The notes under the pieces: model-generated | The model's database searches: none | Told to the model about the DNA's origin: nothing | Seen by the model: the letters and a program-made list of their open reading frames with translations, nothing else | UHGV virus genome: UHGV-0141541 | Length of the DNA stretch: 64,000 bases | Direction: 5' to 3' (one strand) | From: a virus | Program-made: the position numbers and the translations under genes | Shown here: piece after piece, positions 1-64,000 of the stretch | Layout of the letters: every line of letters starts with the position of its first letter | Numbering within the stretch: position 1 is the stretch's first letter

Positions 1-21
1 AAATCGATACTGGAAAAAACT

Positions 22-423
22 CTAACTCGGTGGCCAGTTTTTGTTGACCACTTCAGACACCTTTAATTTTTGACCTTCAAGGATCAGCACATCATCAAGT
101 TGTACAGCCGCTTCTAAAGGGACAACTAACACAGCATCAAACAGCTCCAGACTCGCCTTACCACGACTACCAGAGCTATCAGCACGAACTGACGATTTCT
201 CATTACTCTGTTCGAACTTAACCACGCCGACATTCGTCTTCCTGACGAATTGTAATTGCGCCTCGCCGTAAACGTTCTTTGCGCCAAAGCGGTAGATCGC
301 AATTTCTGTTTGCCACGAAATATTCATGCTCTCTCTCTGTTGTTGTCGGTCGCTCTCATTACTGGCCAAAAACCCTTTCGACCAAAAGTAAATAATGCGA
401 CTGGCGTTACGCACGGCGAACAA
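22..423 (-). CDS. hypothetical protein, downstream end of head module (possible head-tail joining component)
   Basis: 133 aa ORF co-oriented with and overlapping the end of the upstream head-module gene; no motif recognised; true start may be internal (MNISWQ). Confidence 0.4.
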   Translation of the reverse strand: MFAVRNASRIIYFWSKGFLASNESDRQQQRESMNISWQTEIAIYRFGAKNVYGEAQLQFVRKTNVGVVKFEQSNEKSSVRADSSGSRGKASLELFDAVLVVPLEAAVQLDDVLILEGQKLKVSEVVNKNWPPS

Positions 424-1240
424 TCATACGGTTATTGATGTAACTGACCAGCAAGCGCCAGGTACTGCGAGCCACATGCACGTTTGCAGCTTTACCGGTA
501 CGGTACATGTTGGTTGTTTCACCGATTGACTCTGACAAAATGCCATCCTCTCGTGCTGCGGCAACATCATTGCCATTTGCGATCTCACACGCTTCGTTGA
601 CAACGGCAAGCATCAACGCTTCTTTGAAGTAGTCAGGGAACTCTTCAAACTTCTCCTGCGTCATCTTTTCCCAATCGACTAAATCATGCCGGTACGCTCC
701 ATCTGCTCCCCACGGAATGTCATACACATTCAGCATATTTTGAGGGCGATCGTATCGGTCAAAGTCGATACGTAGAATTTTGCGGATTGAGAACGGTAAA
801 GTTTTAATTCGTCTGGTAGCCTCAATGAGACGCTTGCGCATTAAGCCTTCACCATCCGACAGCAAAGTGTCCCCATTCAGCATATCGATCGCCTGCATTT
901 GAGCATCAGCGACAGTTGCAAACGACTGTTCTGGTATCGACAGTTCAAAACTATTCAGCAGAACATACATTTGCCGCTCTTCATGCGTCAGACCCGATGC
1001 AACAGCCTTCACAATGACGTACCGCAGATCTCGCTCTTTCTCAGAGAGCTGGTTATATTCAGCCGACACGACAACCGGAATCGACATTTGACCGCTGGTA
1101 ATTTCTAGCGGCTCGCCATCAACGAGAATAGCCCCGGTGCTGTCCTTTACTGTGTAGGTAGCAGATTCGATATCCAGCACGTTGAAGGCAAATGAAAGAG
1201 AAACAGCTTCACCGCTACGATACGAGTCGATCTGCGCCAT
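407..1240 (-). CDS. hypothetical structural (head completion/neck?) protein
   Basis: 277 aa ORF in head operon immediately downstream of the Ig-like and capsid genes; function inferred from position only. Confidence 0.5.
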   Translation of the reverse strand: MAQIDSYRSGEAVSLSFAFNVLDIESATYTVKDSTGAILVDGEPLEITSGQMSIPVVVSAEYNQLSEKERDLRYVIVKAVASGLTHEERQMYVLLNSFELSIPEQSFATVADAQMQAIDMLNGDTLLSDGEGLMRKRLIEATRRIKTLPFSIRKILRIDFDRYDRPQNMLNVYDIPWGADGAYRHDLVDWEKMTQEKFEEFPDYFKEALMLAVVNEACEIANGNDVAAAREDGILSESIGETTNMYRTGKAANVHVARSTWRLLVSYINNRMIVRRA

Positions 1241-1674
1241 TACTCACCGCCTTGTGCTTTCAGGATGCCGTCAATCATTTCGACAATTCCTTTCGCTTTA
1301 ACACCAACCTGATTACCAATAACTCGTAGACCGGCAATACCTTCGTTGTCTGCAATGGACTCCAGCTCTTCTCGTGTGAAAGTCTGAATCTGTTTGGCCG
1401 GTTCATCTGGTGTCCCACGTTTCATTGGCACAATGTCAGGCGCTGCTGGCTCGGTAATCAGGTCTGCGGTCAATTCACCACGATCACTGTATGCGGCAGA
1501 CGGAGAAACATTTTTGCCCTCTACTGTTGACGCTCGCATTGAAGCACAAATCCTCTGCTGATCGATAAAAGGCAACTCTGCGACGGACACCCCATTCTCG
1601 AACTGAACGCCGCACAACATTCCCGAATAACCGGAAAATTGCGGTTCTAATAAAACAATTTTTGCTGGTTTCAT
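1240..1674 (-). CDS. hypothetical protein (head module)
   Basis: 144 aa ORF, stop/start abutting neighbours in head operon. Confidence 0.5.
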   Translation of the reverse strand: MKPAKIVLLEPQFSGYSGMLCGVQFENGVSVAELPFIDQQRICASMRASTVEGKNVSPSAAYSDRGELTADLITEPAAPDIVPMKRGTPDEPAKQIQTFTREELESIADNEGIAGLRVIGNQVGVKAKGIVEMIDGILKAQGGE

Positions 1675-1718
1675 AACGCTTTCTCTCTACATGGGCGGCG
1701 AAAGCCGCCCAATATCGG

Positions 1719-2639
1719 TTATTCCTGTGCGACAGTAACTTCTACAGTCGCTGTCGCTTTGTGGCTACCATCTTGGGTAGTAACCTCGATTGTGGCAGTG
1801 CCAGCCGCAACACCAGTTACAACACCGGTTTCGCTGTCCACCGTTGCAAACTCGGTATTTTTGGATTCCCAAGTAACGGTTTTATTTGTTGCTCCTGCCG
1901 GCTCGACATTTGCGGTCAGCTGAACAGTTTTGTTTGCCTCAACGGTTGTGCTATTTGGGTCGATTTCGACACCAGTAACAGCCACAACAGGCGCAGTTAC
2001 TTCCACCGTTGCAGTTGCCTTTTTGCTGCCATCTTGGGAAACGATCTCAATCGTCGCAGTGCCAACTTCTACACCAGTAACGTTCCCGCTCTGGTCTACC
2101 GTTGCCTTGTCTTCATTTTTGGAAGACCAGGTAACTGCCTTATTCGTCGCATTTGACGGCTGAACATTCGCTTTCAGACTGACTGATTTCCCTTTCTCAA
2201 CAGAGGTTGAGTCTGGCGTTACCGTTACGGATTGAACGGCTACCGGATTTACGGTGACTTCCACTGACGCGGAAAGCTGGGTTTCCTGATCAGTTGCGGT
2301 AATTTTCACTTTGCCTGGTGCTACGCCAGTTACTAATCCAGTGCCGTTGACGGTTGCAATTTGATCATTGGCTGACTTCCAGGTGAATGAACTGGCACTC
2401 TTACCCATAGTAATACCTGCACTAAGTTGAACAGTTTTCCCAACCAAAACTGACGGTGAAGCCGGGGTTATGTTTACGGATTGGGAGAAGGGAACCGCCT
2501 GCAAACAAGCAGATAGCTGACTTTGTTGTCGCTCGGTTAAAGGTTCATCGGAGATAGAATTGGTAAATCCGGCACGGCACATATGCCCCGTAAAATCCGA
2601 AAATGCCTCTTCCGTAATCTTCATCTTTTGTTCTGGCAT
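1719..2639 (-). CDS. Ig-like (Big_2-type) domain protein, probable capsid decoration protein
   Basis: 306 aa; three repeats of the bacterial Ig-like pattern ATV(x)G(x)VTGVxxGxATIEVT; lies directly downstream of the putative major capsid gene. Confidence 0.75.
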   Translation of the reverse strand: MPEQKMKITEEAFSDFTGHMCRAGFTNSISDEPLTERQQSQLSACLQAVPFSQSVNITPASPSVLVGKTVQLSAGITMGKSASSFTWKSANDQIATVNGTGLVTGVAPGKVKITATDQETQLSASVEVTVNPVAVQSVTVTPDSTSVEKGKSVSLKANVQPSNATNKAVTWSSKNEDKATVDQSGNVTGVEVGTATIEIVSQDGSKKATATVEVTAPVVAVTGVEIDPNSTTVEANKTVQLTANVEPAGATNKTVTWESKNTEFATVDSETGVVTGVAAGTATIEVTTQDGSHKATATVEVTVAQE

Positions 2640-2651
2640 TTCTCGCTCCTA

Positions 2652-2684
2652 CAAAAAGGGTGGGCGTATAGCCCACCCTTTAAC
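2652..2684 (-). terminator. intrinsic terminator/attenuator after capsid gene
   Basis: minus-strand hairpin AAAGGGTGGGC-TATA-CGCCCACCCTTT followed by TTTTT, between capsid stop and Ig-like gene RBS. Confidence 0.5.
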
Positions 2685-2712
2685 ATAGATAATTACTTAT
2701 CTACTGCATTGA

Positions 2713-3588
2713 TTAAATTTTTACATTGGTCAATGCAGCGATAGCCTTATCGTGCTTATTCGCCAGAGAGCAGTACCACTTCACACGGGTACGTACTGCG
2801 TCTTTGTTCTGTACAGTACCAATGTTTTCAACAACGATACCTGCGTTGTCGCCGCCATACAGACCTGTAACGCCGTTCTCTTCTGACAGATGCAGGCAGT
2901 AGATGCTTGCTTTGCCAGAATCGGTCGGGATGAAGTCGTTGATGATGAACGGAACGCCGTTATGACACAGCATCGGACGACCGAAGTTCTCCATCATGAT
3001 TTCAGACGGGCCTACGTTTACTGTACGCAGCAGCGCACGGTAAGCACGCAGGTGCTCTGAACGCATCATGATGCAGTCAGCACCAAGATCTTTCACCGCA
3101 TCGACCAGTTCGTCGAACATAGAGAAAGTCATAGATGCACCGGCGATATCGATCTTCTGATCTGCGTGCATCAGGCGTGGAATGCCGTCAAACGCCTTGT
3201 TGTTGGAGCTGGAGTCACCCAAAATCAGGTTGCGACGGAACGCACGAGCCAGACCTTTAACTTTCTGACGAACCTGAATAGCCAACTGGTTGTTGGTGTC
3301 GGCCATAGTGGTCGCCAGGAATTTATCAACGTCTACGTCACCAGCCAGAATACGCAGTTTCGCAACGCATTCTTCGAAGGTTGCTGCACCTTCAGGGATG
3401 GTGTCGTTAACGTCGATGAAGGTAGCTTCACTCAGCGTTTTTTCACGGTTGTACAGATATGCCTTTGAATTAATTTTCATAAAAGGCAGGATGGCAAACA
3501 GGTCATCGCGATCGATGATAGTTTCGATCACACCCTGTTCAAGTTCGTTGTTAGACAGCTTTTCAGCTTCTTCACGCAGTAATGGCAT
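2713..3588 (-). CDS. major capsid protein (putative)
   Basis: 291 aa ORF in the order terminase - portal - scaffold - this gene - Ig-like decoration; followed by an attenuator hairpin as expected for a highly expressed capsid gene; no sequence motif verified. Confidence 0.55.
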   Translation of the reverse strand: MPLLREEAEKLSNNELEQGVIETIIDRDDLFAILPFMKINSKAYLYNREKTLSEATFIDVNDTIPEGAATFEECVAKLRILAGDVDVDKFLATTMADTNNQLAIQVRQKVKGLARAFRRNLILGDSSSNNKAFDGIPRLMHADQKIDIAGASMTFSMFDELVDAVKDLGADCIMMRSEHLRAYRALLRTVNVGPSEIMMENFGRPMLCHNGVPFIINDFIPTDSGKASIYCLHLSEENGVTGLYGGDNAGIVVENIGTVQNKDAVRTRVKWYCSLANKHDKAIAALTNVKI

Positions 3589-3613
3589 CTATCAATTCCC
3601 TTTGATTTAGATG

Positions 3614-4501
3614 TTACTTAAGTCCAATTTTCCCCAGACCGGAGGCCAACTTATCCATAGTCGACTTGTTCTTCGGTTGGGATATTGTGTAGGTCGATTT
3701 GGAATGTGAGCCTACACCCTGCTTGGCTTCGCTACGCATCAATGCGTCAGCTTCCGGATCTGCCCGCACAATGCGTTCAATCGCGGATTCAAACGGCAAC
3801 GGCTTACCTTCACCGTCAACCAGAACAGCTCGTTCTTTGTGACCTGCCGGTTTGTCATAACCCACTACGCTACCGTCTTCACCCACTTCAAAATGAGAAC
3901 CGTAGATCACGCGGGCTTTGGCCGGGGTCATCAGAACTTTGTCACGTAGGAAGAGAGAGTTACTGAAGGAAGCGCCCACGGTCATCTCGACTAATTGAGA
4001 TTTCAGTGATGCGTTTTCACTTTCCAGTGCTGCATAACGTTCGTCACGCTGTGCCAGCTCTGCCTGGTGTGCTTCGATCATCTGTTTTTTAACAGCATCG
4101 AACTCACCACGACGCTCCAGTTCAGCTTGCTCCGCCTCACGACGTGCGTTTTCTGCGGCCTGTTCAGCTTCTAAAAGCTGGCGAGCACGAGCCGGATCGA
4201 TATCACCGTACTGAGCAAGCTGATCGGCCAATGTGCGCTCTTTCTCTTTGCGCTTCATGTTCTCCTTCAGCAGTTCAGCACCAGCTTTCTTGGTTTTACG
4301 AAGTTCGGCCAGTAACTCTTCCTGAGTCATGCCAGCGTATTCGTCATCGCCCTTCGGCTGCTCTTTTTGTTCACCCTGTTTGTCAGGATCTTGTGTACTC
4401 TGCTCATTATCAGCAGCTACACCGCCAGCGCCTCCACGCTCATGCGCTTCAGCGACATCCATCAGACCACGACGGGCCAAAAGCATTTGCCACAGATTCA
4501 T
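3614..4501 (-). CDS. scaffolding protein (putative)
   Basis: 295 aa; long E/A/Q/R-rich predicted coiled coil in the N-terminal half; located between portal and capsid genes. Confidence 0.45.
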   Translation of the reverse strand: MNLWQMLLARRGLMDVAEAHERGGAGGVAADNEQSTQDPDKQGEQKEQPKGDDEYAGMTQEELLAELRKTKKAGAELLKENMKRKEKERTLADQLAQYGDIDPARARQLLEAEQAAENARREAEQAELERRGEFDAVKKQMIEAHQAELAQRDERYAALESENASLKSQLVEMTVGASFSNSLFLRDKVLMTPAKARVIYGSHFEVGEDGSVVGYDKPAGHKERAVLVDGEGKPLPFESAIERIVRADPEADALMRSEAKQGVGSHSKSTYTISQPKNKSTMDKLASGLGKIGLK

Positions 4502-4522
4502 AAAAATTCCTTTTGTTACTTA

Positions 4523-6097
4523 TCACTCGTTCTCTTGAGTAGATGAGTCCCCATTCCCTCGGGGTTGATCTTGCCCGCTTTCTTGGGCTGCACCACGATC
4601 ATAAGTAAGTACTGACTTATTTTCAAGGGTGTTTAGATCATTTTTTGGAGGAAAATTCAAGAGATCTTTATCAAATTCCTTTTTCATCGCCTCAGTAATG
4701 TTCGGGAAAATCTTCTCAATAAGCATTTCCATCTGGTGACGACGTACAGAGTCCGGTGCCTGAAGTAATGACAGTTTCTCGGCAACAGAAAATTCATCAG
4801 TAAGGCCACGAATATCGAAACTTTCTGGATACGCAATTAAAGAGTGGTCTTCGTCCAGATCTACCCCCATCCATTTCGCAACCAGTAGCATGATTTGGCG
4901 TTCAGCCCTTTCCAGACGCTCTGCTTTTGTGACAAGCAAGCTATTTACACGCTGGAAGTCATACATTTTTGCGGCACCAGATGAATTATCGATTCCCTGT
5001 GCGTTGTCCTGCTTCGTTCGCTCACCAGCTACACCAACTGAATGGTAGATTTCGTTAATCACCGTCTTAATCGTAGTGATGATCATCTGAGCTTGTTTCG
5101 GGTCTGGTGACAGATAAAACGGCTGGTTTCCACCTTCAGAATCGTAGGTGAAGACTCGCTTTGTGCCCATTTCAAGCACTTTAGTGTGGTTTTCATCACC
5201 AGGTAAAAGCGACTGTACCGGTATAGCCAACTGGCTAAATGTCTGATCCTGAATAATGGCATCAAGGTTTGACAGATAGTTTGCAACCGCACGATCAAGA
5301 TAAGCGATATCATCGATTAACGATGGGCTGAAATACGGTGATTCACTTTCTCCAATACAATCAACAGGAAACACAGGAACTACGCCGAGATTATGCTCAC
5401 CGCTATCCTCTAAAATAACTTTTGCCTGACGGCGACCTGCTCCACCAGCGCCCTTCTTCACTTCCTCACGGAACAGATACCACTCGTTTTGTGTCCACAG
5501 ACGATAACGTTGGTATTCCTGACCTGTAGAAGTAAAAGGATCTGCGTCATCACGAGCGACTTCCACAATTAACGCCCATAACATATTCCCGTCGTCGTCC
5601 CATGCCACATCCAGCATTTGCTGAGGTGAAATCCAGTAGGCGTAGGCACGAGCATCTTTCTTTTTCTCGTCAGCTACTGACTCAACATCACCACTCATTG
5701 TGCTATCAACAACAACCCAGATACGGCCGTAGATTGACGATTGCAAATCAATGGCGGCCATAAATGAGTCAATAGAGGCATTCTGGCGAGTCGCACGTTT
5801 CCAGAAATTGCGGATCTGCTCTGGTGCCTCTTCGATATTTCTATGAATGTCTTCTTTAAAGAGATATTTGTTGATGAGGTTTACCACCTCACGAGTGTGG
5901 TTGAAGCGATAAGCACGCTCAACTCGCTCCTTAAACTCCTGATCTCCCTCTTTAAAGTAACGAAAGATATTGTCTGTAAACCAACCACGCCCGCCAGCGT
6001 AAGTGCTGGCGAGGAAGTCCCAATGTTCTTTTTTCTTTTCGTATTCCGGGTGGCGTCGCGCCACCAGATCCTTAATTTGTTTGTCGTTCAATTCCAT
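4523..6097 (-). CDS. portal protein (putative)
   Basis: 524 aa ORF immediately downstream of terminase large subunit; size and position typical of portal; no motif verified. Confidence 0.55.
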   Translation of the reverse strand: MELNDKQIKDLVARRHPEYEKKKEHWDFLASTYAGGRGWFTDNIFRYFKEGDQEFKERVERAYRFNHTREVVNLINKYLFKEDIHRNIEEAPEQIRNFWKRATRQNASIDSFMAAIDLQSSIYGRIWVVVDSTMSGDVESVADEKKKDARAYAYWISPQQMLDVAWDDDGNMLWALIVEVARDDADPFTSTGQEYQRYRLWTQNEWYLFREEVKKGAGGAGRRQAKVILEDSGEHNLGVVPVFPVDCIGESESPYFSPSLIDDIAYLDRAVANYLSNLDAIIQDQTFSQLAIPVQSLLPGDENHTKVLEMGTKRVFTYDSEGGNQPFYLSPDPKQAQMIITTIKTVINEIYHSVGVAGERTKQDNAQGIDNSSGAAKMYDFQRVNSLLVTKAERLERAERQIMLLVAKWMGVDLDEDHSLIAYPESFDIRGLTDEFSVAEKLSLLQAPDSVRRHQMEMLIEKIFPNITEAMKKEFDKDLLNFPPKNDLNTLENKSVLTYDRGAAQESGQDQPRGNGDSSTQENE

Positions 6098-6123
6098 TTG
6101 AATAACCTTAGATAACCACTTAC

Positions 6124-7380
6124 CTATCGAGAACCACCAAGAATAACACGGTTTTTGACTGGATACCTACGATGTACTGGATAGCCCAATGCGTCTGCAC
6201 TATGCTCAATGCCACCTGTCTTATCCATATCTCGTGTTCCAGGCTTGTAGATGACTTTTTCCAGTGAATCAATCAAATGCTTGCACTTCGGATCGATATA
6301 CAGCCGGATATCTCCAGATGCGGACATCAGCATTCGGTTAACAGCATTAACACGATCCGCAATTGGCGGGTGCTTTTTCGAATAATCGACACGTAAGAAT
6401 CCCTTCTCTTTGAATATGTCTACGTCAGACTCCCCACGAGCATGTTGGCGATAAGCACCTGCCGGATCTGGAAATACCGTTACCTGTGATTTCCAGCGCC
6501 AGAAGCGTCTCTCAAGCTCATCACAAACTTCTGCCGTGTTAGAGGAAAAGAGCACCAATTCATCAATTGCCCATAGCTCACCATTTGGCTGAGGTTGCAA
6601 AATTACTGAAGACATCGGGTCAATGTTGAAGTCCTGCCCTACCCATATAGGCAACCGAGGGTTGAACTGAAGCGGTTTTACATGCACGTTACGATCGAAC
6701 GGGTAGTAAACGCGCCCGGACATGTTCTCAAAGCTGGCCAGGTACTCCTGAGCGAACGATTTGGGGTCCATATCGTTCTTAGCAGCTTCAATTTCCGCCG
6801 TAGGTACAAACGGAGAATCGGCAGTTACAAACTGCCAGCTCTTCCACTGTCCCTTTCTTTGCAGCTCTACGTTCTGGCCTATAGTCCACAGTTTGTGAAA
6901 TTCCGAGAAGCCTTTTGGCGTACCAATGATCAGTGCACCGCCGCGTGTCGATGAAAGAGTAGGTCGTAACACCTTGTACCAGGTGTCAGCCTTCATATCC
7001 TGAAATTCATCAAGCACTACAAAATGCAACGCTACGCCGCGCAGAGTGTCAGGCTTATCAGCACCTTTGAGGGCGATCTCCGAACCGTTCTTCAACACGA
7101 TTGTCATCGTGGTGTCGTTCTTTTTCCTAACCCACTTACGAGGCAGAACTTCCTGTAGATCGTCCCACAAAATCTGGCGAGCCATCTGGTAAGTAGGAGC
7201 GACATACCAGACCCTTTGCTTTTTTTCCTTTGCCGCCGCACGAATAATAGTGGAGATCGACAACCGGGATTTTCCCCAGCGTCGACCAGCACAAACAACT
7301 TTAAATCGATGCGGAGACTGGAAGACTTTCATCTGTCCAGAATGCAGTTGCACAAGACTGAGCGAGGACGGGATTGCCAT
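6124..7380 (-). CDS. terminase large subunit
   Basis: 418 aa; Walker A-like CAGRRWGKS, Walker B VVLDEF, C-terminal nuclease-like region; precedes portal. Confidence 0.85.
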   Translation of the reverse strand: MAIPSSLSLVQLHSGQMKVFQSPHRFKVVCAGRRWGKSRLSISTIIRAAAKEKKQRVWYVAPTYQMARQILWDDLQEVLPRKWVRKKNDTTMTIVLKNGSEIALKGADKPDTLRGVALHFVVLDEFQDMKADTWYKVLRPTLSSTRGGALIIGTPKGFSEFHKLWTIGQNVELQRKGQWKSWQFVTADSPFVPTAEIEAAKNDMDPKSFAQEYLASFENMSGRVYYPFDRNVHVKPLQFNPRLPIWVGQDFNIDPMSSVILQPQPNGELWAIDELVLFSSNTAEVCDELERRFWRWKSQVTVFPDPAGAYRQHARGESDVDIFKEKGFLRVDYSKKHPPIADRVNAVNRMLMSASGDIRLYIDPKCKHLIDSLEKVIYKPGTRDMDKTGGIEHSADALGYPVHRRYPVKNRVILGGSR

Positions 7381-8012
7381 TATTCGTCCTCCCCTTCACT
7401 TCCATCATCTGTCGCATCAAATTCGCTTAGAGCTTCTTCTTCCAACGTCTCAAGCAATTCGTCATCGATGATTTCAGGCTCGTCGTCTTCCTGACGTAAT
7501 TTCGCCACCTGGGAAGGCGTAAGCTCACCAAATACCAGGTTCGGAATTTCTTCCTCGTCATTTTCCGCATGATCCATGCCCAATGCTTTGGACGAAACTT
7601 CAAAGCATTTTGCAAGGGTATTACTGGCTCTCTGTAAGCTCTTGAGAGAATCCTCAATCGCCCCTAAAGGCTTACCCTCACGTTTGGCCGTAGTGACTTC
7701 GACCATCACCATCTGCCCCAACGCATACGCCCAGCCGTCATAACGTGTACGACGTTCTTCTATCTTTTCCGCACGGGCTTTAGCGCGAAGCTCTGCGTCA
7801 GATTTAAGAGACTCACGAACCATCTTCCCAACAGAGTCCGCGCCTTTCTCTAATCCTCGCTTTTTGAAATGTCTGGAGAGTGTTTCACGACGAATGCCGT
7901 ACTCTTCCTCCAGCTTTGAGAGTGTATATTCGCCTGACGTCCATTTGGCTTCAGCTTCGGCCCACTCCGCTGGTGTCAGGCGAGTTTTTACCTCGTCTTT
8001 TTCGACCGTCAT
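7380..8012 (-). CDS. terminase small subunit (putative)
   Basis: 210 aa, overlaps terL start by 1 nt; N-terminal helix-turn-helix-like region and very acidic C-terminus; RBS GAGGG upstream. Confidence 0.5.
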   Translation of the reverse strand: MTVEKDEVKTRLTPAEWAEAEAKWTSGEYTLSKLEEEYGIRRETLSRHFKKRGLEKGADSVGKMVRESLKSDAELRAKARAEKIEERRTRYDGWAYALGQMVMVEVTTAKREGKPLGAIEDSLKSLQRASNTLAKCFEVSSKALGMDHAENDEEEIPNLVFGELTPSQVAKLRQEDDEPEIIDDELLETLEEEALSEFDATDDGSEGEDE

Positions 8013-8124
8013 AGATCCCTCTAAAACACACAGAGCGCGTCCATGCGCTCTAAAACAACTTGTTTACTGCATCTGCTAACCAACTTGTTTTCTGGGGTGT
8101 TTAATTAGGTCTGGCATGTCTTAC

Positions 8125-8185
8125 GAAGCCTGCTTCCGTATATATTTAATAAGTTACTTATTATTTATATATACAGATGCAGGTC
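8125..8185. promoter_or_regulatory. IR-flanked AT-rich element (copy A), upstream of terminase operon
   Basis: GCCTGCTTC ... GATGCAGGTC arms around the AT-rich core TATATATTTAATAAG...TATTTATATATACAGA; near-identical to 37174-37233. Confidence 0.5.
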
Positions 8186-8207
8186 TTTAAATAAGCTCCC
8201 AGACCGA

Positions 8208-8474
8208 TTACATCACCAGTAACTTCGCTTTGGCTCGACCTAAAGTGGTTAACCCAAGAGTTCGGCGGTGATAGCGATTGTCACTGCGTTGGCGCGTATG
8301 CCCTTTCTCCACCAGCCCCTTTTTTATCAGAGCGCGAATTGAGAACTGGATACTTTGCTTGGTTGTCTTGTACGGCAAAACTTCAAGCAATTCGTCCAGG
8401 TCAAGTAGATGACCTCGCTCATAACCGAGATTGAGCGTTTTGATGATGTCCTTTTGTTTATCGGTTAACGTCAT
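8208..8474 (-). CDS. small basic putative winged-helix DNA-binding protein
   Basis: 88 aa, last gene of the ParB/ATPase/GNAT operon; helix-rich basic sequence; fold assignment is a guess. Confidence 0.4.
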   Translation of the reverse strand: MTLTDKQKDIIKTLNLGYERGHLLDLDELLEVLPYKTTKQSIQFSIRALIKKGLVEKGHTRQRSDNRYHRRTLGLTTLGRAKAKLLVM

Positions 8475-8483
8475 GGCAAATCC

Positions 8484-9374
8484 TTATGCCGGTAAAGCAA
8501 TTTCTAACGGTTTATCCAAAGGTTGTTTGTCGAATGCCAGCAGTGGCAGCGTGTCAGGCAGTCGACGGCCAAAGTCAGGGTTTCGGTACACACCATACAA
8601 CGGAGACGTAAAGCTCAGGTTGTGAATGTCCTTGAGCAGCTTCACAATGCTGGCCTCGTCCACCAGACTGTCGGCAATGTCCTGAATCGTCGTGCCACGA
8701 TTCCGCCCAGCTTTTGCCAGGGAACTGTTCTTGTGGTAGTCCGCCACCAGATCACGCAGTGCACGGCGACGACGAGACTCGCTCATTGCGAACAACTCTT
8801 TGACGATCGCCTCGTTATCACCCGGGTCGGAACGGAAATGGCGCTGGAATACACGCAGTGCACTTTCATAGCTCTTCGGTCGCTCAGGGCGGATGAACTT
8901 AAACCCTGCTTTCATGGCGAAGGGATTGTATTTGCTCATCGAGGACTGGATCTCAATGATTGGCCGGTCATGCATCCTGCTAACTAGGTTAATCATTCGA
9001 TAAGAGACGCCTACGCCACGATACTGAGTATCCACAACTGAGCGACTGATCACCGCAAAGTTGTTATTCACGTACCGACCCCAGTACTGGTTAGCCACGG
9101 TGGTATTAGTGGTTGGTTTCAACTTAGGAAACATGCGGTGGCGAGGTGCCAGCAGTAGTTTCGGGTAAGCCATAACCACGACGCCCACCAGACGGTCATC
9201 AAGTTCGCAGCGATAGTAAGTTGGCGCGAAAGGTTTGCCGTCTGTTTTGTAGTGAAGCGACTTAAGAGCGTGCCAGTCCTCTACAGTTCCCTTTGTGACA
9301 GTCATTCGCTCCAGAAAGTCCAGATGACGCGGAAACTCTTCAGGGCGGTAGCGTTTAATGATGATGTCCGTCAT
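8484..9374 (-). CDS. GNAT-family acetyltransferase domain protein with C-terminal extension
   Basis: 296 aa; GNAT motif A-like VDTQYRGVGVSYRMINLV and motif B-like NPFAMKAGFKFI; 4-nt overlap with upstream ATPase gene. Confidence 0.55.
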   Translation of the reverse strand: MTDIIIKRYRPEEFPRHLDFLERMTVTKGTVEDWHALKSLHYKTDGKPFAPTYYRCELDDRLVGVVVMAYPKLLLAPRHRMFPKLKPTTNTTVANQYWGRYVNNNFAVISRSVVDTQYRGVGVSYRMINLVSRMHDRPIIEIQSSMSKYNPFAMKAGFKFIRPERPKSYESALRVFQRHFRSDPGDNEAIVKELFAMSESRRRRALRDLVADYHKNSSLAKAGRNRGTTIQDIADSLVDEASIVKLLKDIHNLSFTSPLYGVYRNPDFGRRLPDTLPLLAFDKQPLDKPLEIALPA

Positions 9375-10036
9375 AAATGAACCTCATCATGACTACCATT
9401 GTGATATTCCACCTTCACGCGTTCTTTGTAGTGCTTGGTGATCTGCATATCCGGGCGCAGCGCGTTCTTCAGGTCTTCGTGAGTCGTCGCCACCATTACC
9501 GTCGCACCAACCTTTCGAGCGGCACGCTGGAGGTTAGATGCCACAACCTGAGCGGTTACACGGTCTAGAACAGCACCGAACTCGTCAGCAGCCCACACTT
9601 TAGCGCCTGACTCAATCAGTTTGGCAATCTTGAGACGATATTTCTGACCGTCTGACATTTCAGAAGGCTTGCGAACAAACAGATATGCATCGTTCAGACC
9701 AGCCATAGATAACAACCCAAGCGCATCGCTGGTCGTTTTGCCCAACTGATCGATGACGTTAACCTCATTATCGAAGGTAAAATCATCGATGGAGGCTACA
9801 GACAGCCCTTCATCCTTCATCTGTCGTTGCAACTCGCGCAGCACAACGGATTTGCCGGAACCGGATTGGCCGGTGATGTACACCACATCGCCCTGCTTCA
9901 CTTCCAGCTCCAGATTGTCGTAAAGCGTCCACTCTTTTTCGTCCAGGCCAAGCCCGAACGACTCAGCGATTTCCAACGTGCGCGTGGTTTTATTTACGCG
10001 TGTCTGAAACGATACGTTGATGATGTATTTGTTCAT
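9371..10036 (-). CDS. ABC-type ATPase (nucleotide-binding domain only)
   Basis: 221 aa; Walker A GQSGSGKS, ABC signature-like SDGQKYR, Walker B VWAADEFG, H-loop TTHE; no transmembrane partner adjacent. Confidence 0.7.
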   Translation of the reverse strand: MNKYIINVSFQTRVNKTTRTLEIAESFGLGLDEKEWTLYDNLELEVKQGDVVYITGQSGSGKSVVLRELQRQMKDEGLSVASIDDFTFDNEVNVIDQLGKTTSDALGLLSMAGLNDAYLFVRKPSEMSDGQKYRLKIAKLIESGAKVWAADEFGAVLDRVTAQVVASNLQRAARKVGATVMVATTHEDLKNALRPDMQITKHYKERVKVEYHNGSHDEVHL

Positions 10037-10734
10037 GCAGCCATCTCCCCGGAAGAGATCTTCTCCGCATATGCCACAAATGCGTCTACCCCGCTTTCTC
10101 CCGTCATTTCTTCCATGTGGGCAAGCAAATCACCAACAACAATGGCAGAGCCAGCAGGAAGCGTTTTAAAGCCCAATACGTCGACAACACGTACTTCTTC
10201 CGCTGCAACTTCACGACTGATCTCGGTGTGTTCATCCTTCTGTCGTTTAGTTTCTTCGCCAAGATCGATAACTAGCGAGTCGGTGTCCATTTCTTCTGTC
10301 ATGCTGCCAACGAGAACATTCAACTCACGCTCTTCAAAGCCGAAAACCTCGATATCGTCCAGAACAAGCGACTCAAGCTCTTTCTGTAGCTTAATTGCAT
10401 CGTAATCAATGCTGGCAAGTCGGTTATCTTCAAGGCGCTTCGCACGAACCTCGTCATCACTGAGATCATCGCGAACAATAACCGGTACGCGCTCAAGTCC
10501 AGCAAAAATTGCAGCCTCACGGCGGCCGTGGCCAGTAATAATTACGTCGTTCTTATCGACCGTAATTGGCTGGTCAAATCCGCGCTTTTTAATGGCTGCG
10601 GCTAGATCTCGGATCTGCTGTTCATCATGCTTTTTGGCATTCATCTCATAGGGAATAAGATCTGCCGGGTCGCGATATACGATTTCTAACTTTTTGGTCA
10701 TTACATACGCTCCTTGTAGTAGTCGACCAGCCAC
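10033..10734 (-). CDS. ParB N-terminal (ParB/Srx-like nuclease) domain protein
   Basis: 233 aa; ParB box ITGHGRREAA; acidic C-terminal half; real start may be MTKKLEIVY at 10702. Confidence 0.7.
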   Translation of the reverse strand: MAGRLLQGAYVMTKKLEIVYRDPADLIPYEMNAKKHDEQQIRDLAAAIKKRGFDQPITVDKNDVIITGHGRREAAIFAGLERVPVIVRDDLSDDEVRAKRLEDNRLASIDYDAIKLQKELESLVLDDIEVFGFEERELNVLVGSMTEEMDTDSLVIDLGEETKRQKDEHTEISREVAAEEVRVVDVLGFKTLPAGSAIVVGDLLAHMEEMTGESGVDAFVAYAEKISSGEMAA

Positions 10735-11399
10735 ACCAGAGCCTCACCAGCGTTCTCCATTTCATTACCGGTGTTAATAGCCTGCTCTTTGATGATGTTT
10801 TTTATGGTTTCTGCAACACGATCTGACGCATCGAAAGTTACTTTGAAGCGCATGGTCTGATGTTCCGCACCCACACGTTCGGTTTTCTCTCGTTTGTCGG
10901 TATCGACAGGCTCATCACTACCACGAGACAACGCCTCCAGTGCTTCAAGGTCGATTGCCGCCTCTTTTGCTAAAACCATCGAGATTTCGTCGTCATACGG
11001 GGCGATTTCAGACAGCTGATAGTCAAGTTCTGACTGAATTTCTTCAATGAAGCGTTGCAATGCGATTTGGTCGTCTTCACCGTATCGCTCGTTGTCCACC
11101 AGTGACATCTGTTTAGCTACGACATCGCTAATTTTGCCCACAGAAAGCACCGGAACCGTTGAAATTCCTTGCTCAATAGCAGCACGCCAGCGATGTTCGC
11201 CGCCGAGGATTTCAAAAAATCCATCTTCAAGTTCACGAGCCAAAATTGGCTTAAAAAAGCCCAATTTTTCGATAGAACCTTTCAGTTTTTCAAAATTCTG
11301 CGCACCAACCGAATTGGTGTTCCAGGTATTCGGGCGAAGGTTGGCAACATCAACCTGCAAAATCGTGATTTTTACATCCATTTTATTGCTACAATCCAC
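10701..11399 (-). CDS. ParB N-terminal domain protein (second copy)
   Basis: 232 aa; ParB box ILGGEHRWRAA; directly upstream of first ParB-like gene; start may be MDVKITI at 11381. Confidence 0.7.
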   Translation of the reverse strand: MDCSNKMDVKITILQVDVANLRPNTWNTNSVGAQNFEKLKGSIEKLGFFKPILARELEDGFFEILGGEHRWRAAIEQGISTVPVLSVGKISDVVAKQMSLVDNERYGEDDQIALQRFIEEIQSELDYQLSEIAPYDDEISMVLAKEAAIDLEALEALSRGSDEPVDTDKREKTERVGAEHQTMRFKVTFDASDRVAETIKNIIKEQAINTGNEMENAGEALVWLVDYYKERM

Positions 11400-11463
11400 T
11401 AAGTAATCACTTACTTATTATAATAGCCAAATAACATACAAAAGGCACTAAGGAAAGAGGTTT

Positions 11464-13023
11464 ATGACTGTTCGGATTGTATCTAACGCAGTTAATGCGC
11501 TTATTTCTGGCGCAGATGACAAGGTAAAGCAAATGGTGCAACAGATGTTGAGCTACGAAGTCGAGACTGGCGACTGGAAGGGCACAAGCACGATGTTCAA
11601 CTGGAGTAAAAACTCGTTCCCTGCTGGCTTTGCCAAGCCTGTAGCGGCGAACTTGAACAAGGCGGGCATCAAATGTGTTCATATCCGCAAAGACAAAACC
11701 CCGGCGCTTGGTAAACCAAATCCTGCGGTTAACCCATTCCCATACAATCCTGATTATGCGTATCAGGATCAGACTGTGGAAACACTGGTTCGAGAGGGAA
11801 TGATGATTGCGCAGATCGCTACTGGTGGCGGGAAATCTAACGTTGCCTGCAAAGCAGCTGCACGTATCGGTCGAATGACATTATTTTTAACAACCCGCTC
11901 TGTTCTGATGTTTCAAATGGCCGAAAACTTCCAGAGATCCATCGACTACCGCGCCGAAAATGGCGAACCGTGGTTAAAAGACCAAAAGGTTGGAGTCATT
12001 GGCTCGGGTGAGTTCCAGGTATCACGACATATCAACGTCGCTACAGTTCAAACTCTTGCAAGTTTCCTCGAAGAACCACCACGCGATGCAACACCAGATA
12101 AGAAAAGCTACCACCTCAAACGTCGGGAGTTGGTGAAACGCTTCCTTTCAAGTGTCTCTCTTCTTATTCTGGAAGAGGCGCATGAGTCTTCAGGCTCAAA
12201 TTTCTATGACATCGCCAGATTATGTGTGAACGCAGACTATCGTCTGGCGCTTACAGCCACGCCGTTCATGAAGGATTCGACGGAAGCCAACATGCGCCTG
12301 ATGGCGGTGGCCGGGCGAATTGAAATTAAAGTCACAGAAAAGTACCTGATTGATCGAGGCATTCTGGCAAAGCCGTACTTCCTTTATCATAAAGTTGCCT
12401 ACAAGCCAGACGAGGCCAGAATCAAGGCCGAACTTGCCAACAAACACCTCAATTTTAGAGTTGGTATGAGCACCGCCTACCAAAAGGCTTATCAGTTGGG
12501 GATCGTGTATAATTTGGGACGTAACGAGGCCATTGTTCGCGAAGCATTGCTCTATAAGCAACATTCTCTCAATTGTATGACTCTGGTTCGTCTTAAACGC
12601 CACGGGCAAATCCTGATGGAAATGATGAAAGAGTCCGGCCTTAGAGTTGACTTCATCTATGGGGAATCTAACCAGGCGACAAGGCAAGCAAAGCTGAACA
12701 GTTTAGCGTCTGGAGAAATAGATGTTTTAATAGGCTCGACTATTCTGGATGTCGGTGTTGATGTGCCAAGCGTTGGTGCGGTCATTCTTGCTGGTGGTGG
12801 GAAAGCAGAAGTTGAAATGAGGCAGCGTGTCGGTCGTGGCTTACGAGCCAAAAAAAATCAGGCAAACGTGTGTTTTATCACTGATTTCATTGACATTAGC
12901 AACAAATACCTGTTGTCTCACTCTTATGAGCGAAAACACATCATCGACACCACACCTGGCTTTGCAGAAGGTGTATTGCCTATTGATGGAGCATTCGATT
13001 TTGGAGTTCTGAAACGAGATTAG
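11464..13023 (+). CDS. superfamily 2 DExH helicase
   Basis: 519 aa; motif I ATGGGKS, motif II LEEAHE, motif III TATP, motif VI QRVGRGLR. Confidence 0.8.
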   Translation: MTVRIVSNAVNALISGADDKVKQMVQQMLSYEVETGDWKGTSTMFNWSKNSFPAGFAKPVAANLNKAGIKCVHIRKDKTPALGKPNPAVNPFPYNPDYAYQDQTVETLVREGMMIAQIATGGGKSNVACKAAARIGRMTLFLTTRSVLMFQMAENFQRSIDYRAENGEPWLKDQKVGVIGSGEFQVSRHINVATVQTLASFLEEPPRDATPDKKSYHLKRRELVKRFLSSVSLLILEEAHESSGSNFYDIARLCVNADYRLALTATPFMKDSTEANMRLMAVAGRIEIKVTEKYLIDRGILAKPYFLYHKVAYKPDEARIKAELANKHLNFRVGMSTAYQKAYQLGIVYNLGRNEAIVREALLYKQHSLNCMTLVRLKRHGQILMEMMKESGLRVDFIYGESNQATRQAKLNSLASGEIDVLIGSTILDVGVDVPSVGAVILAGGGKAEVEMRQRVGRGLRAKKNQANVCFITDFIDISNKYLLSHSYERKHIIDTTPGFAEGVLPIDGAFDFGVLKRD

Positions 13024-13025
13024 TT

Positions 13026-13304
13026 ATGAGCGAAAAGAAAACAACTTATTGTCAGGTAGCATTGTCTGATAAGGCCAATGACAAACTTGGAAAGTTTCAA
13101 GTGAAACTAAAAGAAAAAAATATCAAAATGTCTAAGGCTGAAGTCATAAATACCATTCTGGAACAATTGACAATGGCCGACTTTGACAAGGTTATATCTT
13201 CTGTCGGGGCTTCCGCTAAGACTCGTGAGAAAATCATGCGTATCTATGAGAACTCTAATATGACAAAGGAAGATCTCGAAACGCTATTAAGCAGATTAAA
13301 ATAA
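13026..13304 (+). CDS. hypothetical protein
   Basis: 92 aa ORF immediately after helicase stop; K/E-rich. Confidence 0.5.
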   Translation: MSEKKTTYCQVALSDKANDKLGKFQVKLKEKNIKMSKAEVINTILEQLTMADFDKVISSVGASAKTREKIMRIYENSNMTKEDLETLLSRLK

Positions 13305-13330
13305 TCACGCTATCAATTAGGGAGACAAAG

Positions 13331-13795
13331 ATGAAGTCTCCCATACTGTTCACTTTCTGTTCTAAAACTATCATGAAATACTCGCTTCTCCCTCTACTAA
13401 CGTTACCAGTGTTGATGCTTACCGCGTGCCAATCACGCCCAATATCAATCCATGACGCCAAACCAGCACCGCAGGCCAAAGTGTTCAAGTATCAAAGCGC
13501 AGCGCCAGCTACGTTGGTGGTAATGAGAGACACAGGTTTTGTAGGAGCTGGATGTGATGCTTCCATTTTCATCAACGGCGAAACTGTCGCAAAACTGGCT
13601 ACAGGCGAAAAAGCGACTTTCCATTTAAATGCCGGAGAATTAATTGTGGGTGCATCTCTTGAAGGTGCAGGTTTATGTGCTCTAAACCCCGCTCGTCAAG
13701 AGCGAGAAACGACTCTGAAGAATAGAGACACAAAAGCGTTCAGGGTGTTCACCAGCAATTCTGGTGACATCGACATTCTGCCAACAACTCTGTGA
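13331..13795 (+). CDS. putative lipoprotein
   Basis: 154 aa; RBS GGGAG; signal peptide with lipobox LTAC. Confidence 0.6.
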   Translation: MKSPILFTFCSKTIMKYSLLPLLTLPVLMLTACQSRPISIHDAKPAPQAKVFKYQSAAPATLVVMRDTGFVGAGCDASIFINGETVAKLATGEKATFHLNAGELIVGASLEGAGLCALNPARQERETTLKNRDTKAFRVFTSNSGDIDILPTTL

Positions 13796-13799
13796 TGAC

Positions 13800-14324
13800 A
13801 TGACAACCAAAGATATTACCTACGGTATCCAAGCTGAACTCTGGCCGCGAGATTACACTAACGTTGAAAAACTACTGATGTTCTGGCGCAGAGAACAAAT
13901 TCCTGTAAGGGTCACTCTCGAAGATGGCCAGGCGTTTTGCATGTACGTTTATGGCCTCATGCCATCTCGTAACAAAGTTGACCTTTGCCCAGCCCCTTTT
14001 GACAAAGAAAATCGTATAAGGCTCCCACTTGAACGCATTAGTACAATTGAATCAGGTGTGGTTGACAGTATCGCTCACGATTTCAAAGGTCGACTAACAG
14101 TTCACCCTGATTATGTCGATAATCGGCCATCACGCCGCGATTTTTTTGCAATTTGCAACCAAGCCTACAAAGCAAACAAATCTATAAGGGTGTACATGGC
14201 GGATGGCCGTGAAATTGAGGGGGTGTCAGCAGGCGCAGATGCTTGTCAGGTTACACTACGTGTCGAGAACGGTAGAAAAATAGTTGTTTTGTTCGATTGG
14301 GTTGAACGAATTTTGCCTTTTTGA
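13800..14324 (+). CDS. hypothetical protein
   Basis: ORF track 13764-14324; start moved to MTTKD just after the upstream stop. Confidence 0.5.
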   Translation: MTTKDITYGIQAELWPRDYTNVEKLLMFWRREQIPVRVTLEDGQAFCMYVYGLMPSRNKVDLCPAPFDKENRIRLPLERISTIESGVVDSIAHDFKGRLTVHPDYVDNRPSRRDFFAICNQAYKANKSIRVYMADGREIEGVSAGADACQVTLRVENGRKIVVLFDWVERILPF

Positions 14325-14327
14325 GTT

Positions 14328-14636
14328 ATGAAATCGATATTGTTACCACCATTATTTTTACTTTGCTCAGTTGCGGCAAATGCAATGGACTATAAGCCTG
14401 TCATTCAGTCGCTGATGAATGACGTGTGCTCAACGTCTCAGAATGTATCAGTTTGCATGTATCAATTTTCGGCAGCCGTAAAAGCAGGAAAAGCGATAGG
14501 TGAGAATGTGGAACTGTGTAAGAAAGTGGCAAATGAAGAACGGGCAATGTTGGATTGCGAATCTAGCGAGTCATCGGCACAGTTCGTTGATACGCTATTT
14601 GACACCAATCGTAAGGCTGTAGAGTCTGTTCAATAA
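14328..14636 (+). CDS. small secreted protein (signal peptide)
   Basis: 102 aa; N-terminal hydrophobic signal MKSILLPPLFLLCSVAANA. Confidence 0.5.
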   Translation: MKSILLPPLFLLCSVAANAMDYKPVIQSLMNDVCSTSQNVSVCMYQFSAAVKAGKAIGENVELCKKVANEERAMLDCESSESSAQFVDTLFDTNRKAVESVQ

Positions 14637-14648
14637 ATCTATAAGGTT

Positions 14649-14680
14649 AATAACCGGCTAAGTCCGGTTATTATTTTTCA
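14649..14680 (+). terminator. intrinsic terminator
   Basis: hairpin AACCGG-CTAAGT-CCGGTT followed by T-run ATTATTTTT after the 14328-14636 gene. Confidence 0.5.
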
Positions 14681-14826
14681 TATCACTTCTTTATATCTAC
14701 AAATCAAATAACCTAAATATATATAAGGTCTAAAGCCGCAATCGATTATTTATTTAGGGAACACCTTCGACGATCTCGCTTTTATTTCTAGGACTTTCAT
14801 CCCTGCAAAAAATTTTAAAAAAACAC

Positions 14827-14854
14827 TTGCAATCTTTTTTCGCGTATCGATAAT
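14827..14854 (+). promoter_or_regulatory. sigma70-like promoter of AT-rich cassette
   Basis: TTGCAA - 16 bp - GATAAT about 65 bp upstream of the 14920 start codon; read by eye, not scored. Confidence 0.35.
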
Positions 14855-14919
14855 TGAACTCGTCGAAAGCGAAGACGCTAACGACAATAAATTTTAAATT
14901 TACATAAGGAAAAATTATC

Positions 14920-15570
14920 ATGGCTAACATTATCATTTCTAAAAAGTCCATCATTGAAGCTGCATCTATTGTATCCGACGAGCTGCGCGAAAAAGCAGAT
15001 CTGGCAACTCAAACATATAACGAACATTATAAATATGGTACGCACACTAAAGCAGACAAAGCAAATATGCAAGCTGCGACCACTAAACTTGCTTACTTCA
15101 TCAACAACGTCGTAAACGCAGTAGAAGACGAAAAATTATGCTCTGTTTTCTACTATGCGATTAAAGCAAGCAAACAAGCGCCAGAAGTATTTTTCCGTGA
15201 TGCAATGACTAATAGTTATTCTCTGGAAAAACTGGTTTATCTGGTTAAATCAATTAAATCTGGTAAATGCGTTTATTCCATCGCTGATATGTCAGGATCT
15301 CGTGTATTCGCTTTAATCGATATGATTAACGACGAGATCGACACGTTCACCAATGGCGCTGTTTTCGATTTAATGAATGAAGCTAAAAAAGCGTGTGAAA
15401 TTAAATTGGACGCTGGCTATACTCAAGCCAACCAGTTGATCAATCTTTGCGAACGTCTCGGACTTGTTGAAAAAGTCAAAGGAGCTGGGAGCGCCAAAGC
15501 TGGTACGCAGCAATATCGCTTCATTAAAAATGATTTCTACAATTATTTAGCTGATGCTTTCAAAGCGTAA
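14920..15570 (+). CDS. hypothetical protein (AT-rich accessory cassette gene 1)
   Basis: 216 aa; strong RBS AGGA; markedly AT-rich relative to surrounding genes; no motif recognised. Confidence 0.6.
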   Translation: MANIIISKKSIIEAASIVSDELREKADLATQTYNEHYKYGTHTKADKANMQAATTKLAYFINNVVNAVEDEKLCSVFYYAIKASKQAPEVFFRDAMTNSYSLEKLVYLVKSIKSGKCVYSIADMSGSRVFALIDMINDEIDTFTNGAVFDLMNEAKKACEIKLDAGYTQANQLINLCERLGLVEKVKGAGSAKAGTQQYRFIKNDFYNYLADAFKA

Positions 15571-15583
15571 TTAATGGAATCAA

Positions 15584-15603
15584 GCGCCCACTATGGGCGC
15601 TTT
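15584..15603 (+). terminator. intergenic hairpin (attenuator) within cassette
   Basis: GCGCCCA-CTA-TGGGCGC followed by TTT; the identical 17-mer recurs at 16080. Confidence 0.45.
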
Positions 15604-15618
15604 AAAGGAGCTTTAAAA

Positions 15619-15822
15619 ATGGTCAGCTATGACAAGATCCGCGCAGAATATCGCGCAAAGTATCGCGCTTATAAACTGGAATTAATCGATGATTTGATCG
15701 CGCAACGCGACCAATTAAATTTTACGTTTTCTGATTTGCTTAACAGCAAGCGAGATTGCAAGCGCAAACGTGAATACTTACGTTTAAGCGCATTAATCGG
15801 AAAACTTCAAAATTCTATTTAA
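15619..15822 (+). CDS. hypothetical protein (cassette gene 2)
   Basis: ORF track 15574-15822; start moved to MVSYDK (RBS AAGGAG 9 nt upstream) because the upstream part overlaps the hairpin; 67 aa. Confidence 0.5.
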   Translation: MVSYDKIRAEYRAKYRAYKLELIDDLIAQRDQLNFTFSDLLNSKRDCKRKREYLRLSALIGKLQNSI

Positions 15823-15842
15823 TTTTTTTAAGGAGCTTAATC

Positions 15843-16073
15843 ATGTTTGTTCTTATCGCTGGCGTTAACGTCCATAACGAATATTATGTTAATCGCATCG
15901 CTGGGATCGCTGGTTACGCTGGGCGCGCAGTCGAGCTTATAGATGAAACAACGCGCAAAATTGACTTATTGAGCGACCAGGAGCGAAAAAAAGCAGACGT
16001 GAACGACGCTGATATATTTTTAATGTTAAAAGCGTTTGTAGAAATGGGATTTGAAATCAGTTTACATAAATAA
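15843..16073 (+). CDS. hypothetical protein (cassette gene 3)
   Basis: 76 aa; RBS AAGGAG; AT-rich. Confidence 0.5.
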   Translation: MFVLIAGVNVHNEYYVNRIAGIAGYAGRAVELIDETTRKIDLLSDQERKKADVNDADIFLMLKAFVEMGFEISLHK

Positions 16074-16078
16074 AATCG

Positions 16079-16103
16079 AGCGCCCACTATGGGCGCTTTT
16101 TTC
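16079..16103 (+). terminator. intrinsic terminator
   Basis: GCGCCCACTATGGGCGC hairpin followed by TTTTTT. Confidence 0.6.
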
Positions 16104-16123
16104 GTTTCCAATACTTCCACCAT

Positions 16124-16149
16124 AACGCGCCATCATTGGCGCGTTTTTT
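16124..16149 (+). terminator. second tandem intrinsic terminator
   Basis: ACGCGCC-ATCATT-GGCGCGT hairpin followed by TTTTTTA. Confidence 0.6.
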
Positions 16150-16559
16150 ATTGTCTTTAGCTCACTCCAACAACATAAAAATAAGCGCCAAAATAACGCC
16201 ATAGACGCGCTTTTATATCCTTGTCAGTACATACCCATTACTTAACACATTAACGCGCTTAAAATGAGTTATATTGCGCTATAACGTATGGCTAATCATT
16301 AATTTTTATTCTTGCTATGTGATCCGCGTTTATTTGTCGGCGCGGATCGGCATTTTGTTTTGTTCCGTATCCGCTCGCGTATTATGTGCGCGTGATTTTT
16401 CACATAATCACACCACTTAATCACGTATGTGATTACGCTACGAAAGAAATCTGGATGTCTCAGGCGACGAAAGTCATCATAATTTTCCCCGCTCACCTGT
16501 CCGACAACCGCTGGTTGGATTCCACCAGCTTCCCGATGTTTTTTCTACACAAAGGCGAA

Positions 16560-16680
16560 TGCAGCCGTTTCCCGAAAAAATCCTGGCCGTTCCCCGTCGG
16601 CTCATGAATACGTTCCTCGCCGTTTCTGAAAATTTCCCTGCGGCAGCTGGTGGCTATAGAGAAAGGGCCGTTTCTGGCCC
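16560..16680. repeat. iteron-like direct repeats, consensus GCCGTTTCCCGAA (4 copies)
   Basis: copies at about 16564, 16586, 16619 and 16668 in a noncoding stretch; same family recurs at 19690-19830. Confidence 0.6.
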
Positions 16681-16689
16681 TCTTCTCAG

Positions 16690-17172
16690 TTACACGCCAT
16701 CAAGGATGTGGATGCGGTTGCTTGCGTATACATTCAGCATAAAGTTAGCGCAAAACAGTTTCCATGTATCAACGCCAGCGGTATACGTAATGTTTTTGCA
16801 TTTAATTGCATTGTTGGCGATCCGCATCCCCTGCGATACTGCTTCATCGTCGGAAAATTTGAACGACGATTGAGTTTTAATCCAGACAGAAATCTGCGTA
16901 GCGAACTCAATCAGCTTGGACTGGCAGAATCGCCCGGAGCGCACCGGAAAGACGAACGTTCCGAATCCAGAATTTACCACATACGCTTTCTCAAATACCC
17001 GCGAGTAACGACGATTGCCAATGATGTCGCGTGCAATAATGCATTTTTCTTGTGCTGACAGTTCTACCGTCTCATTGTCGCGCCATGCACCAAGTACTCG
17101 TTTTTCAATGTCAGAGAACGTTACAGCGATATTGCCATGTGCGGGTGCGTTTACAGTAGCGATAAAATTCAT
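16690..17172 (-). CDS. hypothetical protein
   Basis: 160 aa ORF preceded by the AACAAATTGTTTTCT motif at 17194-17226. Confidence 0.5.
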   Translation of the reverse strand: MNFIATVNAPAHGNIAVTFSDIEKRVLGAWRDNETVELSAQEKCIIARDIIGNRRYSRVFEKAYVVNSGFGTFVFPVRSGRFCQSKLIEFATQISVWIKTQSSFKFSDDEAVSQGMRIANNAIKCKNITYTAGVDTWKLFCANFMLNVYASNRIHILDGV

Positions 17173-17522
17173 GATTAATTCCTTATCGTAAATAACAAAT
17201 TGTTTTCTTGTTGGCGTTAATTATCGTTGTACGAATAAGGCGTCAAAGTGGAAAGTTACGGTAGCCGGACGGGAACAGGTGGGTTTGTCGGTTGCCTGGA
17301 GGTAAGAGGTTGGTGTTTTTAGCCTGCGGGAAACAAGATGGTCATTTAAGGCCACCAATGCTGATGGCCTTAATAATTATCGCCCGATTACGCTAAGGAT
17401 CTTTTCCTCAACTGATTTGTTGTTGCGACTAAACTGCCTTGCGTATCTGATGACAGAAGAGGCGTTTTGCTTTCTGACCATCTCGGCTCTTTCCTTCAGG
17501 CGTTTCTTGAAATCGCCCATAT

Positions 17523-17897
17523 TTACCACCAGGCGCAGAAGGTCAGTCTGTTATTGTGAAAGTCGTGGTTCTTAATCAGATCTTCCACAAGCTCTTTCAA
17601 CTCCCCCACATCATGCCAGTAACCTTCATCGTACTCCTGACTGCCGAAGAAAAAACCTTCCCGGGTAGGCAAGTACTCTTCGCAATTACTTTCGTTTATG
17701 TGCATCAAATGAGCTTTCAGAAGACAAATGTCATTCATCGTTAATTCTAAAAGCTCACAATTTTCGACTTCACCTACGTTGCGCTCCATCCACCCAACGA
17801 GCGCATTGAACTTACGGAAGTAAGCAACCTGCTTTCTGGATGCCTCGTTATTCAGATCGTTTTTAGGCTGTGTCTCGATATAGATATCAAGTCCCAT
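17523..17897 (-). CDS. hypothetical protein
   Basis: ORF track 17523-17939; start moved to MGLDIY (RBS AAGGAA 6 nt upstream); W/C/H-containing C-terminus. Confidence 0.5.
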   Translation of the reverse strand: MGLDIYIETQPKNDLNNEASRKQVAYFRKFNALVGWMERNVGEVENCELLELTMNDICLLKAHLMHINESNCEEYLPTREGFFFGSQEYDEGYWHDVGELKELVEDLIKNHDFHNNRLTFCAWW

Positions 17898-18014
17898 GAT
17901 GGTTTCCTTATTAAGTTGCTTCAGTGAAATCATTTTCACAAATCAGATAAGGCAGAAAACAAATTGTTATCGGGCTTAATAAAATGGCGCGGTTTACGCG
18001 CCATTCAAAGAGGA

Positions 18015-18410
18015 TTAAGCGAATACGCTTTCAGGAATTAAGGTGTCAGCAGGAATGCCGGAGGTAATGCGCAGGCCGTACTGACCAATCCAGGTAGTGT
18101 TGGTATTCAGGCTGGAGGCGAATACGGTGTTAACCATATTCATCATGGTTTCAAACACCTCTTCATCAACCTGGCGGAAGTAGTTCTCGATTTTCAGCAG
18201 CAGCGGGTCAGTTGCATCGAAAATAGACTGGTATTGAGTCGCGTACTCGCCGCCGGAGGCATCACCTTTACGCACGATCGTACTGGCCTGGACTTCGGCA
18301 CCAGTTTCGGTGTTGTACGTAACAACGGTGATTTTTGCCACATTCTTACCTTCGGCGGTTTCAGAGGCATAGTAAACATCAACTGTCAGTTTTTCGCGTT
18401 TAACGGTCAT
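18015..18410 (-). CDS. hypothetical protein
   Basis: 131 aa; RBS GGAGAG; followed by hairpin terminator AATGGCGCG-GTTTA-CGCGCCATT. Confidence 0.5.
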   Translation of the reverse strand: MTVKREKLTVDVYYASETAEGKNVAKITVVTYNTETGAEVQASTIVRKGDASGGEYATQYQSIFDATDPLLLKIENYFRQVDEEVFETMMNMVNTVFASSLNTNTTWIGQYGLRITSGIPADTLIPESVFA

Positions 18411-18474
18411 TTCACTCTCCGTAGTGTCTTAGTTATTTTTATATTTTATAGTCGTAAGTATGTACTTACAATAC

Positions 18475-18503
18475 AAAAAGCCCCGTAAGGATGGCGGGGC
18501 TGT
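18475..18503 (-). terminator. intrinsic terminator
   Basis: minus-strand hairpin GCCCCGCC-ATCCTTA-CGGGGC followed by TTTTTG, after the 18536-18850 gene. Confidence 0.55.
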
Positions 18504-18535
18504 CGTACTGTCGACTAATTACCACTTGCACATTA

Positions 18536-18850
18536 TCAGGCTATTGCCATCACTGATGCTCTCTGAATCTCTTGCTGGGCCACGCGGTTAACTTCCATCA
18601 AAGCCAGTTCGAGCTGATGTTCCGGCCACATTCTTTGAAATGCCACCCAGCCTTTTCCACGCTGGCGACGAACATTCATTACATAACGAGTAAAGGTGTT
18701 TTTATCGAAAGACACCGCTGTTTCACGGAACAGACGAATAGAGGTTCCATTGGCAACGATGTCCAGCAAAGTTAATTGAGCAACCAGCGCAGGCTTCTCT
18801 TTTCGCTTCTGGTCTTTGTCCAGACCAAGAACCAATGATTTTTTCATCAT
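18536..18850 (-). CDS. hypothetical protein
   Basis: ORF track 18536-18877; start moved to MMKKSL (RBS GGAG) because the upstream part overlaps the conserved intergenic motif. Confidence 0.5.
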   Translation of the reverse strand: MMKKSLVLGLDKDQKRKEKPALVAQLTLLDIVANGTSIRLFRETAVSFDKNTFTRYVMNVRRQRGKGWVAFQRMWPEHQLELALMEVNRVAQQEIQRASVMAIA

Positions 18851-19000
18851 AACTCCGTAAACAACTTGTTTTCTCAATGGCGTAAATAATACCAGTAAGA
18901 AAACGGCTACAAAGCATATTGATCAGGCGCATGAGCGATATGCAGGTTCTTCCCTGCGGCTACAGAGAAGTTAAGCCAGCAATGCTGGCTTTGGTTGGGT

Positions 19001-19330
19001 TTACTCGAATACCTCAAGAAACTCCTGAACGTCCCAATGCTGGACAAGATGAAGATAGACCTTAGAAATCACGTCATTCTCGCTATCGCATGTGAAGTAG
19101 TACTTCTGGCTGCGGTTGTATGTGTCCACACAAAATTCGCTCATATCCATAAAGTCAGCATCTTCACCCAGGTCGCAAATCATCAAAGCAGGTGCGTCAT
19201 CACGAGTCATCAGCTCAAGCACCCACCGCGAATTGATCAGAGTGGAAGACCAACCTTCTAACTCATAAAACTGATCAAACTCTTTTTGAGTTAATTTCTT
19301 GATTTGGTTGATGTCGATATGTGCAAACAT
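19001..19330 (-). CDS. hypothetical acidic protein
   Basis: ORF track 19001-19351; start moved to MFAHIDIN (RBS AAGGA 7 nt upstream). Confidence 0.5.
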   Translation of the reverse strand: MFAHIDINQIKKLTQKEFDQFYELEGWSSTLINSRWVLELMTRDDAPALMICDLGEDADFMDMSEFCVDTYNRSQKYYFTCDSENDVISKVYLHLVQHWDVQEFLEVFE

Positions 19331-19342
19331 AAAGCAATCCTT

Positions 19343-19375
19343 AAACAACATGTTTTCTTATTGGTGTTATTATCG
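19343..19375 (-). promoter_or_regulatory. example of recurrent dyad motif family 1 (AACAAnTTGTTTTCT-TATTGG-N-TAATTATCG)
   Basis: AAACAACATGTTTTCTTATTGGTGTTATTATCG immediately upstream of the 19330 start; near-identical copies listed in findings. Confidence 0.5.
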
Positions 19376-19689
19376 TAATAACGCACAGGCGAAAAAGGAT
19401 TTTATTCCGGTGAATGTTGTTTTGGCAGTGAGTTTTCAGGTTCAGTACCGAGTACACTTTTTACATTATTCTGATTTAGTGGCCGAAAGTGGCTGGTGGG
19501 TAGAATAATCCTCTCCCCGGAAACCTACTGAAATCGATTGTGACCCGTTGGCTGTCTGGCACAATTACGCTGTAACTGGGTATTCAGAGGGAGTCCAACG
19601 GTAAGTTAGTCCGCCTGCACGTGAGCGCCTCTCTTCTTCCCGCACATTACAGGTGGGTAGCTGCAACTCTCCCTATCGCTATACCGGTA

Positions 19690-19830
19690 CGCCGCCGTTC
19701 CTGAACCGGCATCGAGCCTTTTCCCGAAACCCACACAGGCAACTCGACCGTTTCCCTGAAAATCCCCAGCCGTTCCCCGAAGGCAACCCAGCCGTTTCTG
19801 TAGCGGGATGCAGCCTTTTCCCTGTATGGA
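19690..19830. repeat. iteron-like direct repeats, consensus RCCGTTTCCCGAA (6 copies)
   Basis: copies at about 19693, 19715, 19745, 19767, 19789 and 19811. Confidence 0.6.
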
Positions 19831-19859
19831 CCGAAGGCTAACCGTAGGGGTGTTACGGG

Positions 19860-20780
19860 GGGATAAAATCAGGAGTTGAATAAATACGAAAAAGGAGGCG
19901 ACACCCCTCCTTCCCTCCCCACTTATACATACCTGGCTTCTTCGCTATACATGTTGTGTTTTCTTCGTGTTTTATCTGTCTCAACCTCTCTATAGGCGTT
20001 AATGCTCACTCCTTCCAGAACGTTCTATACGGCGACTATTTCTGTTGGTGAATTGGGTGTGTTGTTCTCTCTGTCGGTGTATGTGGTTTCGTTCGTTTTG
20101 CGGTGGTTCTTCTATGGGGTGTTCTCGTCGTTTTGGTGATTGTTCTTCTCCGTGTATGGAGTAATGGCAGGTGGGCGATTCCTTTCGTTATTGTGTTTGA
20201 GTTGTTTGTCTGGAGTGCGTGAAGGGCTTTTGTAGTTATTCGTGTATTGGGTAATGGCGTTTCCCGTGATTGTTATGTTTCGTGTCTTTTGGGATTGAGA
20301 GAAACCTTGCGGTTACAGGCTTCGTTGGGGTTTCAGCGGTTCAGGTGTTTCTTCGCTGTTTGGGTAATGGCGTGTCGTGGGTATCGCGCGTATGAATGTT
20401 TTCGGATTGCCTGTGAAAGTTAGGTTGGTTGTCCGGTAGCCTGGGGAGAAGAGGTGGGTCTTTTCGGTAGCCTGCCATAAAGAGGTTGGTTGTTTTGGGT
20501 AATGGCATATGTGTTATTTGGTTGTTTTGTTATGCCTGAAAATAAGTTGTTTATATGGTTGTGTAACGCAACGGGAGCGATTTTGAGCGTGTGTTTTTGT
20601 TGGTAGTGTGTTGAGTCGTCTGTGGTGAAATTTGGACGCTGTGGCGCTATCTGCTGCGTAGAATTACGGGTATAAGAAGTGATGTGTGATAACGTCAATT
20701 TTTTAGACCAAATCGGGAGAAAGCGTTGATGTTTCGTTGATCTGTTATTTAGTTGTTTTCTTATTGGTATAAACAACCAT
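19860..20780. other. GT-rich noncoding tract with internal repeats (no credible ORF)
   Basis: strong G+T excess on the given strand; repeated GGGTAATGGC (about 4 copies) and a ~60-bp unit shared with 17259-17320. Confidence 0.5.
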
Positions 20781-20895
20781 AACCTATTGATATTTAATGA
20801 TGTGATTGCTGGTATGGGAGGGTAGTAGTGGCGATCAACGGGTTCTTATAGAAAAGAATCAAATTGTGACCGCCATTATCAATAAGTTGCAACCG

Positions 20896-21501
20896 TTAGT
20901 TGTTCAGATAAACATTTGGAACACGGACGTAGAACTTACTGTTACCGGTAAGTTCCAGAGTAATGTTAATGTCATTACCATTGTCTAGTGTAGCCGTCGC
21001 TCTATAGAACTTATCAGTTACCTTTTCGTCAATATTAACCTTGATGCATTTCGCCGCAGTAGAACCATTATGCTCTTTCAGAATAGTTGTCACGACAGGA
21101 CATGCGGCTTCCTCAATGACGCCATCTTCCTGTTTCGGTATTACAATGAAGAATACGTAAGCCAGCAAGGTAACGACTATAATAAATGGCAGTCTACTGC
21201 TCTTTGTTATAGTCGCACGCTTCCATAGGTAGATTGGTATGAAAACTATTCCCCATAAAATAGCAGGTGGCTCATAGCCGGATTCCGAAATCGCCATTCT
21301 GTCAGCCACTAATAATCCGATGGCAGCTAAACTTCCAATTAATACAGCATAATTTGCATACTCTTCGTTCGGAATGCCGAAGCAAATTGGAATAAAAGCT
21401 AAAATCCACGCATAAGTGTTATTCAAAGGTTTTTTTTGTTGGTTATTGGTTTCCATCACATCCATCTCATCACTTAAATTACTTGTATATATTATCAACA
21501 T
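20896..21501 (-). CDS. multi-pass membrane protein of unknown function
   Basis: 201 aa; several hydrophobic segments; lies in an AT-rich stretch; start uncertain (M1 or MDVMET). Confidence 0.5.
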   Translation of the reverse strand: MLIIYTSNLSDEMDVMETNNQQKKPLNNTYAWILAFIPICFGIPNEEYANYAVLIGSLAAIGLLVADRMAISESGYEPPAILWGIVFIPIYLWKRATITKSSRLPFIIVVTLLAYVFFIVIPKQEDGVIEEAACPVVTTILKEHNGSTAAKCIKVNIDEKVTDKFYRATATLDNGNDINITLELTGNSKFYVRVPNVYLNN

Positions 21502-21577
21502 TTAACAAACATAACCTAAACACACAGCAGATATAGCATTACAAACTCATTGTGAAAACCATTATCATAGGAAACGA

Positions 21578-21763
21578 TTAGATGAGATGGTCTAATTCAT
21601 CATCTATCATTGCTTTGACGCTGGAGTCATTCACTCCATATTTATTTATGAGCTGTTTCAGCTCTGGCGAAAACTGAAGGTAGATATCGTGGGCGTTTTT
21701 CACTGTAGGTTCAACGCCGCGCATTTCAAGCGCCTTTAGTAGATATGAGTCTTCTTTAAGCAT
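21578..21763 (-). CDS. hypothetical small protein
   Basis: 61 aa ORF, AT-rich region. Confidence 0.35.
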   Translation of the reverse strand: MLKEDSYLLKALEMRGVEPTVKNAHDIYLQFSPELKQLINKYGVNDSSVKAMIDDELDHLI

Positions 21764-21799
21764 AAATTCTCCGTTATCTAGTATGAAGCGATTGCCGGA

Positions 21800-22099
21800 T
21801 TACCATTGCCAGCACTCAAGCCCTTCAACGACCGGTGCGCCACAATCAAAATGTACAGAGTCAAAGCCTACATCAAGTACTTTCTGAATGTTCGCAATCG
21901 CGCCCTCGGATATACCGTATCGACGCAACTCATCTTTCCAGTCATCGTCCTGTAACCCGGCGTGGACAATGCAACCGTACTCAATTTGTGAAACCCAATC
22001 CAGCTCATTGCTTGCGATCATGAATCGGCAAGCATCTTCCTCTGATGTATGAGATGAGCTGATCAATGCCACCTGGTAGGCTTGGGTAATGTTCAACAT
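21800..22099 (-). CDS. hypothetical protein
   Basis: ORF track 21800-22108; start moved to MLNITQ (RBS GGAG); motif family 1 copy at 22113-22145. Confidence 0.45.
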   Translation of the reverse strand: MLNITQAYQVALISSSHTSEEDACRFMIASNELDWVSQIEYGCIVHAGLQDDDWKDELRRYGISEGAIANIQKVLDVGFDSVHFDCGAPVVEGLECWQW

Positions 22100-22210
22100 T
22101 TCAACCACTCCAAAACAAGTTGTTTTCTTATGTGGTTTATTATCTCCATCAACAAAAGGCAGAAAACAAATTGTTTTAGGTACTGTGTAAATCAGAAGGG
22201 ATTGTGTCTA

Positions 22211-22240
22211 TATGAAAATGCCCGGCGTGTTGCCGGGCAT
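22211..22240 (-). terminator. metG intrinsic terminator
   Basis: hairpin ATGCCCGGC-AACACG-CCGGGCAT followed by TTTTCAT on the minus strand, about 20 bp after the metG stop. Confidence 0.6.
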
Positions 22241-22260
22241 TGCGAAGAGAGGTTGTTTAA

Positions 22261-24294
22261 TTACTTAACCTGGTGGCCAGGTTTAGCACCAGCATCCGGG
22301 CTTAACAGGAAGATATCTTTCCCGCCGGGGCCAGCAGCCATCACCATGCCTTCAGAGATACCGAAGCGCATTTTACGCGGAGCCAGGTTAGCCACCATAA
22401 TGGTGTGACGACCAATCAGTGCCTGTGGATCTGGATAAGCGGAACGGATGCCTGAGAAGACATTACGCTTTTCACCACCGAGATCCAGCGTCAGGCGAAG
22501 CAGTTTGTCAGAACCTTCGACAAACTCCGCGTTTTCAATCAGCGCCACACGCAGGTCAACTTTGGCGAAGTCGTCAAAGGTGATGGTTTCCTGAATCGGG
22601 TCGTCAGCCAGTGGGCCAGTTACCGGTGCAGCTGTGGCTTTCACTTCTTCTTTGGATGCTTCCACCAGTGCTTCCACCTGTTTCATATCGATACGGTTAT
22701 ACAGTGCCTTGAACGGATTCACTTTATGGCCCAGCAGCGGTTGCTGGATACCATCCCAAGTCAGTTCTGTATTCAGGAATGCTTCTGCACGTTCAGTCAG
22801 TTTCGGCAGTACCGGTTTCAGGTACGTCATCAGCACGCGGAACAGGTTAATGCCCATAGAGCAAATCGCCTGCAGATCGGCATCGCGTCCTTCCTGCTTC
22901 GCCACCACCCACGGAGCCTGTTCATCGACATAGCGGTTAGCCAGATCAGCCAGCGCCATGATTTCACGAATCGCTTTACCAAATTCGCGGCTTTCCCATG
23001 CTTCACCAATCACTTCAGCGGCATCAGTAAAGGTTTTGTACAGTTGCGGGTCAGCCAGTTCGCCTGCCAGCACACCGTCAAAACGCTTATTGATAAAGCC
23101 CGCGTTACGGGACGCCAGATTCACCACTTTGTTCACGATATCGGCATTCACGCGCTGAACGAAATCCTCCAGGTTGAGATCGATATCATCAATGCGCGAA
23201 GAGAGTTTCGCAGTGTAGTAGTAACGCAGGCTGTCAGCGTCAAAATGATTCAGCCAGGTGCTGGCTTTAATAAAGGTGCCGCGAGACTTGGACATCTTCG
23301 CACCGTTCACCGTCACATAGCCATGAACAAACAGGTTGGTCGGCTTGCGGAAGTTGCTGCCTTCCAGCATGGCAGGCCAGAACAGGCTGTGGAAGTAAAC
23401 GATATCTTTACCGATGAAGTGGTACAGCTCGGCGGTGGAGTCTTTCTTCCAGTATTCGTCGAAGCTGGTAGTGTCGCCGCGTTTGTCGCACAGATTCTTG
23501 AAGGAACCCATGTAGCCAATCGGTGCGTCCAGCCAGACGTAGAAGTATTTGCCCGGTGCGTTCGGAATTTCAAAACCGAAGTAAGGTGCGTCACGGGAGA
23601 TATCCCACTGTTGCAGGCCAGATTCAAACCACTCCTGCATTTTGTTTGCCACCTGCTCCTGCAACGCACCGCTGCGGGTCCATGCCTGCAACATTTCGCT
23701 GAAAGAAGGCAGATCAAAGAAGAAGTGTTCGGAATCACGCATTACCGGTGTAGCGCCAGAAACCACTGATTTCGGCTCGATCAGTTCCGTCGGGCTGTAG
23801 GTCGCGCCGCAGACTTCACAGTTATCGCCGTATTGATCCGGCGCTTTACATTTCGGGCATGTGCCTTTTACAAAACGGTCCGGCAGGAACATGCCTTTTT
23901 CCGGGTCGTACAGCTGAGAGATGGTGCGGTTTTTAATAAAACCGTTCTCTTTCAGGCGAGTATAGATAAGCTCGGACAACTGACGGTTCTCTTCGCTGTG
24001 CGTCGAGTGATAGTTGTCATAGCTGATGTTAAAGCCTGCGAAATCAGTCTGATGTTCCTGACTCATTTCGCCAATCATCTGTTCCGGTGTGATACCAAGC
24101 TGCTGTGCTTTCAGCATGATTGGCGTACCGTGGGCATCGTCGGCACAGATGAAATTAACCTCGTGGCCGCGCATTCGCTGGTAACGAACCCAGACATCAG
24201 CCTGGATGTGCTCCAGCATATGGCCGAGGTGGATTGAGCCGTTAGCGTACGGCAGCGCGCACGTCACCAGAATTTTCTTCGCGACTTGGGTCAT
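22261..24294 (-). CDS. metG: methionine--tRNA ligase, host-type
   Basis: 677 aa starting [26 protein letters not shown] (HIGH motif), KMSKS present, C-terminal tRNA-binding domain; the 720-aa ORF-track start is an upstream extension. Confidence 0.95.
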
Positions 24295-24451
24295 AGTAGG
24301 CATTACTTCTTTGTAGTGAAAAGGGGCTTGATAGTAACAAAATGGCCTTATGTCTGCCATGTGATAACAGCATTTCTCATAAATGATTAAATGTCGTAGC
24401 TGGAGTACACTACAAGGCGACAATTGCGCAAATTAAAATAAAGGAGACGGG

Positions 24452-25552
24452 ATGAGCGAGTCCAAATCGCCGGATGCCCTGAGAGCAATGGTAGCCGGTA
24501 CGCTGGCTAATTTTCAGCACCCAACCCTGAAACACAACCTGACTACGCTTAAAGCGTTACACCATGTTGCGTTGATGGATGACACACTGCATGTCGAACT
24601 AATCATGCCTTTCGTGTGGAATAAGCCTTTTGAAGACCTGAAAGAGCAATGTAGTGGTGATCTGCTCCGTATCACTGGCGCAAAGGCTATTGACTGGAAG
24701 CTGTCGTACAACATTGCCACGCTTAAGCGCGTCAAAAACCAACCAGGCATTAATGGCGTTAAGAACATTATCGCCGTCAGCTCAGGCAAGGGCGGCGTGG
24801 GTAAATCCTCCACGGCGGTAAACCTGGCACTGGCGTTGGCTGCTGAAGGTGCGAAAGTTGGTATTTTGGATGCCGATATCTATGGTCCATCAATTCCAAC
24901 CATGCTGGGCGCGGAAAACCAACGTCCAACCTCACCTGACGGTACTCACATGGCACCTATCATGTCTCATGGCCTGGCAACCAACTCTATTGGTTATCTG
25001 GTCACCGACGACAATGCAATGGTGTGGCGTGGACCGATGGCCAGCAAGGCGCTGATGCAGATGTTGCAGGAAACTCTATGGCCTGATCTGGACTATCTCG
25101 TTCTCGATATGCCGCCGGGCACTGGTGATATTCAGTTGACGCTGGCGCAGAACATTCCTGTAACTGGTGCGGTTGTGGTAACTACGCCGCAAGACATCGC
25201 GCTGATCGATGCGAAGAAAGGCATTGTGATGTTCGAAAAAGTCGAAGTGCCGGTACTGGGTATCGTTGAAAACATGAGTGTGCATATTTGCAGTAACTGC
25301 GGTCATCACGAGCCAATTTTTGGCACCGGTGGCGCACAGAAACTGGCCGAGAAATACAACACGCAGTTGTTAGGCCAAATGCCACTTCATATCTCTCTTC
25401 GTGAAGATCTGGATAACGGAACACCAACCGTTATTAGTCGTCCAGATAGCGAATTTACAGCTATTTATCGTGACCTCGCAGATCGCGTTGCTGCCCAAAT
25501 GTATTGGCAAGGTGAAGTAATACCTGGCGAAATCGCATTCCGCGCAGTGTGA
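24452..25552 (+). CDS. apbC: iron-sulfur cluster carrier protein ApbC/Mrp, host-type
   Basis: 366 aa; deviant Walker A SSGKGGVGKSS, CxxC motif (CSNCGH); divergent from metG with 157-bp intergenic region, the arrangement I recall for E. coli. Confidence 0.93.
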   Translation: MSESKSPDALRAMVAGTLANFQHPTLKHNLTTLKALHHVALMDDTLHVELIMPFVWNKPFEDLKEQCSGDLLRITGAKAIDWKLSYNIATLKRVKNQPGINGVKNIIAVSSGKGGVGKSSTAVNLALALAAEGAKVGILDADIYGPSIPTMLGAENQRPTSPDGTHMAPIMSHGLATNSIGYLVTDDNAMVWRGPMASKALMQMLQETLWPDLDYLVLDMPPGTGDIQLTLAQNIPVTGAVVVTTPQDIALIDAKKGIVMFEKVEVPVLGIVENMSVHICSNCGHHEPIFGTGGAQKLAEKYNTQLLGQMPLHISLREDLDNGTPTVISRPDSEFTAIYRDLADRVAAQMYWQGEVIPGEIAFRAV

Positions 25553-25553
25553 T

Positions 25554-25580
25554 AAAAAGGCGGTGCATTGCACCGCCTAA
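25554..25580. terminator. bidirectional hairpin terminator between apbC and the UmuD'-like gene
   Basis: AGGCGGTGCA-TT-GCACCGCCT flanked by A-run and T-rich sequence. Confidence 0.55.
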
Positions 25581-25589
25581 TCAGTTCTC

Positions 25590-25979
25590 CTACATCACGG
25601 GACAATCATCAAACTCGCCACTTCTTGCGTCGTTGATAATGTGAGTGATCACACCAAACACGGCATTGCTGCCCGTGCATCCATCGTCATCCTTTGGCAA
25701 TGCTTCCTTCTTACCGGTTCTTAAATCCTCCAGATGCTGACGTGGGTACTTCCGGTATCTTTTTACGCGATATTCCCCATCCAGAGCGCATACAAGCAGA
25801 GAACCATCAACCGGGGTAAGTGAGGAATCGACCACCAGCAATGCACCCTGTAATATTCCCTCACGATGATGACTATCAGCTGCCCTCATGAAGTAGGTCG
25901 CTGAAGGATGTCTAATTATCTGCTGATCAAGAGAAATACGGCTCTCAGCATAATCCGCCGCAGGAGAAGGGAAGCCCAT
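25590..25979 (-). CDS. UmuD'-like protein (P1 HumD-like), lacking the N-terminal cleavable arm
   Basis: 129 aa starting MGFPSPAADY, matching E. coli UmuD from Gly25 (the UmuD' start); ADSH in place of GDSM. Confidence 0.75.
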   Translation of the reverse strand: MGFPSPAADYAESRISLDQQIIRHPSATYFMRAADSHHREGILQGALLVVDSSLTPVDGSLLVCALDGEYRVKRYRKYPRQHLEDLRTGKKEALPKDDDGCTGSNAVFGVITHIINDARSGEFDDCPVM

Positions 25980-26152
25980 AGCGTTTTCACCTCAAAATAC
26001 TGTTTATCCATACAGTATACATTAAAGAAGCACCTTTGGTGCAAACGCGTTATGTACATCAACCACCGCTGATGACTTTGTGCGCTTTGCTACTATTCAT
26101 CACCGCTGGATCAGCGTAACCTCGTTACTAATCAATTAATAAGGAATTAGCC

Positions 26153-26629
26153 ATGCCTGCCCGCATTCCTCTCGATCCTGCATTGCCCAAAAATTTTGAC
26201 TGCACTCCTAACGAGAAACGCTCCAAAGCCCAGCTGGACGCCTGGTGGAACCATCCCTATGGAGTTACAGAACCTGACGGGAAAATTGTTGTTTATTGTC
26301 TGAATGGTGGGGCGTGGGACCGTCCATCCATGCTTTGTTTGGCAGATAACTATGATGAAGCCTGTGAACTTGCCGAAAGACAGCAGGCCAGCTGGGTAAA
26401 AACACGGTCTGAACCGACATTCATGTTTTCAAAAGAACCGCCATTTATACTGGCAAGGATGCCGCAGCGACCGGATCATCAACAAGAAATTGTTGCTGAA
26501 TTTTCCTCAAGGGATGAGATGAATCTCTTCTCATTAAGGCAGGAAGAAAGGGATCACGTCGAAGTGTCTCCAACTCTTGATCACAACCGGATGAACCTGG
26601 CCAACTCGCCTGGTACAGCAAAGAATTAG
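26153..26629 (+). CDS. hypothetical protein
   Basis: 158 aa ORF, no motif recognised. Confidence 0.5.
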   Translation: MPARIPLDPALPKNFDCTPNEKRSKAQLDAWWNHPYGVTEPDGKIVVYCLNGGAWDRPSMLCLADNYDEACELAERQQASWVKTRSEPTFMFSKEPPFILARMPQRPDHQQEIVAEFSSRDEMNLFSLRQEERDHVEVSPTLDHNRMNLANSPGTAKN

Positions 26630-26798
26630 AGATGTCTATTGCCCGACTTGAAAACGAAAAAGCCGCTATCCAAGCCCAGCATGAAGGGGTAGTGACCGGG
26701 TAGCTACGAGAACTGCCAACTATTCGGAAAAACGTACGCTAATTAGCGTACGTTTTCATTCCATTGGGCTTCAGACGCCTTCACCGTCTTGTTCTTTG

Positions 26799-27728
26799 CT
26801 ACGGATATTCGTAATGCATGTTTTCATCCGGATAAGGGTTGTCAAACGCATTTGCAGAAACACGGATCGTCAAATTATCCGATAATCCTTCGATCATCTC
26901 CAAAATCTCAGGCGGACAACTTTTGTCAAAGGTCAACACAAAGTCATAGATCAAACCGTCATCACTACTGTTTTCCTGTGTGTCCCATTCCAGCAATTCA
27001 AGATCTTCGTCTGTTATGCCAAGCTCCGCTGCCAGTCTGCTCTGAGAAGGTTTGCCATACTTTAGCTCCGGGTCAACCCTGTCGTCATTGACGCAGCCTC
27101 CAGCTTCAAGCTCGAAATCGTAAAAACCGCGCTTGCCAGCCATGCGGGGCAATATCACCTTCACAACTATATCAAGGGTGTCACCACAGAACGGCCTATC
27201 GTCCAGAGTCTCGCCCTTGTACTGGGTTTTGGCAATAGCCACCAATTTGTCACCACGATCCTCGATTTGCACATCGTCATAATAAGCATCGAAAAATTCC
27301 GCATTGGTTTCAGCCATCAAACCGGAAAGCTGGTCATCTATAAGAGATTGGCAATCGGGTAGTAAGACTTCGACAATATAGTTTTCAAGTGTGTCATGGA
27401 TCCAGACATTTCCACCACATAGCCCTTCACTGGTAAGCATGTCTGATAGAAGCCTGGCGAGGTCAATTGACTGGGTAAGGTCATTTGGCAAACCGTTGAG
27501 TTTCGAGCGTCTGTCATTCATCAACGGTATATCAGGAATGAAGATATATGCCTCTTCGAGCTGAACCAGCGGGTAGGTCTTCTCGGCCATGAGTGCCGCA
27601 TGGCTCTTGTAACCGAAAAATGCTGCAACCAGCTCTCTTGCATGTGAAGCTTTTAGTTTTTCAGTGGATTGGGAAACATGATTTTGACGTAGGAAATCTG
27701 CGCAAAGTTTTGAGAGATCGGTACTCAT
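26799..27728 (-). CDS. highly acidic hypothetical protein
   Basis: 309 aa with a large excess of D/E over K/R; no motif recognised. Confidence 0.55.
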   Translation of the reverse strand: MSTDLSKLCADFLRQNHVSQSTEKLKASHARELVAAFFGYKSHAALMAEKTYPLVQLEEAYIFIPDIPLMNDRRSKLNGLPNDLTQSIDLARLLSDMLTSEGLCGGNVWIHDTLENYIVEVLLPDCQSLIDDQLSGLMAETNAEFFDAYYDDVQIEDRGDKLVAIAKTQYKGETLDDRPFCGDTLDIVVKVILPRMAGKRGFYDFELEAGGCVNDDRVDPELKYGKPSQSRLAAELGITDEDLELLEWDTQENSSDDGLIYDFVLTFDKSCPPEILEMIEGLSDNLTIRVSANAFDNPYPDENMHYEYP

Positions 27729-28222
27729 AGTAGTGATCCTGTCTTAACAATGCTGGACTTTAAAAGTAGTGGTAAGTGTTTAAGTCACTACGCTTGCCAG
27801 CATGGTTAATAAAGATCAACTGTCATTGGCAGGTAGTTCGACTTGCTGTCTTTTAGGTCACTTACAGCCTTGGCAATCAGCTCCGATACCTAAGATACCA
27901 GAATGGCCGATTTTAGCAAGACGAATAAATGATGCTTTCAGCTAGCCATGTCCTAGCATGGCCAGATTTTGGGTGTTCGTATTTATTTCATTGACCAGCA
28001 TTATAATCGTTAATCTGGTTACTCGGAGACGGGCTGCAACATCGAGCGCAGCGCGTGAAGGTGGAAGGATAAAAGTTGGCAGTTATCTCAGCTACCCGGT
28101 CACTCTCCCATGAAGTAGTTCTGAACCGGATTAGAGAAATGCAAAACGATAACAGAGGCTAAATCGAGGTAGAAAACACATTATTTAAGGCCACTAATTG
28201 TGGCCTTAAAGGGGAGAGATGC

Positions 28223-28747
28223 TTATTGGCTATGGCTAAAAATCAAATGAGACACTTCATGTGGTTGTAGCTCGTCAAGATCCGGTGCCACAAAACCTTT
28301 TCCGAAAGACTTCACAAGTGATTCACCAGCCGCATCCTTGTCACCTATTACACGAAAGTCATACGGCAGCATTGCAAGTTGACGACGTAATCCAGCTGAG
28401 AAAGTCGAACCTAACAGCGCCCATGAATTTCCGCCCGCGTTGTGCACTGCTGCACTTTTAAAAATCGACTCAGTTATCCATATTGGGCCATCTTTTAAAG
28501 GAAGATAGGTTCCCCAAAGTAACTGTCTGCCGTGTGATCGCGTGAAATACCGGGCCATCTTCGGATTGCTATGCTGCTTAGGAGCGCCTGGTCTGTATGT
28601 CTGATACCCAGCCAACATCCCATCAAACCTGTATAGAGGGAATGTAACAACTCCTTCGCTTTCATCGATCCACTGTCTATATGGGTGTATATCATGGCGG
28701 TAGTTACGAGTCAGCAAATGAGCTTCCAGCTTTCCAAATTTGGTCAT
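28223..28747 (-). CDS. putative Toprim-domain protein (primase-like catalytic core?)
   Basis: ORF track 28223-28786; start moved to MTKFGK (RBS GAGGGA); conserved Glu in ITES plus DxD-type VIGDKDAAGE resembles a Toprim signature; weak. Confidence 0.35.
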   Translation of the reverse strand: MTKFGKLEAHLLTRNYRHDIHPYRQWIDESEGVVTFPLYRFDGMLAGYQTYRPGAPKQHSNPKMARYFTRSHGRQLLWGTYLPLKDGPIWITESIFKSAAVHNAGGNSWALLGSTFSAGLRRQLAMLPYDFRVIGDKDAAGESLVKSFGKGFVAPDLDELQPHEVSHLIFSHSQ

Positions 28748-28760
28748 AACTTCGCATCCC

Positions 28761-29615
28761 TCATAACACTTCCCATTTATCACCATATTTCTCCATAGCT
28801 CTTAGCCAGTAAACATGGCCACTAGGCATAGTGATGTGAGGCTCACCAAACTCTTCTCCATGTACATCAAAGATGTCCCCAACAGAAAATTGGGGGATTT
28901 CTGTTCCGTTTTCACCTATATGTGTAATTCGTATACGTTTCGGTTGGGATTGTCCACCTTTGAGCGAGTTGTTCACTGCTCTGGCAATTTTCTCCCGCAA
29001 TTGCTGCGTTCCGTGATACGTAACCGCAATATCCCTCAACTCGTTCACCAGTTCTCGAATCTGGTGATCTTTAAGCTCATTATTTGGGTGATTGGTAACA
29101 ACTCTGGTTAATTCACCCTTGTCTTTTGCTCTTACGTATGCAGCTCTTGTGCATTCGACCCATGTATTACCGCCTACATTAACTTCGTAGATTAGGCTGG
29201 ACTTATCTGTCAATTCGGAACAAATACGGGCCGTGGTCTGGCAACTAGAGCATTCGCAGTTATCGCGGAAACCGTGGTCTACTGGCTTCGGTTTCACATC
29301 ATCAACTTTTTCTACCCTATCGGAATTTAAATACTTCGAAGCCTTGCTATGCCAATCGCTGGTTTTAGGATCTTGTCCATCCATCAAACGCCAGGCTTCA
29401 GCGATTAACTCATAACTAGTGACTGTAGCTTCCTGCGCATCACCAATAAGTCGTGTAATCTCTCTTTCAAGCCGACCGCCTAGCTCTGTTTTAGTGCAAT
29501 GTTCTGACCAATCGCCAGCCTCAAGCAGCGCGAGAATGCTTAAAATATCGTCCAATAGATCAGTGGTATTATCGACTTCCTTCTGAAACTCACCGGCTAC
29601 TGATTTATGCATCAT
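28761..29615 (-). CDS. hypothetical protein with Cys-rich segment
   Basis: 284 aa; CECSSCQ...C cluster; overlaps the downstream Toprim-like ORF by 26 nt in another frame. Confidence 0.5.
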   Translation of the reverse strand: MMHKSVAGEFQKEVDNTTDLLDDILSILALLEAGDWSEHCTKTELGGRLEREITRLIGDAQEATVTSYELIAEAWRLMDGQDPKTSDWHSKASKYLNSDRVEKVDDVKPKPVDHGFRDNCECSSCQTTARICSELTDKSSLIYEVNVGGNTWVECTRAAYVRAKDKGELTRVVTNHPNNELKDHQIRELVNELRDIAVTYHGTQQLREKIARAVNNSLKGGQSQPKRIRITHIGENGTEIPQFSVGDIFDVHGEEFGEPHITMPSGHVYWLRAMEKYGDKWEVL

Positions 29616-29833
29616 TCGTCATCCTCATCCGAGTCATCCTCATCACAGGATGAGAGTAGTGGGTTAGTCATTCGCCCTACTTGAGTGGCGTAGCCACGCC
29701 GACAGAGATTGCGCAGCACACTGTATATTTCGAACATCTCGGTTCGTTCATCGCCAACATCAAACTCAGATGCTATAGCGTGGCATTCAGTCGCGAGAGC
29801 CGATATTTTCTGAAATAACTCTGCTTTATTCAC
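29612..29833 (-). CDS. hypothetical small acidic protein
   Basis: 73 aa, 4-nt overlaps with both neighbours. Confidence 0.4.
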   Translation of the reverse strand: MNKAELFQKISALATECHAIASEFDVGDERTEMFEIYSVLRNLCRRGYATQVGRMTNPLLSSCDEDDSDEDDE

Positions 29834-30330
29834 TCTTCGACTCCTTTACGAAGCTGTTCAGCAATACTTACGCATATCTCTGCGCCTCTAATCAGCCCCG
29901 GAACGTTCTTGTTTGGCCCAACTTCACCATCAACAAAATCAATCATCGCGTTACGAGCCATATCCACGCCTTGCGCACGTACTTCAGCCAGAAAAGCATC
30001 GGTGGCTGGAGTCTCCGTTAATTCGCTAACCCAATTATCTCCGTGTTCGTCGGCACACATCTCATCGAATGCTCGCTCAGATTCTTTCAGGGCTGCATTC
30101 TCCGCCGCTAATGCGTCTCTCTGCGCCCGCAACTTCTCAATTTCGGCAGCCATGTAGTAACCAACCATAGCGAAGACGGCAAAAGAGTTGTCTGCCTCAT
30201 CAGGCGACACTGAGGCCATTAGCAGACCATCGTAATAATCGTGACTCCCATTGGTGATCGCCACCGCATAGGAGTCGTGGTTCTCACGCTTGTGAATGAG
30301 AACTACGGGGTTTTCGATTTTGTTACTCAT
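29830..30330 (-). CDS. hypothetical protein
   Basis: 166 aa ORF. Confidence 0.5.
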   Translation of the reverse strand: MSNKIENPVVLIHKRENHDSYAVAITNGSHDYYDGLLMASVSPDEADNSFAVFAMVGYYMAAEIEKLRAQRDALAAENAALKESERAFDEMCADEHGDNWVSELTETPATDAFLAEVRAQGVDMARNAMIDFVDGEVGPNKNVPGLIRGAEICVSIAEQLRKGVEE

Positions 30331-30468
30331 GTGTTTTTCTCTTCTTTGCTGTTACATAAGCACTACCAAGTGCTGGTTTATTTTCACAAATAAGAAAAGG
30401 TAGAAAACAATTTATTTAAGGCCACAACTTATGGCCTTTATTTATTCATGCCGAAGGATTTGTAGCGT

Positions 30469-30849
30469 CTAATTGCCGGATAAAATGGGGTGAGGTGCTT
30501 GCCAGTAGGCTCCACCGGTCCATGTGAACCCCATGCGAATAAGAGTGTTTATTGCGGCTTTGGTAGACTCAGATTCGACACTGGCTTTTCGAAACTCTTG
30601 AACCTCTTTCGCCAACCTGTATGTAATTGTGCAGGGGACGATTGCAGCCCAGCCTTTCTCATGACTGTTAATGACCATCTGGATGTGACCATCCAGAATA
30701 GGTTGATTAGGCATGTTATTGAAAACGTCTGCCTGTTTTTGAATGTGAATAAAAAGCCTTGCCAGCTCCATTTGCTCACTACGAGACAAGGGATTATCAA
30801 GAGGGCTTTTTGCAAAAGCGGCTATACGCTGTGCGTCAATGCCAAACAT
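30469..30849 (-). CDS. hypothetical protein
   Basis: 126 aa ORF; followed by hairpin GGCCATAAGTTGTGGCC. Confidence 0.5.
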   Translation of the reverse strand: MFGIDAQRIAAFAKSPLDNPLSRSEQMELARLFIHIQKQADVFNNMPNQPILDGHIQMVINSHEKGWAAIVPCTITYRLAKEVQEFRKASVESESTKAAINTLIRMGFTWTGGAYWQAPHPILSGN

Positions 30850-31553
30850 CAGCGCACCTCACCATCTTTATGGCTGGAGTTAACTTCCGCCATTAAATGT
30901 CTGACGTAATCGACAAGAGAGCCACCTGGTGGAATCTGGCATTCCTCAACTAACTGGAAGTAGATATCCGCTGCATTACGTGTATTGCTACCCGCACATA
31001 TTCTTTCTTCCCGAAGTGCATGAAGCTCGTTGATCAAACGGTCACACTCTCCGTTACGCTGATCCACAACGGCCTCAAGCTCTGCGACGCATTCACCTGG
31101 CGTCTTACCTTCTTTGCGTTGGATGGTAACGACGAAATCGCCAATTGCAGGGACGTTGTAATCCAGCTCAAGGTAGTTTTTGGCACCGCTGCGGACGAAC
31201 TCACCCGCGAACATGGTGGCGAACATCGCAGAGGCCACTTCGCCGTTGAAAAGTGACTCAAGATCTAACGGAGTCCCGGCAGCAAGAGCCTCTTTTGCTG
31301 TATCCATTGCATCCATGAACCGATCAAACTCACTAGCGCGCTTTTCCATGTCTTTCCATTGCTCGCTCCAACGTTTGGCAACGAAGTCTATGAATGTTTT
31401 CGCGGATTCATCAAAATTCCCCTCAAACTTAACGATGCCTTTATCAATAATGATCTGGCCTACCGCATCCTCTGCATAACCTTTCAATGTAAACTTGAAA
31501 GGAAAATCAGAATGGCCTGTGACGTTAAAATGCTCTAACTGGAGGTTGTTCAT
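30849..31553 (-). CDS. hypothetical protein
   Basis: 234 aa ORF; motif family 2 copy about 45 nt upstream. Confidence 0.5.
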   Translation of the reverse strand: MNNLQLEHFNVTGHSDFPFKFTLKGYAEDAVGQIIIDKGIVKFEGNFDESAKTFIDFVAKRWSEQWKDMEKRASEFDRFMDAMDTAKEALAAGTPLDLESLFNGEVASAMFATMFAGEFVRSGAKNYLELDYNVPAIGDFVVTIQRKEGKTPGECVAELEAVVDQRNGECDRLINELHALREERICAGSNTRNAADIYFQLVEECQIPPGGSLVDYVRHLMAEVNSSHKDGEVR

Positions 31554-31614
31554 GTGTTTTTCTCTTATCGTTTAGTCACTAAATTCTTACACAAATTAAG
31601 TAAGTATTTACCTA

Positions 31615-33300
31615 TCATTTAACGCGTTTGAAAACGTATACGCTGACTGTGATCCCTGTGTCTTCAAACTCGTTGGTAAACGACTTCCCTCTGGCATAAA
31701 CGTAATTATCCATCGTCATCCAGTCCAGTATTGGCGCAGTGCCCGGCAATACTGCTACAAGACGCCCGCCGACTTTCAGATGCCCCAGCGCAGCCATCGT
31801 GTGCTCTCTATGACGACCAAGCGAGTACGGCGGGTTCATAACGATTTTGTCGAACTGATAACCTGCGTTGTCCTCAGACCACTTTATGAAGTCGCAGCAA
31901 ATCGTGTTCGTATACCCTTTTCCACGCAGGATATCAGCGAAGAGAGGTGCGATTTCTATGCAGGTAACATCTTCCAGATCGGCGTTAATATAGGCCAGAA
32001 GATCCCCACGTCCGGCTTGAGGCTCCAGCAGCTTCTCACCAGGCTTCAATTCAGTGGCTCTGGCAACGTACTCAGCAATCAAGCGTGGGGTAGGGTAGAA
32101 CTGGTGTGATTTTGTATCCGGTATTAAACCGGTAGCCACAATCGTATTTAGCGTATGGCCGATGTCATACGGGAACTGCCAGTGCTTTTTCTCCTGCACG
32201 CCGCCAATGAAGCTCAGTGTGCGCTCAAGCTCTTCCACATGCGACTTCTGGAGAGCTAAATCAGAGAAGTACCATACGCCTTTGTCTTTGCTCAATCGCC
32301 CGTCACGAAGCGCAGTGCGAACCGGCACGGAGATCGTCTTCTGGATTAACCCGAACTGCTTTGGTGCCCGTGTTTTTGGGGCAGTTCGGCATGGCGCGGG
32401 GATTGCAGCAGGCATACTGTAAGCCAGCACCTCATTCAACTTCCAGGCCACGTCAGGATGTATTTCAAAGTGAACGTTGCCGTTCTTGAACATCTTCACG
32501 CGCATCAGATTTCCATCGACGTTCATCCAGTCACCGGTCTGGCAGTCGTTTGCCCTATACGCAGCTGATAGCACCTCAGCAGTGCGGTTGATGGTAATAA
32601 ATTCTTTGTGCGCGAAGAAATGAAGCAAGACACGTAGATCGTCGATGTAGTCCTCTTTGCGATAGTTCACGCTAACGCTGTCCCGCCAGAAATCAGAAAT
32701 GCAGTCAGCGATTATCAGCCGCTCGCTGAAACCGTTTGTCTTATTTGTCTTGTGCGCAGGACTCAGCGCCTTAAACAAGCCATACACGCGCTCAGAGAGA
32801 TATTTGTGCCTGTCATTCAGTAAATTAAGCATCGTGGGTATGACCGTTTCTGCTTTGAACTCCGGTACACCAACGAACTCTTTAACCTTCATCTGGTAGC
32901 CGGTTCTGTCAGTTTTGATGACTTCCTGTTTGCCCTCTATAAACTGCTCGCGCCACTCATCTCGACGGGAAGCTGGCATGATCAGCAAAACGTTAGTCAT
33001 GTCCGTGACCTTCCTCCAGTACTCGGCCCAAATATTCTGTTTCACCCATTCCAGATCGACTTTATCCAACCAACCTCGATTTAAACGCGAGCGATCTTCA
33101 TCTGGTCGATGGTTTAGTCTCAGCAGGCGATTAATCATGTTGTGGCGTTCGTCGCCATAAACGAAGTCGTGTACCTGATACATGAAGGCGATCTCTTTCT
33201 CGCACTCGGCCACGATTTCGTGGATGACATTCATTTCCTGACGATAGTCGATAGCCGTGTTTGAGCTGGCATCGTCGATGATGGAAAGGGCTGTATTCAT
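31615..33300 (-). CDS. large protein with C-terminal gamma-class N6-adenine DNA methyltransferase domain
   Basis: 561 aa; motif X QFYPTP, motif I LLEPQAGRGDL, motif IV VMNPPY in the C-terminal ~200 aa; N-terminal ~350 aa unassigned. Confidence 0.7.
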   Translation of the reverse strand: MNTALSIIDDASSNTAIDYRQEMNVIHEIVAECEKEIAFMYQVHDFVYGDERHNMINRLLRLNHRPDEDRSRLNRGWLDKVDLEWVKQNIWAEYWRKVTDMTNVLLIMPASRRDEWREQFIEGKQEVIKTDRTGYQMKVKEFVGVPEFKAETVIPTMLNLLNDRHKYLSERVYGLFKALSPAHKTNKTNGFSERLIIADCISDFWRDSVSVNYRKEDYIDDLRVLLHFFAHKEFITINRTAEVLSAAYRANDCQTGDWMNVDGNLMRVKMFKNGNVHFEIHPDVAWKLNEVLAYSMPAAIPAPCRTAPKTRAPKQFGLIQKTISVPVRTALRDGRLSKDKGVWYFSDLALQKSHVEELERTLSFIGGVQEKKHWQFPYDIGHTLNTIVATGLIPDTKSHQFYPTPRLIAEYVARATELKPGEKLLEPQAGRGDLLAYINADLEDVTCIEIAPLFADILRGKGYTNTICCDFIKWSEDNAGYQFDKIVMNPPYSLGRHREHTMAALGHLKVGGRLVAVLPGTAPILDWMTMDNYVYARGKSFTNEFEDTGITVSVYVFKRVK

Positions 33301-33441
33301 AATTACACCATTAAATAATTTGTTTTCTGATTGGTGTAATTATCGCAAACTTGAAAAGGCATAAAAGCTGCATTCATAGGCGTTACAGCAGATTTAAGGC
33401 GTAAAAATGGGGGCTGTCGCCCCCTGTCGACTGGTGCTGTA

Positions 33442-34008
33442 TTAGAGTGCGTATTGCGTTTTGTGCGGCTGCTTATTCAAGTCATGGCGATGCGTGAGCT
33501 CCCGCATCATGTCTTCAAGGCGACTCTTTGTGTCGTCAAGCTGGTCGGCCATTGCACCTAAAAGCTGGCGAACGGCCATCGGATCGTCGCTGTTTAGTGA
33601 TGGCATTTTATAACCTGCTTTAGAAGACATAAGGTTGATTGCAGACATCAACATCGTTAGAGAGGATTTAAGCCCGGCAATTTCACGATCTTTGCTGGCA
33701 ATAATCGTCTCACTTTTGTTGCCGTCATCAGTTCCTTGAGTCTCGCTCACCATATCCAAAGTCGCTTGCAACTTATCAGCTCTCTCTTTTTCAGCAAGGT
33801 AATGAACACCGAAATGGTGTGCCAAAGCTACAATCTGAGTTGGCTCTTCAAAGGTGGAATTAAAATTAAGTATTGTAAACAGTCTCTCAAATATGGAAAC
33901 GTCTTCTATTCCTCGAAGAATGGCTAACATTTTGACAAGTTCATTAGCATCCATTTCTTCGAATAGGGCGTTTTGTTCATCAGCTATTGCTTTGCATTTC
34001 TCGCACAT
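33442..34008 (-). CDS. hypothetical protein
   Basis: 188 aa ORF preceded by motif family 1 copy at 34027-34058. Confidence 0.5.
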   Translation of the reverse strand: MCEKCKAIADEQNALFEEMDANELVKMLAILRGIEDVSIFERLFTILNFNSTFEEPTQIVALAHHFGVHYLAEKERADKLQATLDMVSETQGTDDGNKSETIIASKDREIAGLKSSLTMLMSAINLMSSKAGYKMPSLNSDDPMAVRQLLGAMADQLDDTKSRLEDMMRELTHRHDLNKQPHKTQYAL

Positions 34009-34305
34009 GTGTTTTCCTTAATGCTTAAACAAGTTGTTTTCTTATTGGCTTTATTGTGATGTGGCATATAAGGGGAGCAAGCTAAACGTAAAGGTGCAAA
34101 CTCTCTATTTCGGTCAACGAAACACAAGGGCCAAATGGCCCTTGTCATTAACACTTTGCTTTACGAACTAACGGATAAGCGAAGTAGATCGCCAAACCAA
34201 TGAGGACGCCATCAGAAATGACAGACATCATCTTTCCCGTAAAATCCACCAACACCGCCATCACCAGAAGAGCAATGACGATCACAAGCCGGAATCTCTC
34301 AAGCA

Positions 34306-34731
34306 TTAGAGATAAGCATCCAGTGACAACTGAAGCGCCTGGGCGATCTTTTTCAGTGCCTGCTCTTCTTGTTCACCAATGCCATCCTGATCGGCAATAT
34401 CAAGGCACAGACACAGAACATCGACCGCCTCTGGAGTACCCGCAATATCAGACAGCTCACGAATAGCCTGTGCATTAGCAGAACGAGGGGACGCTTCGTA
34501 ACGAGCACGGATATTGGCGCTCATTTGGGCAATTTCACCAGCAAACGGAGAAAACGCAGGCAGAGCTGCAATTGTCTTCTCAAGAATGGCAATTTCTTTT
34601 GCGTCACATGTGCCGTCGGCATAGGAGATCATGTACGCGCCCCACACGGTGGCCTCAACCGCATCACGGTTCTCCATTTTTTTGACTTCGATAACTGCTT
34701 TACGAGTTTTCTTTTTGAAGAAACCTAACAT
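34306..34731 (-). CDS. TerB-like domain protein (tentative)
   Basis: 141 aa; helical, ISYADG/EIAILE-type pattern reminiscent of TerB; RBS AAGGA; own upstream motif family 1 copy. Confidence 0.4.
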   Translation of the reverse strand: MLGFFKKKTRKAVIEVKKMENRDAVEATVWGAYMISYADGTCDAKEIAILEKTIAALPAFSPFAGEIAQMSANIRARYEASPRSANAQAIRELSDIAGTPEAVDVLCLCLDIADQDGIGEQEEQALKKIAQALQLSLDAYL

Positions 34732-34824
34732 GTGTTTTCCTTTTGTTATTTGTCAAAACAAGTTGTTTTCTAGTTAAATAAATTGCTTACGCAAAGACGG
34801 TCAATGCATATGCACTAACAACCG

Positions 34825-35013
34825 TCAGAAATAACCAAGTACCGAACCGACTGGAAAAATAAAAATCCCAACTACACGAGCCAAGGTCATGCCAGCCTGA
34901 AACTGGAGATCGCCAGAGCAAACAAGTTTTATAATGTTCGATACCCAACCGGCGGCCATGAGGGCAAGAATTGCCAGCCAAATTTTTCCAAAGTGATTTG
35001 AAAACCAGTTCAT
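34825..35013 (-). CDS. small two-TM membrane protein
   Basis: 62 aa with two hydrophobic segments. Confidence 0.45.
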   Translation of the reverse strand: MNWFSNHFGKIWLAILALMAAGWVSNIIKLVCSGDLQFQAGMTLARVVGIFIFPVGSVLGYF

Positions 35014-35022
35014 ACAACCGCC

Positions 35023-35517
35023 TTAGTCACAGCATGATCCTGAGTAACTGGATGAACTTGAGGTATCGCATCCACCGCCATCCCATCCAGAGTGACAGGA
35101 CGCTCCACTGGAGTGGTGGTAATTGTCGTCGACGAAGGTATGGTGATGGATGAATCCGGCATCAAAAGGCTCTGACCGGCTGGAACGGCTACCGTCGCCA
35201 GTGAAACTATAATGAGAACGTAGGCCATTGGTTTCAGCCTCTTTCTTTGAAAATTTTCCATTCGAACTGTCCTTGTTGTTTTTCTCCTTCACTAAAGGCC
35301 GTGCATTTTTCGCTTCGCGTGAAGAACCAGAGGCAACAATCGCCCCCACGTTCGCAACAACTGACGCTTGATTATCTAAACGTTCATTCAGCAACCGAAC
35401 GGTAGTCTCTAGTTCATCAAGGCGTGACATAACACGACCGCTAAATAATTCGGCCAAAATTTGACGTAAAGAACGAGGACGTTTAGTTACAGAAGTGAAA
35501 TAGGTTTGACGTGCCAT
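35023..35517 (-). CDS. hypothetical protein with coiled-coil N-terminus and S/G/C-rich tail; contains nested alternate-frame ORF
   Basis: 164 aa; nested ORF 35010-35261 encodes a Pro/Thr-rich protein with a signal-like segment. Confidence 0.45.
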   Translation of the reverse strand: MARQTYFTSVTKRPRSLRQILAELFSGRVMSRLDELETTVRLLNERLDNQASVVANVGAIVASGSSREAKNARPLVKEKNNKDSSNGKFSKKEAETNGLRSHYSFTGDGSRSSRSEPFDAGFIHHHTFVDDNYHHSSGASCHSGWDGGGCDTSSSSSYSGSCCD

Positions 35518-35665
35518 GTGGACTCCATCCAGTGTCAGAAAGAGTTGCGGCTGGCGATTGCCAGCCGCCTTTCTCGTTCCATCCTGGAACTGTGTCTTAC
35601 CGACACATTGTCATCCTGACGCCGATAAGATACATGATTTAAAATGATAGGTAAACACTTACTTA

Positions 35666-36256
35666 CTATTTGTTATAAACAAAACCAATATCTTTCTTGT
35701 GAGGCATATCTGCTGCTGAAAAAGCTGCGATCTTCGCGAGTCGATCACATATTTCATTTTCACGATGCCCGGCGTGACCTTTAACCCACTTCCAGCGAAC
35801 ATTATGTCGACTTGCGGCCTCATCCAGACGCTTCCACAGATCAACATTCTTTACCGGTTTTTTGTCAGAAGTCATCCATCCATTGCGTTTCCACCATTTC
35901 ATCCACTGTGTCATGCCGTTTTTCAGATACTGGCTATCAGAGTGCAAAATAACGTTGCATGGATATTTCAAACGCTCCAGCCCGATAAGTGCCCCCATCA
36001 TCTCCATGCGGTTATTGGTGGTGCTATGAAAACCATCTGAGAACTCGCGTTCCTCACCACGATACTGGAGAACGATACCGTAACCGCCCGGGCCACCCGG
36101 ATTTTTAAGGCAAGAGCCATCACTAAAGATTTTCACGGTTTTAAGCTGGGGATTGAACTCTACGACAGGCGTTGTGGGATTGGTGCGGGGAGAATTTTTG
36201 TTTTTGTCTTTTTTGCGAGTTTTTGCTTGCGATCGGGCTGGTGTCTTCGTCGTCAT
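35666..36256 (-). CDS. rnhA: ribonuclease H (RNase HI family) with basic N-terminal extension
   Basis: FSDGSC...GGYG...TNNRMEM...SDSQY...VKNVDLW...VKGHAGH..NE.CD pattern closely matches RNase HI; start set at MTTKTP (RBS AGGAG). Confidence 0.85.
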
Positions 36257-36837
36257 ATAAACTCCTGAATCAAGCGCCGCGCCGATTTTTCCTCGCGCGT
36301 GCGCACACGCGTGCGTGTTAATAATTATTAAAATAAACAAATTACTTCCCAGAACAGGTTTTTATAAACCTGAACTGAACGAACGAAGTGAGTGAAGTTC
36401 ACCTCGAACGAAGTGAGAGGTTGTCTTTTCAGGTAATACTCTCCCAGGGAGGTGAGTATAAAATTCCTCACCAACCTGGTCGTTTCATAACCTGAAAAGC
36501 TATGGTCTAAGTCTACTGCCAGCTTAGACTTGGGAAGTTATGGATGACAGCACCCCAGAACCGAGATCTTCCCACACTTTATGAAGGGGAGTACTGGATT
36601 CAACCTCTCGAAACACCCCAGACTCGACAATCATAAAGTGACCCTTGTCTCTGCTCACTTTGGTTCCCCCTTCCCCGACACCTATACGGCACCGGTTCTA
36701 CGCTGGTAGTGAGCTTTTTTAAACCTGACGCCAGTGACGCTTACCCCCACCCATCAGGTCGAGCCTCCAGTCTACGACTGGAAACTATCAGATCTTAGCA
36801 CTTACAATTCACTTTATGAATAGTTTGTACTTATCTA

Positions 36838-37068
36838 TCATTGTGATTGATTATTTTCTCGACCATGTAGTTGAACATTCAAGGCAAACACCTCATTGAT
36901 CAACTCACCTAAAAGCTGTTCAACAAGTTCGCGATGCTCGCCAAGATGCAAGCACTTAATTGCCCACTCGTACAAGTTGAAAGCCTGCTCACGATCTTTC
37001 ATCATTTCACGAGCCTGGGCCAGAAAATCGCTCTCTACGAGCGCAACGACATTAGTCGGGTATGACAT
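36838..37068 (-). CDS. hypothetical small protein
   Basis: ORF track 36838-37092; likely start MSYPTN; 76 aa. Confidence 0.4.
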   Translation of the reverse strand: MSYPTNVVALVESDFLAQAREMMKDREQAFNLYEWAIKCLHLGEHRELVEQLLGELINEVFALNVQLHGRENNQSQ

Positions 37069-37173
37069 GTTGGTTTCCTTAAAGTGGTTCATAAAATCGA
37101 TTTTAAAGCGTCTGGGAAGGGGGTCTAGTGGATTCTGTAGTGATGTTCAGGTCTGGGAGTCTCTGATACAAAA

Positions 37174-37233
37174 CAGCCTGCTTCCGTATATTAATAATTA
37201 ATATGTAGTTATTTATATATACAGAAGCAGGCT
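37174..37233. promoter_or_regulatory. IR-flanked AT-rich element (copy B)
   Basis: AGCCTGCTTC ... GAAGCAGGCT arms around a ~40-bp AT-rich core; near-identical copy at 8125-8185. Confidence 0.5.
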
Positions 37234-37254
37234 AATTACAGACGCCAGAACAAA

Positions 37255-37848
37255 CTAAGCAGCCTTCTTTGATGGTCTTTTTTTCCTGATCACATTCGCA
37301 GGATCATACCCTCCCAGACTTTTCATGACGTCCAAAGGGATCTTGCTTATAGAGTGCCCAGCGTCCTGACAGAATCCTCGAAAAACAACGAGCATACTGC
37401 CACCTGGGTTGATGTTTACTTCTACCTGACCCAGATTGACGTCAGGCTCGACAAACGCTACGCGGCCACCAGACAGAATAATCGTCTCATTCGCACACTC
37501 TGTTGCACGCTCATACCACTTTGTATCTAGGGATTGAGGAATTAGCATCACTGTTGTAACTCCGCGAGCCTGCTCACGTATAGCCGCATCAATCCAGGGG
37601 GAGATTTTGGAGTAGGGTGGATTGAGGAAGGCAATTGTACCTGGCTGTCCCCATTCAGATTTCAAAGCATCACGCTCAACGCCTATGAAATTAGGCAGCT
37701 TTGCATTGTCCTTGTTGCAGGCAACGTCAACATCAAATGTCACTCCAAGATAACGTTGAATGGCAGAAAACAGCCAGTCAGGTGTTCTCCAGAGGTCACG
37801 AAGAGAGTTGTCGCGCTTTCGCTGTTTGATTTTTTCGGCTGCAATCAT
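37255..37848 (-). CDS. dam: DNA N6-adenine methyltransferase (phage Dam-type)
   Basis: 197 aa; WRTPDWLF, FDVDVA, FLNPPY motifs typical of small phage Dam methylases. Confidence 0.75.
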   Translation of the reverse strand: MIAAEKIKQRKRDNSLRDLWRTPDWLFSAIQRYLGVTFDVDVACNKDNAKLPNFIGVERDALKSEWGQPGTIAFLNPPYSKISPWIDAAIREQARGVTTVMLIPQSLDTKWYERATECANETIILSGGRVAFVEPDVNLGQVEVNINPGGSMLVVFRGFCQDAGHSISKIPLDVMKSLGGYDPANVIRKKRPSKKAA

Positions 37849-38031
37849 CTTCTTTCTCGATAGGTAAGTAAATACCTATTTTTGCATTTGATTATATGTC
37901 TGGCAATCAAATAAAACGCGCCAGAAATGCAAACGAGAAGCTCTCTGGCGCGTTTTTGTGGTGCTGGGTATGTGATTGGCTTACCCAGCACTATAAAGCT
38001 CTCTATGGGCTTTATTTTCAGTAGGGGAACG

Positions 38032-38841
38032 TCATCCAATAGTGTACTCCGCGACAAACTTCTTAACGATCGGTGATTCTTCGTTCAATGTTAGATTTCC
38101 ACCGTCTCTAACGGCAATTCCTGTCGCTGGAAATACAGCCATCATTTGCCCAGCCTGAGTTGACGCAGTGTTAAGCGGATACGGTTTTTCTGGATTGCTC
38201 ATTAAAGCAATCTTAATACTATTACTTGTAGCCTTCTTTTCTGTGAGAAGGTGTCTCATGGAAATTACCGTGTAAACACTAATATCTGGACCTCCGCTAA
38301 ACCAATTAAGAAGGTTTAATATCTTATCCTTTGCTTTGACAGGCGCGTTATCGTAAGCGTCTAAGAAAATATCTTTTTCTAAGCCCGCTTTATTGAAAAA
38401 CGAATCATCTTTATCACTTAAAGTAAAACGCGGACCTCTTGCAGTACGAGCTTTTTTATTTGTATTGCTATCATTTGACTGTTGAACTTTTAATTCATCA
38501 TTAACCTCAACACACTCTTCAACCTCAATAAATCCCAATTGTTCTGGCTCGTTTTCGGCAGCTTCAACACTTTCAGCGTTAATTACGTTTATAGGCTCAT
38601 GCGCTAACTCCAACTCATTTAAAGCAGAGCTGAAATCACCTGTTTTTTCTTCATTGAACAGTTCTTCGGCAACATCATCAGAACTCATGGCTACGCCAGC
38701 ATCTAGGCCGAGCAGCAGATCGTCAATATCATCAGTATTTTCAACCTGTGCAGCTTTTTTTACTGGTTCATCAAGTGATTGCAACATGGCTGTCAGCTCG
38801 TCCAGATCATCATTTGTCATTACATTTTCAACCGAACTCAT
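38032..38841 (-). CDS. hypothetical protein with very acidic N-terminal half
   Basis: 269 aa; D/E-rich N-terminus; followed by two hairpins at 37925-37995. Confidence 0.5.
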   Translation of the reverse strand: MSSVENVMTNDDLDELTAMLQSLDEPVKKAAQVENTDDIDDLLLGLDAGVAMSSDDVAEELFNEEKTGDFSSALNELELAHEPINVINAESVEAAENEPEQLGFIEVEECVEVNDELKVQQSNDSNTNKKARTARGPRFTLSDKDDSFFNKAGLEKDIFLDAYDNAPVKAKDKILNLLNWFSGGPDISVYTVISMRHLLTEKKATSNSIKIALMSNPEKPYPLNTASTQAGQMMAVFPATGIAVRDGGNLTLNEESPIVKKFVAEYTIG

Positions 38842-38999
38842 GTAAGTCTCCTTCTGTTTGGTTACATTTGCGTTTCGATGGCTACATTTTGACTAAACCT
38901 ATCAGGCGGAAAAGTATTAAATACAGGCAGGAAATGATTGAAAGGCGACTGTTCTTTAAAAGAAAGCCTACTTTAAACTTTTTAAAGTAGGCTTTTGTT

Positions 39000-39557
39000 T
39001 TACACAATTTCAGAGGGTAATTTAAAAAATCCGTACTTATTACGTGCCTTAAAGAAGCATTGCATCATTAAGTTTGTGTCATATAAGGCACTATGTGCTT
39101 TGGCATGATCGTATATAAAGCCAAGAGAGAAGGCCAACTCTTCAAGGCGGGGACGTTTACCGTCTTCTGTGGCCCACAATCCCGATAACATAGTATCTAT
39201 AACAGGAACTTCTGGCAGTCTTACTCCATACCCTGAAAACTCGTGTCGAATAAATGGTATATCAAATGCTTCGCCGTTATGAGCAACCCACACACTACAT
39301 GCCCCCATATAAGCGCCAATTTCGCTGGCATGATTTGACAACAAAGGTTCAGCTGCGAGCTGTTCCAATGAAATGCCATGAACGGCTTGAGCTTTCGGAT
39401 CTATGTTTCTGCGAGGGTTAAAACGCATCTCCAGACTATCAATATGTCTCTGTGTCTCCAGTTCATAGCGGGTAATTGCGATTTCAATAATTTTATGACC
39501 AGCAAGGAAATCCAGTCCCGTAGACTCGATATCGATGCCTGCAACAATCGTTGTCAT
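39000..39557 (-). CDS. DnaQ-like 3'-5' exonuclease (DEDDh)
   Basis: 185 aa; Exo I GIDIESTG, Exo II HNGEAFDIPF, Exo III HSALYD. Confidence 0.75.
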   Translation of the reverse strand: MTTIVAGIDIESTGLDFLAGHKIIEIAITRYELETQRHIDSLEMRFNPRRNIDPKAQAVHGISLEQLAAEPLLSNHASEIGAYMGACSVWVAHNGEAFDIPFIRHEFSGYGVRLPEVPVIDTMLSGLWATEDGKRPRLEELAFSLGFIYDHAKAHSALYDTNLMMQCFFKARNKYGFFKLPSEIV

Positions 39558-39566
39558 CAGAACTCC

Positions 39567-39986
39567 TTACAACTTCTTAGCGCCCTTAAGTAGTGCGCTA
39601 CGTACAAATTGAGCCGCTTTTTTCAAAGTTTCTTCACTGGTTTCACAGACAATCGGATCTTTCCACTTACCTGACACAGTGTTGAGAATATTGATTTGGT
39701 TGCTATCCAGACAAACAGAGATATAAAGCACCGTGCCACCAGCCAGCATCAAATGCATAGGAAACAGAGGCTTTTTACTGCCTTCACTGAACTGAGACAT
39801 GGCGATGTTAATGGCTTCACCTACTTGTGCGCCAACAAGCCCCTGCGCAGTTTCGAATATGGCACGAATAGCCAGACGAGCCTCTCGATCGCTCATAAGC
39901 GACCGGGAATGTTCGTCCGCTACACGAATCAAAGCCTCTGTTGTTTTCCGATCCAGTTCATCTTCAAGCAACATTTCACTAAACAT
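39567..39986 (-). CDS. hypothetical protein
   Basis: 139 aa ORF. Confidence 0.5.
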   Translation of the reverse strand: MFSEMLLEDELDRKTTEALIRVADEHSRSLMSDREARLAIRAIFETAQGLVGAQVGEAINIAMSQFSEGSKKPLFPMHLMLAGGTVLYISVCLDSNQINILNTVSGKWKDPIVCETSEETLKKAAQFVRSALLKGAKKL

Positions 39987-40047
39987 TTTTTATCCTTAAC
40001 CCATTTTGAGAGTTTTATTGTCGCAATGTCGAAGAGGCGAACAATTT

Positions 40048-40692
40048 CTAATGAACGGTCACTCGGCCACAGAACCGGTTTTCTATCTTTTCTACAGCGT
40101 TATCTAGCATTCTCATCACTGATCTGGCTCTTGCTTCAACCGTGCGATACCGGTTGGAAACGACGAAGGTTTGCAGATCTCCCCTTTGCGGATGCAGGTG
40201 AATTTTTGTCAGTTCCCCGCACATCAACGCATCAATACGAGCGACATACAGACGGTCTAATGATGCTCGTTGTGATCGCAAGTAATCTCGCTCTGAGAGA
40301 GCGACTCCCGGGCGTAAGCCAGCAATGGCGTTAAAGTTTGAAATAGCAGTTTTGTGGCAAAACTTTTCGATATCGAGGGCTAACTCAATACACCGATCTT
40401 CATTTGTATGGCCGACCAAATCCAACGTGTAGGCCATAACATCAGCAGGTGTGCGATCGATAACAAAGCCTTCAACACCACGCGTAAGTAGCTCTATATG
40501 CTTTGCTATTTCCATTTGAATCTGAAGCCGCTCATATAGAGGCATAGAATCACCTACTCGAACACCGAGGCGGCTCATCAAACTTCCGACACCAGCATCC
40601 ACGTAAGGGATTCCGTAATGTTTGTCGATATATTTAGCCAGGGTTGTTTTCCCACTGCCCTGAGCACCAGTGATCCCAATCCGGTAATCCAT
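40048..40692 (-). CDS. P-loop kinase, possible dNMP kinase
   Basis: 214 aa; Walker A GITGAQGSGKTT at N-terminus; in nucleotide-metabolism block next to DHFR/ThyA; substrate unverified. Confidence 0.55.
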   Translation of the reverse strand: MDYRIGITGAQGSGKTTLAKYIDKHYGIPYVDAGVGSLMSRLGVRVGDSMPLYERLQIQMEIAKHIELLTRGVEGFVIDRTPADVMAYTLDLVGHTNEDRCIELALDIEKFCHKTAISNFNAIAGLRPGVALSERDYLRSQRASLDRLYVARIDALMCGELTKIHLHPQRGDLQTFVVSNRYRTVEARARSVMRMLDNAVEKIENRFCGRVTVH

Positions 40693-41168
40693 TACGACCT
40701 TCTGTATACGATCTGCGAAAAGCCAGGCTCTTCCTCGCTGGCTCGTTGGGTATAAGCTGTTTCAACAGGCACAAAGCCTAAGTTACGCATCATGCTTGCC
40801 GGGAAGAATGCATCGGCGTTTGGTACATCAACGCCGATGTGGGAGAGCCAAATCTCTTCAACATGCGGCATGAATAGCGAGTAAATTTGTTCCCCGCCAA
40901 TCACCCACACAGGCTCTGGTAATCGCAACACATCATCCATACCAGCAGGGTAGAATCCATTTGGTACAAAGCCATGAGAGCGCGTCAAAACGAGGTTATG
41001 ACGCTCTGGAAGAGGGCGTTTGAGACTTTCCATCGTTTTACGCCCCATAACGACAGTGGCGTTTTTGGTGAGTCTCTTAAATAGCTTCAGATCGGTAGAA
41101 CAACGCCAGGGGAGTTCATTCGCTATGCCGATCTCATAGTTACGGCCAACAGCAGCGATCATCTTCAT
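40692..41168 (-). CDS. folA: dihydrofolate reductase
   Basis: 158 aa; N-terminal IAAVGRNYEIG..LPW, VVMGRKT, VIGG matches DHFR family pattern. Confidence 0.8.
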   Translation of the reverse strand: MKMIAAVGRNYEIGIANELPWRCSTDLKLFKRLTKNATVVMGRKTMESLKRPLPERHNLVLTRSHGFVPNGFYPAGMDDVLRLPEPVWVIGGEQIYSLFMPHVEEIWLSHIGVDVPNADAFFPASMMRNLGFVPVETAYTQRASEEEPGFSQIVYRRS

Positions 41169-41578
41169 TTGCTCACCTCATAGATGACCGGTCGATGGTG
41201 AGAGTCGGCTAAAGCGGCACGGAGTCGAGGATCGTGCACCAGCGCAGCGATAAGCAGATCGCCTTTATGCTCCGCTAATGTGCGCTTAATATGCTTCTCA
41301 TAACTGGTGCCATTCGGTACGAGATGAAGCCAGTCATAATCAACGCCAAAATCTTTCAGCCATCGTTTAGTTGGCGCTTCAAGAGTTTCAGAGCGGCTAC
41401 TGATAAGCACCACTTCAGCCCCTGAGCGAGCAAAACCACGCAACATACGGCTGGTGGGGAAAATGAGTTCATCACCGGCAATGAGCTGGCCTGCATCCGC
41501 GTCAGATACTGATTTACGATGGCTGGCATTTGCCAGCACACCTTCAATTTCGCATAAGACATACATACCTCTTGCCAT
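41165..41578 (-). CDS. hypothetical protein
   Basis: ORF track 41165-41626; start moved to MARGMYV immediately after the thyA stop; HAD-like identity not supported (no DxD). Confidence 0.5.
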   Translation of the reverse strand: MARGMYVLCEIEGVLANASHRKSVSDADAGQLIAGDELIFPTSRMLRGFARSGAEVVLISSRSETLEAPTKRWLKDFGVDYDWLHLVPNGTSYEKHIKRTLAEHKGDLLIAALVHDPRLRAALADSHHRPVIYEVSK

Positions 41579-41579
41579 A

Positions 41580-42683
41580 TCACACCGCCACTGGAACCTT
41601 GATCCACGGTAGAGGGTCATAGCCAAGAATTAAAACTTCGTCCCATTTGAAATCATCCAACTCTGACCATTCATGAGGGAAAATAACGACCGGATCTGAA
41701 TGCTCTGGAGCCTGTCGTTTCATTAGCTCACACACACCTTCCATGTGGTTGTTGTACAAATGCACGTCAAAGCCAAAATGCACAAATGCACCGGCCATGT
41801 GACCCGTAATCTTCGCGAGAAAATGAGTGAGAATGCCATAGCCAGCAATATTGAATGGCATACCAACAAAAGTGTCTACGCTACGCTGTACGAGGCAGGA
41901 GTTGAGGATGCGTTTGGGGATTCCAAGTTCATCCAGTTCAGCTTCAGTAACACTGCCGTCCATCTCCAGATCGTATAGCATCTTGGTGTAGATAGACTCG
42001 TAACCGAGGCGACTGTGTTGAAGACCAATGTCAGTTGCCATCGTTAAACGGGTTTCAAAATCCAGCTCACGACTCCACAAAGAGAAGACAAAGTGGCAAG
42101 GTGGCAGTTTCATATCCTCAAGCTCGCCTACGTTCCATGCGTTAAGCATGATGCGACGATCGGTAGGGTTCGTGCGCAGTGTATCGACAATACGCTGTAG
42201 CTGATCGATTTCACGGGACAGCACTACGCGATCTTCACTGATACCCAGGTATCCCTCGACTTTGTACCCGCGTTCACGGAAAGTAGCGATCTTGCTCAGA
42301 TATTCACTATGGCTCACGATGCGGGTATCTTCCCATCGACGCCACTGCTTACCGTAAACCGGCCCCAAATCGCCATTCTCATCGGCCCATGCATCCCAAA
42401 TCTTAACGCCGTTATCCTTGAGAAATTGGATGTTGCCCGTGCCTTTCAGATACCACTCAAGTTCGACAAGCAGTGGCTTAAGATTTACCGCCTTTCCAGA
42501 AATAAGCGGCACAGTCCCACCAGTAAGCATGTAGTAAGAGGGAACGTAGCAGGTGCTTAAAGTACCAGTGCCTGTGCGATCATCAGCCTGCACGCCGCTT
42601 TTAAGCACCGTCTCAATAACTTTTGCATACGATGCGTTTGTTACCTGACCGTTCGTATGCTCACGATTCAAAAGGAGTGACAC
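41580..42683 (-). CDS. thyA: thymidylate synthase (ThyA-type) with insertions
   Basis: DRTGTGT, WADENGDLGPVYGKQWR, LPPCH (catalytic Cys), PFNIAGY; start uncertain (GTG with RBS GAGG proposed); about 100 aa longer than E. coli ThyA. Confidence 0.85.
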   Translation of the reverse strand: MSLLLNREHTNGQVTNASYAKVIETVLKSGVQADDRTGTGTLSTCYVPSYYMLTGGTVPLISGKAVNLKPLLVELEWYLKGTGNIQFLKDNGVKIWDAWADENGDLGPVYGKQWRRWEDTRIVSHSEYLSKIATFRERGYKVEGYLGISEDRVVLSREIDQLQRIVDTLRTNPTDRRIMLNAWNVGELEDMKLPPCHFVFSLWSRELDFETRLTMATDIGLQHSRLGYESIYTKMLYDLEMDGSVTEAELDELGIPKRILNSCLVQRSVDTFVGMPFNIAGYGILTHFLAKITGHMAGAFVHFGFDVHLYNNHMEGVCELMKRQAPEHSDPVVIFPHEWSELDDFKWDEVLILGYDPLPWIKVPVAV

Positions 42684-42854
42684 AAAAACCTCACAAAGAT
42701 AAGTAATCACTTATTCATTAAGTGAGTTTACATTTATTGTGGGAACAAGGCCAGATAGATAAAAAAATGGTGGCCTATGGCCACCAAAAACGAATAGTTG
42801 CTTCAGGAATTTAACGCGCCAACACAATATACATAGATAGATAACTACCTACAA

Positions 42855-43724
42855 TTATTTTTTGATCATTCCGTACATTGCTGAGGCTTTAGCTTGCTCA
42901 ACAAAGGAGGATAAATCGACATCACTATAGGTTGGAGACTTCAGAATCTTTCCATCGGAAATTCGAAAACCGATCATCTTATCGGTACCATCAGCATGGC
43001 GAAATCCCAGGTCTGAAGAGTCGTATTTGCAGTTGGCCACAGCCTGGCGACGTTCCTCGACATCAGCAGGCCATAATTTTGTCATGTTAGACCGATGAAT
43101 TTCGCCAACCAGCTCGACTACATTGATGCCGAGGAAATCAGCCAGTCGATAGGTCATCATGCACGCCACATAGATTTTGTTCATGACACGGCGCAGTTCC
43201 TGAATCAGCTCAGAATCCTTAACAGTCTTGTTCTCAAGTTTATCTGCCAGCTCTTCGAGCATACATGACGCCTCACGAGCTTCCTGAAATGGCATTGCCA
43301 TATCATCGAAAACAGTGTTACCAGGCACAAAAATTGTCTGCATAAAGCGATCAATGCTCTGTTCCTGCGTGTAATAGGTCATGCCGGTAGAAATACCACC
43401 TTTGATGGCGACCATCGTACCAACACCAACGTATAAAAAGTCGGCCATGGCATCCAGCAGTTGCTCAATATCCCCATTCATTGCGGCTGGAATACCTTCC
43501 ACTACAGCTTCTTCATGAATCAGGCTTGCACGGAGACGAAGCAGCTCTGGTGTCGGCATAACGCGTCTCGGATGCTGGAAGAGTTCATGAAACTGATCGA
43601 CCATCTTGTAAATACTTTCAGTGGCTACACCATGGCCTTCATGCAACTCATATGGTTCTGGCTTAAATCCAATGAGTCGATCGGTGGCAAGTTTCAGGTG
43701 GTCAGTCAGTTTGGTAAAGTTCAT
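42855..43724 (-). CDS. hypothetical protein, possibly MazG-like NTP pyrophosphohydrolase
   Basis: 289 aa; EExxE ... E..LDAMAD pattern loosely resembles the MazG core; weak. Confidence 0.3.
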   Translation of the reverse strand: MNFTKLTDHLKLATDRLIGFKPEPYELHEGHGVATESIYKMVDQFHELFQHPRRVMPTPELLRLRASLIHEEAVVEGIPAAMNGDIEQLLDAMADFLYVGVGTMVAIKGGISTGMTYYTQEQSIDRFMQTIFVPGNTVFDDMAMPFQEAREASCMLEELADKLENKTVKDSELIQELRRVMNKIYVACMMTYRLADFLGINVVELVGEIHRSNMTKLWPADVEERRQAVANCKYDSSDLGFRHADGTDKMIGFRISDGKILKSPTYSDVDLSSFVEQAKASAMYGMIKK

Positions 43725-43801
43725 GCTAGTTTTGTTCCTTCTTAATTCTTGTGATCCATTGTGGCCCAGCGTTGCCAGGCCACATAATGCTTTGTATCGG
43801 T

Positions 43802-44944
43802 TTACAGGTCTGCAAACTGGCTTAGAGAAGCCTTATCCACGGTAGAATCGATCTGACCTACCAGATATGTGCTTTGCTCTGCCTCTTGTGGTGCAATTTG
43901 CAGTGTGTCGGTTAACAACCACTTGTTCATCCAGACCAGCGGATCAGTGGTAACTTCTGGAAATAAAGCCTTCAGGCCAAGACGATTCATAGCCAGATTG
44001 GTTCGGTATTTTACATAGGTCTTCAGAATATCCGCGTTTAAACCAATCATCGAACCGTCTTTGAAGAGATAGTCTGCCCAGTTCATTTCTTGTTCGGCGA
44101 CTGATTTCATGGTGTCGTAAATGACGTTTTCTTCATCAGCAGCAATCTCTTTCCACAATAAACCTTCGCGACCGGTACGCATGAAGCGGATCATGCGTTC
44201 AGTTCCTTCGCAATGCAGAGCTTCATCACGGGCAATAAAGCGCATAATTTTGGTGTTACCCTCAAGCAACTTCCGTTCGCCAAAGGCAAACGTACATGCA
44301 AAACTTACATAGAAACGGATCGCCTCAAGCGCATTAATGGACACCAACGTGCGGAAAAGCTGACGATGCAAAGGGTATGGCTCCCAGCCATATTCATTTA
44401 CGTACAGACGTTCAAACTCTTTCTCACCTAACGACTGGCGCTCGCAGGTCATCCCATAAAGCCTGTCATATTCAGCAGAGATACTGATCGCTCGGTTGAT
44501 GATTTCTTCATCCGTAACAATACCGTCAAAAACAATGCTCGGATCGTCCACCATGCCACGAATAATGTGGGTGTAGCTGCGGCTATGGATAGTCTCAGAG
44601 AAAGACCATGTTTCAACCCACGTTTCCAGTTCAGGAATAGAGATAAGCGGCAGCAGCGTTGCATTTGGGCTACGTCCCTGAACTGAGTCGAGTAACGTTT
44701 GATAACGGAGATTGCTCAGAAAAATGTGACGTTCGTGGTCCCGCAGCTTCGTGTTGAAGTCGATACGATCGCTCGAAATATCAACTTCTTCCGGCCGCCA
44801 GAAGAAAGACAATTGACGTTCAATCAACTTTTCAAAATCACGGTATTTTTGCTGATCGTAACGTGCCACGTTGACAGATTGTCCGAGGAACATAGGCTCT
44901 TTGGTTGCATCATTAGCACCCAAACGGAACGTTGAATATGACAT
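43802..44944 (-). CDS. nrdB: ribonucleoside-diphosphate reductase beta subunit (class Ia)
   Basis: start set at MSYSTFRL (RBS AAGGA); long stretches match E. coli NrdB (e.g. [37 protein letters not shown]). Confidence 0.9.
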
Positions 44945-45049
44945 GTGTTTTTCCTTTTGCTTTTTGATGTGTTTAAACAAGTTGTTATCTTATTTGTTTA
45001 AACAAGGCTTACAAATCAAAGAGAAGGTGGGGTTATACCCCACCATATG

Positions 45050-47365
45050 TCAGATTTTGCAGGCTCCGTCGCACTCATCTTCTGGCTCGACGGCTACAGC
45101 TTGCGTCAGTGGATTCTGCGGTTCGTCGTCATCACGCTTTCCTGCCCCATCTCTGGTGTTGTGGTAGTAAAGCGTTTTAACTCCCATCTTGTAGGCGAGA
45201 AGCAAATCTGACAGTAGCGTCATCATTGGGACTTTATCGCCTTCAAAGCGAGAAGGGTCATAGTTGGTATTGGCTGAAATAGCCTGGTCAAAGAACTTCT
45301 GGATGATCGCCACCTTTGTCAGATAGCCGCGGTTGTCCGGCATATCCCACAGGTATTCATACTGTTCCTTCAGTTTTTCAAACTCAGGCACGACCATCTT
45401 AACGATGCCGTCCTTAGAAGATTTCACCGACACCGGGCCACGAGGCGGTTCGATGCCGTTGGTGGAATTAGTGATCTGGCTGGAAGTCTCGCATGGCATT
45501 TGTGCCGTCAGTGTGGAGTTGCGAAGGCCGTATTTTGCAATACGTTCACGCAGTTCTTCCCACGGCATCTTTAACTCAAAGTTGGTTTCGCCACTTTCGT
45601 CTAATGAAGAACGGTAATGGTCGATCGGCAACTGACCAATTGCGTACTTGGTCTGCTCAAACCAGTCACACTCACCTTTTGCTTCAGCAAGTCGGCAGCT
45701 GGCATCAAGAAGGTAATACTGGATAGCTTCGAACGTTTCATGCACCAGTTTATTGCCAGCGGTATCAGAATAACGAACGCTATTCTTTGCCAGGTAATAA
45801 GCAAAGTTGGTTACACCAATTCCCAAGCTACGACGAGCTTTGGCAGGCACTTCGGCTGCCTCCATCGGATAGTCTTGATAATCCAGTAACGAATCCAGTG
45901 CAGCAACGGCATAGAACGCCACCTCTTTAAGAGACTCCAGTGAACGGATGGCTCCGAGGTTAAAAGCGGATAAAGTGCATAGCGCGATCTCACCGTTCGG
46001 GTCGTCGGTAAATGCCAGTGGACGAGTGGGTAGAGTGATCTCCATGCACAGGTTTGACTGGCGGACAGGTGCAAGAGCAGGAATGAAAGCGCCATGCTCA
46101 TTAATATGATCGACGTTCGCAATATAAATTCGGCCCGTGGACGCTCGTTCCTGCATCAGAGATGAGAACAGCTCAATGGCAGGTACTGACTTCTTGCGAA
46201 TTGAATCATCGGCTTCGTATTTATGGTACAGCTTTTCAAACAGCTCCTGGTCTGTGAAGAAGGCTTCGTACATATCAGGCACATCATGCGGGCTGAACAG
46301 AGTGATGTTCTCGCTTCTGACGAGTCGACGGTACATTAGACGGTTACTCATGACGCCGTAATCAAGATGGCGAACGCGGTTTTCATCAATACCACGGTTA
46401 TTTTTCACCACCAGCAGACTTTCAACTTCAAGATGCCAGATCGGGTAAAACGCTGTTGCTGCGCCACCACGAACACCACCTTGCGAACAAGATTTAACAG
46501 CCGTCTGGAAATGCTTCAGGAATGGAATAACTCCGGTATGGGTGGCTTCACCATTGCGGATCTCGCTGCCCAGCGCACGGATACGGCCAAAACCAATACC
46601 AATTCCAGCACGACGTGAAACGTAGTCGATAATTGCGGCTGAAGCTGCACTAATCCCTTTCAGACTATCGCCAGACTCAATCAGCACACAACTGGAGAAC
46701 TGACGGGTTGGAGTACGGACGCCGGCCATGATTGGTGTGGGCAGAGACAGTTTGAACGTACTTGTAACGTCATAGAAACCTTTGACCATCTCCATACGTG
46801 TTTTGCCAGCGCAGTCGTCTTCCCAATTCTGGAACAGACACATGCCTACCAGCATATAGATATGTTGCGGCCCCTCATGAATCTCACCAGTAACACGGTT
46901 TTGAACGAGGTATTTGCTTTGCAACTGCACCGTAGCTGCATAGCCAAAAAGATCGTCACGTTTCGGCTTAATGTAATTGCCGAGTTCTTCGATCTCTTCA
47001 AACGAATAATGTGTCAGCAAATCCTTGTCATAAACGCCCTTGTTAACGTTCTTGACAATGTGTTGGTAGAAGTTCGGATAGTCGTAACGACCGAAGGCAT
47101 CTTTGCGGATTTTAAAAATGTTCAGGCGGGCAGCCACCTGTGAGTAATTTGGTGCTTCTGGTGAGATCAAATCAGCGGCAGATTTAACCAAAGCCTCATG
47201 CAACTGGCTGGTGGTAATCCCATCAAAAATGCTGGCCGCAGCTCCCATTGCTACAGCGGATGCGCTTACACCACGAATGCCTTCTACGCCATACATTACG
47301 ACGCGGTTGTATTTTTCTTCGGATAACGGCTCTGTTTGGCCGTTACGTTTTACGATGCTTATCAT
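45050..47365 (-). CDS. nrdA: ribonucleoside-diphosphate reductase alpha subunit (class Ia)
   Basis: 771 aa; ATP-cone N-terminus, GVRTPTRQFSSCVLIE, VRQSNLCMEI, C-terminal CDGACKI. Confidence 0.92.
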   Translation of the reverse strand: MISIVKRNGQTEPLSEEKYNRVVMYGVEGIRGVSASAVAMGAAASIFDGITTSQLHEALVKSAADLISPEAPNYSQVAARLNIFKIRKDAFGRYDYPNFYQHIVKNVNKGVYDKDLLTHYSFEEIEELGNYIKPKRDDLFGYAATVQLQSKYLVQNRVTGEIHEGPQHIYMLVGMCLFQNWEDDCAGKTRMEMVKGFYDVTSTFKLSLPTPIMAGVRTPTRQFSSCVLIESGDSLKGISAASAAIIDYVSRRAGIGIGFGRIRALGSEIRNGEATHTGVIPFLKHFQTAVKSCSQGGVRGGAATAFYPIWHLEVESLLVVKNNRGIDENRVRHLDYGVMSNRLMYRRLVRSENITLFSPHDVPDMYEAFFTDQELFEKLYHKYEADDSIRKKSVPAIELFSSLMQERASTGRIYIANVDHINEHGAFIPALAPVRQSNLCMEITLPTRPLAFTDDPNGEIALCTLSAFNLGAIRSLESLKEVAFYAVAALDSLLDYQDYPMEAAEVPAKARRSLGIGVTNFAYYLAKNSVRYSDTAGNKLVHETFEAIQYYLLDASCRLAEAKGECDWFEQTKYAIGQLPIDHYRSSLDESGETNFELKMPWEELRERIAKYGLRNSTLTAQMPCETSSQITNSTNGIEPPRGPVSVKSSKDGIVKMVVPEFEKLKEQYEYLWDMPDNRGYLTKVAIIQKFFDQAISANTNYDPSRFEGDKVPMMTLLSDLLLAYKMGVKTLYYHNTRDGAGKRDDDEPQNPLTQAVAVEPEDECDGACKI

Positions 47366-47438
47366 GTATCACCAAATAAAGAGGGCCACTAAATATAGTG
47401 GCCCATGTTAATAGATAAGCACTTACCTATCAATGAAA

Positions 47439-48008
47439 TCAAATGAGAGACTTAAGAACATCGCGCACCTGGCGGAACTGATCTGTTTGCATACCGGTAT
47501 GGATGGCAGCCACCGCATCAGCCAAATGTTCGTTTTTGTTCACGAGAACATCCTGTCCAGATTGCTTACGACGCAGCCACGGTGCTTTAGGGTGTTTTTT
47601 CGTAGCCCACTGGATAATCTCTTCTTTCGATGTAGTAAGTTTATTGCCGACAAAATGCTTGATTTCGTTTGGAGTAACCTGGATCAATGGCTTATCCACA
47701 CACGCAAGTACACCGATACAAATACCGTAAGACGTCTGCGAACGAGAGTTTTGGCTCCCAACCGGTAGCTCACAAAAAACCATATTTGCCTTATCAATGA
47801 TTGGCTTCGCAACACGCCATATTTCACTGGCTCGGCGCAGATCGTCACTGTTCACACGAACGGTCTTTTTGTTACTCCCCGCTTTAGTCTCAACAAGAGT
47901 AAGGCCGAGAATCTCAAGTTCGTCCGTCTCAAGGTCTAAAGTGCCCACAGCAAGCCCAAAGTTGCTCATTGAGGGATCAACACCAACTACGCTGATTTTT
48001 TTACTCAT
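47439..48008 (-). CDS. RuvC-like Holliday junction resolvase (phage type)
   Basis: 189 aa; N-terminal VVGVDPS..NFG and NEHLADAVA resemble RuvC-fold resolvase catalytic motifs. Confidence 0.55.
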   Translation of the reverse strand: MSKKISVVGVDPSMSNFGLAVGTLDLETDELEILGLTLVETKAGSNKKTVRVNSDDLRRASEIWRVAKPIIDKANMVFCELPVGSQNSRSQTSYGICIGVLACVDKPLIQVTPNEIKHFVGNKLTTSKEEIIQWATKKHPKAPWLRRKQSGQDVLVNKNEHLADAVAAIHTGMQTDQFRQVRDVLKSLI

Positions 48009-48017
48009 ATAGTCTCC

Positions 48018-48761
48018 TTACCATGTTCCCCATATAGGGTTTTCCAATAATCTCGCCTCCAACGAATTGGCTACTATTGCCGTTTGCAACGTTGGTTGGG
48101 GATAGTTTGCAAAGTCTGAATACTCATTTTCCTGCGTGACACGTTTATCTGCGGCATGTTTAACACCACTTGCTATGAAATGACGCATGATGCCCAACAG
48201 CCTCCGACTGTCTGCACTATCGTTTGCTAAAACATGAGGGAGCTGAAGTTCGATTTCTACCATTTCTCCATACTTACCAACAAACTGTAGTTTGTCCGCA
48301 CTGTACTTTTTATCCCTCCTTTGGATAAGGAAACCAGTAAAAGCATCACCTGGCGATGCCAAACTATCCACCCGCTTATTGGCAAGTCGAATAAGGTTCG
48401 TGAAAGCCATACAGTGATGCGCACCCATTCCCCCAAAGAACCCTTCGCTATTAATGTTAAGATCTTCAGTTTCATGGGATGCAATAAACCCAGGCCCGAC
48501 GTTGGGAAGATATCCCCCCTCAACAAAAGGATTAATCAGGATCGGCGCAATACATCCAGGTGGTAGTGATTTCAAACTTTGCATCAATGGCGTCTCGGAT
48601 ATTAGACCAAGCAACGCGGCGAATTGTACTCCGTCAATATTGTTGCTGCCCCACAGAATACGTGGAGCCGCACCATTGGAAGTATGCCCATTGATCAGTT
48701 TTATCGACTGCATCACTGCAAATACCTGCAAAAACTGCGAGCGGCTTAATTTAAACGACAT
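48018..48761 (-). CDS. hypothetical protein
   Basis: 247 aa ORF between resolvase and SbcC-like genes. Confidence 0.5.
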   Translation of the reverse strand: MSFKLSRSQFLQVFAVMQSIKLINGHTSNGAAPRILWGSNNIDGVQFAALLGLISETPLMQSLKSLPPGCIAPILINPFVEGGYLPNVGPGFIASHETEDLNINSEGFFGGMGAHHCMAFTNLIRLANKRVDSLASPGDAFTGFLIQRRDKKYSADKLQFVGKYGEMVEIELQLPHVLANDSADSRRLLGIMRHFIASGVKHAADKRVTQENEYSDFANYPQPTLQTAIVANSLEARLLENPIWGTW

Positions 48762-50667
48762 AGCTGCGCCCCTCTTTAACTTCCAGCGTAATAGTTTCCC
48801 GGAACCATGACTTCATCTCTTTATGGGAGATAATCAGCACAGTACCTCGCTCGCGAGCTTTGGACTCCAGAATACCCATGAGGCGTTCAAGACCGGCTGT
48901 ATCGAGTGCATCGTCAATTTCGTCGCCGATAAACAAATCGATGTTTTTACTCGCCCGGTTACTAACCAGATCCTGCAATGCCAAAGAACACGCAATGCGA
49001 ACCTTCCGCTTCTCACCACCAGAGAGGGTCTGGAACGACTTACTTGAACCTTTCTTCTGCACACTGATGTTGAATTTGTCGCGATACTCACCTTTTTTAG
49101 TGACATCCATCGTCGACCACTCAGCAGTAATATTCCCGTCAGACAACGTATTGAGATACTCGGCAGTGCGTGTATTCAGGAAAGGCGTAACAGACGTCAA
49201 AATATGAGAACGCACCCCGGCAGGAGAGTAGACCTGACGAGCTTTTTCCAATAGCAACGTTTGTTCCTGAATAGCCTTCAACTCATCTTTTAAGGACTTG
49301 AAGGTAGACTTACTGGATACCAAGTTATCTTCGTGTCTGGCGATAAGAGCAATAAACGGATTAATCTCTTTTGATATACGATCGACCTCAGTACGAGCAC
49401 GAGTCACAAGAGACTCAATAGCAACAACCTCCTTCTCACGATGACGCAAAGATGAGAGTTGTTTCGTAAGCTCTTCAATCCGGGCAATGATAGCCGTTAC
49501 ATCAGGTGTCGTTTTAACAAGGGCAGACTCAATGCTTAACGCTTTCTCAAGATTCGTTTTGTGTTTAGCCATTGCCTCTGCAAGTGTCTTCGCCTGACCA
49601 ATTTCCTGACGTGCTTGTTCAATGAAATTCTCCTTCACCGTTGATAGATCTTCTTCGCAGTAGGCTTTGCCACAAGTAGGGCATGGTGATCCCACTTTAG
49701 TACCAACCTCTTCTGCTTTGGTCTTAAAATTACGCGCGCGGTTCATTGCATCAGCCTGACTATTTTCTGTAGCTTTGATGCTTGCCCGAATATCAGTTAT
49801 CGCACCACGAACTTTGAGCAACTTGGCGTCATGTTCTTCTTTTGAGGCTAACTTTTTGCGCTCACTTTCGATTGCCTTCTCGGTATCACGTATCTGTTCG
49901 GGAAGAGTGCGGATCTCAAGTTCAACTTCCGTTAACTCAACTTCGGCACTGGCCAGCCCAGCCAGGGCATCGTCATAACGTTTAGAACGCTCTTGCTCCC
50001 ATGATTCAGAGGAGGCTTTCGCTGACTCAATTTCTGACTGTGTTGCCTCAATGGTCGAGATTGTCGACTCCAATTTGGTTTTAACCACATCCATACGTGC
50101 GGCAGCTGCATTAGCTCGCTCACGAGCAATAGCGTAGGCGCGTGTCAGTCTGTCAACGCCAGCGGCTTCTTCTACGATGGTTTTGAGGTTTTTGTCGGAC
50201 ATTCCAGGTAAATCTGGCATAGCTTCTTGGCTCGCATAGATGGAAGCCATGAAAACCTCTTTAGATGCACCGATCAGACGCTCGACGAACTCTTGCGTCA
50301 GCGCATCTTTGCCTTTCGTCATATCGCCGTCTTCACCACGAACGATAAGCCGATTTTTGAACTCTTTGTGTTTACGGTGACGAATGATCGCATATCTCTT
50401 GCCTTCATCCTCGATGGTTACTGCAACACGACAGTTCTTTTCATGGTCGGTAGACAACACATCGTCACCCTTCACACCATGAGCTGTTTCGCCATAAAGA
50501 CACCACATCAGGCTATTCATTAGCGTTGACTTTCCAGAGCCATTACTTGATGCGGAACTATCATCACTATTAACACCCTGAATGAGCACTAAACCACGCT
50601 GATCTAACTCGACCTCCGCGCTGGCGATAGCCATAAAATTCTCAACCTGGAGCTTTAAAAACTTCAT
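48751..50667 (-). CDS. sbcC: SbcC/Rad50-like ATPase
   Basis: 638 aa; N-terminal Walker A GSGKST, central coiled coil with CPTCGK zinc hook, C-terminal signature SGGEKRK and Walker B IGDEID. Confidence 0.8.
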   Translation of the reverse strand: MKFLKLQVENFMAIASAEVELDQRGLVLIQGVNSDDSSASSNGSGKSTLMNSLMWCLYGETAHGVKGDDVLSTDHEKNCRVAVTIEDEGKRYAIIRHRKHKEFKNRLIVRGEDGDMTKGKDALTQEFVERLIGASKEVFMASIYASQEAMPDLPGMSDKNLKTIVEEAAGVDRLTRAYAIARERANAAAARMDVVKTKLESTISTIEATQSEIESAKASSESWEQERSKRYDDALAGLASAEVELTEVELEIRTLPEQIRDTEKAIESERKKLASKEEHDAKLLKVRGAITDIRASIKATENSQADAMNRARNFKTKAEEVGTKVGSPCPTCGKAYCEEDLSTVKENFIEQARQEIGQAKTLAEAMAKHKTNLEKALSIESALVKTTPDVTAIIARIEELTKQLSSLRHREKEVVAIESLVTRARTEVDRISKEINPFIALIARHEDNLVSSKSTFKSLKDELKAIQEQTLLLEKARQVYSPAGVRSHILTSVTPFLNTRTAEYLNTLSDGNITAEWSTMDVTKKGEYRDKFNISVQKKGSSKSFQTLSGGEKRKVRIACSLALQDLVSNRASKNIDLFIGDEIDDALDTAGLERLMGILESKARERGTVLIISHKEMKSWFRETITLEVKEGRSYVV

Positions 50668-50896
50668 ATAACACCTTTGATACCGTGTGTTAGCTTTTGA
50701 CCTTCTTTCAATCTGAACTCCGTATGCGCCGGGAAGGATCTGCGCCTCAATACGCCTTTTCTGGTTAACCTTCCAAGATAAAACGCTACGGGATTTCCTT
50801 GTGGCGGGTAGGGCTTGTGAAACATCACCGTCTGGCCTCGTTCAAGTCTTTTCATCGTGATGGCAAAGTCTCGAAAGCTCCCATAACGACTTTGCC

Positions 50897-51982
50897 TCAC
50901 ACAGCCTCCGAACTCTCCGCTTCGGTGAGGATTTCCTGACACAAAATATCCAACTTGCTTAGATCAAATCCGCCGTCAGTATCGTGGACAATCTTGCAAT
51001 AAGCAGATACCGACTCTCCCAGGCTATCGATTTTGCTGGTTTCCGTTGTGCTTGCTGTCCCTTCCATCATTGATGACTTACGGATGAAGTTGCACACGAC
51101 ACCTTTTGCACCCATTGTTTTGAGGATGTTCTGGTACTTAATGCCTTCTTCATCGTTCTCAATTACGGCGCGGAAACGCACGTAGTTGCCGCGAATTTGG
51201 TCATCGGCAACATAATCTTCCAGGTTAATGAATTTAGGCGCACTGGTTTCGTAGTGACTGAAACTGCCGTCCGGGTTTACGATCATGTAACCAGCCAGAG
51301 ATCCAACATCTCCCCAATTTTGATGGGTCAGCGCACCGACACTGATAACTCCAGGAATGACCTCTTTGTGGTTGTGGTAATGCCCACTAAGCACGAGACG
51401 AAAGCCGATATCCTTTAACTCCTGCGCATCGATACCGACGTCAGGCATTGTTGGAATGGCTTTGTTAATGGATGTATGGATAACAACGTCATGATTATCA
51501 CCTTCTACGCTCTTACGTAATGCTTTCAGATCGCTGATAAGCTCTGCATGATTGTTACGCCAGCTAATCAGGTGGACAGTCACATCACCAATTTTTATTG
51601 AGTGTGGGCGTTTGCCACATACGATTACCACGCCGATAGAACTCAGCGATGCTGCTGCGTTGGCGCTATATACTGAATCGTTGGTTTCAAGATCGTGATT
51701 ACCGGCCAGCATTACTACTGTCAGATCAAGCTCGTTGATAATCCACTTGTACGTTTCAGTTACGTAATGCAAAACAGAAGGGGACACAGTTCCTCGGACG
51801 TGAAATGTATCACCGGCAACCAACATGTACTTACAACCGGCCTTCTTCATGGCGATGGCTGCTTCTTTCGTTGCTTCCAACTGTATTTCAAGTCTGGAGT
51901 TAAGCCCCTCTGCGTTCGTCGTGGAGAACGCATCCCATTTGTGGTAGTGGCAGTCAGAAATGACGCCGTATGGCAAAGTCAT
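50897..51982 (-). CDS. sbcD: SbcD/Mre11-like nuclease
   Basis: 361 aa; calcineurin-like phosphoesterase motifs ISDCHY, GDTFH, GNHD, GHYH. Confidence 0.8.
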   Translation of the reverse strand: MTLPYGVISDCHYHKWDAFSTTNAEGLNSRLEIQLEATKEAAIAMKKAGCKYMLVAGDTFHVRGTVSPSVLHYVTETYKWIINELDLTVVMLAGNHDLETNDSVYSANAAASLSSIGVVIVCGKRPHSIKIGDVTVHLISWRNNHAELISDLKALRKSVEGDNHDVVIHTSINKAIPTMPDVGIDAQELKDIGFRLVLSGHYHNHKEVIPGVISVGALTHQNWGDVGSLAGYMIVNPDGSFSHYETSAPKFINLEDYVADDQIRGNYVRFRAVIENDEEGIKYQNILKTMGAKGVVCNFIRKSSMMEGTASTTETSKIDSLGESVSAYCKIVHDTDGGFDLSKLDILCQEILTEAESSEAV

Positions 51983-52236
51983 GTGTTTTTCCTTTGTGGT
52001 TATTTTGATACAAATTTTAAGAGCAATGAGAAGGTAAACAACTATGCATAACGGTATGTTAGGAATGAAACGAACGTCTTAATATACAAAATTTATAAGT
52101 AAGTATATACCTATTTGTTGTGACGCAACTTTGCTTGTCTGTATAACTAAAAATAAGACAGGATCACTGTAGAACGCTATGAGAGCTATTTTGAGGAGGC
52201 GTAGATTCTATCTACGCCAATATACGATCTGGAGGG

Positions 52237-52881
52237 TTACAGCGCGTCAGTGGGCTTTTTACGCGCTGCGTTTATGCTTATGACGCCAGCTTTTGGACGT
52301 GGGTCAACAAGGTTAAGCTCTTCTTCGCTGTGGTATTCGAGGTCGAACTCACGTTTTACATGTCTGATGTAGATTGCGGTGAGCAGGCTATCTTTGGTCA
52401 GAAAGTGTCCGTAGGATTTGCGGATCACTTCTTCTACCTTCTCGATTTTCTCACCACCCATACAGAGATGATTAAACCGGCTGTGTTTCCGCAACATTTC
52501 GTCTACTGGGCCTGAGTAAACCTTGTCTACTTTCCCAAAACGGATGATTTTCCCTGTGTCTGCGGATACAAGGCAAATCAGCTTGTCTGGTGATAAACGA
52601 TCTCGCCACGTCACACCTGAACGGAGTGTGTTGAAGTAGGGTGCATCCAATCCGATGATCGGTTTACGAAATGCGAGCAATGGAACGTACCTGATGCAAC
52701 TGTTTAAATGAAAGTTCACACCAGCCTTATCAAGTTTAATTCTGGTTTCGTAGATCGGGCACTTCGCCGCTATACCGCAGATGTCACAAAGCAACTTCTG
52801 CTTATTCAGGTTGGAATTTGATTCGATAGTGTAGGAGCCGTTTTCAAGACGACGAACCCAGCGCGTGCGTTTTAGATCCAT
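52237..52881 (-). CDS. hypothetical protein with putative zinc ribbon
   Basis: 214 aa; CDICG...C cluster. Confidence 0.5.
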   Translation of the reverse strand: MDLKRTRWVRRLENGSYTIESNSNLNKQKLLCDICGIAAKCPIYETRIKLDKAGVNFHLNSCIRYVPLLAFRKPIIGLDAPYFNTLRSGVTWRDRLSPDKLICLVSADTGKIIRFGKVDKVYSGPVDEMLRKHSRFNHLCMGGEKIEKVEEVIRKSYGHFLTKDSLLTAIYIRHVKREFDLEYHSEEELNLVDPRPKAGVISINAARKKPTDAL

Positions 52882-53081
52882 ATGTCATTTTTCTGTGATT
52901 GTTAGCCGAGGCAACGATAACTCACCAGGTGCGCCGAAGGTAGTAAATGCCTGTTTTAATTATTCACATATCCACAGGATAGATCCTAATAAAGAGATCC
53001 ATAGATAGATCCTTGTATAGATCAAATAAGATCCCCGATCGCTGTAAGCCGCGCCACGACTGGTCTGAAGCCATGTTCATG

Positions 53082-53182
53082 TATGCTGCCAGCGGTAATT
53101 GATAGTCTGTCAACGGTTCGCCGTATGCTGCCAACTGTTTTTGGTATGCTGCCAGCGGCAAATCAAGTATGCTGTCAGCGGT
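53082..53182. repeat. iterons upstream of rep (4 copies, consensus TATGCTGYCAGCGGT)
   Basis: copies at about 53082, 53123 (degenerate), 53145 and 53168. Confidence 0.75.
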
Positions 53183-53202
53183 TGAATGACAAAGGTGTCC
53201 AC

Positions 53203-54297
53203 ATGTCCACAAAAAATAAAAAAGGTAAAAATAACAAAGAAGTAGAAGATAATCTCGACAACTTTGAAGAAGGTTCCCTTGAATTGTACACAGGGGAACT
53301 TGTCCCTAATAGCAACAATACAGTCCAACCAATTGCGTTGATGCGGCTGGGGTTGTTCGTGCCCACGCTCAAGGGGACAAAATACAGCAAGCGTAACAAG
53401 CCAAATGAGATCGATGCTTCAAAGGAGCTTGTTCAGCTCGAAGTAGCCCGTTCTGAAGGCTATTCCGATATCAAGATAACCGGTCCTCGTCTCGACATGG
53501 ATCATGATTTCAAAACGTGGGTGGGCGTTGTGCGTTCGCTGGCAGAATACGGCGAACCTAACGGTCGTGTCGAGTTAAGCATCACGAAATTTGCGAAGTT
53601 TTGTGGCTATCCATCGTCACAGATCCGCAAAACACTCCGCGACCGGCTTACAAACAGTCTTTTGAAGATCATGCGTACAACTCTGTCTTTCCAGAGAACG
53701 TATGAAGAAAAGAACGTCGACGGCTCTAACAAGATCTCGCTTCTGATGGTGCACCTCATCAATAGCGTGGACTACAACGAGCAGAAAGATACGGTGGTGT
53801 TCTATGCAGAACCGAAGCTGGCCGAACTATATCGCTTTGACCATAAGGTTCTTTTGCAGTTAAAGGTTATCAATAAGCTACCACGCAAAGAAACAGCACA
53901 GGCTCTGTACACCTTCATCGAAAGTCTTCCAACCAAGCCTGCGCCGGTATCGCTTGCTCGATTGCGTGCGCGACTCAATTTGAGTAGCAGGAATGTCAGC
54001 TCGCAGAATCAGACTATACGTAACGGCTTAAAAGCTCTCCAAGATTTGGGCTATCTCGAATATAGCGAGATTAAGCGGGGGCGGTCGATCTATATCCAGA
54101 TTCACAGCCGCAATCCAAAACTCAAAGTCGCACCGCCAAAACCTGAAGACATCGAACCCAAAAAACCAGATGAGAAAGCCGGGGAAATTGATGCTAAACA
54201 GAACATTATCAACAAGATAACTGAACTTTCGCAGAATTTGACGCCTGAAAATATCAAGATGATTGAGATCCTTTCCAATAGTCTCAAACTGCTTTGA
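53203..54297 (+). CDS. iteron-binding replication initiator (RepA-like), putative
   Basis: ORF track 53083-54297; start moved to MSTKNKKGK (RBS AAGGTG) because the N-terminal extension is encoded by the iterons; flanked by iteron arrays. Confidence 0.6.
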   Translation: MSTKNKKGKNNKEVEDNLDNFEEGSLELYTGELVPNSNNTVQPIALMRLGLFVPTLKGTKYSKRNKPNEIDASKELVQLEVARSEGYSDIKITGPRLDMDHDFKTWVGVVRSLAEYGEPNGRVELSITKFAKFCGYPSSQIRKTLRDRLTNSLLKIMRTTLSFQRTYEEKNVDGSNKISLLMVHLINSVDYNEQKDTVVFYAEPKLAELYRFDHKVLLQLKVINKLPRKETAQALYTFIESLPTKPAPVSLARLRARLNLSSRNVSSQNQTIRNGLKALQDLGYLEYSEIKRGRSIYIQIHSRNPKLKVAPPKPEDIEPKKPDEKAGEIDAKQNIINKITELSQNLTPENIKMIEILSNSLKLL

Positions 54298-54298
54298 T

Positions 54299-54830
54299 AT
54301 GCTGTCAGCGGTGAAATGTATGCTATCAGCGGCTATTTTCCTGAAAAGTATGCTGTGAACGGTTAAAAGATATGCTACCAGCGGTATAGTGAGATAAACG
54401 TATGCTGTGAGCGGTTAATCATCTATCACCACTCAATGCTCTGTCATACCTCCCCAGTGGTTACTAACCTCGAAGAGTGCATTCCATAAAGGTTTGCGCT
54501 CACTAACATTCTATTGCCATTGCGCTGATTGCTTGTAGTGAAAGGCATTTATTGCCTGCTGCTCTCTGATAGAACGTATGCTGTCAGCGGTGTTTTATTG
54601 AGGAATTTTTGTTTGGATATGCTATCAGCGGTAATTAATGGTATATGTCAGACCTTCGTATGCTGCCAGCGGTAATTTTGTTCTGGTTATACCCATACCG
54701 GGACATATTATTCATGCAATGTCTTAAGTATGCTGTCAGCGGTAAAAAATCGAGTAAAGTATGCTGTGAGCGGTGAGATAGACTCTCGATATGCTATCAG
54801 CGGCAGTTGATTGTGTATGCTGTCAGCGGT
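54299..54830. repeat. iteron array downstream of rep (about 12 copies of TATGCTGYCAGCGGT)
   Basis: copies at 54299, 54319, 54349, 54371, 54401, 54577, 54617, 54658, 54729, 54760, 54789 and 54816, irregularly spaced. Confidence 0.8.
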
Positions 54831-54877
54831 GACGACTATGAAATATGACTGCGGCACGTGCCGCAGTCAGTTTGCAT

Positions 54878-55090
54878 TTAGTGTATTTTCTTCAACAGAC
54901 CCCAAAGTGTTCCGGCTTTTGTAGTCAGTTTTCCTGTTTCTGGATCGTACATACGCCATTCACGCCGCTGGTGGACGATATACCCATCTTCACGTTCCAG
55001 ACGCTCAAGAATGCCAGGCTGCTTGAAACCCTTAGCACGCCAGTATCCGGTTGTTTTCTCGATTTCCAGACCTGCCAGTGTTAATGCCAT
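54878..55090 (-). CDS. hypothetical small protein
   Basis: 70 aa; followed by perfect palindrome GACTGCGGCAC/GTGCCGCAGTC at 54848-54869. Confidence 0.4.
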   Translation of the reverse strand: MALTLAGLEIEKTTGYWRAKGFKQPGILERLEREDGYIVHQRREWRMYDPETGKLTTKAGTLWGLLKKIH

Positions 55091-55425
55091 TATCCAACCT
55101 CCTTGCAGTCATCGAAAAGGTAGCTTTGCTGAGAAGCGTGAACGCCATAGAAGCCCTTGTATTTGTTGTATACGAAGTGGTCTTCTCCGACGCCGGTTAA
55201 TTTGCCATTACGGTTTGTGAGATATGGGGATGACAATACTCGATCGTCTCGCACAACATAGAACTGGTCGCCGCTGTCTACGACCATCGCGCCATATGGT
55301 GCTTTTATGACGTCGGTAAGAGCGCCATTCTTAACGTCGGCTACAGACATTTCACACTGATAAACAGTGGTGTCGGCCACAACGATCGAAGAAAGGAACA
55401 ACAGCGCGAATGGGATGGCCTTCAT
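55090..55425 (-). CDS. secreted protein (signal peptide)
   Basis: 111 aa; N-terminal MKAIPFALLFLSSIVVA; RBS GAGGTG. Confidence 0.5.
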   Translation of the reverse strand: MKAIPFALLFLSSIVVADTTVYQCEMSVADVKNGALTDVIKAPYGAMVVDSGDQFYVVRDDRVLSSPYLTNRNGKLTGVGEDHFVYNKYKGFYGVHASQQSYLFDDCKEVG

Positions 55426-55601
55426 GCTGCCACCTCTTTGATTACATCAAATGCTGAATTAAATACGAGCACGATAGCCAAAGCGTTTATGACTACGTCG
55501 TTCACCGGGGAAAAGACTTTACGAATGACACCAGTGAAAATGCAGTCGATGACAAAAGCTATTGACACGATGAGTAACAAGTATTCAATAAAAATCTTCA
55601 T
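55422..55601 (-). CDS. small hydrophobic membrane protein (not in ORF track, 59 aa)
   Basis: translated by hand: MKIFIEYLLLIVSIAFVIDCIFTGVIRKVFSPVNDVVINALAIVLVFNSAFDVIKEVAA; stop overlaps next start (ATGA); no clear RBS. Confidence 0.4.
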   Translation of the reverse strand: MKIFIEYLLLIVSIAFVIDCIFTGVIRKVFSPVNDVVINALAIVLVFNSAFDVIKEVAA

Positions 55602-55640
55602 GATAGGTAGATACTAACTTATATAAATTTTACTGTAAAC

Positions 55641-55916
55641 TCACTCAAAAGTGCTGATGCTTAAAATACGCTCAAGATGTGCGGCATCTTCATCACTGAT
55701 TTGTTGAGTCTCTTCTACGTACCAACAGTTGCCGTTATGCCAACAAACACCATCATCATCAATCATCACTGAATCAGCGTCATGACCTGTATATTCAACG
55801 AGAATACGCTGGATCAGCGCGTCAGTTTCTTCGTCGTTAAGGCCATCGGCTTTGACCATAAAAAGCGGAAACACGTCATAGACAGTGCTGGTAACGATTC
55901 GAACTAAAACTCTCAT
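55641..55916 (-). CDS. hypothetical acidic protein
   Basis: 91 aa ORF. Confidence 0.45.
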   Translation of the reverse strand: MRVLVRIVTSTVYDVFPLFMVKADGLNDEETDALIQRILVEYTGHDADSVMIDDDGVCWHNGNCWYVEETQQISDEDAAHLERILSISTFE

Positions 55917-55971
55917 GTGTTTTTCCTTTTGTGGTTAGTGTTTACTTATTTTGTTAGTTATGAATAGGCGA

Positions 55972-56397
55972 TCAATCTTCTTGTTTAGGGAAAAACTGTT
56001 CAATAACTCTGTCAACGGCTGTGTCTATATGGAGTAGATGCCACACAACCATATCTTTGCTTCCCATGCCTTGTGTGAATATCACGTCATACTTACGCCA
56101 TGCGCAGTGGAACCAATATGCTGAGTCATCAATTGGTAAATCCTCTCCCGCCTCTTTGAAGTATTTCAGCAGCATTGCCTGCTCTGCCGTTGGCGTTGGA
56201 CCTATTTCCTGAGCGTACATACGGATGAATCGCTGCCAGTCTGTCTCGTCGGGGGTTGGATCTGGTGGGGTCATTTCTGCGATAGCGTTTCGTAGCTGAT
56301 GCGCCCAATCAGGTTCAGGAAAGCCTTTTGCTACTTCATCATCAATAACATCCAGAGCCACGTTTGCAGCATCGTAGAGTTTCTTAATAGCTGTCAT
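55972..56397 (-). CDS. hypothetical protein
   Basis: 141 aa ORF preceded by motif family 1 copy at 56414-56445. Confidence 0.5.
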   Translation of the reverse strand: MTAIKKLYDAANVALDVIDDEVAKGFPEPDWAHQLRNAIAEMTPPDPTPDETDWQRFIRMYAQEIGPTPTAEQAMLLKYFKEAGEDLPIDDSAYWFHCAWRKYDVIFTQGMGSKDMVVWHLLHIDTAVDRVIEQFFPKQED

Positions 56398-56488
56398 GTT
56401 TTCTTATCCTTTCAAACAAATTGTTTTCTTAATAAGATAATTGCGATAAAAAAGGCGTCCAACTGGACGCCTGAACTTTTTAGGGGAG

Positions 56489-57319
56489 TTATTTCACTGT
56501 AATGAAAGGAGTGTTAGCCCCTTGAGTCATGTACTGCGGTAACTGGCCATTCCATTTATTGATGGCTTCCAGTTCCATAACGTTCGGGTTTTGACGCAGA
56601 GCTTCACCGCGCAGACGAATGGCGTCTGCTTCTGCTTGCGCACGAGCACGGATAGCATCAGCTTCACCATTAGCCTGTTCACGTAGCATATTCGCCTCAG
56701 CTTTACGTTGTTCAACTTCCTGCTGACGTTGCAGAGTACGCTGGTTAGCCGTTACTTTGGCGTTGATCGATTCAATGACGGTTTTTGGGTAATCAGGCTT
56801 TCCAACCCATGACAGGCTCAGTACCTCAATACCAACCGGAGACATCTCTTTCTGAATATCTTTCAGTGCGTTGTCCAGCAATTGTGCCTTACCACCGTCG
56901 ATAAATGAGTCAGTGGTCATACGGCTGGCCAAACGGTTTAGAGAGTCGGCAATTTTCTGACGCAGATCTGATTCGGTGATATCGTCTACGCCTTTGCGAT
57001 AGGTCTGGAACACCGTCGTTACCTTGTCACGATTAACCAGATACGCAACGCCAATTTTGTGACCAATAGCAGTACCGTCACTCATCTGGAATGTGAACGG
57101 CTCGTCGTAGGTCTTCATTTGTTTGAAGGTCGGAAATACGTAAAGTTCGGTGTTAAGACCTGTCCATTGGCGACCAACGCCAACTACTTCACCAATCCCT
57201 TTGTCTTCACCTAATTTGTTTACTTTGATGCCAACGTATCCAGGCTCCACGCGATCACAGCCAGTAAGACCCATTGTGCAAATAGCCGCCAGAGCAACTG
57301 CAAGTAAACCTTTCTTCAT
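56489..57319 (-). CDS. SPFH/band-7 domain lipoprotein
   Basis: 276 aa; lipobox LTGC; C-terminal coiled-coil region typical of prohibitin/HflC-like proteins. Confidence 0.65.
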   Translation of the reverse strand: MKKGLLAVALAAICTMGLTGCDRVEPGYVGIKVNKLGEDKGIGEVVGVGRQWTGLNTELYVFPTFKQMKTYDEPFTFQMSDGTAIGHKIGVAYLVNRDKVTTVFQTYRKGVDDITESDLRQKIADSLNRLASRMTTDSFIDGGKAQLLDNALKDIQKEMSPVGIEVLSLSWVGKPDYPKTVIESINAKVTANQRTLQRQQEVEQRKAEANMLREQANGEADAIRARAQAEADAIRLRGEALRQNPNVMELEAINKWNGQLPQYMTQGANTPFITVK

Positions 57320-57322
57320 TAC

Positions 57323-57523
57323 TTATTTCCCCTTTGCTTTGATTAATGAGTTAATAAATTTACGACCAGCAATAAGACCGATTACAGGAGCACCAAAACC
57401 AACGATAATTCCAAACATGACGGCTAAATCACTCTTGGTAGAAATCAGCGACGGAACCAGTAAACCGTAGATGAGAGCCACTGAAAGGCCTGTGGTTACT
57501 GCCAATAGATAGATTTTGATCAT
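57323..57523 (-). CDS. small two-TM membrane protein
   Basis: 66 aa, two hydrophobic helices, immediately upstream of the SPFH gene. Confidence 0.45.
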   Translation of the reverse strand: MIKIYLLAVTTGLSVALIYGLLVPSLISTKSDLAVMFGIIVGFGAPVIGLIAGRKFINSLIKAKGK

Positions 57524-57615
57524 GTGTTTTCCTATGTGGTTGTTATGCGAAAATAATAAGTAAGTACTTATATATTTTCAAGAGATAAAAAAGGCGTCCT
57601 GTGGACGCCTTGTGT

Positions 57616-58689
57616 TTACTCTTCTACTGACTCGGTGGGGGTGTCTTTTGCTCTCCGGTCGTCGATTGCCTGCAAAGCCGCAATGATTTCAGCTAGTGGC
57701 TTCTCCCGATACATCTCGACGATCTGTGATTTGGTGTATTTCTTGTCGCCAATTTCTACTCGACCGCTTGCGTTCTTTGGCAGGTATCCTTCATCCAGCA
57801 TGTACTCGACGAGCGATTCGATAACGTCGAGGCCACGAGTAGGATCGAAGTAGAATTTCCAGGTGCACTTGCCATAAGGTGGTGCAACTTTGTTTTTGAT
57901 GCACTCTGCGCCTACGTCCTGACCGATCTTCTCTTTACCATCCTTCATCACCGATGCACCGAGACGGATGCGCACAGAAGCGTAAAACTTCGGCGAATCG
58001 CCACCTGGTGACGTCGTAGGGTCGCCAAACATTACACCGATTTTTGTGCGAACCTGATTCAAGAAGATGATGCAGGCGTTGTATTTGCGTGCCCACAAAG
58101 CCAGAGTGGGGAAGTTCGCACTCGTCGCACGAGCCAGCGCCGTATTGTCATTCATGTTTAGCTGATCTTTGTCTTTGGCAGTGCCTTCAGCCATCTTTTC
58201 GAACTTCTCGGCTTTGGAGTTCGGAACCATAGACGCAAGTGAGTCCGCCACGATACAGATAGGTGCTGATTCAGGGATAAGCTCTTCATCACGTACCAAT
58301 TTAAGTATTGTGCCGATCAACTCCACAGAGTCTTCGAAGGTATCTGGCTGCTTGTATACCCACTGGCCGTCATCTTCATCTGCGTTCAGACCATTGGCGA
58401 CAGCCAGGCCAACGTCAAAACTGTTCTCATGATCGAGGAATACCGCCAGACCATCTTGTTTCTGAGCGGAGATCATTGCTGCCGTTGCCAAAAAGGTTTT
58501 CCCCGCGCTTGGCGGCCCGAATACTTCTACGATACGACCACATGGGAAACCGCCATCGTAACGACCGGAAATCGCTTTGTTTAACGGAGGAAAGCCTGTG
58601 TCAATCCAATGAGTTACTTTCTGTATTTCGTCGTTGCTACCGATTTTCTTTTTCAGAGCAAGTGCCAGTGCGGATTTTCCTTTTGCCAT
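57616..58689 (-). CDS. RecA-family recombinase
   Basis: 357 aa; GRIVEVFGPPSAGKT Walker A in RecA-like context, Walker B region IVADSL. Confidence 0.75.
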   Translation of the reverse strand: MAKGKSALALALKKKIGSNDEIQKVTHWIDTGFPPLNKAISGRYDGGFPCGRIVEVFGPPSAGKTFLATAAMISAQKQDGLAVFLDHENSFDVGLAVANGLNADEDDGQWVYKQPDTFEDSVELIGTILKLVRDEELIPESAPICIVADSLASMVPNSKAEKFEKMAEGTAKDKDQLNMNDNTALARATSANFPTLALWARKYNACIIFLNQVRTKIGVMFGDPTTSPGGDSPKFYASVRIRLGASVMKDGKEKIGQDVGAECIKNKVAPPYGKCTWKFYFDPTRGLDVIESLVEYMLDEGYLPKNASGRVEIGDKKYTKSQIVEMYREKPLAEIIAALQAIDDRRAKDTPTESVEE

Positions 58690-58691
58690 GA

Positions 58692-58964
58692 TCAGGCTCC
58701 TTTTGTTTCGTTGATTCGTTTTAAAGCGGCGGATTCGTCGAATACAATCGCATCGTGGTTAAGGAGTCTGGATACACGAGCGAGGATTTTTACGACCTGC
58801 TCGCTGACTAATCCAAACTCGCGATCTGTCGCTTTCATTCCGGCAGCGCCTAGAATTGACGGCAGCGCGATGACAGCGTACTCACCGTGATAAAAGACAA
58901 TCTCCTTTGCCAGTTGGGCAGGGGTGGTTGTAGCGCCATTAATAATTGATTTAAGCATTAGCAA
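58692..58964 (-). CDS. hypothetical small protein
   Basis: 90 aa; short overlaps with flanking FEN and RecA-like genes. Confidence 0.4.
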   Translation of the reverse strand: MLMLKSIINGATTTPAQLAKEIVFYHGEYAVIALPSILGAAGMKATDREFGLVSEQVVKILARVSRLLNHDAIVFDESAALKRINETKGA

Positions 58965-59902
58965 TACCTTTCGAATGGAAGAACAAACACTTCAAGGTCT
59001 TCAAGGAACGAACGGAAATTCAGCTCGTAGCACAGTTGCTCGAATGCTTTCACGTCACGATTGCCTTTGATTGTTTCGATTTCGGTAGGCGGAAACTTCG
59101 TCTCAATCAGGTTCATTAGCGTGATGTTTCTCTTGAACGCTTCGAGCATTCGACAGCCTGTTTTCTCGTTGAAGGCATTCTTCGCTAGTTTGTTGAAGGC
59201 GGTTTTATGGCGTCCTTTGTCAACCACTATTGAGCCGTCGTTAATGCCGCGCACCATCGTTGCGACGCTTCCCCATTCATGCAGCAGCTCTTTCGCACCG
59301 CCAGCGCCAATGCCACCAACACCGCTAATGTTGTCCGAGTTATCGCCTTGTAATGCTTTTGCTTCCAAAAATGCGCGAGGCGTGGCGAATCCTGTCAGCT
59401 CCGCAAATTGCTCAAAATTAACCTGCTTGTTTTTGGCGTCTTCACGCAGGCTTACCCAGCTTACGTTTTCACGAACTAACTGAAGCCAGTCGCTATCGCC
59501 TGTTAACAGATAGATGTGTTCAACGGTTGGCTGCGGTGCCATGCGGGATACCAGCAGCCCGGCCAGATCATCCGCTTCTGCATCTTTTGCAATGATTTGG
59601 TTAACACCAAGCGCGGTCATCATTTTGAGGATGTATGGCTTCTGGACAGAAAAGCCTTCCTTCATCTTTTTCATATCAGGATCGTCGTCGCGATTTGCTT
59701 TGTAGTCCGGGTAAAAGTCGCGACGCTTGTCACTAAATCCATCCCAAAGAATCATAGGTCGGGCATGGAGGATGGAGGCATAACGACGGACGTTCTTAAC
59801 AAAGCCGAAAGCAGCCTGAACTTCCATTTCGCCGTTGTGCAATTTGTCAGATTGTTGGTGGTAATAACCTAGGCTATTGCCATCTACGAAGAGATAATTC
59901 AC
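58958..59902 (-). CDS. 5'-3' exonuclease / flap endonuclease (FEN family)
   Basis: 314 aa; LFVDGNSL, TGDSDWLQL, helix-3-turn-helix GVGGIGAGGAKELL. Confidence 0.85.
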   Translation of the reverse strand: MNYLFVDGNSLGYYHQQSDKLHNGEMEVQAAFGFVKNVRRYASILHARPMILWDGFSDKRRDFYPDYKANRDDDPDMKKMKEGFSVQKPYILKMMTALGVNQIIAKDAEADDLAGLLVSRMAPQPTVEHIYLLTGDSDWLQLVRENVSWVSLREDAKNKQVNFEQFAELTGFATPRAFLEAKALQGDNSDNISGVGGIGAGGAKELLHEWGSVATMVRGINDGSIVVDKGRHKTAFNKLAKNAFNEKTGCRMLEAFKRNITLMNLIETKFPPTEIETIKGNRDVKAFEQLCYELNFRSFLEDLEVFVLPFERYC

Positions 59903-59963
59903 CGGTGCATTCCTTCCAAAAAAGTAAGGCGTCCGTAGACGCCTTACTGGTCACGTAATGGGA

Positions 59964-60992
59964 TTACAGAGAGTCAAGCTCTCTCAGTAGATCATCCAGA
60001 CCTTCATCTTCCGTCGCAGATGCGGCTGCTACAGATGTCGCTGCGACTGCTTCAGACTCTTTGACTGATACGGCAACGGCAGCGGAACTTGCCTCTGGTT
60101 TAAATTCAGTTTCAACGGCTCGGAGGATTTCTTCATCAACCAGACTGGTTGGTTCAGAAGCTGGGGTGTGAGCGGTTGCTACAGCAGTCGCACCCTCCGT
60201 ATGACCAGTGACAGAGCCAAATCCAGGCAGTGCCGCGGTCGATGTTTTCGCGGTAGAGGAAATTGCTGGTGCAGATGCAGAGGCAGTTGGTGCTGCGATG
60301 CCAATCAGACGACCCATAGTGCGAACTGTCGAGAGAAGACGAGTTTCATCAGCCTGATTTGCGTATGCGATCAGGTCATGCTGGGTATTCCAGAATTTAT
60401 CTTCGATATCGCCTTTGTAGACTTTACGCTTAGGCGAGACGTCATATTTGGTATCGCGACCAGAACCAGTACGTTTAATCAGGAATGCGTAGCCTTCCTC
60501 TTTGCTCAGTGGATTACCGATATCATCAGCGATGTCTTCGGTGATTGCTTTGCAGATATCATCGAATACAGTGGAAGGCAGTTCGATTAACTGGCATTTC
60601 TCTGCATCGGCGAAATCCTCACGAGCTGAAAGAATGCCGTTGACCAGGTAGCGAGGCGTGGCACGCATTTGACCGATGCGTTCTTCCATTGCTTTGTTAC
60701 CCTTGTGACGAGCGCGACCTTCCATCACCATTTCGCATAGCTGACAAGCGCGACCGTGAGTATGTTGCTCACAAATATAAGCGTTGGTTGCTTCTTTACC
60801 TTCCTCGTTCTGATACTTAACGTAGTGCATACCGAAAGTCTGGAAGAACTTACCGTTTGGGTCGTCTTTATTCGGGAAGATGCGGATATAGTTGACGCCG
60901 TCTTTTAAGCGAGTCAGATCAACGTTGTTACCACGTTTGGCGGCAATGTCTTCACGAGTTTTGTTAAGCAAATCAAGTAATGTCTTAGACAT
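59964..60992 (-). CDS. single-stranded DNA-binding protein, T4 gp32-like (tentative)
   Basis: 342 aa; His/Cys zinc site CEQHTHGRACQLC, Ala/Ser/Thr-rich linker, acidic C-terminal tail EDEGLDDLLRELDSL. Confidence 0.45.
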   Translation of the reverse strand: MSKTLLDLLNKTREDIAAKRGNNVDLTRLKDGVNYIRIFPNKDDPNGKFFQTFGMHYVKYQNEEGKEATNAYICEQHTHGRACQLCEMVMEGRARHKGNKAMEERIGQMRATPRYLVNGILSAREDFADAEKCQLIELPSTVFDDICKAITEDIADDIGNPLSKEEGYAFLIKRTGSGRDTKYDVSPKRKVYKGDIEDKFWNTQHDLIAYANQADETRLLSTVRTMGRLIGIAAPTASASAPAISSTAKTSTAALPGFGSVTGHTEGATAVATAHTPASEPTSLVDEEILRAVETEFKPEASSAAVAVSVKESEAVAATSVAAASATEDEGLDDLLRELDSL

Positions 60993-61109
60993 GTGTTTCT
61001 CCTTGTTGTGATTTGGCCGATGGCGCTATGCGCGTTGGGCTTTCGTTCATTCGTGGCTCTTTCGAGCTGTTAAATGATAGATCAGTACTTACTTATTATC
61101 TATCAAAAA

Positions 61110-61541
61110 TCAACGGGGAGTAATAAAGCGTTCAGAGCCTAATCGCTCTAATTCAACGATGGCCATCTTTGACGCCTGAACGATCATGTCTCGGCGATGC
61201 GAAAAGGCGGCGACAGCATGTTTGTATATGTCTGCGATGTGCCGTGCTTCATCCAACTTCTGCCGTTTAGACAGATACTGTGGGTTTGTTTTAACCTTAG
61301 CGTCCAGTACAGATTCGTTGAACTTAATGCCATTCATACTCAAGTTCTTACGCTCTGTGTCGTATAGCTTTGCTTCAACAGCTTCAAGGTTAAGTTTTGC
61401 TTCTGCGACACTTCTTTCTGCATGGGCGAGTTTTGAGCCATATTCCATCAACAGGCGGGGTTGTCTACGCCAGACTTCTTCCAGATTGTCTCGGTCAAAC
61501 TCGAGATCGGACATGATTTTTTCGTATATATTGGTGCTCAT
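61110..61541 (-). CDS. hypothetical protein, possibly UvsY-like recombination mediator
   Basis: 143 aa helical protein next to SSB-like and RecA-like genes; weak resemblance to T4 UvsY central region. Confidence 0.4.
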   Translation of the reverse strand: MSTNIYEKIMSDLEFDRDNLEEVWRRQPRLLMEYGSKLAHAERSVAEAKLNLEAVEAKLYDTERKNLSMNGIKFNESVLDAKVKTNPQYLSKRQKLDEARHIADIYKHAVAAFSHRRDMIVQASKMAIVELERLGSERFITPR

Positions 61542-61785
61542 TTTGATAGATTCTCACTTATCATGATGTATTGATTATAGAGCTTAAATTAACGCTAATC
61601 CAAGATAGACCGTTATGCTATCTGCTCGAACAACCATTTCTTAGGGCTTGTTAATTGCAGGAGTTTCTCCTATTGTGTTCGTGGATTTAATCGAAAGAAA
61701 TATGGGTTTTGAAAAGGATAGAATCTTCATGTTTCCGCACAGCATTTATCATTAATTATTCAAATTAAAAGGAAATATTATCCTC

Positions 61786-62376
61786 ATGTTTGATATTTAT
61801 AATTTATTAAAGCAAATAGCAGAGAACACGAAACCTGACCATTCTGCTATTTGGATTGCTGTAATATCTTCAATATCAGCTATTGCAGGCGCTGCTATTG
61901 GTGCATATTTGTTATATCGAGGCACAAACGAACAAATTAATTCTGCTGCTGCTATTGAAGATAAAAAATTAAAAGCAACTATAATTACCGCAGAAAGACT
62001 TCGTTGGCTTCAAGAGCTAAGGTCAAGAAGTAGTGAGTTTTATGCGAATCTCGATATGAATTACAACTTATTAAAACGACCGATAAATCCGCAGGCAATC
62101 CCGACATATCAACAAGCTGGGGACGAACTGGCGAAAATTGTAATGATTCAATGCAATCAGATAATTGTATTACTTAATCCTAAAAAAACTCATCAGCAAA
62201 CTATTTTTAATAAATGTAATGATGCACTTAAATTTTTCATGGAATGCGTCGAAGAAAAAAATAATGGTAATCTGAACTTTGATGATTCCAAGTATGCGGA
62301 AATAAAAAACGATTACTTTAATGCTTTAACTGAAATAGGTATTGAAACTTGGAAGCAGATAAAAGAGTTAAGTTGA
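61786..62376 (+). CDS. hypothetical membrane-anchored protein (AT-rich accessory gene)
   Basis: 196 aa; N-terminal TM segment AIWIAVISSISAIAGAAIGAYLLY; only plus-strand gene in this region; AT-rich. Confidence 0.5.
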   Translation: MFDIYNLLKQIAENTKPDHSAIWIAVISSISAIAGAAIGAYLLYRGTNEQINSAAAIEDKKLKATIITAERLRWLQELRSRSSEFYANLDMNYNLLKRPINPQAIPTYQQAGDELAKIVMIQCNQIIVLLNPKKTHQQTIFNKCNDALKFFMECVEEKNNGNLNFDDSKYAEIKNDYFNALTEIGIETWKQIKELS

Positions 62377-62437
62377 TGTCTTATTGGCGGAAGATAATTA
62401 ATAACTATCACTACACGGAATCTGCAATTAATAAATG

Positions 62438-62462
62438 AAACCCGCGATTGGCGGGTTTTTTA
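62438..62462 (+). terminator. intrinsic terminator
   Basis: AACCCGC-GATTG-GCGGGTT hairpin followed by TTTTTATTT. Confidence 0.6.
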
Positions 62463-62594
62463 TTTATGCGACTTTCTTACCCAAGATGTTGGATAGAGTG
62501 ACTCTGGTCTGGCGTTTCAGCCTGTACTATCTCACATCGCCAATCTTGTTTACTTTCATAAACTCTTTGGCCTCCTTTATGGTGTTTTCTTTAT

Positions 62595-64000
62595 TCATTT
62601 GCTAATAGTCTCCGCTACCTCTGCCAGAATTGCTTCCAGCTTTTCGCCTTCCTCTGGGCGAAAGTACAAAATATTCGGGTTAAATCCGTAGAAAACAGTC
62701 ACATCCAGCTCCGGCAGATACTCTTTGCGTCCAACCAGGTCGGATGGTTTGATCTTGTTGTTGAAGAGCGACGTTGCCCGGCTGCCACACGTCAGCACAT
62801 AGGTCGGACGCACCAGATTGATCTCTTCACGCATAAAGTCGGTGAACTGGCCGATCTCGTCTTTGGTGTAGTCTTTTTCTTTGTCTTTAACCTTCTTGCA
62901 AACGCCTGTGACATAGAGATCGCCCATGCGTAAATCTCCAGCCGTCAATAGCTTGGCCTTAAAATCGTCGTATCCGTTCTCCATAAAGTAACCGGTTCGA
63001 GCATCATTGCCGTTCGCATTGTCCAGAATGATCATGATTTTCGGCTTAATACCAATGCTGGGGCGGATTAGTTCATCACCTAAGCCCATTTCAGCCGCCA
63101 TCCGTGTCATGAGCACGTTAATCTCAGCCGAACGTTTGGGGTTCATCTCAAACGGACGTGAGGCTTTAACTGCATCTATGACAAGGTTTCCCATCAATTC
63201 AGCCTGGTCGCGGAGGCGCTCTGGATCAGTTGCTGGCAGACTACCTGGCTCGATGGATGCAAACGCCCCTACTTTTTGCAGCGATTCGCGCACTCGACTA
63301 TTACAGGCACGTTTCTCGACAGCTTCTTCGAATTGCGCAAGTGACTCGAATTTGCCGCCAACCTTTTCTCGCGCTCTCATGATGGCCTGGCAGCCATTCT
63401 CAGAACACCCCTTCACAGCAGAGAAGGGCGCATACAGCACCTGGCTGCCATCTTCAAGCGTGCGGATCTCGATTCGGTTAGATGACACGTTAACGTCTGG
63501 TGGCAATACGCGAATACCATAGGTCAGCGCATCTTTAACCAGCCCCTGGTGTTTATCTTCGCCAAGAATAGTGAGAGCAGCAGCGAAAAACTCTGCGGGA
63601 TAATGAGTTTTCAACCACATAGATTGATAACTGATTAAGGAGTAAGCAACAGAGTGTGATTTGTTGAACTGGTAGGCACCATTCTTTTCGAATGCGGTCC
63701 AGATCTCCTTCGCTTTCATCTCTGATAGCCCTGGATGTGACGCTGTAACGCGTACTGCGTTTATAGGTAGTTTTGCACCGAACTCAAGTGCCTCTTCGAC
63801 AGTTTTCAGAGTTCCGTCTTCGCATTTAAAATGTTCCGCACGGTGAATGCGCTGTGTAGTGCCATCTTCCAGCTCAACGTCGATCCAGCCAGCTTGAGCC
63901 TGAACGATGAACTTCTCACCCATGCTCTTCATTTTCTCCATGTCTTTTTTGCCGATCGCTTTACGAACGCCGTCAGCTTCAGCCATTGTGAAGCCGGCAA
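62595..64000 (-). CDS. dnaE: DNA polymerase III alpha (DnaE-type), C-terminal part; runs off the window edge
   Basis: FNKSHSVAYSLISYQSMWLKTHYPAEFFAAAL closely matches the DnaE motif; ORF has no in-window start, so 5' partial; C-terminal ~170 aa unassigned. Confidence 0.8.
   Translation of the reverse strand, partial: AGFTMAEADGVRKAIGKKDMEKMKSMGEKFIVQAQAGWIDVELEDGTTQRIHRAEHFKCEDGTLKTVEEALEFGAKLPINAVRVTASHPGLSEMKAKEIWTAFEKNGAYQFNKSHSVAYSLISYQSMWLKTHYPAEFFAAALTILGEDKHQGLVKDALTYGIRVLPPDVNVSSNRIEIRTLEDGSQVLYAPFSAVKGCSENGCQAIMRAREKVGGKFESLAQFEEAVEKRACNSRVRESLQKVGAFASIEPGSLPATDPERLRDQAELMGNLVIDAVKASRPFEMNPKRSAEINVLMTRMAAEMGLGDELIRPSIGIKPKIMIILDNANGNDARTGYFMENGYDDFKAKLLTAGDLRMGDLYVTGVCKKVKDKEKDYTKDEIGQFTDFMREEINLVRPTYVLTCGSRATSLFNNKIKPSDLVGRKEYLPELDVTVFYGFNPNILYFRPEEGEKLEAILAEVAETISK

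Follow-up and report, generated by a model that had tools for sequence, protein, structure and literature searches.

A conserved locus of SSU5-type phage-plasmids, possibly a lytic-phase transcription unit, with a variable slot for small genes

Three small AT-rich genes with a promoter and terminators of their own may be foreign cargo that serves the host cell, or they may belong to the regular programme of the element that carries them. We have addressed this question for a locus in a window of 64,000 nt (the whole stretch of DNA that was analysed), for which a first-pass annotation had proposed a horizontally acquired and independently expressed accessory cassette. The element in the window is an SSU5-type phage-plasmid, a member of the SSU5/Cyrano family, and the window DNA matches the 112-kb E. 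coli plasmid pS2-S1K81-2 at 100%. Of 5,426 complete E. coli genomes, 240 have the cassette on a plasmid, and it is present in 768 PLSDB plasmids as well. SSU5-type phage-plasmids are common in clinical Enterobacterales, where they also carry resistance genes, and to our knowledge their regulation is almost unstudied. Overall, the reading that we prefer, with a probability of about 0.55, is that these phage-plasmids have here a conserved transcription unit, complete in itself, that is kept off while the element persists as a plasmid (in lysogeny) and is designed for a burst of lytic expression. The features of the locus are collected in Table 1.

Table 1 Features of the locus (positions in the window).
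Feature	Positions	Strand	Description
Upstream intrinsic terminator	14648-14678	+	10-bp stem TAATAACCGG/CCGGTTATTA, then T-run
Three conserved upstream blocks	14717-14797	+	~31 bp apart; ATATAAGG 14721-14728, ATTTATTTAGGGAACACCTTCG 14750-14771, TTTATTTCTAGGACTTT 14781-14797; presumed regulator binding sites
Promoter	14806-14854	+	A/T-rich UP-like tract 14806-14826; -35 TTGCAA 14827-14832; 16-nt spacer; -10 GATAAT 14849-14854
5'-terminal leader stem-loop/palindrome	14862-14885	+	GUCG-AA-AGCG-AAGA-CGCU-AA-CGAC
Gene 1	14920-15570	+	216 aa, core protein, phrog_1513; RBS AAGGA 14906-14910
Hairpin copy 1	15582-15602	+	GCGCCCACTATGGGCGC at 15584-15600; 9-bp stem, loop CUA; then only UUU, then the RBS of gene 2
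Gene 2	15619-15822	+	67 aa from the RBS-proximal ATG, phrog_6145; RBS AAGGAG 15605-15610; variable slot occupant
Gene 3	15843-16073	+	76 aa, acidic (pI 5.2), phrog_1585; RBS AAGGAG 15830-15835; variable slot occupant
Hairpin copy 2 with T6 (first full intrinsic terminator)	16078-16104	+	hairpin 16078-16098, then T6; GCGCCCACTATGGGCGC at 16080-16096
Second intrinsic terminator	16124-16151	+	AACGCGCCA-TCAT-TGGCGCGTT (16124-16145), then T6; conserved in relatives, variable loop

The description of the locus as a unit of its own has held up. On the 5' side, the upstream terminator ends the preceding operon (helicase ... FljA-like ... orf102) and forms the boundary of the unit; on the 3' side, the two tandem terminators that had been annotated are in place, and their region folds at -31.5 kcal/mol (z = -6.1). 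All three ORFs were confirmed at the annotated positions, and since they are under purifying selection (median dN/dS of 0.07, 0.06, and 0.20 for genes 1, 2, and 3, respectively), they are real genes. The AAGGAG ribosome-binding site ascribed to all three is present before genes 2 and 3, but gene 1 has the shorter AAGGA.

The sigma70-like promoter TTGCAA-16-GATAAT was also located as claimed. A bare match to the promoter consensus is no better than chance in this DNA (11 sites found versus 11.2 expected); across 16 diverse relatives, CTTG at the -35 and GATAAT at the -10 are invariant, with an A-tract upstream. The three upstream blocks are likewise invariant in 16 relatives that cover 61–100% identity of gene 1; they are kept in the Xenorhabdus element L086, where protein identity is ~33%, and are degenerate in the other one, L087. 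The blocks are presumed to be binding sites for a regulator. The transcript is predicted to open with a leader stem-loop, whose minimum free energy is -9.8 kcal/mol (z = -1.9). In the alignment of 29 distinct leader sequences, pairing holds for 93.5% of cells. The outer pair never mismatches, being A-U in 23 sequences and G-C in the other 6, and is the only cleanly covarying pair; the fourth inner pair covaries only partly. The stem-loop is not kept in L087. The leader palindrome occurs a single time in the window, and neither this palindrome, nor its half-site, nor the upstream blocks recur elsewhere in the 112-kb plasmid, so they are not operators of a global prophage repressor.

As for the origin of the locus, its base composition is indeed atypical, as had been noted: GC is 0.382 at 14700–16150 compared with a window mean of 0.462 (sd 0.028, equal-sized windows), which places it at the 1.8th percentile, with only one stretch of the window lower. 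Horizontal acquisition does not hold for gene 1, which keeps its position throughout the 83 SSU5-like loci examined, with the FljA-like gene on one side and m160 on the other, and is found with the same synteny in two Xenorhabdus elements. Its homologues are confined to contigs of ~100–112 kb. Furthermore, the GC of gene 1 is low in every lineage (0.373–0.420 across the 83 loci, versus 0.44–0.52 for the helicase), and this at an inter-lineage dS of ~1.1. That is, the low GC is an old, maintained property and not a scar of acquisition. The term accessory thus fits only genes 2 and 3, which are gained, lost, and swapped independently, while gene 1 is core. The codon usage of gene 1 is of a high-expression design (Fop 0.657, rank 6 of 85, the top gene being the probable capsid gene).

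Searches of Pfam, NCBIfam, PADLOC, and PDB sequences gave no significant match for any of the three proteins, in agreement with the earlier statement that they hold no recognised motif. The only matches of gene 1 are sub-threshold ones to DUF2250, FtsK_gamma, ANAPC2, and linker histone, all of them winged-helix families. An exhaustive profile search returned just 24 representatives, each a family member or a fragment, and for gene 1 neither BFVD Foldseek nor PDB gave a full-length structural analogue. The predicted structure of gene 1 consists of a long N-terminal helical hairpin and a C-terminal winged helix-turn-helix, in which the helix-turn-helix is followed by a beta-hairpin wing (recognition helix at about residues 168–179, wing at 183–201, both predicted). 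The recognition helix is almost invariant. According to this model, gene 1 probably encodes a family-specific DNA-binding protein. Two other assignments were rejected: a plasmid Rep, as RepA of Cyrano is a different gene that lies elsewhere and is expressed in the lysogen, and a small terminase, as TerS is the ORF immediately 5' of TerL (CYRAN_1; 7380–8012 in the window).

The state in which the unit is expressed can be judged from one relative, Cyrano, which has 91% DNA identity to this element and lacks gene 2; its genes CYRAN_113 and CYRAN_112 correspond to genes 1 and 3. In the bulk RNA-seq of LF82 overnight cultures (S1 Table of PMC9928086), CYRAN_113 has a value of 5.9 and CYRAN_112 of 4.99, i.e., the floor; the median is 9.8, the cut-off for morons is 49, and the moron screen of the authors lists neither gene. 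In the same table, the neighbouring genes show 18–114, RepA 133, ParA 50, and the LexA-like repressor 148. Actually, the operon directly upstream is transcribed, and the unit of genes 1 and 3 is not. The two genes rise, to log2 ~5.6, only in the macrophage 6-h samples, in which capsid and tail genes rise too (PMC9928086). As these are bulk data from a single relative, the lytic timing is read from this small joint rise with the late genes, and it may well be early in the lytic phase. Most likely, the unit is a tightly repressed lytic-phase operon.

The second part of the question concerns the small genes and the hairpins around them. The identical 17-bp hairpin that had been seen twice was recovered: GCGCCCACTATGGGCGC has exactly 2 copies in the window versus 0.09 expected by chance, and no further copy in the remainder of the 112-kb plasmid. 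The true repeat is longer, 26 nt, and reads AATC[A/G]AGCGCCCACTATGGGCGCTTT. In 82 of 83 loci its stem, GCGCCCA-N3-TGGGCGC, both follows gene 1 and closes the slot, with 1–3 copies per locus; in the loci with three hairpins (L021 and L025) it also stands between the small genes. No compensatory change was observed in the stem, though synonymous sites and the non-coding DNA on either side have reached saturation. In the hypervariable loop, an exact inversion from CTA to TAG has happened repeatedly among genomes of 99.5% identity. The Xenorhabdus relatives have a different stem (ATCCGCT/AGCGGAT) and retain the recognition helix of gene 1. No Rfam family was found anywhere in the window. Copy 1 folds at -16 kcal/mol, and since it is followed only by UUU, it is at best a weak terminator; we propose that it acts as a terminator that would be leaky, as a stabiliser of the mRNA 3' end, and as a recombination linker.

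Comparison of the relatives for presence and absence has given a divided result, with gene 1 universal and the genes behind it variable, so that eight architectures are observed among 80 loci. In the 8 gene-1-only genomes, the hairpin is directly followed by T6 and the second terminator. In genomes with small genes, there are 2–3 copies of the hairpin, and genes 2 and 3 are positioned between the stem and the T-tract of the terminator of gene 1. The junctions of the slot lie at the hairpin and RBS linker in all 8 architectures. A scan of the linkers at 15571–15618 and 15823–15842 gave no promoter-like site, the only elements being the hairpin, the T-run, and AAGGAG.

Gene 2 is present in 44 of the 80 loci, with a distant 67-aa homologue in 5 more, and is found in SSU5-like elements only. 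Its protein is basic (pI 9.7) and hydrophilic (GRAVY -0.65) with no hydrophobic segment, and is predicted to be helical from composition only. The label 'MIT family metal ion transporter' attached to its homologues is spurious: MIT/CorA transporters have ~300 aa, with a GMN motif and a pair of TM helices at the C-terminus, while this is a soluble basic protein of 67 aa with no Pfam CorA match. For gene 3, the model is a beta-alpha-beta-beta-alpha-beta arrangement that appears ACT-like at moderate confidence (the other four models have pLDDT of 43–52), and the ferredoxin-like fold is very common. A paralogue with 45% identity, g3', occurs in other genomes.

These observations bear on several readings of the whole locus. 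The first-pass annotation implied a role such as defence in the lysogen, that is, a moron-type accessory cassette that came by horizontal transfer, is expressed by the prophage or plasmid, and endows the host with, for instance, phage defence, superinfection exclusion, or toxicity. In agreement with this, the unit has a promoter and terminators of its own and an atypical composition, genes 2 and 3 are variably present, and PHROG files phrog_6145 under 'moron, auxiliary metabolic gene and host takeover'. We nevertheless regard it as quite improbable, because gene 1 occurs in every locus with conserved synteny and has long been AT-rich, because RNA-seq of the Cyrano lysogen (a single public data set) puts genes 1 and 3 at its floor and the authors do not list them as morons, because no protein matches PADLOC, and because the PHROG category itself depends on the spurious transporter label. 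Gene 1 might instead encode a DNA-binding protein for plasmid maintenance, i.e., a centromere- or iteron-binding adaptor like TubR, ParR, or KfrA, which would act on the conserved iteron-like GCCGTTTC(C/T) arrays 0.5 kb and 3.6 kb downstream, at 16564–16676 and 19694–19822. This we consider unlikely: in Cyrano, RepA and ParA are expressed in the lysogen with gene 1 at the floor, no gene for a cognate NTPase adjoins, the array motifs are absent from the promoter region of gene 1, and a partition adaptor of low abundance would not typically have such a strong promoter, RBS, and codon bias. Speculative, and very doubtful when taken as a whole, is the idea that gene 1 is the master DNA-binding protein of lytic development, switching the element from plasmid to lytic state, with its mRNA gated in the lysogen by the FljA-like RNA-binding repressor, whose gene is always adjacent, on the leader stem-loop; its recognition helix would then read the upstream AGG(G/A)AC direct repeats and/or the GCCGTTTC(C/T) arrays. 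The suggested link to FljA is based only on the conserved adjacency and on the known post-transcriptional mode of FljA (as stated in PMC2652032, which cites Bonifield & Hughes 2003 and Yamamoto & Kutsukake 2006). The 5' leader of E. coli fliC shows no evident similarity to the leader of gene 1. If true, the idea would mean a post-transcriptional lysis-lysogeny gate derived from a regulator of flagellar phase variation.

Two further readings concern parts of the locus. The 17-nt palindrome may primarily be a site for protein recognition or recombination, for instance an operator for the winged-helix dimer of gene 1 or a cruciform or hairpin target, with termination and homology being secondary. 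An invariant stem in 82 of 83 loci, in up to three copies and with no compensatory change, argues for this, and so do the hypervariable loop with its exact inversion among near-identical genomes and the 8-3-8 symmetry, which fits a dimeric helix-turn-helix protein. On the other hand, gene-1-only genomes have a textbook terminator of stem and T6, the Xenorhabdus relatives pair the same recognition helix with a different stem, and frequent recombination could homogenise the stems equally well. We hold this reading to be rather unlikely; it is compatible with the lytic-unit explanation and does not exclude it. Genes 2 and 3 might also form a pair like toxin and antitoxin or an inhibitor pair, being small, adjacent in the window, and of opposite charge (pI 9.7 and 5.2). 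This is hardly tenable, as in most genomes one is found without the other: behind gene 1, only gene 2 is present in 25 loci and only gene 3 in 17, and such independent distribution already largely refutes it. Moreover, neither gene has its own promoter, the Cyrano lysogen does not express gene 3, and there is no Pfam or PADLOC match for either.

Returning to a lytic-phase unit, we can propose how it would work. Host RNA polymerase would start at the family-invariant sigma70 promoter with its A-tract, near the three conserved blocks, and the 5' end of the transcript would form the conserved stem-loop. Gene 1 would be translated efficiently, and its product would combine a helical hairpin of dimer-like form with a winged-helix domain for DNA binding. 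Hairpin copy 1 should originally have been the terminator of gene 1; with the T-tract here reduced to three U, part of transcription would read on into the riders gene 2 and gene 3, until hairpin copy 2 with T6 and the further terminator end it. The hairpin and RBS linker of ~26–37 nt at the cassette boundaries would serve as a patch of homology, at which co-infecting relatives may gain, lose, or swap small genes by recombination.

Gene 1, as a predicted DNA-binding protein with unusually conserved cis-elements, offers a tractable entry to the lytic programme of these elements. The on/off distribution of the two small ORFan families, one basic and predicted helical and the other ACT-like, invites tests for host takeover or anti-defence. 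In addition, a propagated mis-annotation of gene 2 homologues is corrected here.

Finally, the locus can be compared with known systems. A moron of lambdoid phages is a promoter-gene-terminator unit expressed from the prophage. Our locus is similar in its autonomous promoter and terminator, its deviating composition, and its position between conserved modules, but its gene 1 is core and syntenic across genera, its variable genes have no promoter of their own, and the single lysogen for which data are available does not express it. Compared with winged-helix factors and adaptors (ArsR/SmtB, MarR, and TubR), gene 1 has only 9–19% identity, which gives no membership at sequence level, and it adds an N-terminal helical hairpin of 115 residues and has no evident ligand or metal site. 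Gene 3 differs from stand-alone ACT/RAM-like proteins (domains of aspartokinase, prephenate dehydratase, Rel, and Lrp/AsnC) in having no attached enzyme or HTH domain and no Pfam ACT match, its model being of moderate confidence. The slot shares with integrons the promoterless small ORFs, each followed by an inverted repeat, behind one promoter and variable between relatives. This resemblance is formal only: the hairpin is perfect and of 17 nt, whereas attC sites are 57–141 bp long and imperfect, carry R''-L''/L'-R' boxes, and have extrahelical bases. Because of the size and structure of the hairpin, and because no IntI is nearby (the sole annotated integrase of the plasmid is ~55 kb away), we rejected an integron-type attC. 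Published work on integron sites in phages mentions SSU5 in passing only.

The slot also resembles, by analogy, the PeSL (promoter-early stem-loop) elements, which are mobile regulatory cassettes of T4-type phages whose modular shuffling is explained by recombination between repeats (Arbiol et al. 2010, PMC2839356; Comeau et al. 2014, PMC4122927). In both, small non-essential ORFan genes are bordered by repeats of short conserved motifs with a terminator stem-loop, and close relatives differ by insertions, deletions, and replacements located at these motifs. The PeSL linker consists of a stem-loop and a strong sigma70 early promoter, whereas the linker here consists of a stem-loop and an RBS, and the small genes rely on read-through from the promoter of gene 1. 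A virulent myovirus has many PeSL cassettes in its hyperplastic regions, while here one slot stands behind one core gene of a temperate phage-plasmid. The slot would be a clean natural case of gene shuffling mediated by a terminator hairpin outside the T4-type phages.

We have found the parts of the cassette where the first-pass annotation had placed them: three open reading frames, a promoter-like site, a pair of identical hairpins and terminators in tandem. Its AT-richness is equally real, with a GC content of 0.382 over 14700–16150 versus 0.462 for the window (1.8th percentile among equal-sized windows). The strong AAGGAG ribosome-binding site ascribed to all three genes is present at genes 2 and 3, while gene 1 has AAGGA. 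The hairpins lie in a 26-nt repeat, AATC(A/G)AGCGCCCACTATGGGCGCTTT, whose two copies differ by one mismatch, and no third copy was found anywhere in the 112-kb replicon. The dN/dS values of 0.07, 0.06 and 0.20 for genes 1, 2 and 3, respectively, indicate purifying selection on all three.

Coordinates of the cassette and of neighbouring features in the window
Feature	Position	Strand	Remarks
FljA homologue	13764–14324		Pfam Flag1_repress, E = 1.9e-84; weak Hfq-like match
102-aa ORF	14328–14636		signal-peptide-like N-terminus (phrog_9536); between FljA-like gene and cassette
Terminator of 102-aa ORF	14648–14678
Promoter	14827–14854
Gene 1	14920–15570	+	216 aa
26-nt repeats	15578–15603, 16074–16099
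Hairpins	15584–15600, 16080–16096
Gene 2	15619–15822	+	67 aa
Gene 3	15843–16073	+	76 aa
ATAACGC-like short repeats	16118–16290		near the non-coding motif
Non-coding motif	16255–16285		convergent intergenic region, downstream of cassette terminators
Iteron-like cluster 1	16564–16676		four copies, just 3' of cassette
Iteron-like cluster 2	19694–19822		six copies, ~22-bp periodicity, 3 kb beyond cluster 1
G+T-rich region	19900–20800		GC skew +0.4 to +0.5, AT skew -0.4 to -0.6
metG-like gene	22261–24423	-	full-length methionine-tRNA ligase
129-aa ORF	25590–25979	-

Several neighbouring features deserve mention. The iteron-like motif GCCGTTTC(C/T)(C/G), allowing at most one mismatch, has 27 matches in the window versus 12.3 expected, and 10 of these fall inside the two clusters, which bracket a block of small minus-strand genes; the first cluster is kept in all aligned relatives, Xenorhabdus included. 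The strongly strand-skewed G+T-rich region adjoins the second array, its plus strand is without an obvious long ORF, and it could be origin-associated or non-coding. The non-coding motif, TTAAAATG(A/G)(G/C)TTATATTGCG, is shared with the Xenorhabdus hominickii locus L086 (5990–6020). As the 102-aa ORF occurs in some relatives only, it marks a second small variable slot. By gene order (CYRAN_98-100), the 129-aa ORF should be the counterpart of the LexA-like S24 peptidase of Cyrano, a candidate master repressor with high expression in the lysogen.

The region matches E. coli plasmid pS2-S1K81-2 at 100% identity and shares 82–97% identity with Salmonella phage SSU5, Escherichia phage Cyrano (pLF82) and numerous phage-plasmids of Klebsiella, Enterobacter, Citrobacter, Yersinia and Cronobacter. 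PLSDB has 768 plasmids with this region, and of 5,426 complete E. coli genomes 240 carry it, plasmid-borne each time; the module belongs to a clinically common phage-plasmid family. Homologues are annotated as 'hypothetical protein' throughout, save those of gene 2 (SSU5_119; phrog_6145), which are labelled 'MIT family metal ion transporter (CorA)', PHROG category moron/AMG. Since the gene 2 protein is short, hydrophilic and basic (pI 9.7) and has no transmembrane segment, this label is a propagated annotation error. Database comparison of gene 2 gave no informative match.

We have compared 80 loci from IMG/VR and three annotated records across related elements. Gene 1 is in every one of them, at 61–100% amino acid identity, flanked by the FljA-like gene and a 160-aa minus-strand gene; genes 2 and 3 are variable. 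A relative with ~33% identity lies on two Xenorhabdus contigs (~102–109 kb), where the synteny covers the helicase, orf91, the intervening genes, the FljA-like gene and gene 1. The GC of gene 1 is 0.373–0.420 in each locus, compared with 0.44–0.52 for the adjacent helicase, whereas dS between its lineages is ~1.1, i.e., saturated. This indicates that the AT-richness has been maintained and is not the trace of a recent transfer, so the horizontal acquisition proposed earlier does not hold for gene 1, whose synteny is the same in all loci. By Ikemura-type sets of E. coli optimal codons, gene 1 actually ranks 6th of 85 genes, its low GC notwithstanding.

In the AlphaFold2 model of gene 1 (pLDDT 82.7), residues 8–69 form a long antiparallel helical hairpin, followed by a helical linker and, at the C-terminus, a winged helix (H145-158, H168-179, wing 183-201). 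The suggested structural search gave subdomain matches to winged-helix folds in BFVD, where a full-length analogue was not found, and all Pfam matches, each below threshold, are to winged-helix families. The putative recognition helix, Y-T-Q-A-N-Q-L-I-N-L-C-E-R-L-G, has residues that stay constant or nearly so even in distant relatives, and a search of 1.84 billion proteins gave only 24 representatives of the family. The best-supported reading of this constant product of the operon is a family-specific, predicted DNA-binding protein.

Among 16 diverse relatives, aligned over the 230 nt 5' of gene 1, the -35 CTTG and the -10 (C)GATAAT are invariant, with an A-tract further upstream. So are three blocks spaced ~31 bp apart, ATTTATTTAGGGAACACCTTCG, TTTATTTCTA(A/G)GACTTT and ATATAAGG, as well as a leader element starting near the predicted +1, (A/G)TCGAAAGC...GCTAACGA(T/C). 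The fold of the leader is a two-part stem-loop, 93.5% paired over 29 distinct sequences, in which one pair changes cleanly between A-U and G-C and another covaries only in part. In X. hominickii the blocks are kept and the leader is diverged yet recognisable, while in X. szentirmaii (L087) the blocks are degenerate and the leader is lost. As none of the block and leader motifs is found a second time in the plasmid, all are private to the gene 1 promoter.

The only public expression data are the LF82 transcriptomes (S1 Table, PMC9928086; log2(FPKM+5), floor 2.32), which come from a single relative, Cyrano, that has no gene 2, in samples that include overnight LB and 6-h macrophages. In overnight LB, CYRAN_113 (gene 1) is at 2.78 and 2.32 and CYRAN_112 (gene 3) at 2.32 and 2.32, while the normalised values of the same samples are 18 for the FljA-like gene, 29 for the lipoprotein, 114 for orf92, 46 for the helicase, 26 for m160, 133 for RepA and 148 for the LexA-like S24 protein (PMC9928086). 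Gene 1 reaches log2 ~5.6 only at 6 h in macrophages, in samples in which capsid and tail genes are up as well (PMC9928086). Since genes 1 and 3 stay at or near the floor while their neighbours are transcribed, the unit should be autonomous, off in lysogeny and of lytic-type profile, and a tightly repressed, burst-expressed lytic-phase operon is the best-supported interpretation. Overall, the initial observation is confirmed, and its interpretation as an independently expressed accessory cassette is supported in part: the unit is autonomous, but it is off in the Cyrano lysogen, and gene 1 is core with only the small genes variable.

This silence bears on two other readings as well. Gene 1 could possibly be a plasmid-maintenance protein acting on the nearby iteron-like arrays, which fits poorly with a gene silent in the lysogen. 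A moron or defence role is not supported for gene 1, nor do the expression data lend it support for gene 3, and the moron screen of the transcriptome authors left the cassette unflagged (PMC9928086). Genes 2 and 3 are distributed independently of each other, which contradicts a toxin-antitoxin pair.

As for what silences the lytic-phase operon, the candidates are a regulator at the upstream blocks, H-NS on the AT-rich DNA, and an FljA-like RNA-binding repressor, invariably encoded next door, at the leader stem-loop. The two grounds for the last are conserved synteny and the post-transcriptional mode known for FljA (PMC2652032); no similarity was found between the E. coli fliC leader and the gene 1 leader. 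The FljA homologue itself lies directly 5' of gene 1 in 83/83 related loci and in X. hominickii, and its gene is transcribed in the Cyrano lysogen. It may serve to repress flagellin of the host, or its target may be the conserved leader of gene 1.

Variation is concentrated behind gene 1. Over 80 complete loci, gene 1 is followed by gene 2 (25 loci), gene 3 (17), genes 2 and 3 as in the window (16), nothing (8), a distant 67-aa gene 2 homologue (5), g3', a gene 3 paralogue with 45% identity (4), gene 2 and g3' (3), or g3' and gene 3 (2). Where gene 1 stands alone, its stop codon precedes AGCGCCCACTATGGGCGCT, TTTTTT and the second terminator, in this order; elsewhere, the small genes lie exactly between this stem and the T-tract, with an extra hairpin copy after the last small gene and often after each. 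The stem GCGCCCA/TGGGCGC is identical in 82/83 loci, while the 3-nt loop varies even at 99.5% genome identity (CTA, TAG, TTA, CAA, TTG and others). In the Xenorhabdus relatives, small genes are absent and the terminator is an ordinary one whose stem differs. In the simplest reading, the hairpin and the adjoining TTTAAGGAGCTTAA ribosome-binding site would form a short homology linker, at which unequal or inter-element recombination could add, remove or swap promoterless small genes. The operon 3' end is best explained as a site prone to recombination at which small rider genes dock. We have also observed, across loci L004–L083, that the loop CTA is repeatedly swapped for its exact reverse complement TAG on a constant stem, a sequence pattern suggestive of template switching or recurrent inversion of the loop at the palindrome.

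Among documented systems, the PeSLs of T4-type phages (PMC2839356, PMC4122927) come closest to this hairpin–RBS linker. PeSLs include a promoter (PMC2839356, PMC4122927), whereas the linker here has an RBS only. The module, as yet uncharacterised, is a conserved regulatory and structural unit with a gene-swap slot that is probably hairpin-mediated. The likely reading, a transcription unit of early or lytic type whose small genes are shuffled in a PeSL-like way, falls within known kinds and does not constitute a new category.

Follow-up and report, generated by a model that had tools for sequence, protein, structure and literature searches.

Two phased direct-repeat arrays around a variable gene block as putative protein-binding sites in an SSU5/pHCM2-type phage-plasmid

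Introduction

What could be the function of two clusters of the same short direct repeat, lying about 3 kb apart on either side of a group of small genes in a phage-plasmid? The window, the whole stretch of 64,000 nucleotides analyzed here, belongs to an SSU5/pHCM2-type phage-plasmid of E. coli. It is identical to plasmid pS2-S1K81-2 over the tested stretch, and the plasmid is 111,932 bp long. Among the members of this family of 100–110-kb plasmid prophages are Y. pestis pMT1 and S. Typhi pHCM2; phage-plasmids of the SSU5/pHCM2/pKpn/pMT1 type occur frequently in clinical Enterobacterales and carry resistance and virulence genes. With the exception of the RepFIB-type replicon, their centromere, lytic origin, packaging site and immunity operators are undescribed in searchable papers, and no paper was found on these repeats or on the termini of this family. 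The two arrays are among the most conserved non-coding DNA of the element, and are thus very probably one of the missing cis-acting sites. A first-pass annotation had listed a centromere, a pac site or a regulator-binding site as candidates. The general idea of a protein-binding cis element is retained by the present analysis, since the arrays are conserved, phased, non-coding and shielded, whereas a pac site is not favored.

Geometry and Setting of the Arrays

Both clusters were found where the first-pass annotation had placed them, with every copy on the plus strand (Table 1). The repeated site is asymmetric, about 12 bp long, with the consensus CAGCCGTTTCCCGAAA and the core GCCKTTYCC; a TTTC..GAAA partial symmetry varies in presence and spacing from copy to copy. 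All six copies announced for array B are present, the one at 19747 reading ACCGTTTC. Array A comprises GCCGTTTCCCGAA (16564), GCCGTTCCCCGTC (16586) and GCCGTTTCTGAAA (16619), which score 19–23 bits each with a weight matrix. These are three of the four copies initially counted, the fourth (16667) being part of a terminator hairpin. The stem of this hairpin reads GGGGC..GCCCC in Klebsiella and SSU5 relatives, a compensatory change which identifies it as a terminator stem and not as a conserved repeat unit. Start-to-start distances are 22 and 33 bp in array A, and 22, 31, 22, 22 and 22 bp in array B. The spacing, first described as irregular, is therefore regular: 22 bp or 31–34 bp correspond to two or three helical turns, so that all copies face one side of the DNA.

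Table 1. Coordinates of the arrays and of neighboring landmarks in the window.
Feature	Position	Strand	Details
terS	7380-8012		
Two adjacent ParB_N-domain paralogues	10033..11381	-	222 and 226 aa; alternative candidate binders
p216	14920..15570	+	216 aa; N-terminal helical bundle and C-terminal winged-helix domain (structure model)
Four stacked terminator-like hairpins	16078..16392	+	16078-16098, 16124-16145, 16320-16349, 16376-16392
Array A	16564..16631	+	three copies: 16564-16576, 16586-16598, 16619-16631
Terminator-like hairpin	16665..16680	-	GGGCC-gtttct-GGCCC; ends gene 16690-17172; contains the supposed fourth copy
Enclosed ORFs		-	16690-17172, 17377-17529, 17523-17897, 18015-18410, 18536-18850, 19001-19330
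Array B	19694..19825	+	six copies: 19694, 19716, 19747, 19769, 19791, 19813
Strong intrinsic terminator	19889..19915	-	~60 bp ahead of array B when read along the minus strand
Non-coding element, ~0.9 kb	19916..20775	-	CA-rich (minus strand), GT-rich (plus strand)
RepA iterons	53081-54824		two clusters flanking a gene; RepFIB-type replicon

Within 150 bp, six same-strand matches to [GA]CCKTTYC are observed, whereas 300 dinucleotide-preserving shuffles of the window gave a maximum of three (once) and usually one. The phasing and clustering are far beyond chance. When the weight matrix was run over the whole 111,932-bp plasmid, sites above 14 bits were retrieved only in clusters A and B (15.7–24.6 bits, a range spanned by the array B sites). 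The motif differs from the RepA iteron GTATGCTGYCAGCGGT, in line with the distinct family announced by the first-pass annotation, and a kinship of the arrays to the RepA iterons is ruled out. The RepA iterons and neighboring TTGGGTAATGGC repeats are the only other repeat arrays in the 112-kb plasmid. The GC content of arrays A and B is 53–58%. Transposon or recombination-site ends could be discarded because the two clusters are direct rather than inverted.

Each array sits in a non-transcribed gap, right after a terminator. Array A occupies a convergent gene junction between the p216 operon, from which it is shielded by the hairpin stack, and the enclosed block; it is followed by a conserved tail TTTCCCTGCGGCAGCTGGTGG, with a Chi octamer inside at 16646–16653. 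Array B is shielded from upstream transcription by the 19889..19915 terminator, which is kept in all aligned relatives. The adjacent 0.9-kb element carries four TTGGGTAATGGC repeats and 30-bp CGGTAGCCTGG..AGGTGGGT repeats; it always accompanies array B, and both are missing together in pMT1-type loci. The noncoding setting of both clusters is borne out by this position and by the 22-bp shifts in copy number, which exclude coding. Two ORFs over array B, 19653–19841 (+) and 19606–19734 (-), are not conserved, with close relatives differing by 22-bp indels; SSU5_109 and PhiR41_1 XSB42478 were likewise rejected as array B genes for lack of conservation. A structured RNA was also discarded: the arrays stand behind terminators, Rfam gave no gathering-score match (relaxing the cutoff to E<=1 brought up just four weak sub-gathering matches, every one of them within the terminator stack, at 16058–16185), and the array B flank folds no better than shuffles (z-scores of +0.5 and +0.8 for 19400–19700).

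The block between the arrays, thought to hold four genes at 17523–19330, contains in fact six minus-strand ORFs spanning 16690–19330. They are small and fast-evolving, most having their own promoter, and the set of genes enclosed by the arrays varies. Such genes, small, often acidic and with their own promoters, look early-type. No match to the enclosed proteins was found in anti-defence and defence libraries, and the structure model of the 160-aa one gave no fold match. Searches of Pfam, NCBIfam, PHROG and PDB with the six proteins and the flanking 14920–16073 and 20896–21501 products yielded no Rep-family match. A general palindromic operator, AAACAAnTTGTTT, is present at most promoters other than that of p216, those of the block genes included.

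Conservation Among Relatives

Of about 95 relatives, which include Klebsiella, Salmonella SSU5, Enterobacter, Kluyvera, Buttiauxella and pCAV types, most possess both clusters on the same strand, with the same core and phasing. The refutation named in the first-pass annotation, repeats missing or coding in relatives, was looked for in this set, where the repeats proved to be neither. In the alignment of relatives, the columns of the arrays rank among the best conserved non-coding ones, and the core stays the same even when identity falls to 53% in p216 and to 50% in the ribbon-helix-helix (RHH) protein; the proteins encoded between the arrays are only 36–88% identical among relatives keeping the core. 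Array A has two to three copies with 22/33–34 bp spacing in 78 of 80 IMG/VR loci. Array B has 6, 5, 3 or 2 copies depending on the lineage, each change amounting to a 22-bp step. Its distribution was also surveyed in 5,426 complete E. coli genomes: 244 of them (4.5%) contain it, always plasmid-borne and never annotated.

The two arrays can be dissociated. In Y. pestis pMT1, array A is intact and array B missing; pMT1-type elements lack array B together with the GT-rich element and two conserved block genes, p131 and p104. The distance between A and B ranges from 1.5 to 4.5 kb among relatives. One Serratia contig has kept p216 next to a decayed array. In Acinetobacter AB-type relatives, a syntenic repeat-rich non-coding region is observed with other motifs and without p216.

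Candidate Binding Proteins

From their sequence features, arrays A and B are almost certainly docking sites for a sequence-specific DNA-binding protein. The best candidate binder is p216, on account of its proximity to array A (about 1 kb) and of its co-retention with this array in pMT1. The winged-helix fold attributed to this protein is backed by a structure model, and a BFVD fold search returned nothing below E 0.01. The p216 family is confined to SSU5-type elements. It is 85–88% conserved in SSU5-, Klebsiella-, Kluyvera-, Buttiauxella- and pMT1-type loci, and co-occurs with array A in nearly all loci. Its promoter is sigma-70-like, devoid of the palindromic operator of most other promoters and of the array motif, and its operon contains no partner NTPase.

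The two ParB-like proteins reported nearby are indeed encoded there, as ParB_N-domain paralogues. A GExRxRA box is retained in one of them, which matches Spo0J at E 3e-9. Their genes, after which come an ABC-type ATPase gene and those of the terminase, are co-oriented with terS and terL and directly upstream of them. In an alternative reading, the two paralogues would form a heterodimer reading an asymmetric parS. A third possible user is the type Ib ParA with its RHH-like adaptor, encoded by an operon without adjacent repeat array, about 40 kb from arrays A and B; the array motif is absent from the parA promoter in a motif scan. The RHH adaptor is absent from Yersinia plasmids including pMT1, where array A is kept, which argues against the ParA/RHH pair as user but not against p216.

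Comparison with Known Systems

Several partition systems share part of this design. The type III tubC/TubR sites of TubZRC systems (pBtoxis, pBsph, phage c-st) lie directly upstream of tubR-tubZ, with abutting units, whereas the present units are spaced at 22 bp, with 3 kb between the blocks, and there is no TubZ; in addition, p216 has an N-terminal helical bundle not found in TubR. The staphylococcal single-protein partition factor pSK1 Par binds direct repeats near its own gene. Like p216, pSK1 Par and RacA/RocS join a winged-helix DNA-binding domain to a helical domain, which is oligomerizing in these known proteins. The domain order is however reversed relative to pSK1 Par, the winged helix being C-terminal in p216, and there is no sequence similarity, the winged helix being of the MerR type in pSK1 Par with a MarR/ArsR match in p216. 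Neither pSK1 Par nor RacA/RocS relies on an NTPase of its own (PMC11500499).

Type Ib/II centromeres (R1 parC, pB171 parC1/parC2, pSM19035 parS1-3, TP228 parH) also consist of direct-repeat arrays, sometimes at two or more loci, which are bound by small dimeric adaptors (PMC5016525). Their units are however 4–11 bp long and abutting or nearly so, and their arrays, situated next to the par genes, overlap with the par promoter, in contrast with the 22-bp period and the 40-kb distance seen here. The likeness to ParB-parS comes from the two ParB_N proteins encoded 5 kb away, but these belong to a terminase operon with no adjacent ParA; moreover, a classical parS is a 16-bp palindrome, whereas the array site is asymmetric and tandemly phased.

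The iterons of theta plasmids and phages (P1, F, RK2, R6K, P4) resemble the arrays by their asymmetric repeats of about 22 bp and by two same-orientation clusters flanking genes. In P1 incC/incA, F ori2/incC, RK2 oriV and P4 ori/crr, the initiator bridges two clusters of the same repeat that are separated by kilobases. Here, by contrast, no gene recognizable as coding for a Rep, a helicase or a primase is located between the arrays or next to them, clustered DnaA boxes and an AT-rich region are lacking, and a RepFIB-type replicon is located elsewhere, with another iteron.

Possible Roles of the Arrays

The role tentatively preferred is that of a centromere-like pairing or partition site of a low-copy plasmid prophage, protein binding, the identity of the binder and the role itself being inferred. 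An element-encoded protein of the plasmid-prophage state, p216 being the best candidate, would coat each array cooperatively, and the resulting complex would act as a centromere-like pairing or partition site of the 110-kb plasmid prophage. Array A would be the core site and array B an auxiliary one bridging to A, with the gene block of about 3 kb looped out. The related phage-plasmid Cyrano is maintained at about 5.5 copies per cell (PMC9928086), a number at which active partition is expected. In tubC, parC and pSM19035 parS, winged-helix or RHH adaptors are known to bind direct repeats arranged in split blocks (PMC5016525). In addition, the plasmid has a ParA/RHH operon without an adjoining array and two ParB_N proteins without a known site. 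On the other hand, p216 has no motor gene at its side, and ParA is 40 kb off. Centromeres normally adjoin their par genes. The 12-bp core, variable spacer and 22-bp period are also more typical of iterons than of most centromeres. A more specific proposal, which looks unlikely, is that the arrays and p216 constitute an unrecognized maintenance module bridging arrays or sister plasmids, either NTPase-free or via the orphan type Ib ParA. If true, such a module would explain the segregation of this widespread plasmid-prophage family. Knowing the binder would provide a handle for the curing, incompatibility typing and tracking of these plasmids, as well as a function for a conserved orphan winged-helix protein.

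This centromere-like reading has to be weighed against an iteron-type element, either initiator sites belonging to a second origin, lytic or auxiliary, or a locus for copy control by handcuffing, which is conceivable though doubtful. An asymmetric core with a variable spacer at a period of about 22 bp is known from the R6K, RK2 and F iterons, and this classic geometry keeps its register in about 95 loci. The RepA iterons of the same plasmid likewise form two clusters around a gene. The element encodes its own DnaB-like helicase, primase and DnaE, hence needs a lytic origin, and repeat arrays elsewhere are limited to the RepA iterons and the TTGGGTAATGGC repeats. A winged-helix gene beside array A and a strongly GC-skewed 0.9-kb element always found with array B would also fit. 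However, there is a single relaxed DnaA box 170 bp from array A, none near B, and no AT-rich unwinding element; p216, with one winged helix and a helical bundle, has not the WH1-WH2 Rep fold and resembles Rep only as a generic wHTH; none of the six enclosed proteins is initiator-like; array A sits at a convergent gene junction; and PLSDB types a single replicon for the plasmid. Rather improbable is a regulatory loop or insulator, in which a prophage-state protein (p216 or another) would pair the arrays, and thereby silence the block of about 3 kb or block read-through from both sides. What the arrays enclose is precisely a set of small, independent transcription units; each array follows closely on a terminator at the block edge, and array A parts the p216 operon from the block, which are transcribed towards each other. 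The joint absence of array B, the GT-rich element, p131 and p104 in pMT1-type elements is consistent with such a unit. The operator-less p216 promoter points opposite to the lytic genes, and in Cyrano lysogeny-expressed genes sit on the strand opposite the lytic ones. The arrays overlap no promoter, however, B being about 290 bp from the nearest -35 box and A beside none; the block genes are already under the general operator; and a distance varying from 1.5 to 4.5 kb, with A persisting without B, fits poorly with a loop.

A packaging or genome-end element, either a pac site or the borders of a terminally redundant early region, read by the small terminase or ParB_N, appears quite unlikely. 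Long terminal repeats of T5 or SPO1 carry small host-takeover genes, and the early-looking enclosed genes would match, as would a TerL with distant T5-like relatives (24–25% identity), which is however equally near headful Jersey-like phages. Polar arrays at whole helical turns would suit wrapping round a ring-shaped small terminase, and the ParB_N genes are neighbors of terS and terL. Pac sites, however, usually lie in or beside terS, and the arrays are 8.5–12 kb from terS and terL; pMT1 retains array A alone; termini of the SSU5-type family are not reported in the literature found; and neither end of any public record or contig falls at the arrays, the frequent contig break some 6.5 kb to their right being metG, a duplicate of a host chromosomal gene. 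Finally, it is very improbable that the arrays have no sequence-specific function and are a conserved relic or a recombination anchor at the border of the conserved plus-strand block and a variable cassette. The BLAST homology of some Klebsiella phages does start exactly at the first repeat of array A, and gene content between the arrays varies; but the core is near-invariant and the register kept although neighboring proteins have diverged to 50–70%, conservation is among the best for non-coding columns, and the 22-bp register survives changes in copy number.

Regularly spaced repeat arrays in transcription-shielded gaps

Arrays A and B are two clusters of a short direct repeat with the core GCCKTTYCC (Table). 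All six copies assigned to cluster B by the first-pass annotation were recovered (19694-19813, plus strand), as were three of the four assigned to cluster A. The fourth, at 16667, lies inside the hairpin GGGCC-gtttct-GGCCC, the terminator of the minus-strand gene 16690-17172. The same stem reads GGGGC/GCCCC in Klebsiella and SSU5, and this compensatory change identifies a terminator and not a repeat unit. The spacing, initially described as irregular, is in fact regular and corresponds to two or three helical turns in both arrays, which places all copies on one face of the helix.

This clustering is clearly unusual, since as many as 6 same-strand copies fall within 150 bp, as compared to at most 3, and usually 1, in 300 dinucleotide-preserving shuffles. 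A whole-plasmid scan with a weight matrix derived from 21 sites detected no site above 14 bits outside the two arrays. Over the 112 kb, k-mer scans revealed only three families of local repeat arrays: the RepA iterons, the array A/B motif and the TTGGGTAATGGC repeats. The iterons thus form a separate family, as had been proposed.

Array A lies in a convergent gene gap, and array B precedes the promoter of gene 19001-19330 by about 290 bp. There are terminators on both sides of array A and one about 60 bp from array B, and both gaps are thus shielded from transcription. The bracketed block comprises six small minus-strand ORFs, not the four genes counted at first, most of them with their own sigma-70-type promoter; none of the six has a match in Pfam, NCBIfam, PADLOC or the PDB. 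The 160-aa protein, a universal neighbour of the arrays, yielded a fair structure model (pLDDT 80), to which no known fold corresponded significantly. An RNA explanation of the arrays fails: Rfam gave no match at gathering score, the weak sub-gathering ones at E<=1 all lying in the terminator stack left of array A, and the 300-nt flank of array B folds no better than shuffles.

Table. Positions of the arrays, flanking terminators, candidate binders and other repeat families (window coordinates, or NZ_CP107145.1 coordinates where marked "record"; window = record coordinate - 58,730)
Feature	Position	Strand	Remarks
ParB_N paralogues (two)	10033-11381		Candidate binders 2; upstream of ABC-type ATPase and terminase genes
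p216	14920-15570	+	Candidate binder 1; 1 kb left of array A
Four stacked terminator-like hairpins	16078-16392		After plus-strand operon ending 16073; left of array A
Array A	16564, 16586, 16619	+	Three copies; spacing 22, 33 bp
Terminating hairpin	16665-16680		Contains 16667; ends gene 16690-17172 (-); right of array A
Array B	19694, 19716, 19747, 19769, 19791, 19813	+	Six copies; spacing 22, 31, 22, 22, 22 bp
Strong terminator	19915-19889	-	Array B ~60 bp beyond
TTGGGTAATGGC x4	20158, 20248, 20361, 20497		Third array family; adjoins array B
RepA iterons GTATGCTGYCAGCGGT	53081-54824		Both sides of repA
Type Ib ParA (222 aa), then RHH-like protein (117 aa)	record 34988-36015		RHH-like protein (record 34988-35341) is candidate binder 3; outside window
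TerS-like protein, 210 aa			Candidate binder 4; PHROG 'DNA binding domain'
AAACAAnTTGTTT module	17188-17222, 17954-17978, 18854-18888, 19338-19372, 20741-20775		In window
AAACAAnTTGTTT module, examples	record 3212, 32023, 36051, 66783, 66808, 80843, 80894, 92757, 93486, 103705		In NZ_CP107145.1

Conservation among phage-plasmids

The segment 15500-21000 is 100% identical to the E. coli plasmid pS2-S1K81-2 (NZ_CP107145.1; 111,932 bp, non-mobilizable) and shares 95-97% identity with the Escherichia phages CMS-2020a, PhiR41_1 and Cyrano. The element, a phage-plasmid of the SSU5/pHCM2 type, has a RepFIB-like replicon, structural and terminase genes, a DnaB-like helicase of its own, DnaE and nucleotide-metabolism genes; nearly all of its genes lie on one strand.

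The first-pass annotation had proposed that absence from relatives would discredit the repeats. Both arrays are found in many of them, with the same core, strand relative to neighbouring genes and register: in Klebsiella phage-plasmids, Salmonella phage SSU5, Kluyvera, Buttiauxella, three more distant contigs and a pCAV-type K. oxytoca plasmid. Array A is present in 78 of 80 IMG/VR loci, nearly always as 2-3 sites at 22 and 33/34 bp, and array B in 66. The latter is lineage-specific (22/31/22/22/22 in the E. coli type, 22/31/22/44 in the Salmonella/Enterobacter type, 22/22 in the Klebsiella type, 24/22 in distant types) and changes in steps of 22-bp units. Such indels exclude coding over array B, so the ORFs annotated there in some records are not coding, and the non-coding status initially given to the arrays holds. 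The A-to-B distance ranges from 1.5 to 4.5 kb and block proteins share merely 36-88% identity between the lineages compared; in alignments of 71 and 63 distinct sequences, few non-coding columns are better conserved than those of the arrays and the DNA immediately beside them. Y. pestis pMT1-type loci retain array A, with three correctly spaced sites in two paralogous copies, and have neither array B nor the GT-rich element beside it, nor the conserved block genes p131 and p104.

Array B was detected in 244 of 5,426 complete E. coli genomes, on a plasmid in every case. The region nevertheless carries no RefSeq annotation.

In Acinetobacter AB-type relatives, neither the GCCGTTTCC motif nor a p216 homologue was found. 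A syntenic 1.35-kb non-coding region (A. baumannii NZ_CP043470.1, locus 19036-20387) is dense in other repeats, TATCTATCTAT, TTTCTACATTTCTATA and ACTTGGGT.

Candidate binding proteins

The best candidate binder is p216, a predicted winged-helix protein of a family confined to SSU5-type elements. Its identity is 85-88% in SSU5-, Klebsiella-, Kluyvera-, Buttiauxella- and pMT1-type loci and 53-64% in the most distant elements; pMT1 retains both p216 and array A. Its promoter (TTGCAA-17-ATAATT) is good and lacks the palindromic operator found at most others. In Cyrano, the plus-strand block including p216 contains genes expressed in lysogeny (PMC9928086).

The two ParB-like proteins reported nearby are indeed ParB_N paralogues, one having a GEHRWRA box and a Spo0J match (E 3e-9). 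Their conserved operon (7380-11381: ParB_N, ParB_N, ABC-type ATPase, 296-aa, 88-aa, TerS-like 210-aa, TerL) also occurs in phage-plasmids of the pCAV type and the Acinetobacter AB type, suggesting that the pair has a role linked to packaging. The RHH-like protein encoded after ParA owes its name to its strand-helix pattern (KSRTMSLEDEY..) and ends in a basic tail; no repeat array lies beside this operon. The RHH protein occurs in 797 plasmids, none of them from Yersinia; the pMT1 plasmids of Yersinia, known to use a P1-type par system, do not encode the ParA/RHH pair, while array A is retained there. Since the motif core is invariant even with p216 at 53% and the RHH protein at 50% identity, covariation does not discriminate among the four candidates.

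Possible roles of the arrays

There is strong support for cooperative one-face binding arrays for a putative sequence-specific protein, functionally constrained across the family. As to their specific role, we infer, tentatively and at well below even probability, a centromere-like function: p216 would bind both arrays while the element is a plasmid prophage, and the arrays would serve as a pairing site. This reading is preferred because the element is large and low copy, has recognisable partition proteins with no neighbouring centromere, and contains these arrays as its sole free ones, shielded from transcription. Known centromeres moreover combine split direct-repeat blocks with winged-helix or RHH adaptors (PMC5016525). 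Against it stand the distance of parA from the arrays, the retention of array A in pMT1 without the RHH protein, and the iteron-like geometry.

That geometry, with its 22-bp period and two clusters, would fit an iteron-type origin or copy control, in an element that needs a lytic origin; this reading, rather unlikely, is weakened by the absence of a Rep-like gene and by the fact that neither array has a cluster of DnaA boxes or an AT-rich unwinding region. The terminators bracket the block exactly, and array B, the GT-rich element and block genes are lost jointly in pMT1, as might be expected of a looping insulator of the enclosed genes, but neither array overlaps a promoter and this explanation also seems unlikely. 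A packaging or genome-end role has a circumstantial basis and is quite improbable; no contig or record ends map to the arrays. In the searchable papers, neither these repeats nor any cis site of the family except the replicon has been described; the arrays would thus represent a new, widely conserved instance of the iteron- or centromere-like class.

Neighbouring elements and carried genes

The GT-rich element (19916-20775), a 0.9-kb non-coding stretch, is a constant companion of array B. Its strand bias is extreme, with a G+T rich plus strand (GC skew up to +0.5) and a CA-rich, G-poor minus strand. It lies between a promoter-like module and the terminator 19915-19889, and its conservation across E. 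coli, SSU5, Klebsiella, Kluyvera and Buttiauxella is about 72%. It may encode a long RNA without structure, serve as a zone for Rho loading or be an origin element prone to R-loops. It contains the TTGGGTAATGGC repeats, irregularly spaced (90, 113, 136 bp; 4 copies in the window, 4-6 in relatives). Of the ~30-bp repeats CGGTAGCCTGG..AGAGGTGGGT, conserved in relatives, three copies precede the 160-aa gene (17256-17347) and two lie in the GT-rich element (20431-20495). Left of array A, 16376-16440 holds small inverted repeats, ATTATGTG..CACATAAT and AATCAC..GTGATT, which E. coli and SSU5 share and which Klebsiella has lost by deletion; a terminator-like hairpin and a relaxed DnaA box overlap one of the two.

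The palindrome AAACAAnTTGTTT belongs to a longer conserved module, ..CGATAAT-TAACgCCAAtAAGAAAACAAnTTGTTT... Many minus-strand genes have it 20-30 nt ahead of their start codon, among them the parA-like, DnaB-like helicase, terminase operon and nrdA genes. It resembles a -10 box with a putative operator behind it, at about +8 to +25. The master repressor could bind there, or the module could be a promoter element specific to the phage; it might also be where the RHH partition adaptor binds.

The 64-kb window has 12 copies of the Chi octamer GCTGGTGG, as dense as in the E. coli chromosome, versus 1.4 expected. Chi sites lie at 16522 (-), 16646 (+) and 19492 (+), one directly after array A and another 200 bp left of array B, both conserved in most relatives. 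The element carries the host gene pair metG-apbC(mrp) (22261-25500), divergent as in the E. coli chromosome. Many contigs of relatives, from drafts and from IMG/VR, break there, some 6.5 kb to the right of p216, the presumed reason being that the pair duplicates chromosomal DNA. The plus-strand gene 13800-14324, conserved across the family within the plus-strand block, encodes a full-length member of the FljA family (Pfam PF03614, 'repressor of phase-1 flagellin', E 1.5e-84). The protein includes an Hfq-like stretch and may be a lysogenic-conversion factor targeting host flagellin.

Follow-up and report, generated by a model that had tools for sequence, protein, structure and literature searches.

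The 64,000-nt window, the whole stretch of DNA analysed here, is the E. coli plasmid pS2-S1K81-2, an SSU5/Cyrano-type phage-plasmid. A conserved control sequence of about 60 bp, for which we know of no earlier description, is present in about 16 copies and precedes scattered genes. What is the function of so uniform a sequence at so many separate positions? Most likely, it puts these genes under one putative regulator. The form of this answer favoured here, at somewhat less than an even chance, is that the motif represents the conserved core of a promoter-operator-leader cassette specific for SSU5-type phage-plasmids, serving as operator for a putative element-encoded regulator.

Occurrence and placement of the motif

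Ten exact matches to the core AACAAnTTGTT were present in the window against 0.19 expected, a number reached by none of 100 dinucleotide shuffles. The 17-mer AAGAAAACAAnTTGTTT with up to two mismatches was found 15 times (0.18 expected). An earlier note on this DNA had named an equal frequency in coding regions as grounds for doubt; all ten exact cores were intergenic, with intergenic DNA constituting 13.4% of the window (binomial p about 2e-9). In an unbiased count of 8-mers the motif pieces AGAAAACA, GAAAACAA and AAGAAAAC were the top-ranked words enriched in intergenic DNA. The orientation was fixed relative to the downstream minus-strand gene, and the copies were usually placed past the terminator of the preceding gene. 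Nine full and three inverted or partial copies reported in the earlier note were all recovered at their positions. The inverted ones are the identical 17-19-bp element in opposite orientation, and the extension TTTTCT-TATTGG-N-TAATTATCG described on the plus strand is real; viewed on the gene (minus) strand, it covers the -10 region together with the bases that separate it from the palindrome. Three weaker copies, 20537-20554, 28171-28188 and 30402-30419, were additional to that list. In the following list, O2 designates the downstream 17-19-bp element AGAAAACAAnTTGTTTAA and O1 its inverted copy upstream.

56412..56429, minus strand: O2 (AGAAAACAATTTGTTTGA) with exact core, upstream of and with its core end 17 nt from the ATG of the DUF7238 gene 55972-56397; terminator hairpin GGCGTCCAGTTGGACGCC and a T-run in front
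44973..44990, minus strand: O2 (AGATAACAACTTGTTTAA) in the nrdA/nrdB gap, upstream of nrdB 43802-44944, past the nrdA terminator hairpin; no clear -10 hexamer; kept in the orthologous spacers of SSU5 and pJN2-26
34754..34771, minus strand: O2 upstream of the TciA/TerB-like gene 34306-34731
34025..34058, minus strand: O2 34025-34042 and -10-like CACAAT 34053-34058, upstream of gene 33442-34008
33311..33347, minus strand: O2 33311-33328 and extended -10 TGcGATAAT (hexamer 33339-33344), upstream of the DUF4942 gene 31615-33300; -35 region, -10 and O2 all kept in three diverged genomes
30380..30419, minus strand: O1-type element 30402-30419 (1 mismatch), then TGtGAAAAT (hexamer 30380-30385), upstream of gene 29830-30330; preceded by terminator hairpin 30418-30438
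28171..28188, minus strand: weaker O1-type element (TTAAATAATGTGTTTTCT), past terminator hairpin 28184-28210
22111..22178, minus strand: dual cassette of O1 22161-22178, GCCTTTT box, -10 GATAAT 22139-22144 and O2 22111-22128, upstream of gene 21800-22099
20537..20554, minus strand: O1-type element (1 mismatch) inside a 1.5-kb stretch without annotated genes
19341..19374, minus strand: O2 19341-19358 (variant AACATGTTGTT) and -10 GATAAT 19369-19374, upstream of gene 19001-19330
18857..18894, minus strand: O2 18857-18874 and extended -10 TGgTATTAT (hexamer 18886-18891), upstream of gene 18536-18847
17932..17971, minus strand: O1-type element 17954-17971, then extended -10 TGtGAAAAT (hexamer 17932-17937), upstream of gene 17523-17897; terminator hairpin immediately before
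17191..17225, minus strand: O2 17191-17208, -10 GATAAT 17220-17225 and TTGACG -35-like hexamer, upstream of gene 16690-17172
8016..8093, minus strand: late-operon terS leader with O2-type 8076-8093 and O1-type 8050-8067; hairpin GAGCGC..GCGCTC 8033-8050, T-run 8023-8032 and Shine-Dalgarno precede the terS ATG at 8012; arrangement kept in SSU5 and pJN2-26

Architecture of the cassette

Read on the gene strand, the order is a terminator (where present), a weak -35-like TTTKAC with GCCTTTT, a -10 hexamer (in many cases preceded by TGn, as in an extended -10), 10 nt, AGAAAACAAnTTGTTTAA, Shine-Dalgarno and ATG. The -10-like hexamer has the form GATAAT, GAAAAT or TATTAT. Of 36 non-redundant O2 sites, 23 had such a hexamer, with A as second and T as sixth base, beginning at -25 (+/-1) relative to the O2 centre; of 15 O1 sites, 9 had one beginning at +26 relative to the O1 centre. 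A TG one base upstream of the hexamer was present at 15 of the 23 O2 and 7 of the 9 O1 phased sites of four genomes; in the window four of eight phased hexamers had it (O2 33314 and 18860, O1 30406 and 17958). A generic -35/-10 scan called none of the motif promoters, a point against the favoured reading, and no canonical -35 was seen at 16-18 bp; a TTTKAC-like hexamer lies 15-16 bp from the -10. In the extended -10 subclass of sigma-70 promoters a canonical -35 is dispensable. The proposed adjacency of the palindrome to the ribosome binding site was confirmed, but the phasing is to the -10 and not to the start codon, from which O2 is 18-53 nt away.

All O2 copies have sense orientation. A minority of promoters carry in addition O1, which is the exact reverse complement of O2, flanks included. 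The spacing between both centres was exactly 51 bp in five independent promoters, namely window 22111..22178, SSU5 88320/88371 and 93663/93714, and pJN2-26 24760/24811 and 28540/28591. Host sigma-70 RNA polymerase would start about 7 nt past the -10, so that both elements would lie within the polymerase footprint: O2 at about +5 to +23 (centre about +14) and O1 at about -47 to -30 (centre about -38), positions derived from the -10-like hexamer only. The 13-bp palindromic core may be the site of a putative dimeric, element-encoded DNA-binding regulator, which would jointly control at least 16 scattered transcription units in the window or at least 25 in the genome. Repression is the effect expected at O2. 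Five helical turns apart on the same helix face, O1 and O2 could be bound cooperatively. The motif-driven units would be shut down in the plasmid state and switched on during the lytic cycle.

The flanks of the element are asymmetric, with AGAAAA always directed toward the core promoter. Such a flank is unnecessary for a simple symmetric dimer site, and this counts against the operator reading. The copies at nrdB and the helicase gene have no convincing -10 and may lie inside operons; a purely promoter-linked operator leaves them unexplained.

Conservation and homogenisation

The motif was found in Cyrano, SSU5, pJN2-26, L140/L142 and IMG/VR contigs at only about 68-70% nucleotide identity. 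Judged by these genomes, it is conserved across the whole SSU5 supercluster, down to about 68% nucleotide identity. In the orthologous promoter footprint 91% of the arm columns were invariant, compared to 25% for the central base, 65% for the -10 and 39-57% for the remaining intergenic columns. This pattern indicates strong purifying selection on the arms and a free central base.

Such uniformity could in principle arise without a dedicated trans-factor, if promoter and leader (initial transcribed sequence, A/U-rich translation enhancer) were spread by duplication and recombination and kept alike by common descent and homogenisation. The cassettes are indeed similar over their full length from -35 to Shine-Dalgarno, the gene units are cassette-like with a terminator each, and in the window and in Cyrano an extra gene sits between the O1 and O2 of one single SSU5 promoter. 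However, selection acts site-specifically on the arms and spares the centre, dyad symmetry and a fixed 51-bp spacing are needless for a leader or enhancer, and homology breakpoints were not enriched at the copies: 6 of 84 were within 60 nt, with 2.2 expected for random and 10.0 for random intergenic positions. We therefore consider this explanation very unlikely. The promoter/stem-loop cassettes (PeSL) of T4-type phages, reportedly described by Arbiol et al. in 2010 with a proposed role in modular shuffling, are similar repeated promoter-bearing cassettes that lie beside stem-loops and flank small variable genes. A shuffling role is unsupported here, since breakpoints at the copies do not exceed the intergenic background. 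Motif copies had also been said to mark both ends of the embedded host segment. The host-like metG-apbC segment comprises 22260-25548; one end has a copy 85 bp away (22161-22178), whereas the copy nearest to the other end (28171-28188) is 2.6 kb distant.

Action on DNA or RNA

A structured RNA element was rejected for the lack of a stable fold, an Rfam family and compensation: the core hairpin had energies of -0.2 to -1.8 kcal/mol, leader z-scores were about 0 versus shuffled sequences, no Rfam covariance model matched at gathering threshold anywhere in the window, and the arm variants were uncompensated.

An unstructured RNA site is a separate matter. FljA of Salmonella blocks ribosome entry and destabilises the mRNA at the fliC leader; like RegA of T4, it is a small phage- or islet-encoded RNA-binding repressor with an A/U-rich site just upstream of or over the ribosome binding site. 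To our knowledge, FljA has one target. FljA acts on the translation of fliC mRNA (PMC2652032). An FljA-family protein is encoded on the plus strand of the window at 13800-14324 (PF03614, E 1.9e-84); its 73 homologues are mostly on contigs of about 105-112 kb, and it was modelled as a tandem Hfq/Sm fold. Such a protein might bind the transcribed O2 in the 5' leader, blocking ribosome entry and destabilising the mRNA, an alternative that we rate as distinctly unlikely. The A/U-rich site just upstream of the ribosome binding site fits it. The fliC leaders of Salmonella and Citrobacter contain CAAGTTGT upstream of the Shine-Dalgarno, to which the similarity is limited. CAAGTTGT is absent from the E. 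coli fliC leader, and the shared CCAATAA is part of a hairpin that the fliC leaders of all enterobacteria have; thus only an 8-mer match is left (roughly p 0.004-0.03). The FljA-like protein falls to 53-57% identity while the motif is invariant, and the regulon here would number 20-30. The element keeps a set distance to the -10 hexamer, and not to the Shine-Dalgarno or start codon. Since O1 is inverted, with its flanks, and located upstream of the promoter, a double-stranded DNA element fits better than a single-stranded RNA site.

Expression in the lysogen and the nature of the regulator

Expression was taken from the per-gene RNA-seq table of the LF82 (Cyrano) lysogen (PMC9928086 supplement); Cyrano is 97% identical. 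Most motif-driven genes were near the 5-FPKM floor, at 5.7-13 FPKM: terS 7, cobT 8, gene 58 5.7, nrdB 13, DUF4942 8 and gene 101 7.5 (PMC9928086). Higher values were recorded for the helicase (21), gene 111 (25) and parA (50 FPKM) (PMC9928086). Despite its O2, the parA gene is active in the lysogen, with 50 FPKM in LB and about 300 in other conditions (PMC9928086), an observation that counts against the operator reading. The suggestion of a shared operator or element-specific promoter class is partly supported, by copies that are intergenic, locked in orientation, phased to the -10, selected in their arms and spread over the supercluster, and by genes silent in the lysogen.

The regulator would probably not be the primary repressor, because the immunity region carries another palindrome: in Cyrano and pJN2-26, the gap that separates the CI-like from the cro-like gene contains GGTAAGTRCTTACC and not AACAAnTTGTT. 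The dispersed palindrome GGTAAGTRCTTACC appears to be the operator of the CI-type repressor. None of the plausible DNA binders encoded in the window was clearly expressed in the lysogen, so the silence could mean a missing activator instead of a repressor.

The motif promoters might accordingly form an activator-dependent (middle/late) class, weak promoters that fire only once an early product binds the element; we consider this rather unlikely. The best candidate is an 88-aa winged-helix protein, wHTH-88 (8208-8474), the last gene of a ParB-ParB-ABC-296aa operon whose promoter has a TATAAT at 11417-11422 followed by a GGTAAGTRCTTACC-type palindrome, the presumed CI operator, at 11400-11415. 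In the supposed cascade, the CI-like repressor blocks this early operon, which upon release makes wHTH-88, and wHTH-88 switches on the motif promoters including that of terS. With a poor -35 and a -10 that begins with G, the motif promoters would be weak by themselves, their genes are silent in the lysogen though no candidate repressor stands out, and the parB-operon promoter bears the other palindrome. The gene of wHTH-88 lies directly upstream of the terS promoter with its two elements, and residues 1-57 do not vary even between genomes that have diverged to 75% identity; wHTH-88 shows a MarR-like wing pattern and a weak LexA_DNA_bind match (E 0.07). Like the ParB-like proteins (5-9.5 FPKM), wHTH-88 was off in the LF82 lysogen (7.8 FPKM) (PMC9928086). 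An O1 centre near -38 suits class-II activation, but 36 of 51 non-redundant copies have only an O2 at about +14, where activation is rare. Distant phages share the ParB-ParB-ABC-296aa-wHTH-terS-terL module without AACAAnTTGTT sites, and wHTH-88 might just as well act in packaging or recognise the other palindrome.

Comparison with known regulatory systems

Promoters of this appearance, with a sigma-70-type -10, no good -35 and an extra conserved element, resemble P1 late and T4 middle promoters, in which a phage factor recognises the extra element. The inverted repeat for Lpa in P1 is centred near -22 and the MotA box of T4 near -30; here O2 is centred 25 bp past the start of the -10 hexamer and O1 26 bp before it, at about +14 and -38. 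The annotation and non-exhaustive family searches showed no homologue of Lpa or MotA.

An operator for one regulator at many promoters has several precedents. The C1 repressor of P1 has many dispersed operators, the operator being the asymmetric 17-mer ATTGCTCTAATAAATTT. These are reportedly treated by Lobocka et al. in 2004. The likeness is that of a plasmid-prophage with one short operator scattered at many separate promoters. In the window ATTGCTCTAATAAATTT had one match with 3 mismatches, which is chance level (28 of 100 shuffles equal it), and the element here differs by its 13-bp palindromic core and fixed position (+14, sometimes also -38). KorB and KorA of the IncP plasmid RK2 have 13-bp palindromic operators at many promoters, some centred near -39. 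An odd-length 13-bp palindrome at many plasmid promoters is shared with RK2, and two ParB-family proteins are encoded on the element. In contrast to RK2, the ParB-like genes, at 5-9.5 FPKM, are silent while the element is a plasmid and sit in the terminase-adjacent module that is also present in distant motif-less phages, and most sites are at +14. The stoperators of the mycobacteriophages L5 and Bxb1 repeat the asymmetric 13-mer that is also the operator at the repressor's own promoter. Brown et al. are said to have described them in 1997. The elements here differ by a palindromic core, by the phasing to the -10, by the inverted upstream copies and by being unlike the immunity-region palindrome. 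As with stoperators, O2 keeps one orientation relative to transcription, but O1 is inverted. Dozens of copies of one short site in short intergenic gaps, downstream of promoters where a bound protein would block the polymerase, are common to both.

Occurrence and position of the motif

Phage-plasmids of the SSU5/pHCM2 type are widely distributed among clinical Enterobacteriaceae, in which they carry genes for resistance and accessory functions; to our knowledge, hardly any work has addressed how they are regulated. Plasmid pS2-S1K81-2 of E. coli strain S2 (NZ_CP107145.1, from 58731) matches the window with 100 % identity. The E. coli phage-plasmids Cyrano, PhiR41_1 and CMS-2020a share 96-97 % identity with it, Salmonella phage SSU5 and the Klebsiella phage-plasmid pJN2-26 a patchy ~75-88 %. 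Head genes are followed by terS/terL, an operon for two ParB-like proteins, an ABC ATPase, a 296-aa and an 88-aa protein, and the divergent uvsW operon; then come a long series of small accessory genes on the minus strand, the host-like metG-apbC insert, genes of nucleotide metabolism and recombination, and repA.

Every copy of the motif listed in an earlier note was found where it had been placed. The motif is here treated as a 17-19-bp element with the palindromic core AACAAnTTGTT in front of minus-strand genes. Exact cores were present ten times in the window (0.19 expected), the 17-mer AAGAAAACAAnTTGTTT with up to two mismatches 15 times (0.18 expected). Weaker copies at 20537-20554, 28171-28188 and 30402-30419 were additional to that list. 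An equal frequency inside coding regions had been named as an argument against the motif; all ten exact cores are intergenic, with intergenic DNA amounting to 13.4 % of the window, and pieces of the motif head an unbiased ranking of intergenic-enriched 8-mers.

Architecture of the probable promoter cassette

After anchored alignment of 84 sites from four genomes, the non-redundant set comprised 36 sites of class A and 15 of class B. In class A the element, termed O2, is located downstream of the -10 hexamer in the sense of the gene, and the gene (minus) strand reads ..TTTKAC-GCCTTTT-N9-(TGn)GATAAT-aACaCCAAyA-AGAAAACAAnTTGTTTAA-(1-30 nt)-Shine-Dalgarno-ATG; the preceding gene's terminator commonly comes before it. 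In class B the inverted 17-19-bp element is upstream (O1; TTAAACAAnTTGTTTTCT), often right behind a terminator hairpin and with aCCTTTTcttatcTGnGAAAAT after it. Where one promoter has both elements, their centres are always 51 bp apart.

Promoters with O1 and O2 at 51 bp (paired positions)
Window: 22114/22165
SSU5: 88320/88371
SSU5: 93663/93714
pJN2-26: 24760/24811
pJN2-26: 28540/28591

In 23 of the 36 class A sites, the start of a -10-like hexamer falls at -25 (+/-1) relative to the O2 centre, and 15 of these sites have the TG of an extended -10; in 9 of the 15 class B sites it falls at +26 relative to the O1 centre (TG in 7). O2 and the start codon are separated by 18 to 53 nt. Fixed in its spacing to the -10 and variable in its distance to the start codon, the element thus keeps phase with the core promoter and not with the ribosome-binding site. 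If the polymerase starts ~7 nt after the hexamer, the O2 centre would be near +14 and that of O1 near -38. The earlier proposal of a shared operator or promoter class holds insofar as the motif likely belongs to a cis-regulatory promoter/operator cassette specific to SSU5-type phage-plasmids; three candidate binders are treated below. Tentatively, we take the motif for a DNA operator at which a dimeric regulator, encoded by the phage-plasmid itself, would bind and, at O2, act negatively. The dispersed P1 C1 operators and the stoperators of mycobacteriophage L5 are near in logic, yet the P1 operator sequence is absent from the window, and the motif here differs from the immunity-region site. 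Motif promoters were not called by a generic -35/-10 scan, and the region scanned contained 19 canonical promoter-like sites versus 29.6 in shuffles. An activator-dependent promoter class, with P1 late and T4 middle promoters as analogues, is unlikely. The repeat positions differ from those of P1 late promoters. As a family, the motif fits none of the systems compared, and no description of it or of the second palindrome family treated below was found in the searchable literature.

A sigma-28 promoter was considered, as CGATAA resembles GCCGATAA, and was rejected on inspection of the misfitting -35 part. The sites of the host transcription factors KdgR, IHF, Fis, PhoP, Zur and MntR seem to misfit the motif in spacing or half-sites.

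The terS leader (window 8016-8050, minus strand) contains a hairpin rich in GC, GAGCGCATGGACGCGCTC, whose T-run directly adjoins the Shine-Dalgarno sequence. This hairpin is located 3' of both motif copies, is kept in SSU5 and pJN2-26, and looks like a terminator or attenuator for late transcription to read through.

Conservation of the cassette

Constraint was evaluated in eight orthologous promoter regions of three genomes diverging by 20-30 %.

Invariant columns in orthologous promoter regions
O2 arms and flank: 91 %
O2 central base: 25 %
-10 hexamer: 65 %
All other intergenic columns: 39-57 %

On these alignments, the uniformity of the cassette indicates constraint rather than recent copying. 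Element and architecture are also kept in L140/L142 and in IMG/VR contigs with only ~68-70 % nucleotide identity in core genes. In a 16-mer scan of IMG/VR all multi-copy loci were on SSU5-type contigs of ~50-112 kb; single matches elsewhere look like chance.

A role in recombination or as mosaic junction was rejected, as breakpoints against Cyrano, SSU5 and pJN2-26 were not enriched at the copies beyond the intergenic background. The host-like metG-apbC segment (22260-25548; ~90 % identity to E. coli chromosomes) had been described as marked by the motif at both ends. This applies to one end, with O1 at 22161-22178 in a distance of 85 bp, while the other end is 2.6 kb from the nearest copy.

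Expression in the plasmid state

A transcriptome of E. coli LF82, carrying Cyrano as plasmid prophage in an overnight LB culture, reports a Cyrano median of 9.8 FPKM and a floor of 5 FPKM (PMC9928086 supplement). Near the floor were the motif-driven genes terS (7.1), cobT (7.8), gene 58 (5.7), nrdB (12.9), DUF4942 (7.8), gene 101 (7.5) and gene 110 (6.7), somewhat above it the helicase (21) and gene 111 (25); parA was a clear exception with 50 FPKM despite its O2 (PMC9928086). By these values, the cassette promoters are mostly off in the plasmid state.

Candidate regulators

The 88-aa protein wHTH-88 (8208-8474) has a MarR/LexA-like winged-helix pattern and 57 invariant N-terminal residues. 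Its gene is off in the lysogen and directly upstream of the two-element terS promoter. The order ParB_N, ParB_N, ABC ATPase, ~296-aa protein, ~90-aa winged-helix protein, terS and terL (window 8208-11381, minus strand) is kept in distant, otherwise unrelated phage contigs (L226, L227, L229, L231). These phages have no AACAAnTTGTT and possess other inverted repeats; for linking wHTH-88 to the motif, distant homologues offer a conserved gene module in which the motif is absent. Conservation within the group is among the highest for the 296-aa protein and the ABC protein (88-90 % at the distance of L142). The ParB-ParB module is silent in the lysogen, hence its ParB-like proteins are not the partition proteins of the plasmid.

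A 92-aa protein (13026-13304, plus strand) is co-transcribed with uvsW and has a ribbon-helix-helix-like N-terminus by sequence pattern. Its Cyrano homologue, with 114 FPKM, is among the few genes strongly expressed in the lysogen (PMC9928086 supplement). As a ribbon-helix-helix repressor it is a poor candidate: the AF2 model has low confidence (pLDDT 51), Pfam gave no support, and its putative DNA-reading strand is strongly diverged (overall identity 33-62 %), far too much for the binder of a motif that does not vary. A motif-like 17-mer (13035-13051) overlaps the start-codon region of this gene and is not kept in distant homologues.

The FljA-like protein (13800-14324, plus strand) matches PF03614 (1.9e-84) and has two Sm/Hfq-like domains in tandem in its structural model. 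The lysogen expresses this protein, even Klebsiella elements retain it, and the motif has CAAGTTGT in common with the verified fliC leader of Salmonella/Citrobacter, where the 8-mer ends 12 nt before the Shine-Dalgarno sequence. These observations speak for an RNA-level operator of the FljA type, with FljA/fliC and T4 RegA as analogues. However, the 8-mer CAAGTTGT is absent from the E. coli fliC leader, the CCAATAA match falls in a generally conserved hairpin, and both the phasing with the promoter and the inversion of O1 point to double-stranded DNA as the form recognised. RNA-level operation is rather unlikely. In a further, quite unlikely reading, the motif would serve as operator for a post-transcriptional regulon under the phage-plasmid's own FljA-family protein with its two Hfq/Sm-like domains, and the Salmonella FljA/fliC-leader pair would be a domesticated offshoot of this system. 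One RNA-binding repressor would then attach to 20-30 mRNAs of lytic and accessory genes, just 5' of the ribosome-binding site, and keep them silent in the plasmid state, which would explain the retention of the gene in phage-plasmids of non-flagellate Klebsiella. With such a binder, the system would be a rare case of translational immunity across a whole phage, and a Salmonella regulator known from textbooks would gain a phage origin.

An RNA structure was rejected: the folding energy of the palindrome is only -0.2 to -1.8 kcal/mol, the leaders have z-scores of ~0, arm variants are uncompensated, and Rfam gave no match. A conserved leader acting independently of any factor is very unlikely.

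A second palindrome family

Cyrano and pJN2-26 have an exact copy of GGTAAGTRCTTACC, not AACAAnTTGTT, in the gap that separates their CI-like gene from the cro-like one. With this different palindrome in its own control region, the CI-like repressor (CYRAN_45 homologue) is unlikely as binder of the motif. The palindrome, (ATA)GGTAAGTRCTTACC(TAT), is dispersed in the window, with nine strand matches at six places (0.74 expected); the element thus has two interleaved site families.

Positions of the second palindrome
6111-6124, window
11400-11415, window
31599-31612, window
35650-35663, window
37863-37876, window
47414-47427, window
42606-42619, Cyrano (L002)

The sites precede portal, the genes 30849-31553 and 35023-35517, dam and nrdA, in other genomes holin and tail-fibre genes. 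Often they are in the spacer of a canonical promoter or just after one; in the ParB-operon promoter (11400-11422), TATAAT is followed by a close variant. This family is probably the operator of the CI-type repressor.

The cassette provides a map of no fewer than 25 transcription units in each genome, divided between two presumptive regulons, AACAAnTTGTT and GGTAAGTRCTTACC. Defined probes of DNA and RNA for fishing out the regulators can be taken from it, and it offers a testable reason for the silence of most of the ~110-kb element in the plasmid state.

Further features of the element

The host-derived pair of metG, for methionyl-tRNA synthetase, and the divergent apbC is also present in Cyrano, where the lysogen expresses apbC (92 FPKM) and not metG (16) (PMC9928086 supplement). 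The phage dihydrofolate reductase gene (40692-41168, minus strand) is labelled by PGAP as trimethoprim-resistance gene dfrA51, described in PMC12217456. Seven iteron-like repeats GTATGCTGT, often with TCAGCGGT nearby, flank repA (53083-54297, plus strand) at 53167 and 54300-54830 and presumably represent the plasmid origin. A 1.5-kb stretch without RefSeq genes (19331-20895) holds the O1-type copy 20537-20554 and a strong terminator-like hairpin (19889-19915); two small ORFs are annotated in its Cyrano counterpart. The stem GGCGTCC-N3-4-GGACGCC is common to several intergenic terminators (17237, 56452, 57591/57604, 59926/59938), and the word AAGGCGTC occurs seven times in intergenic and never in coding DNA.
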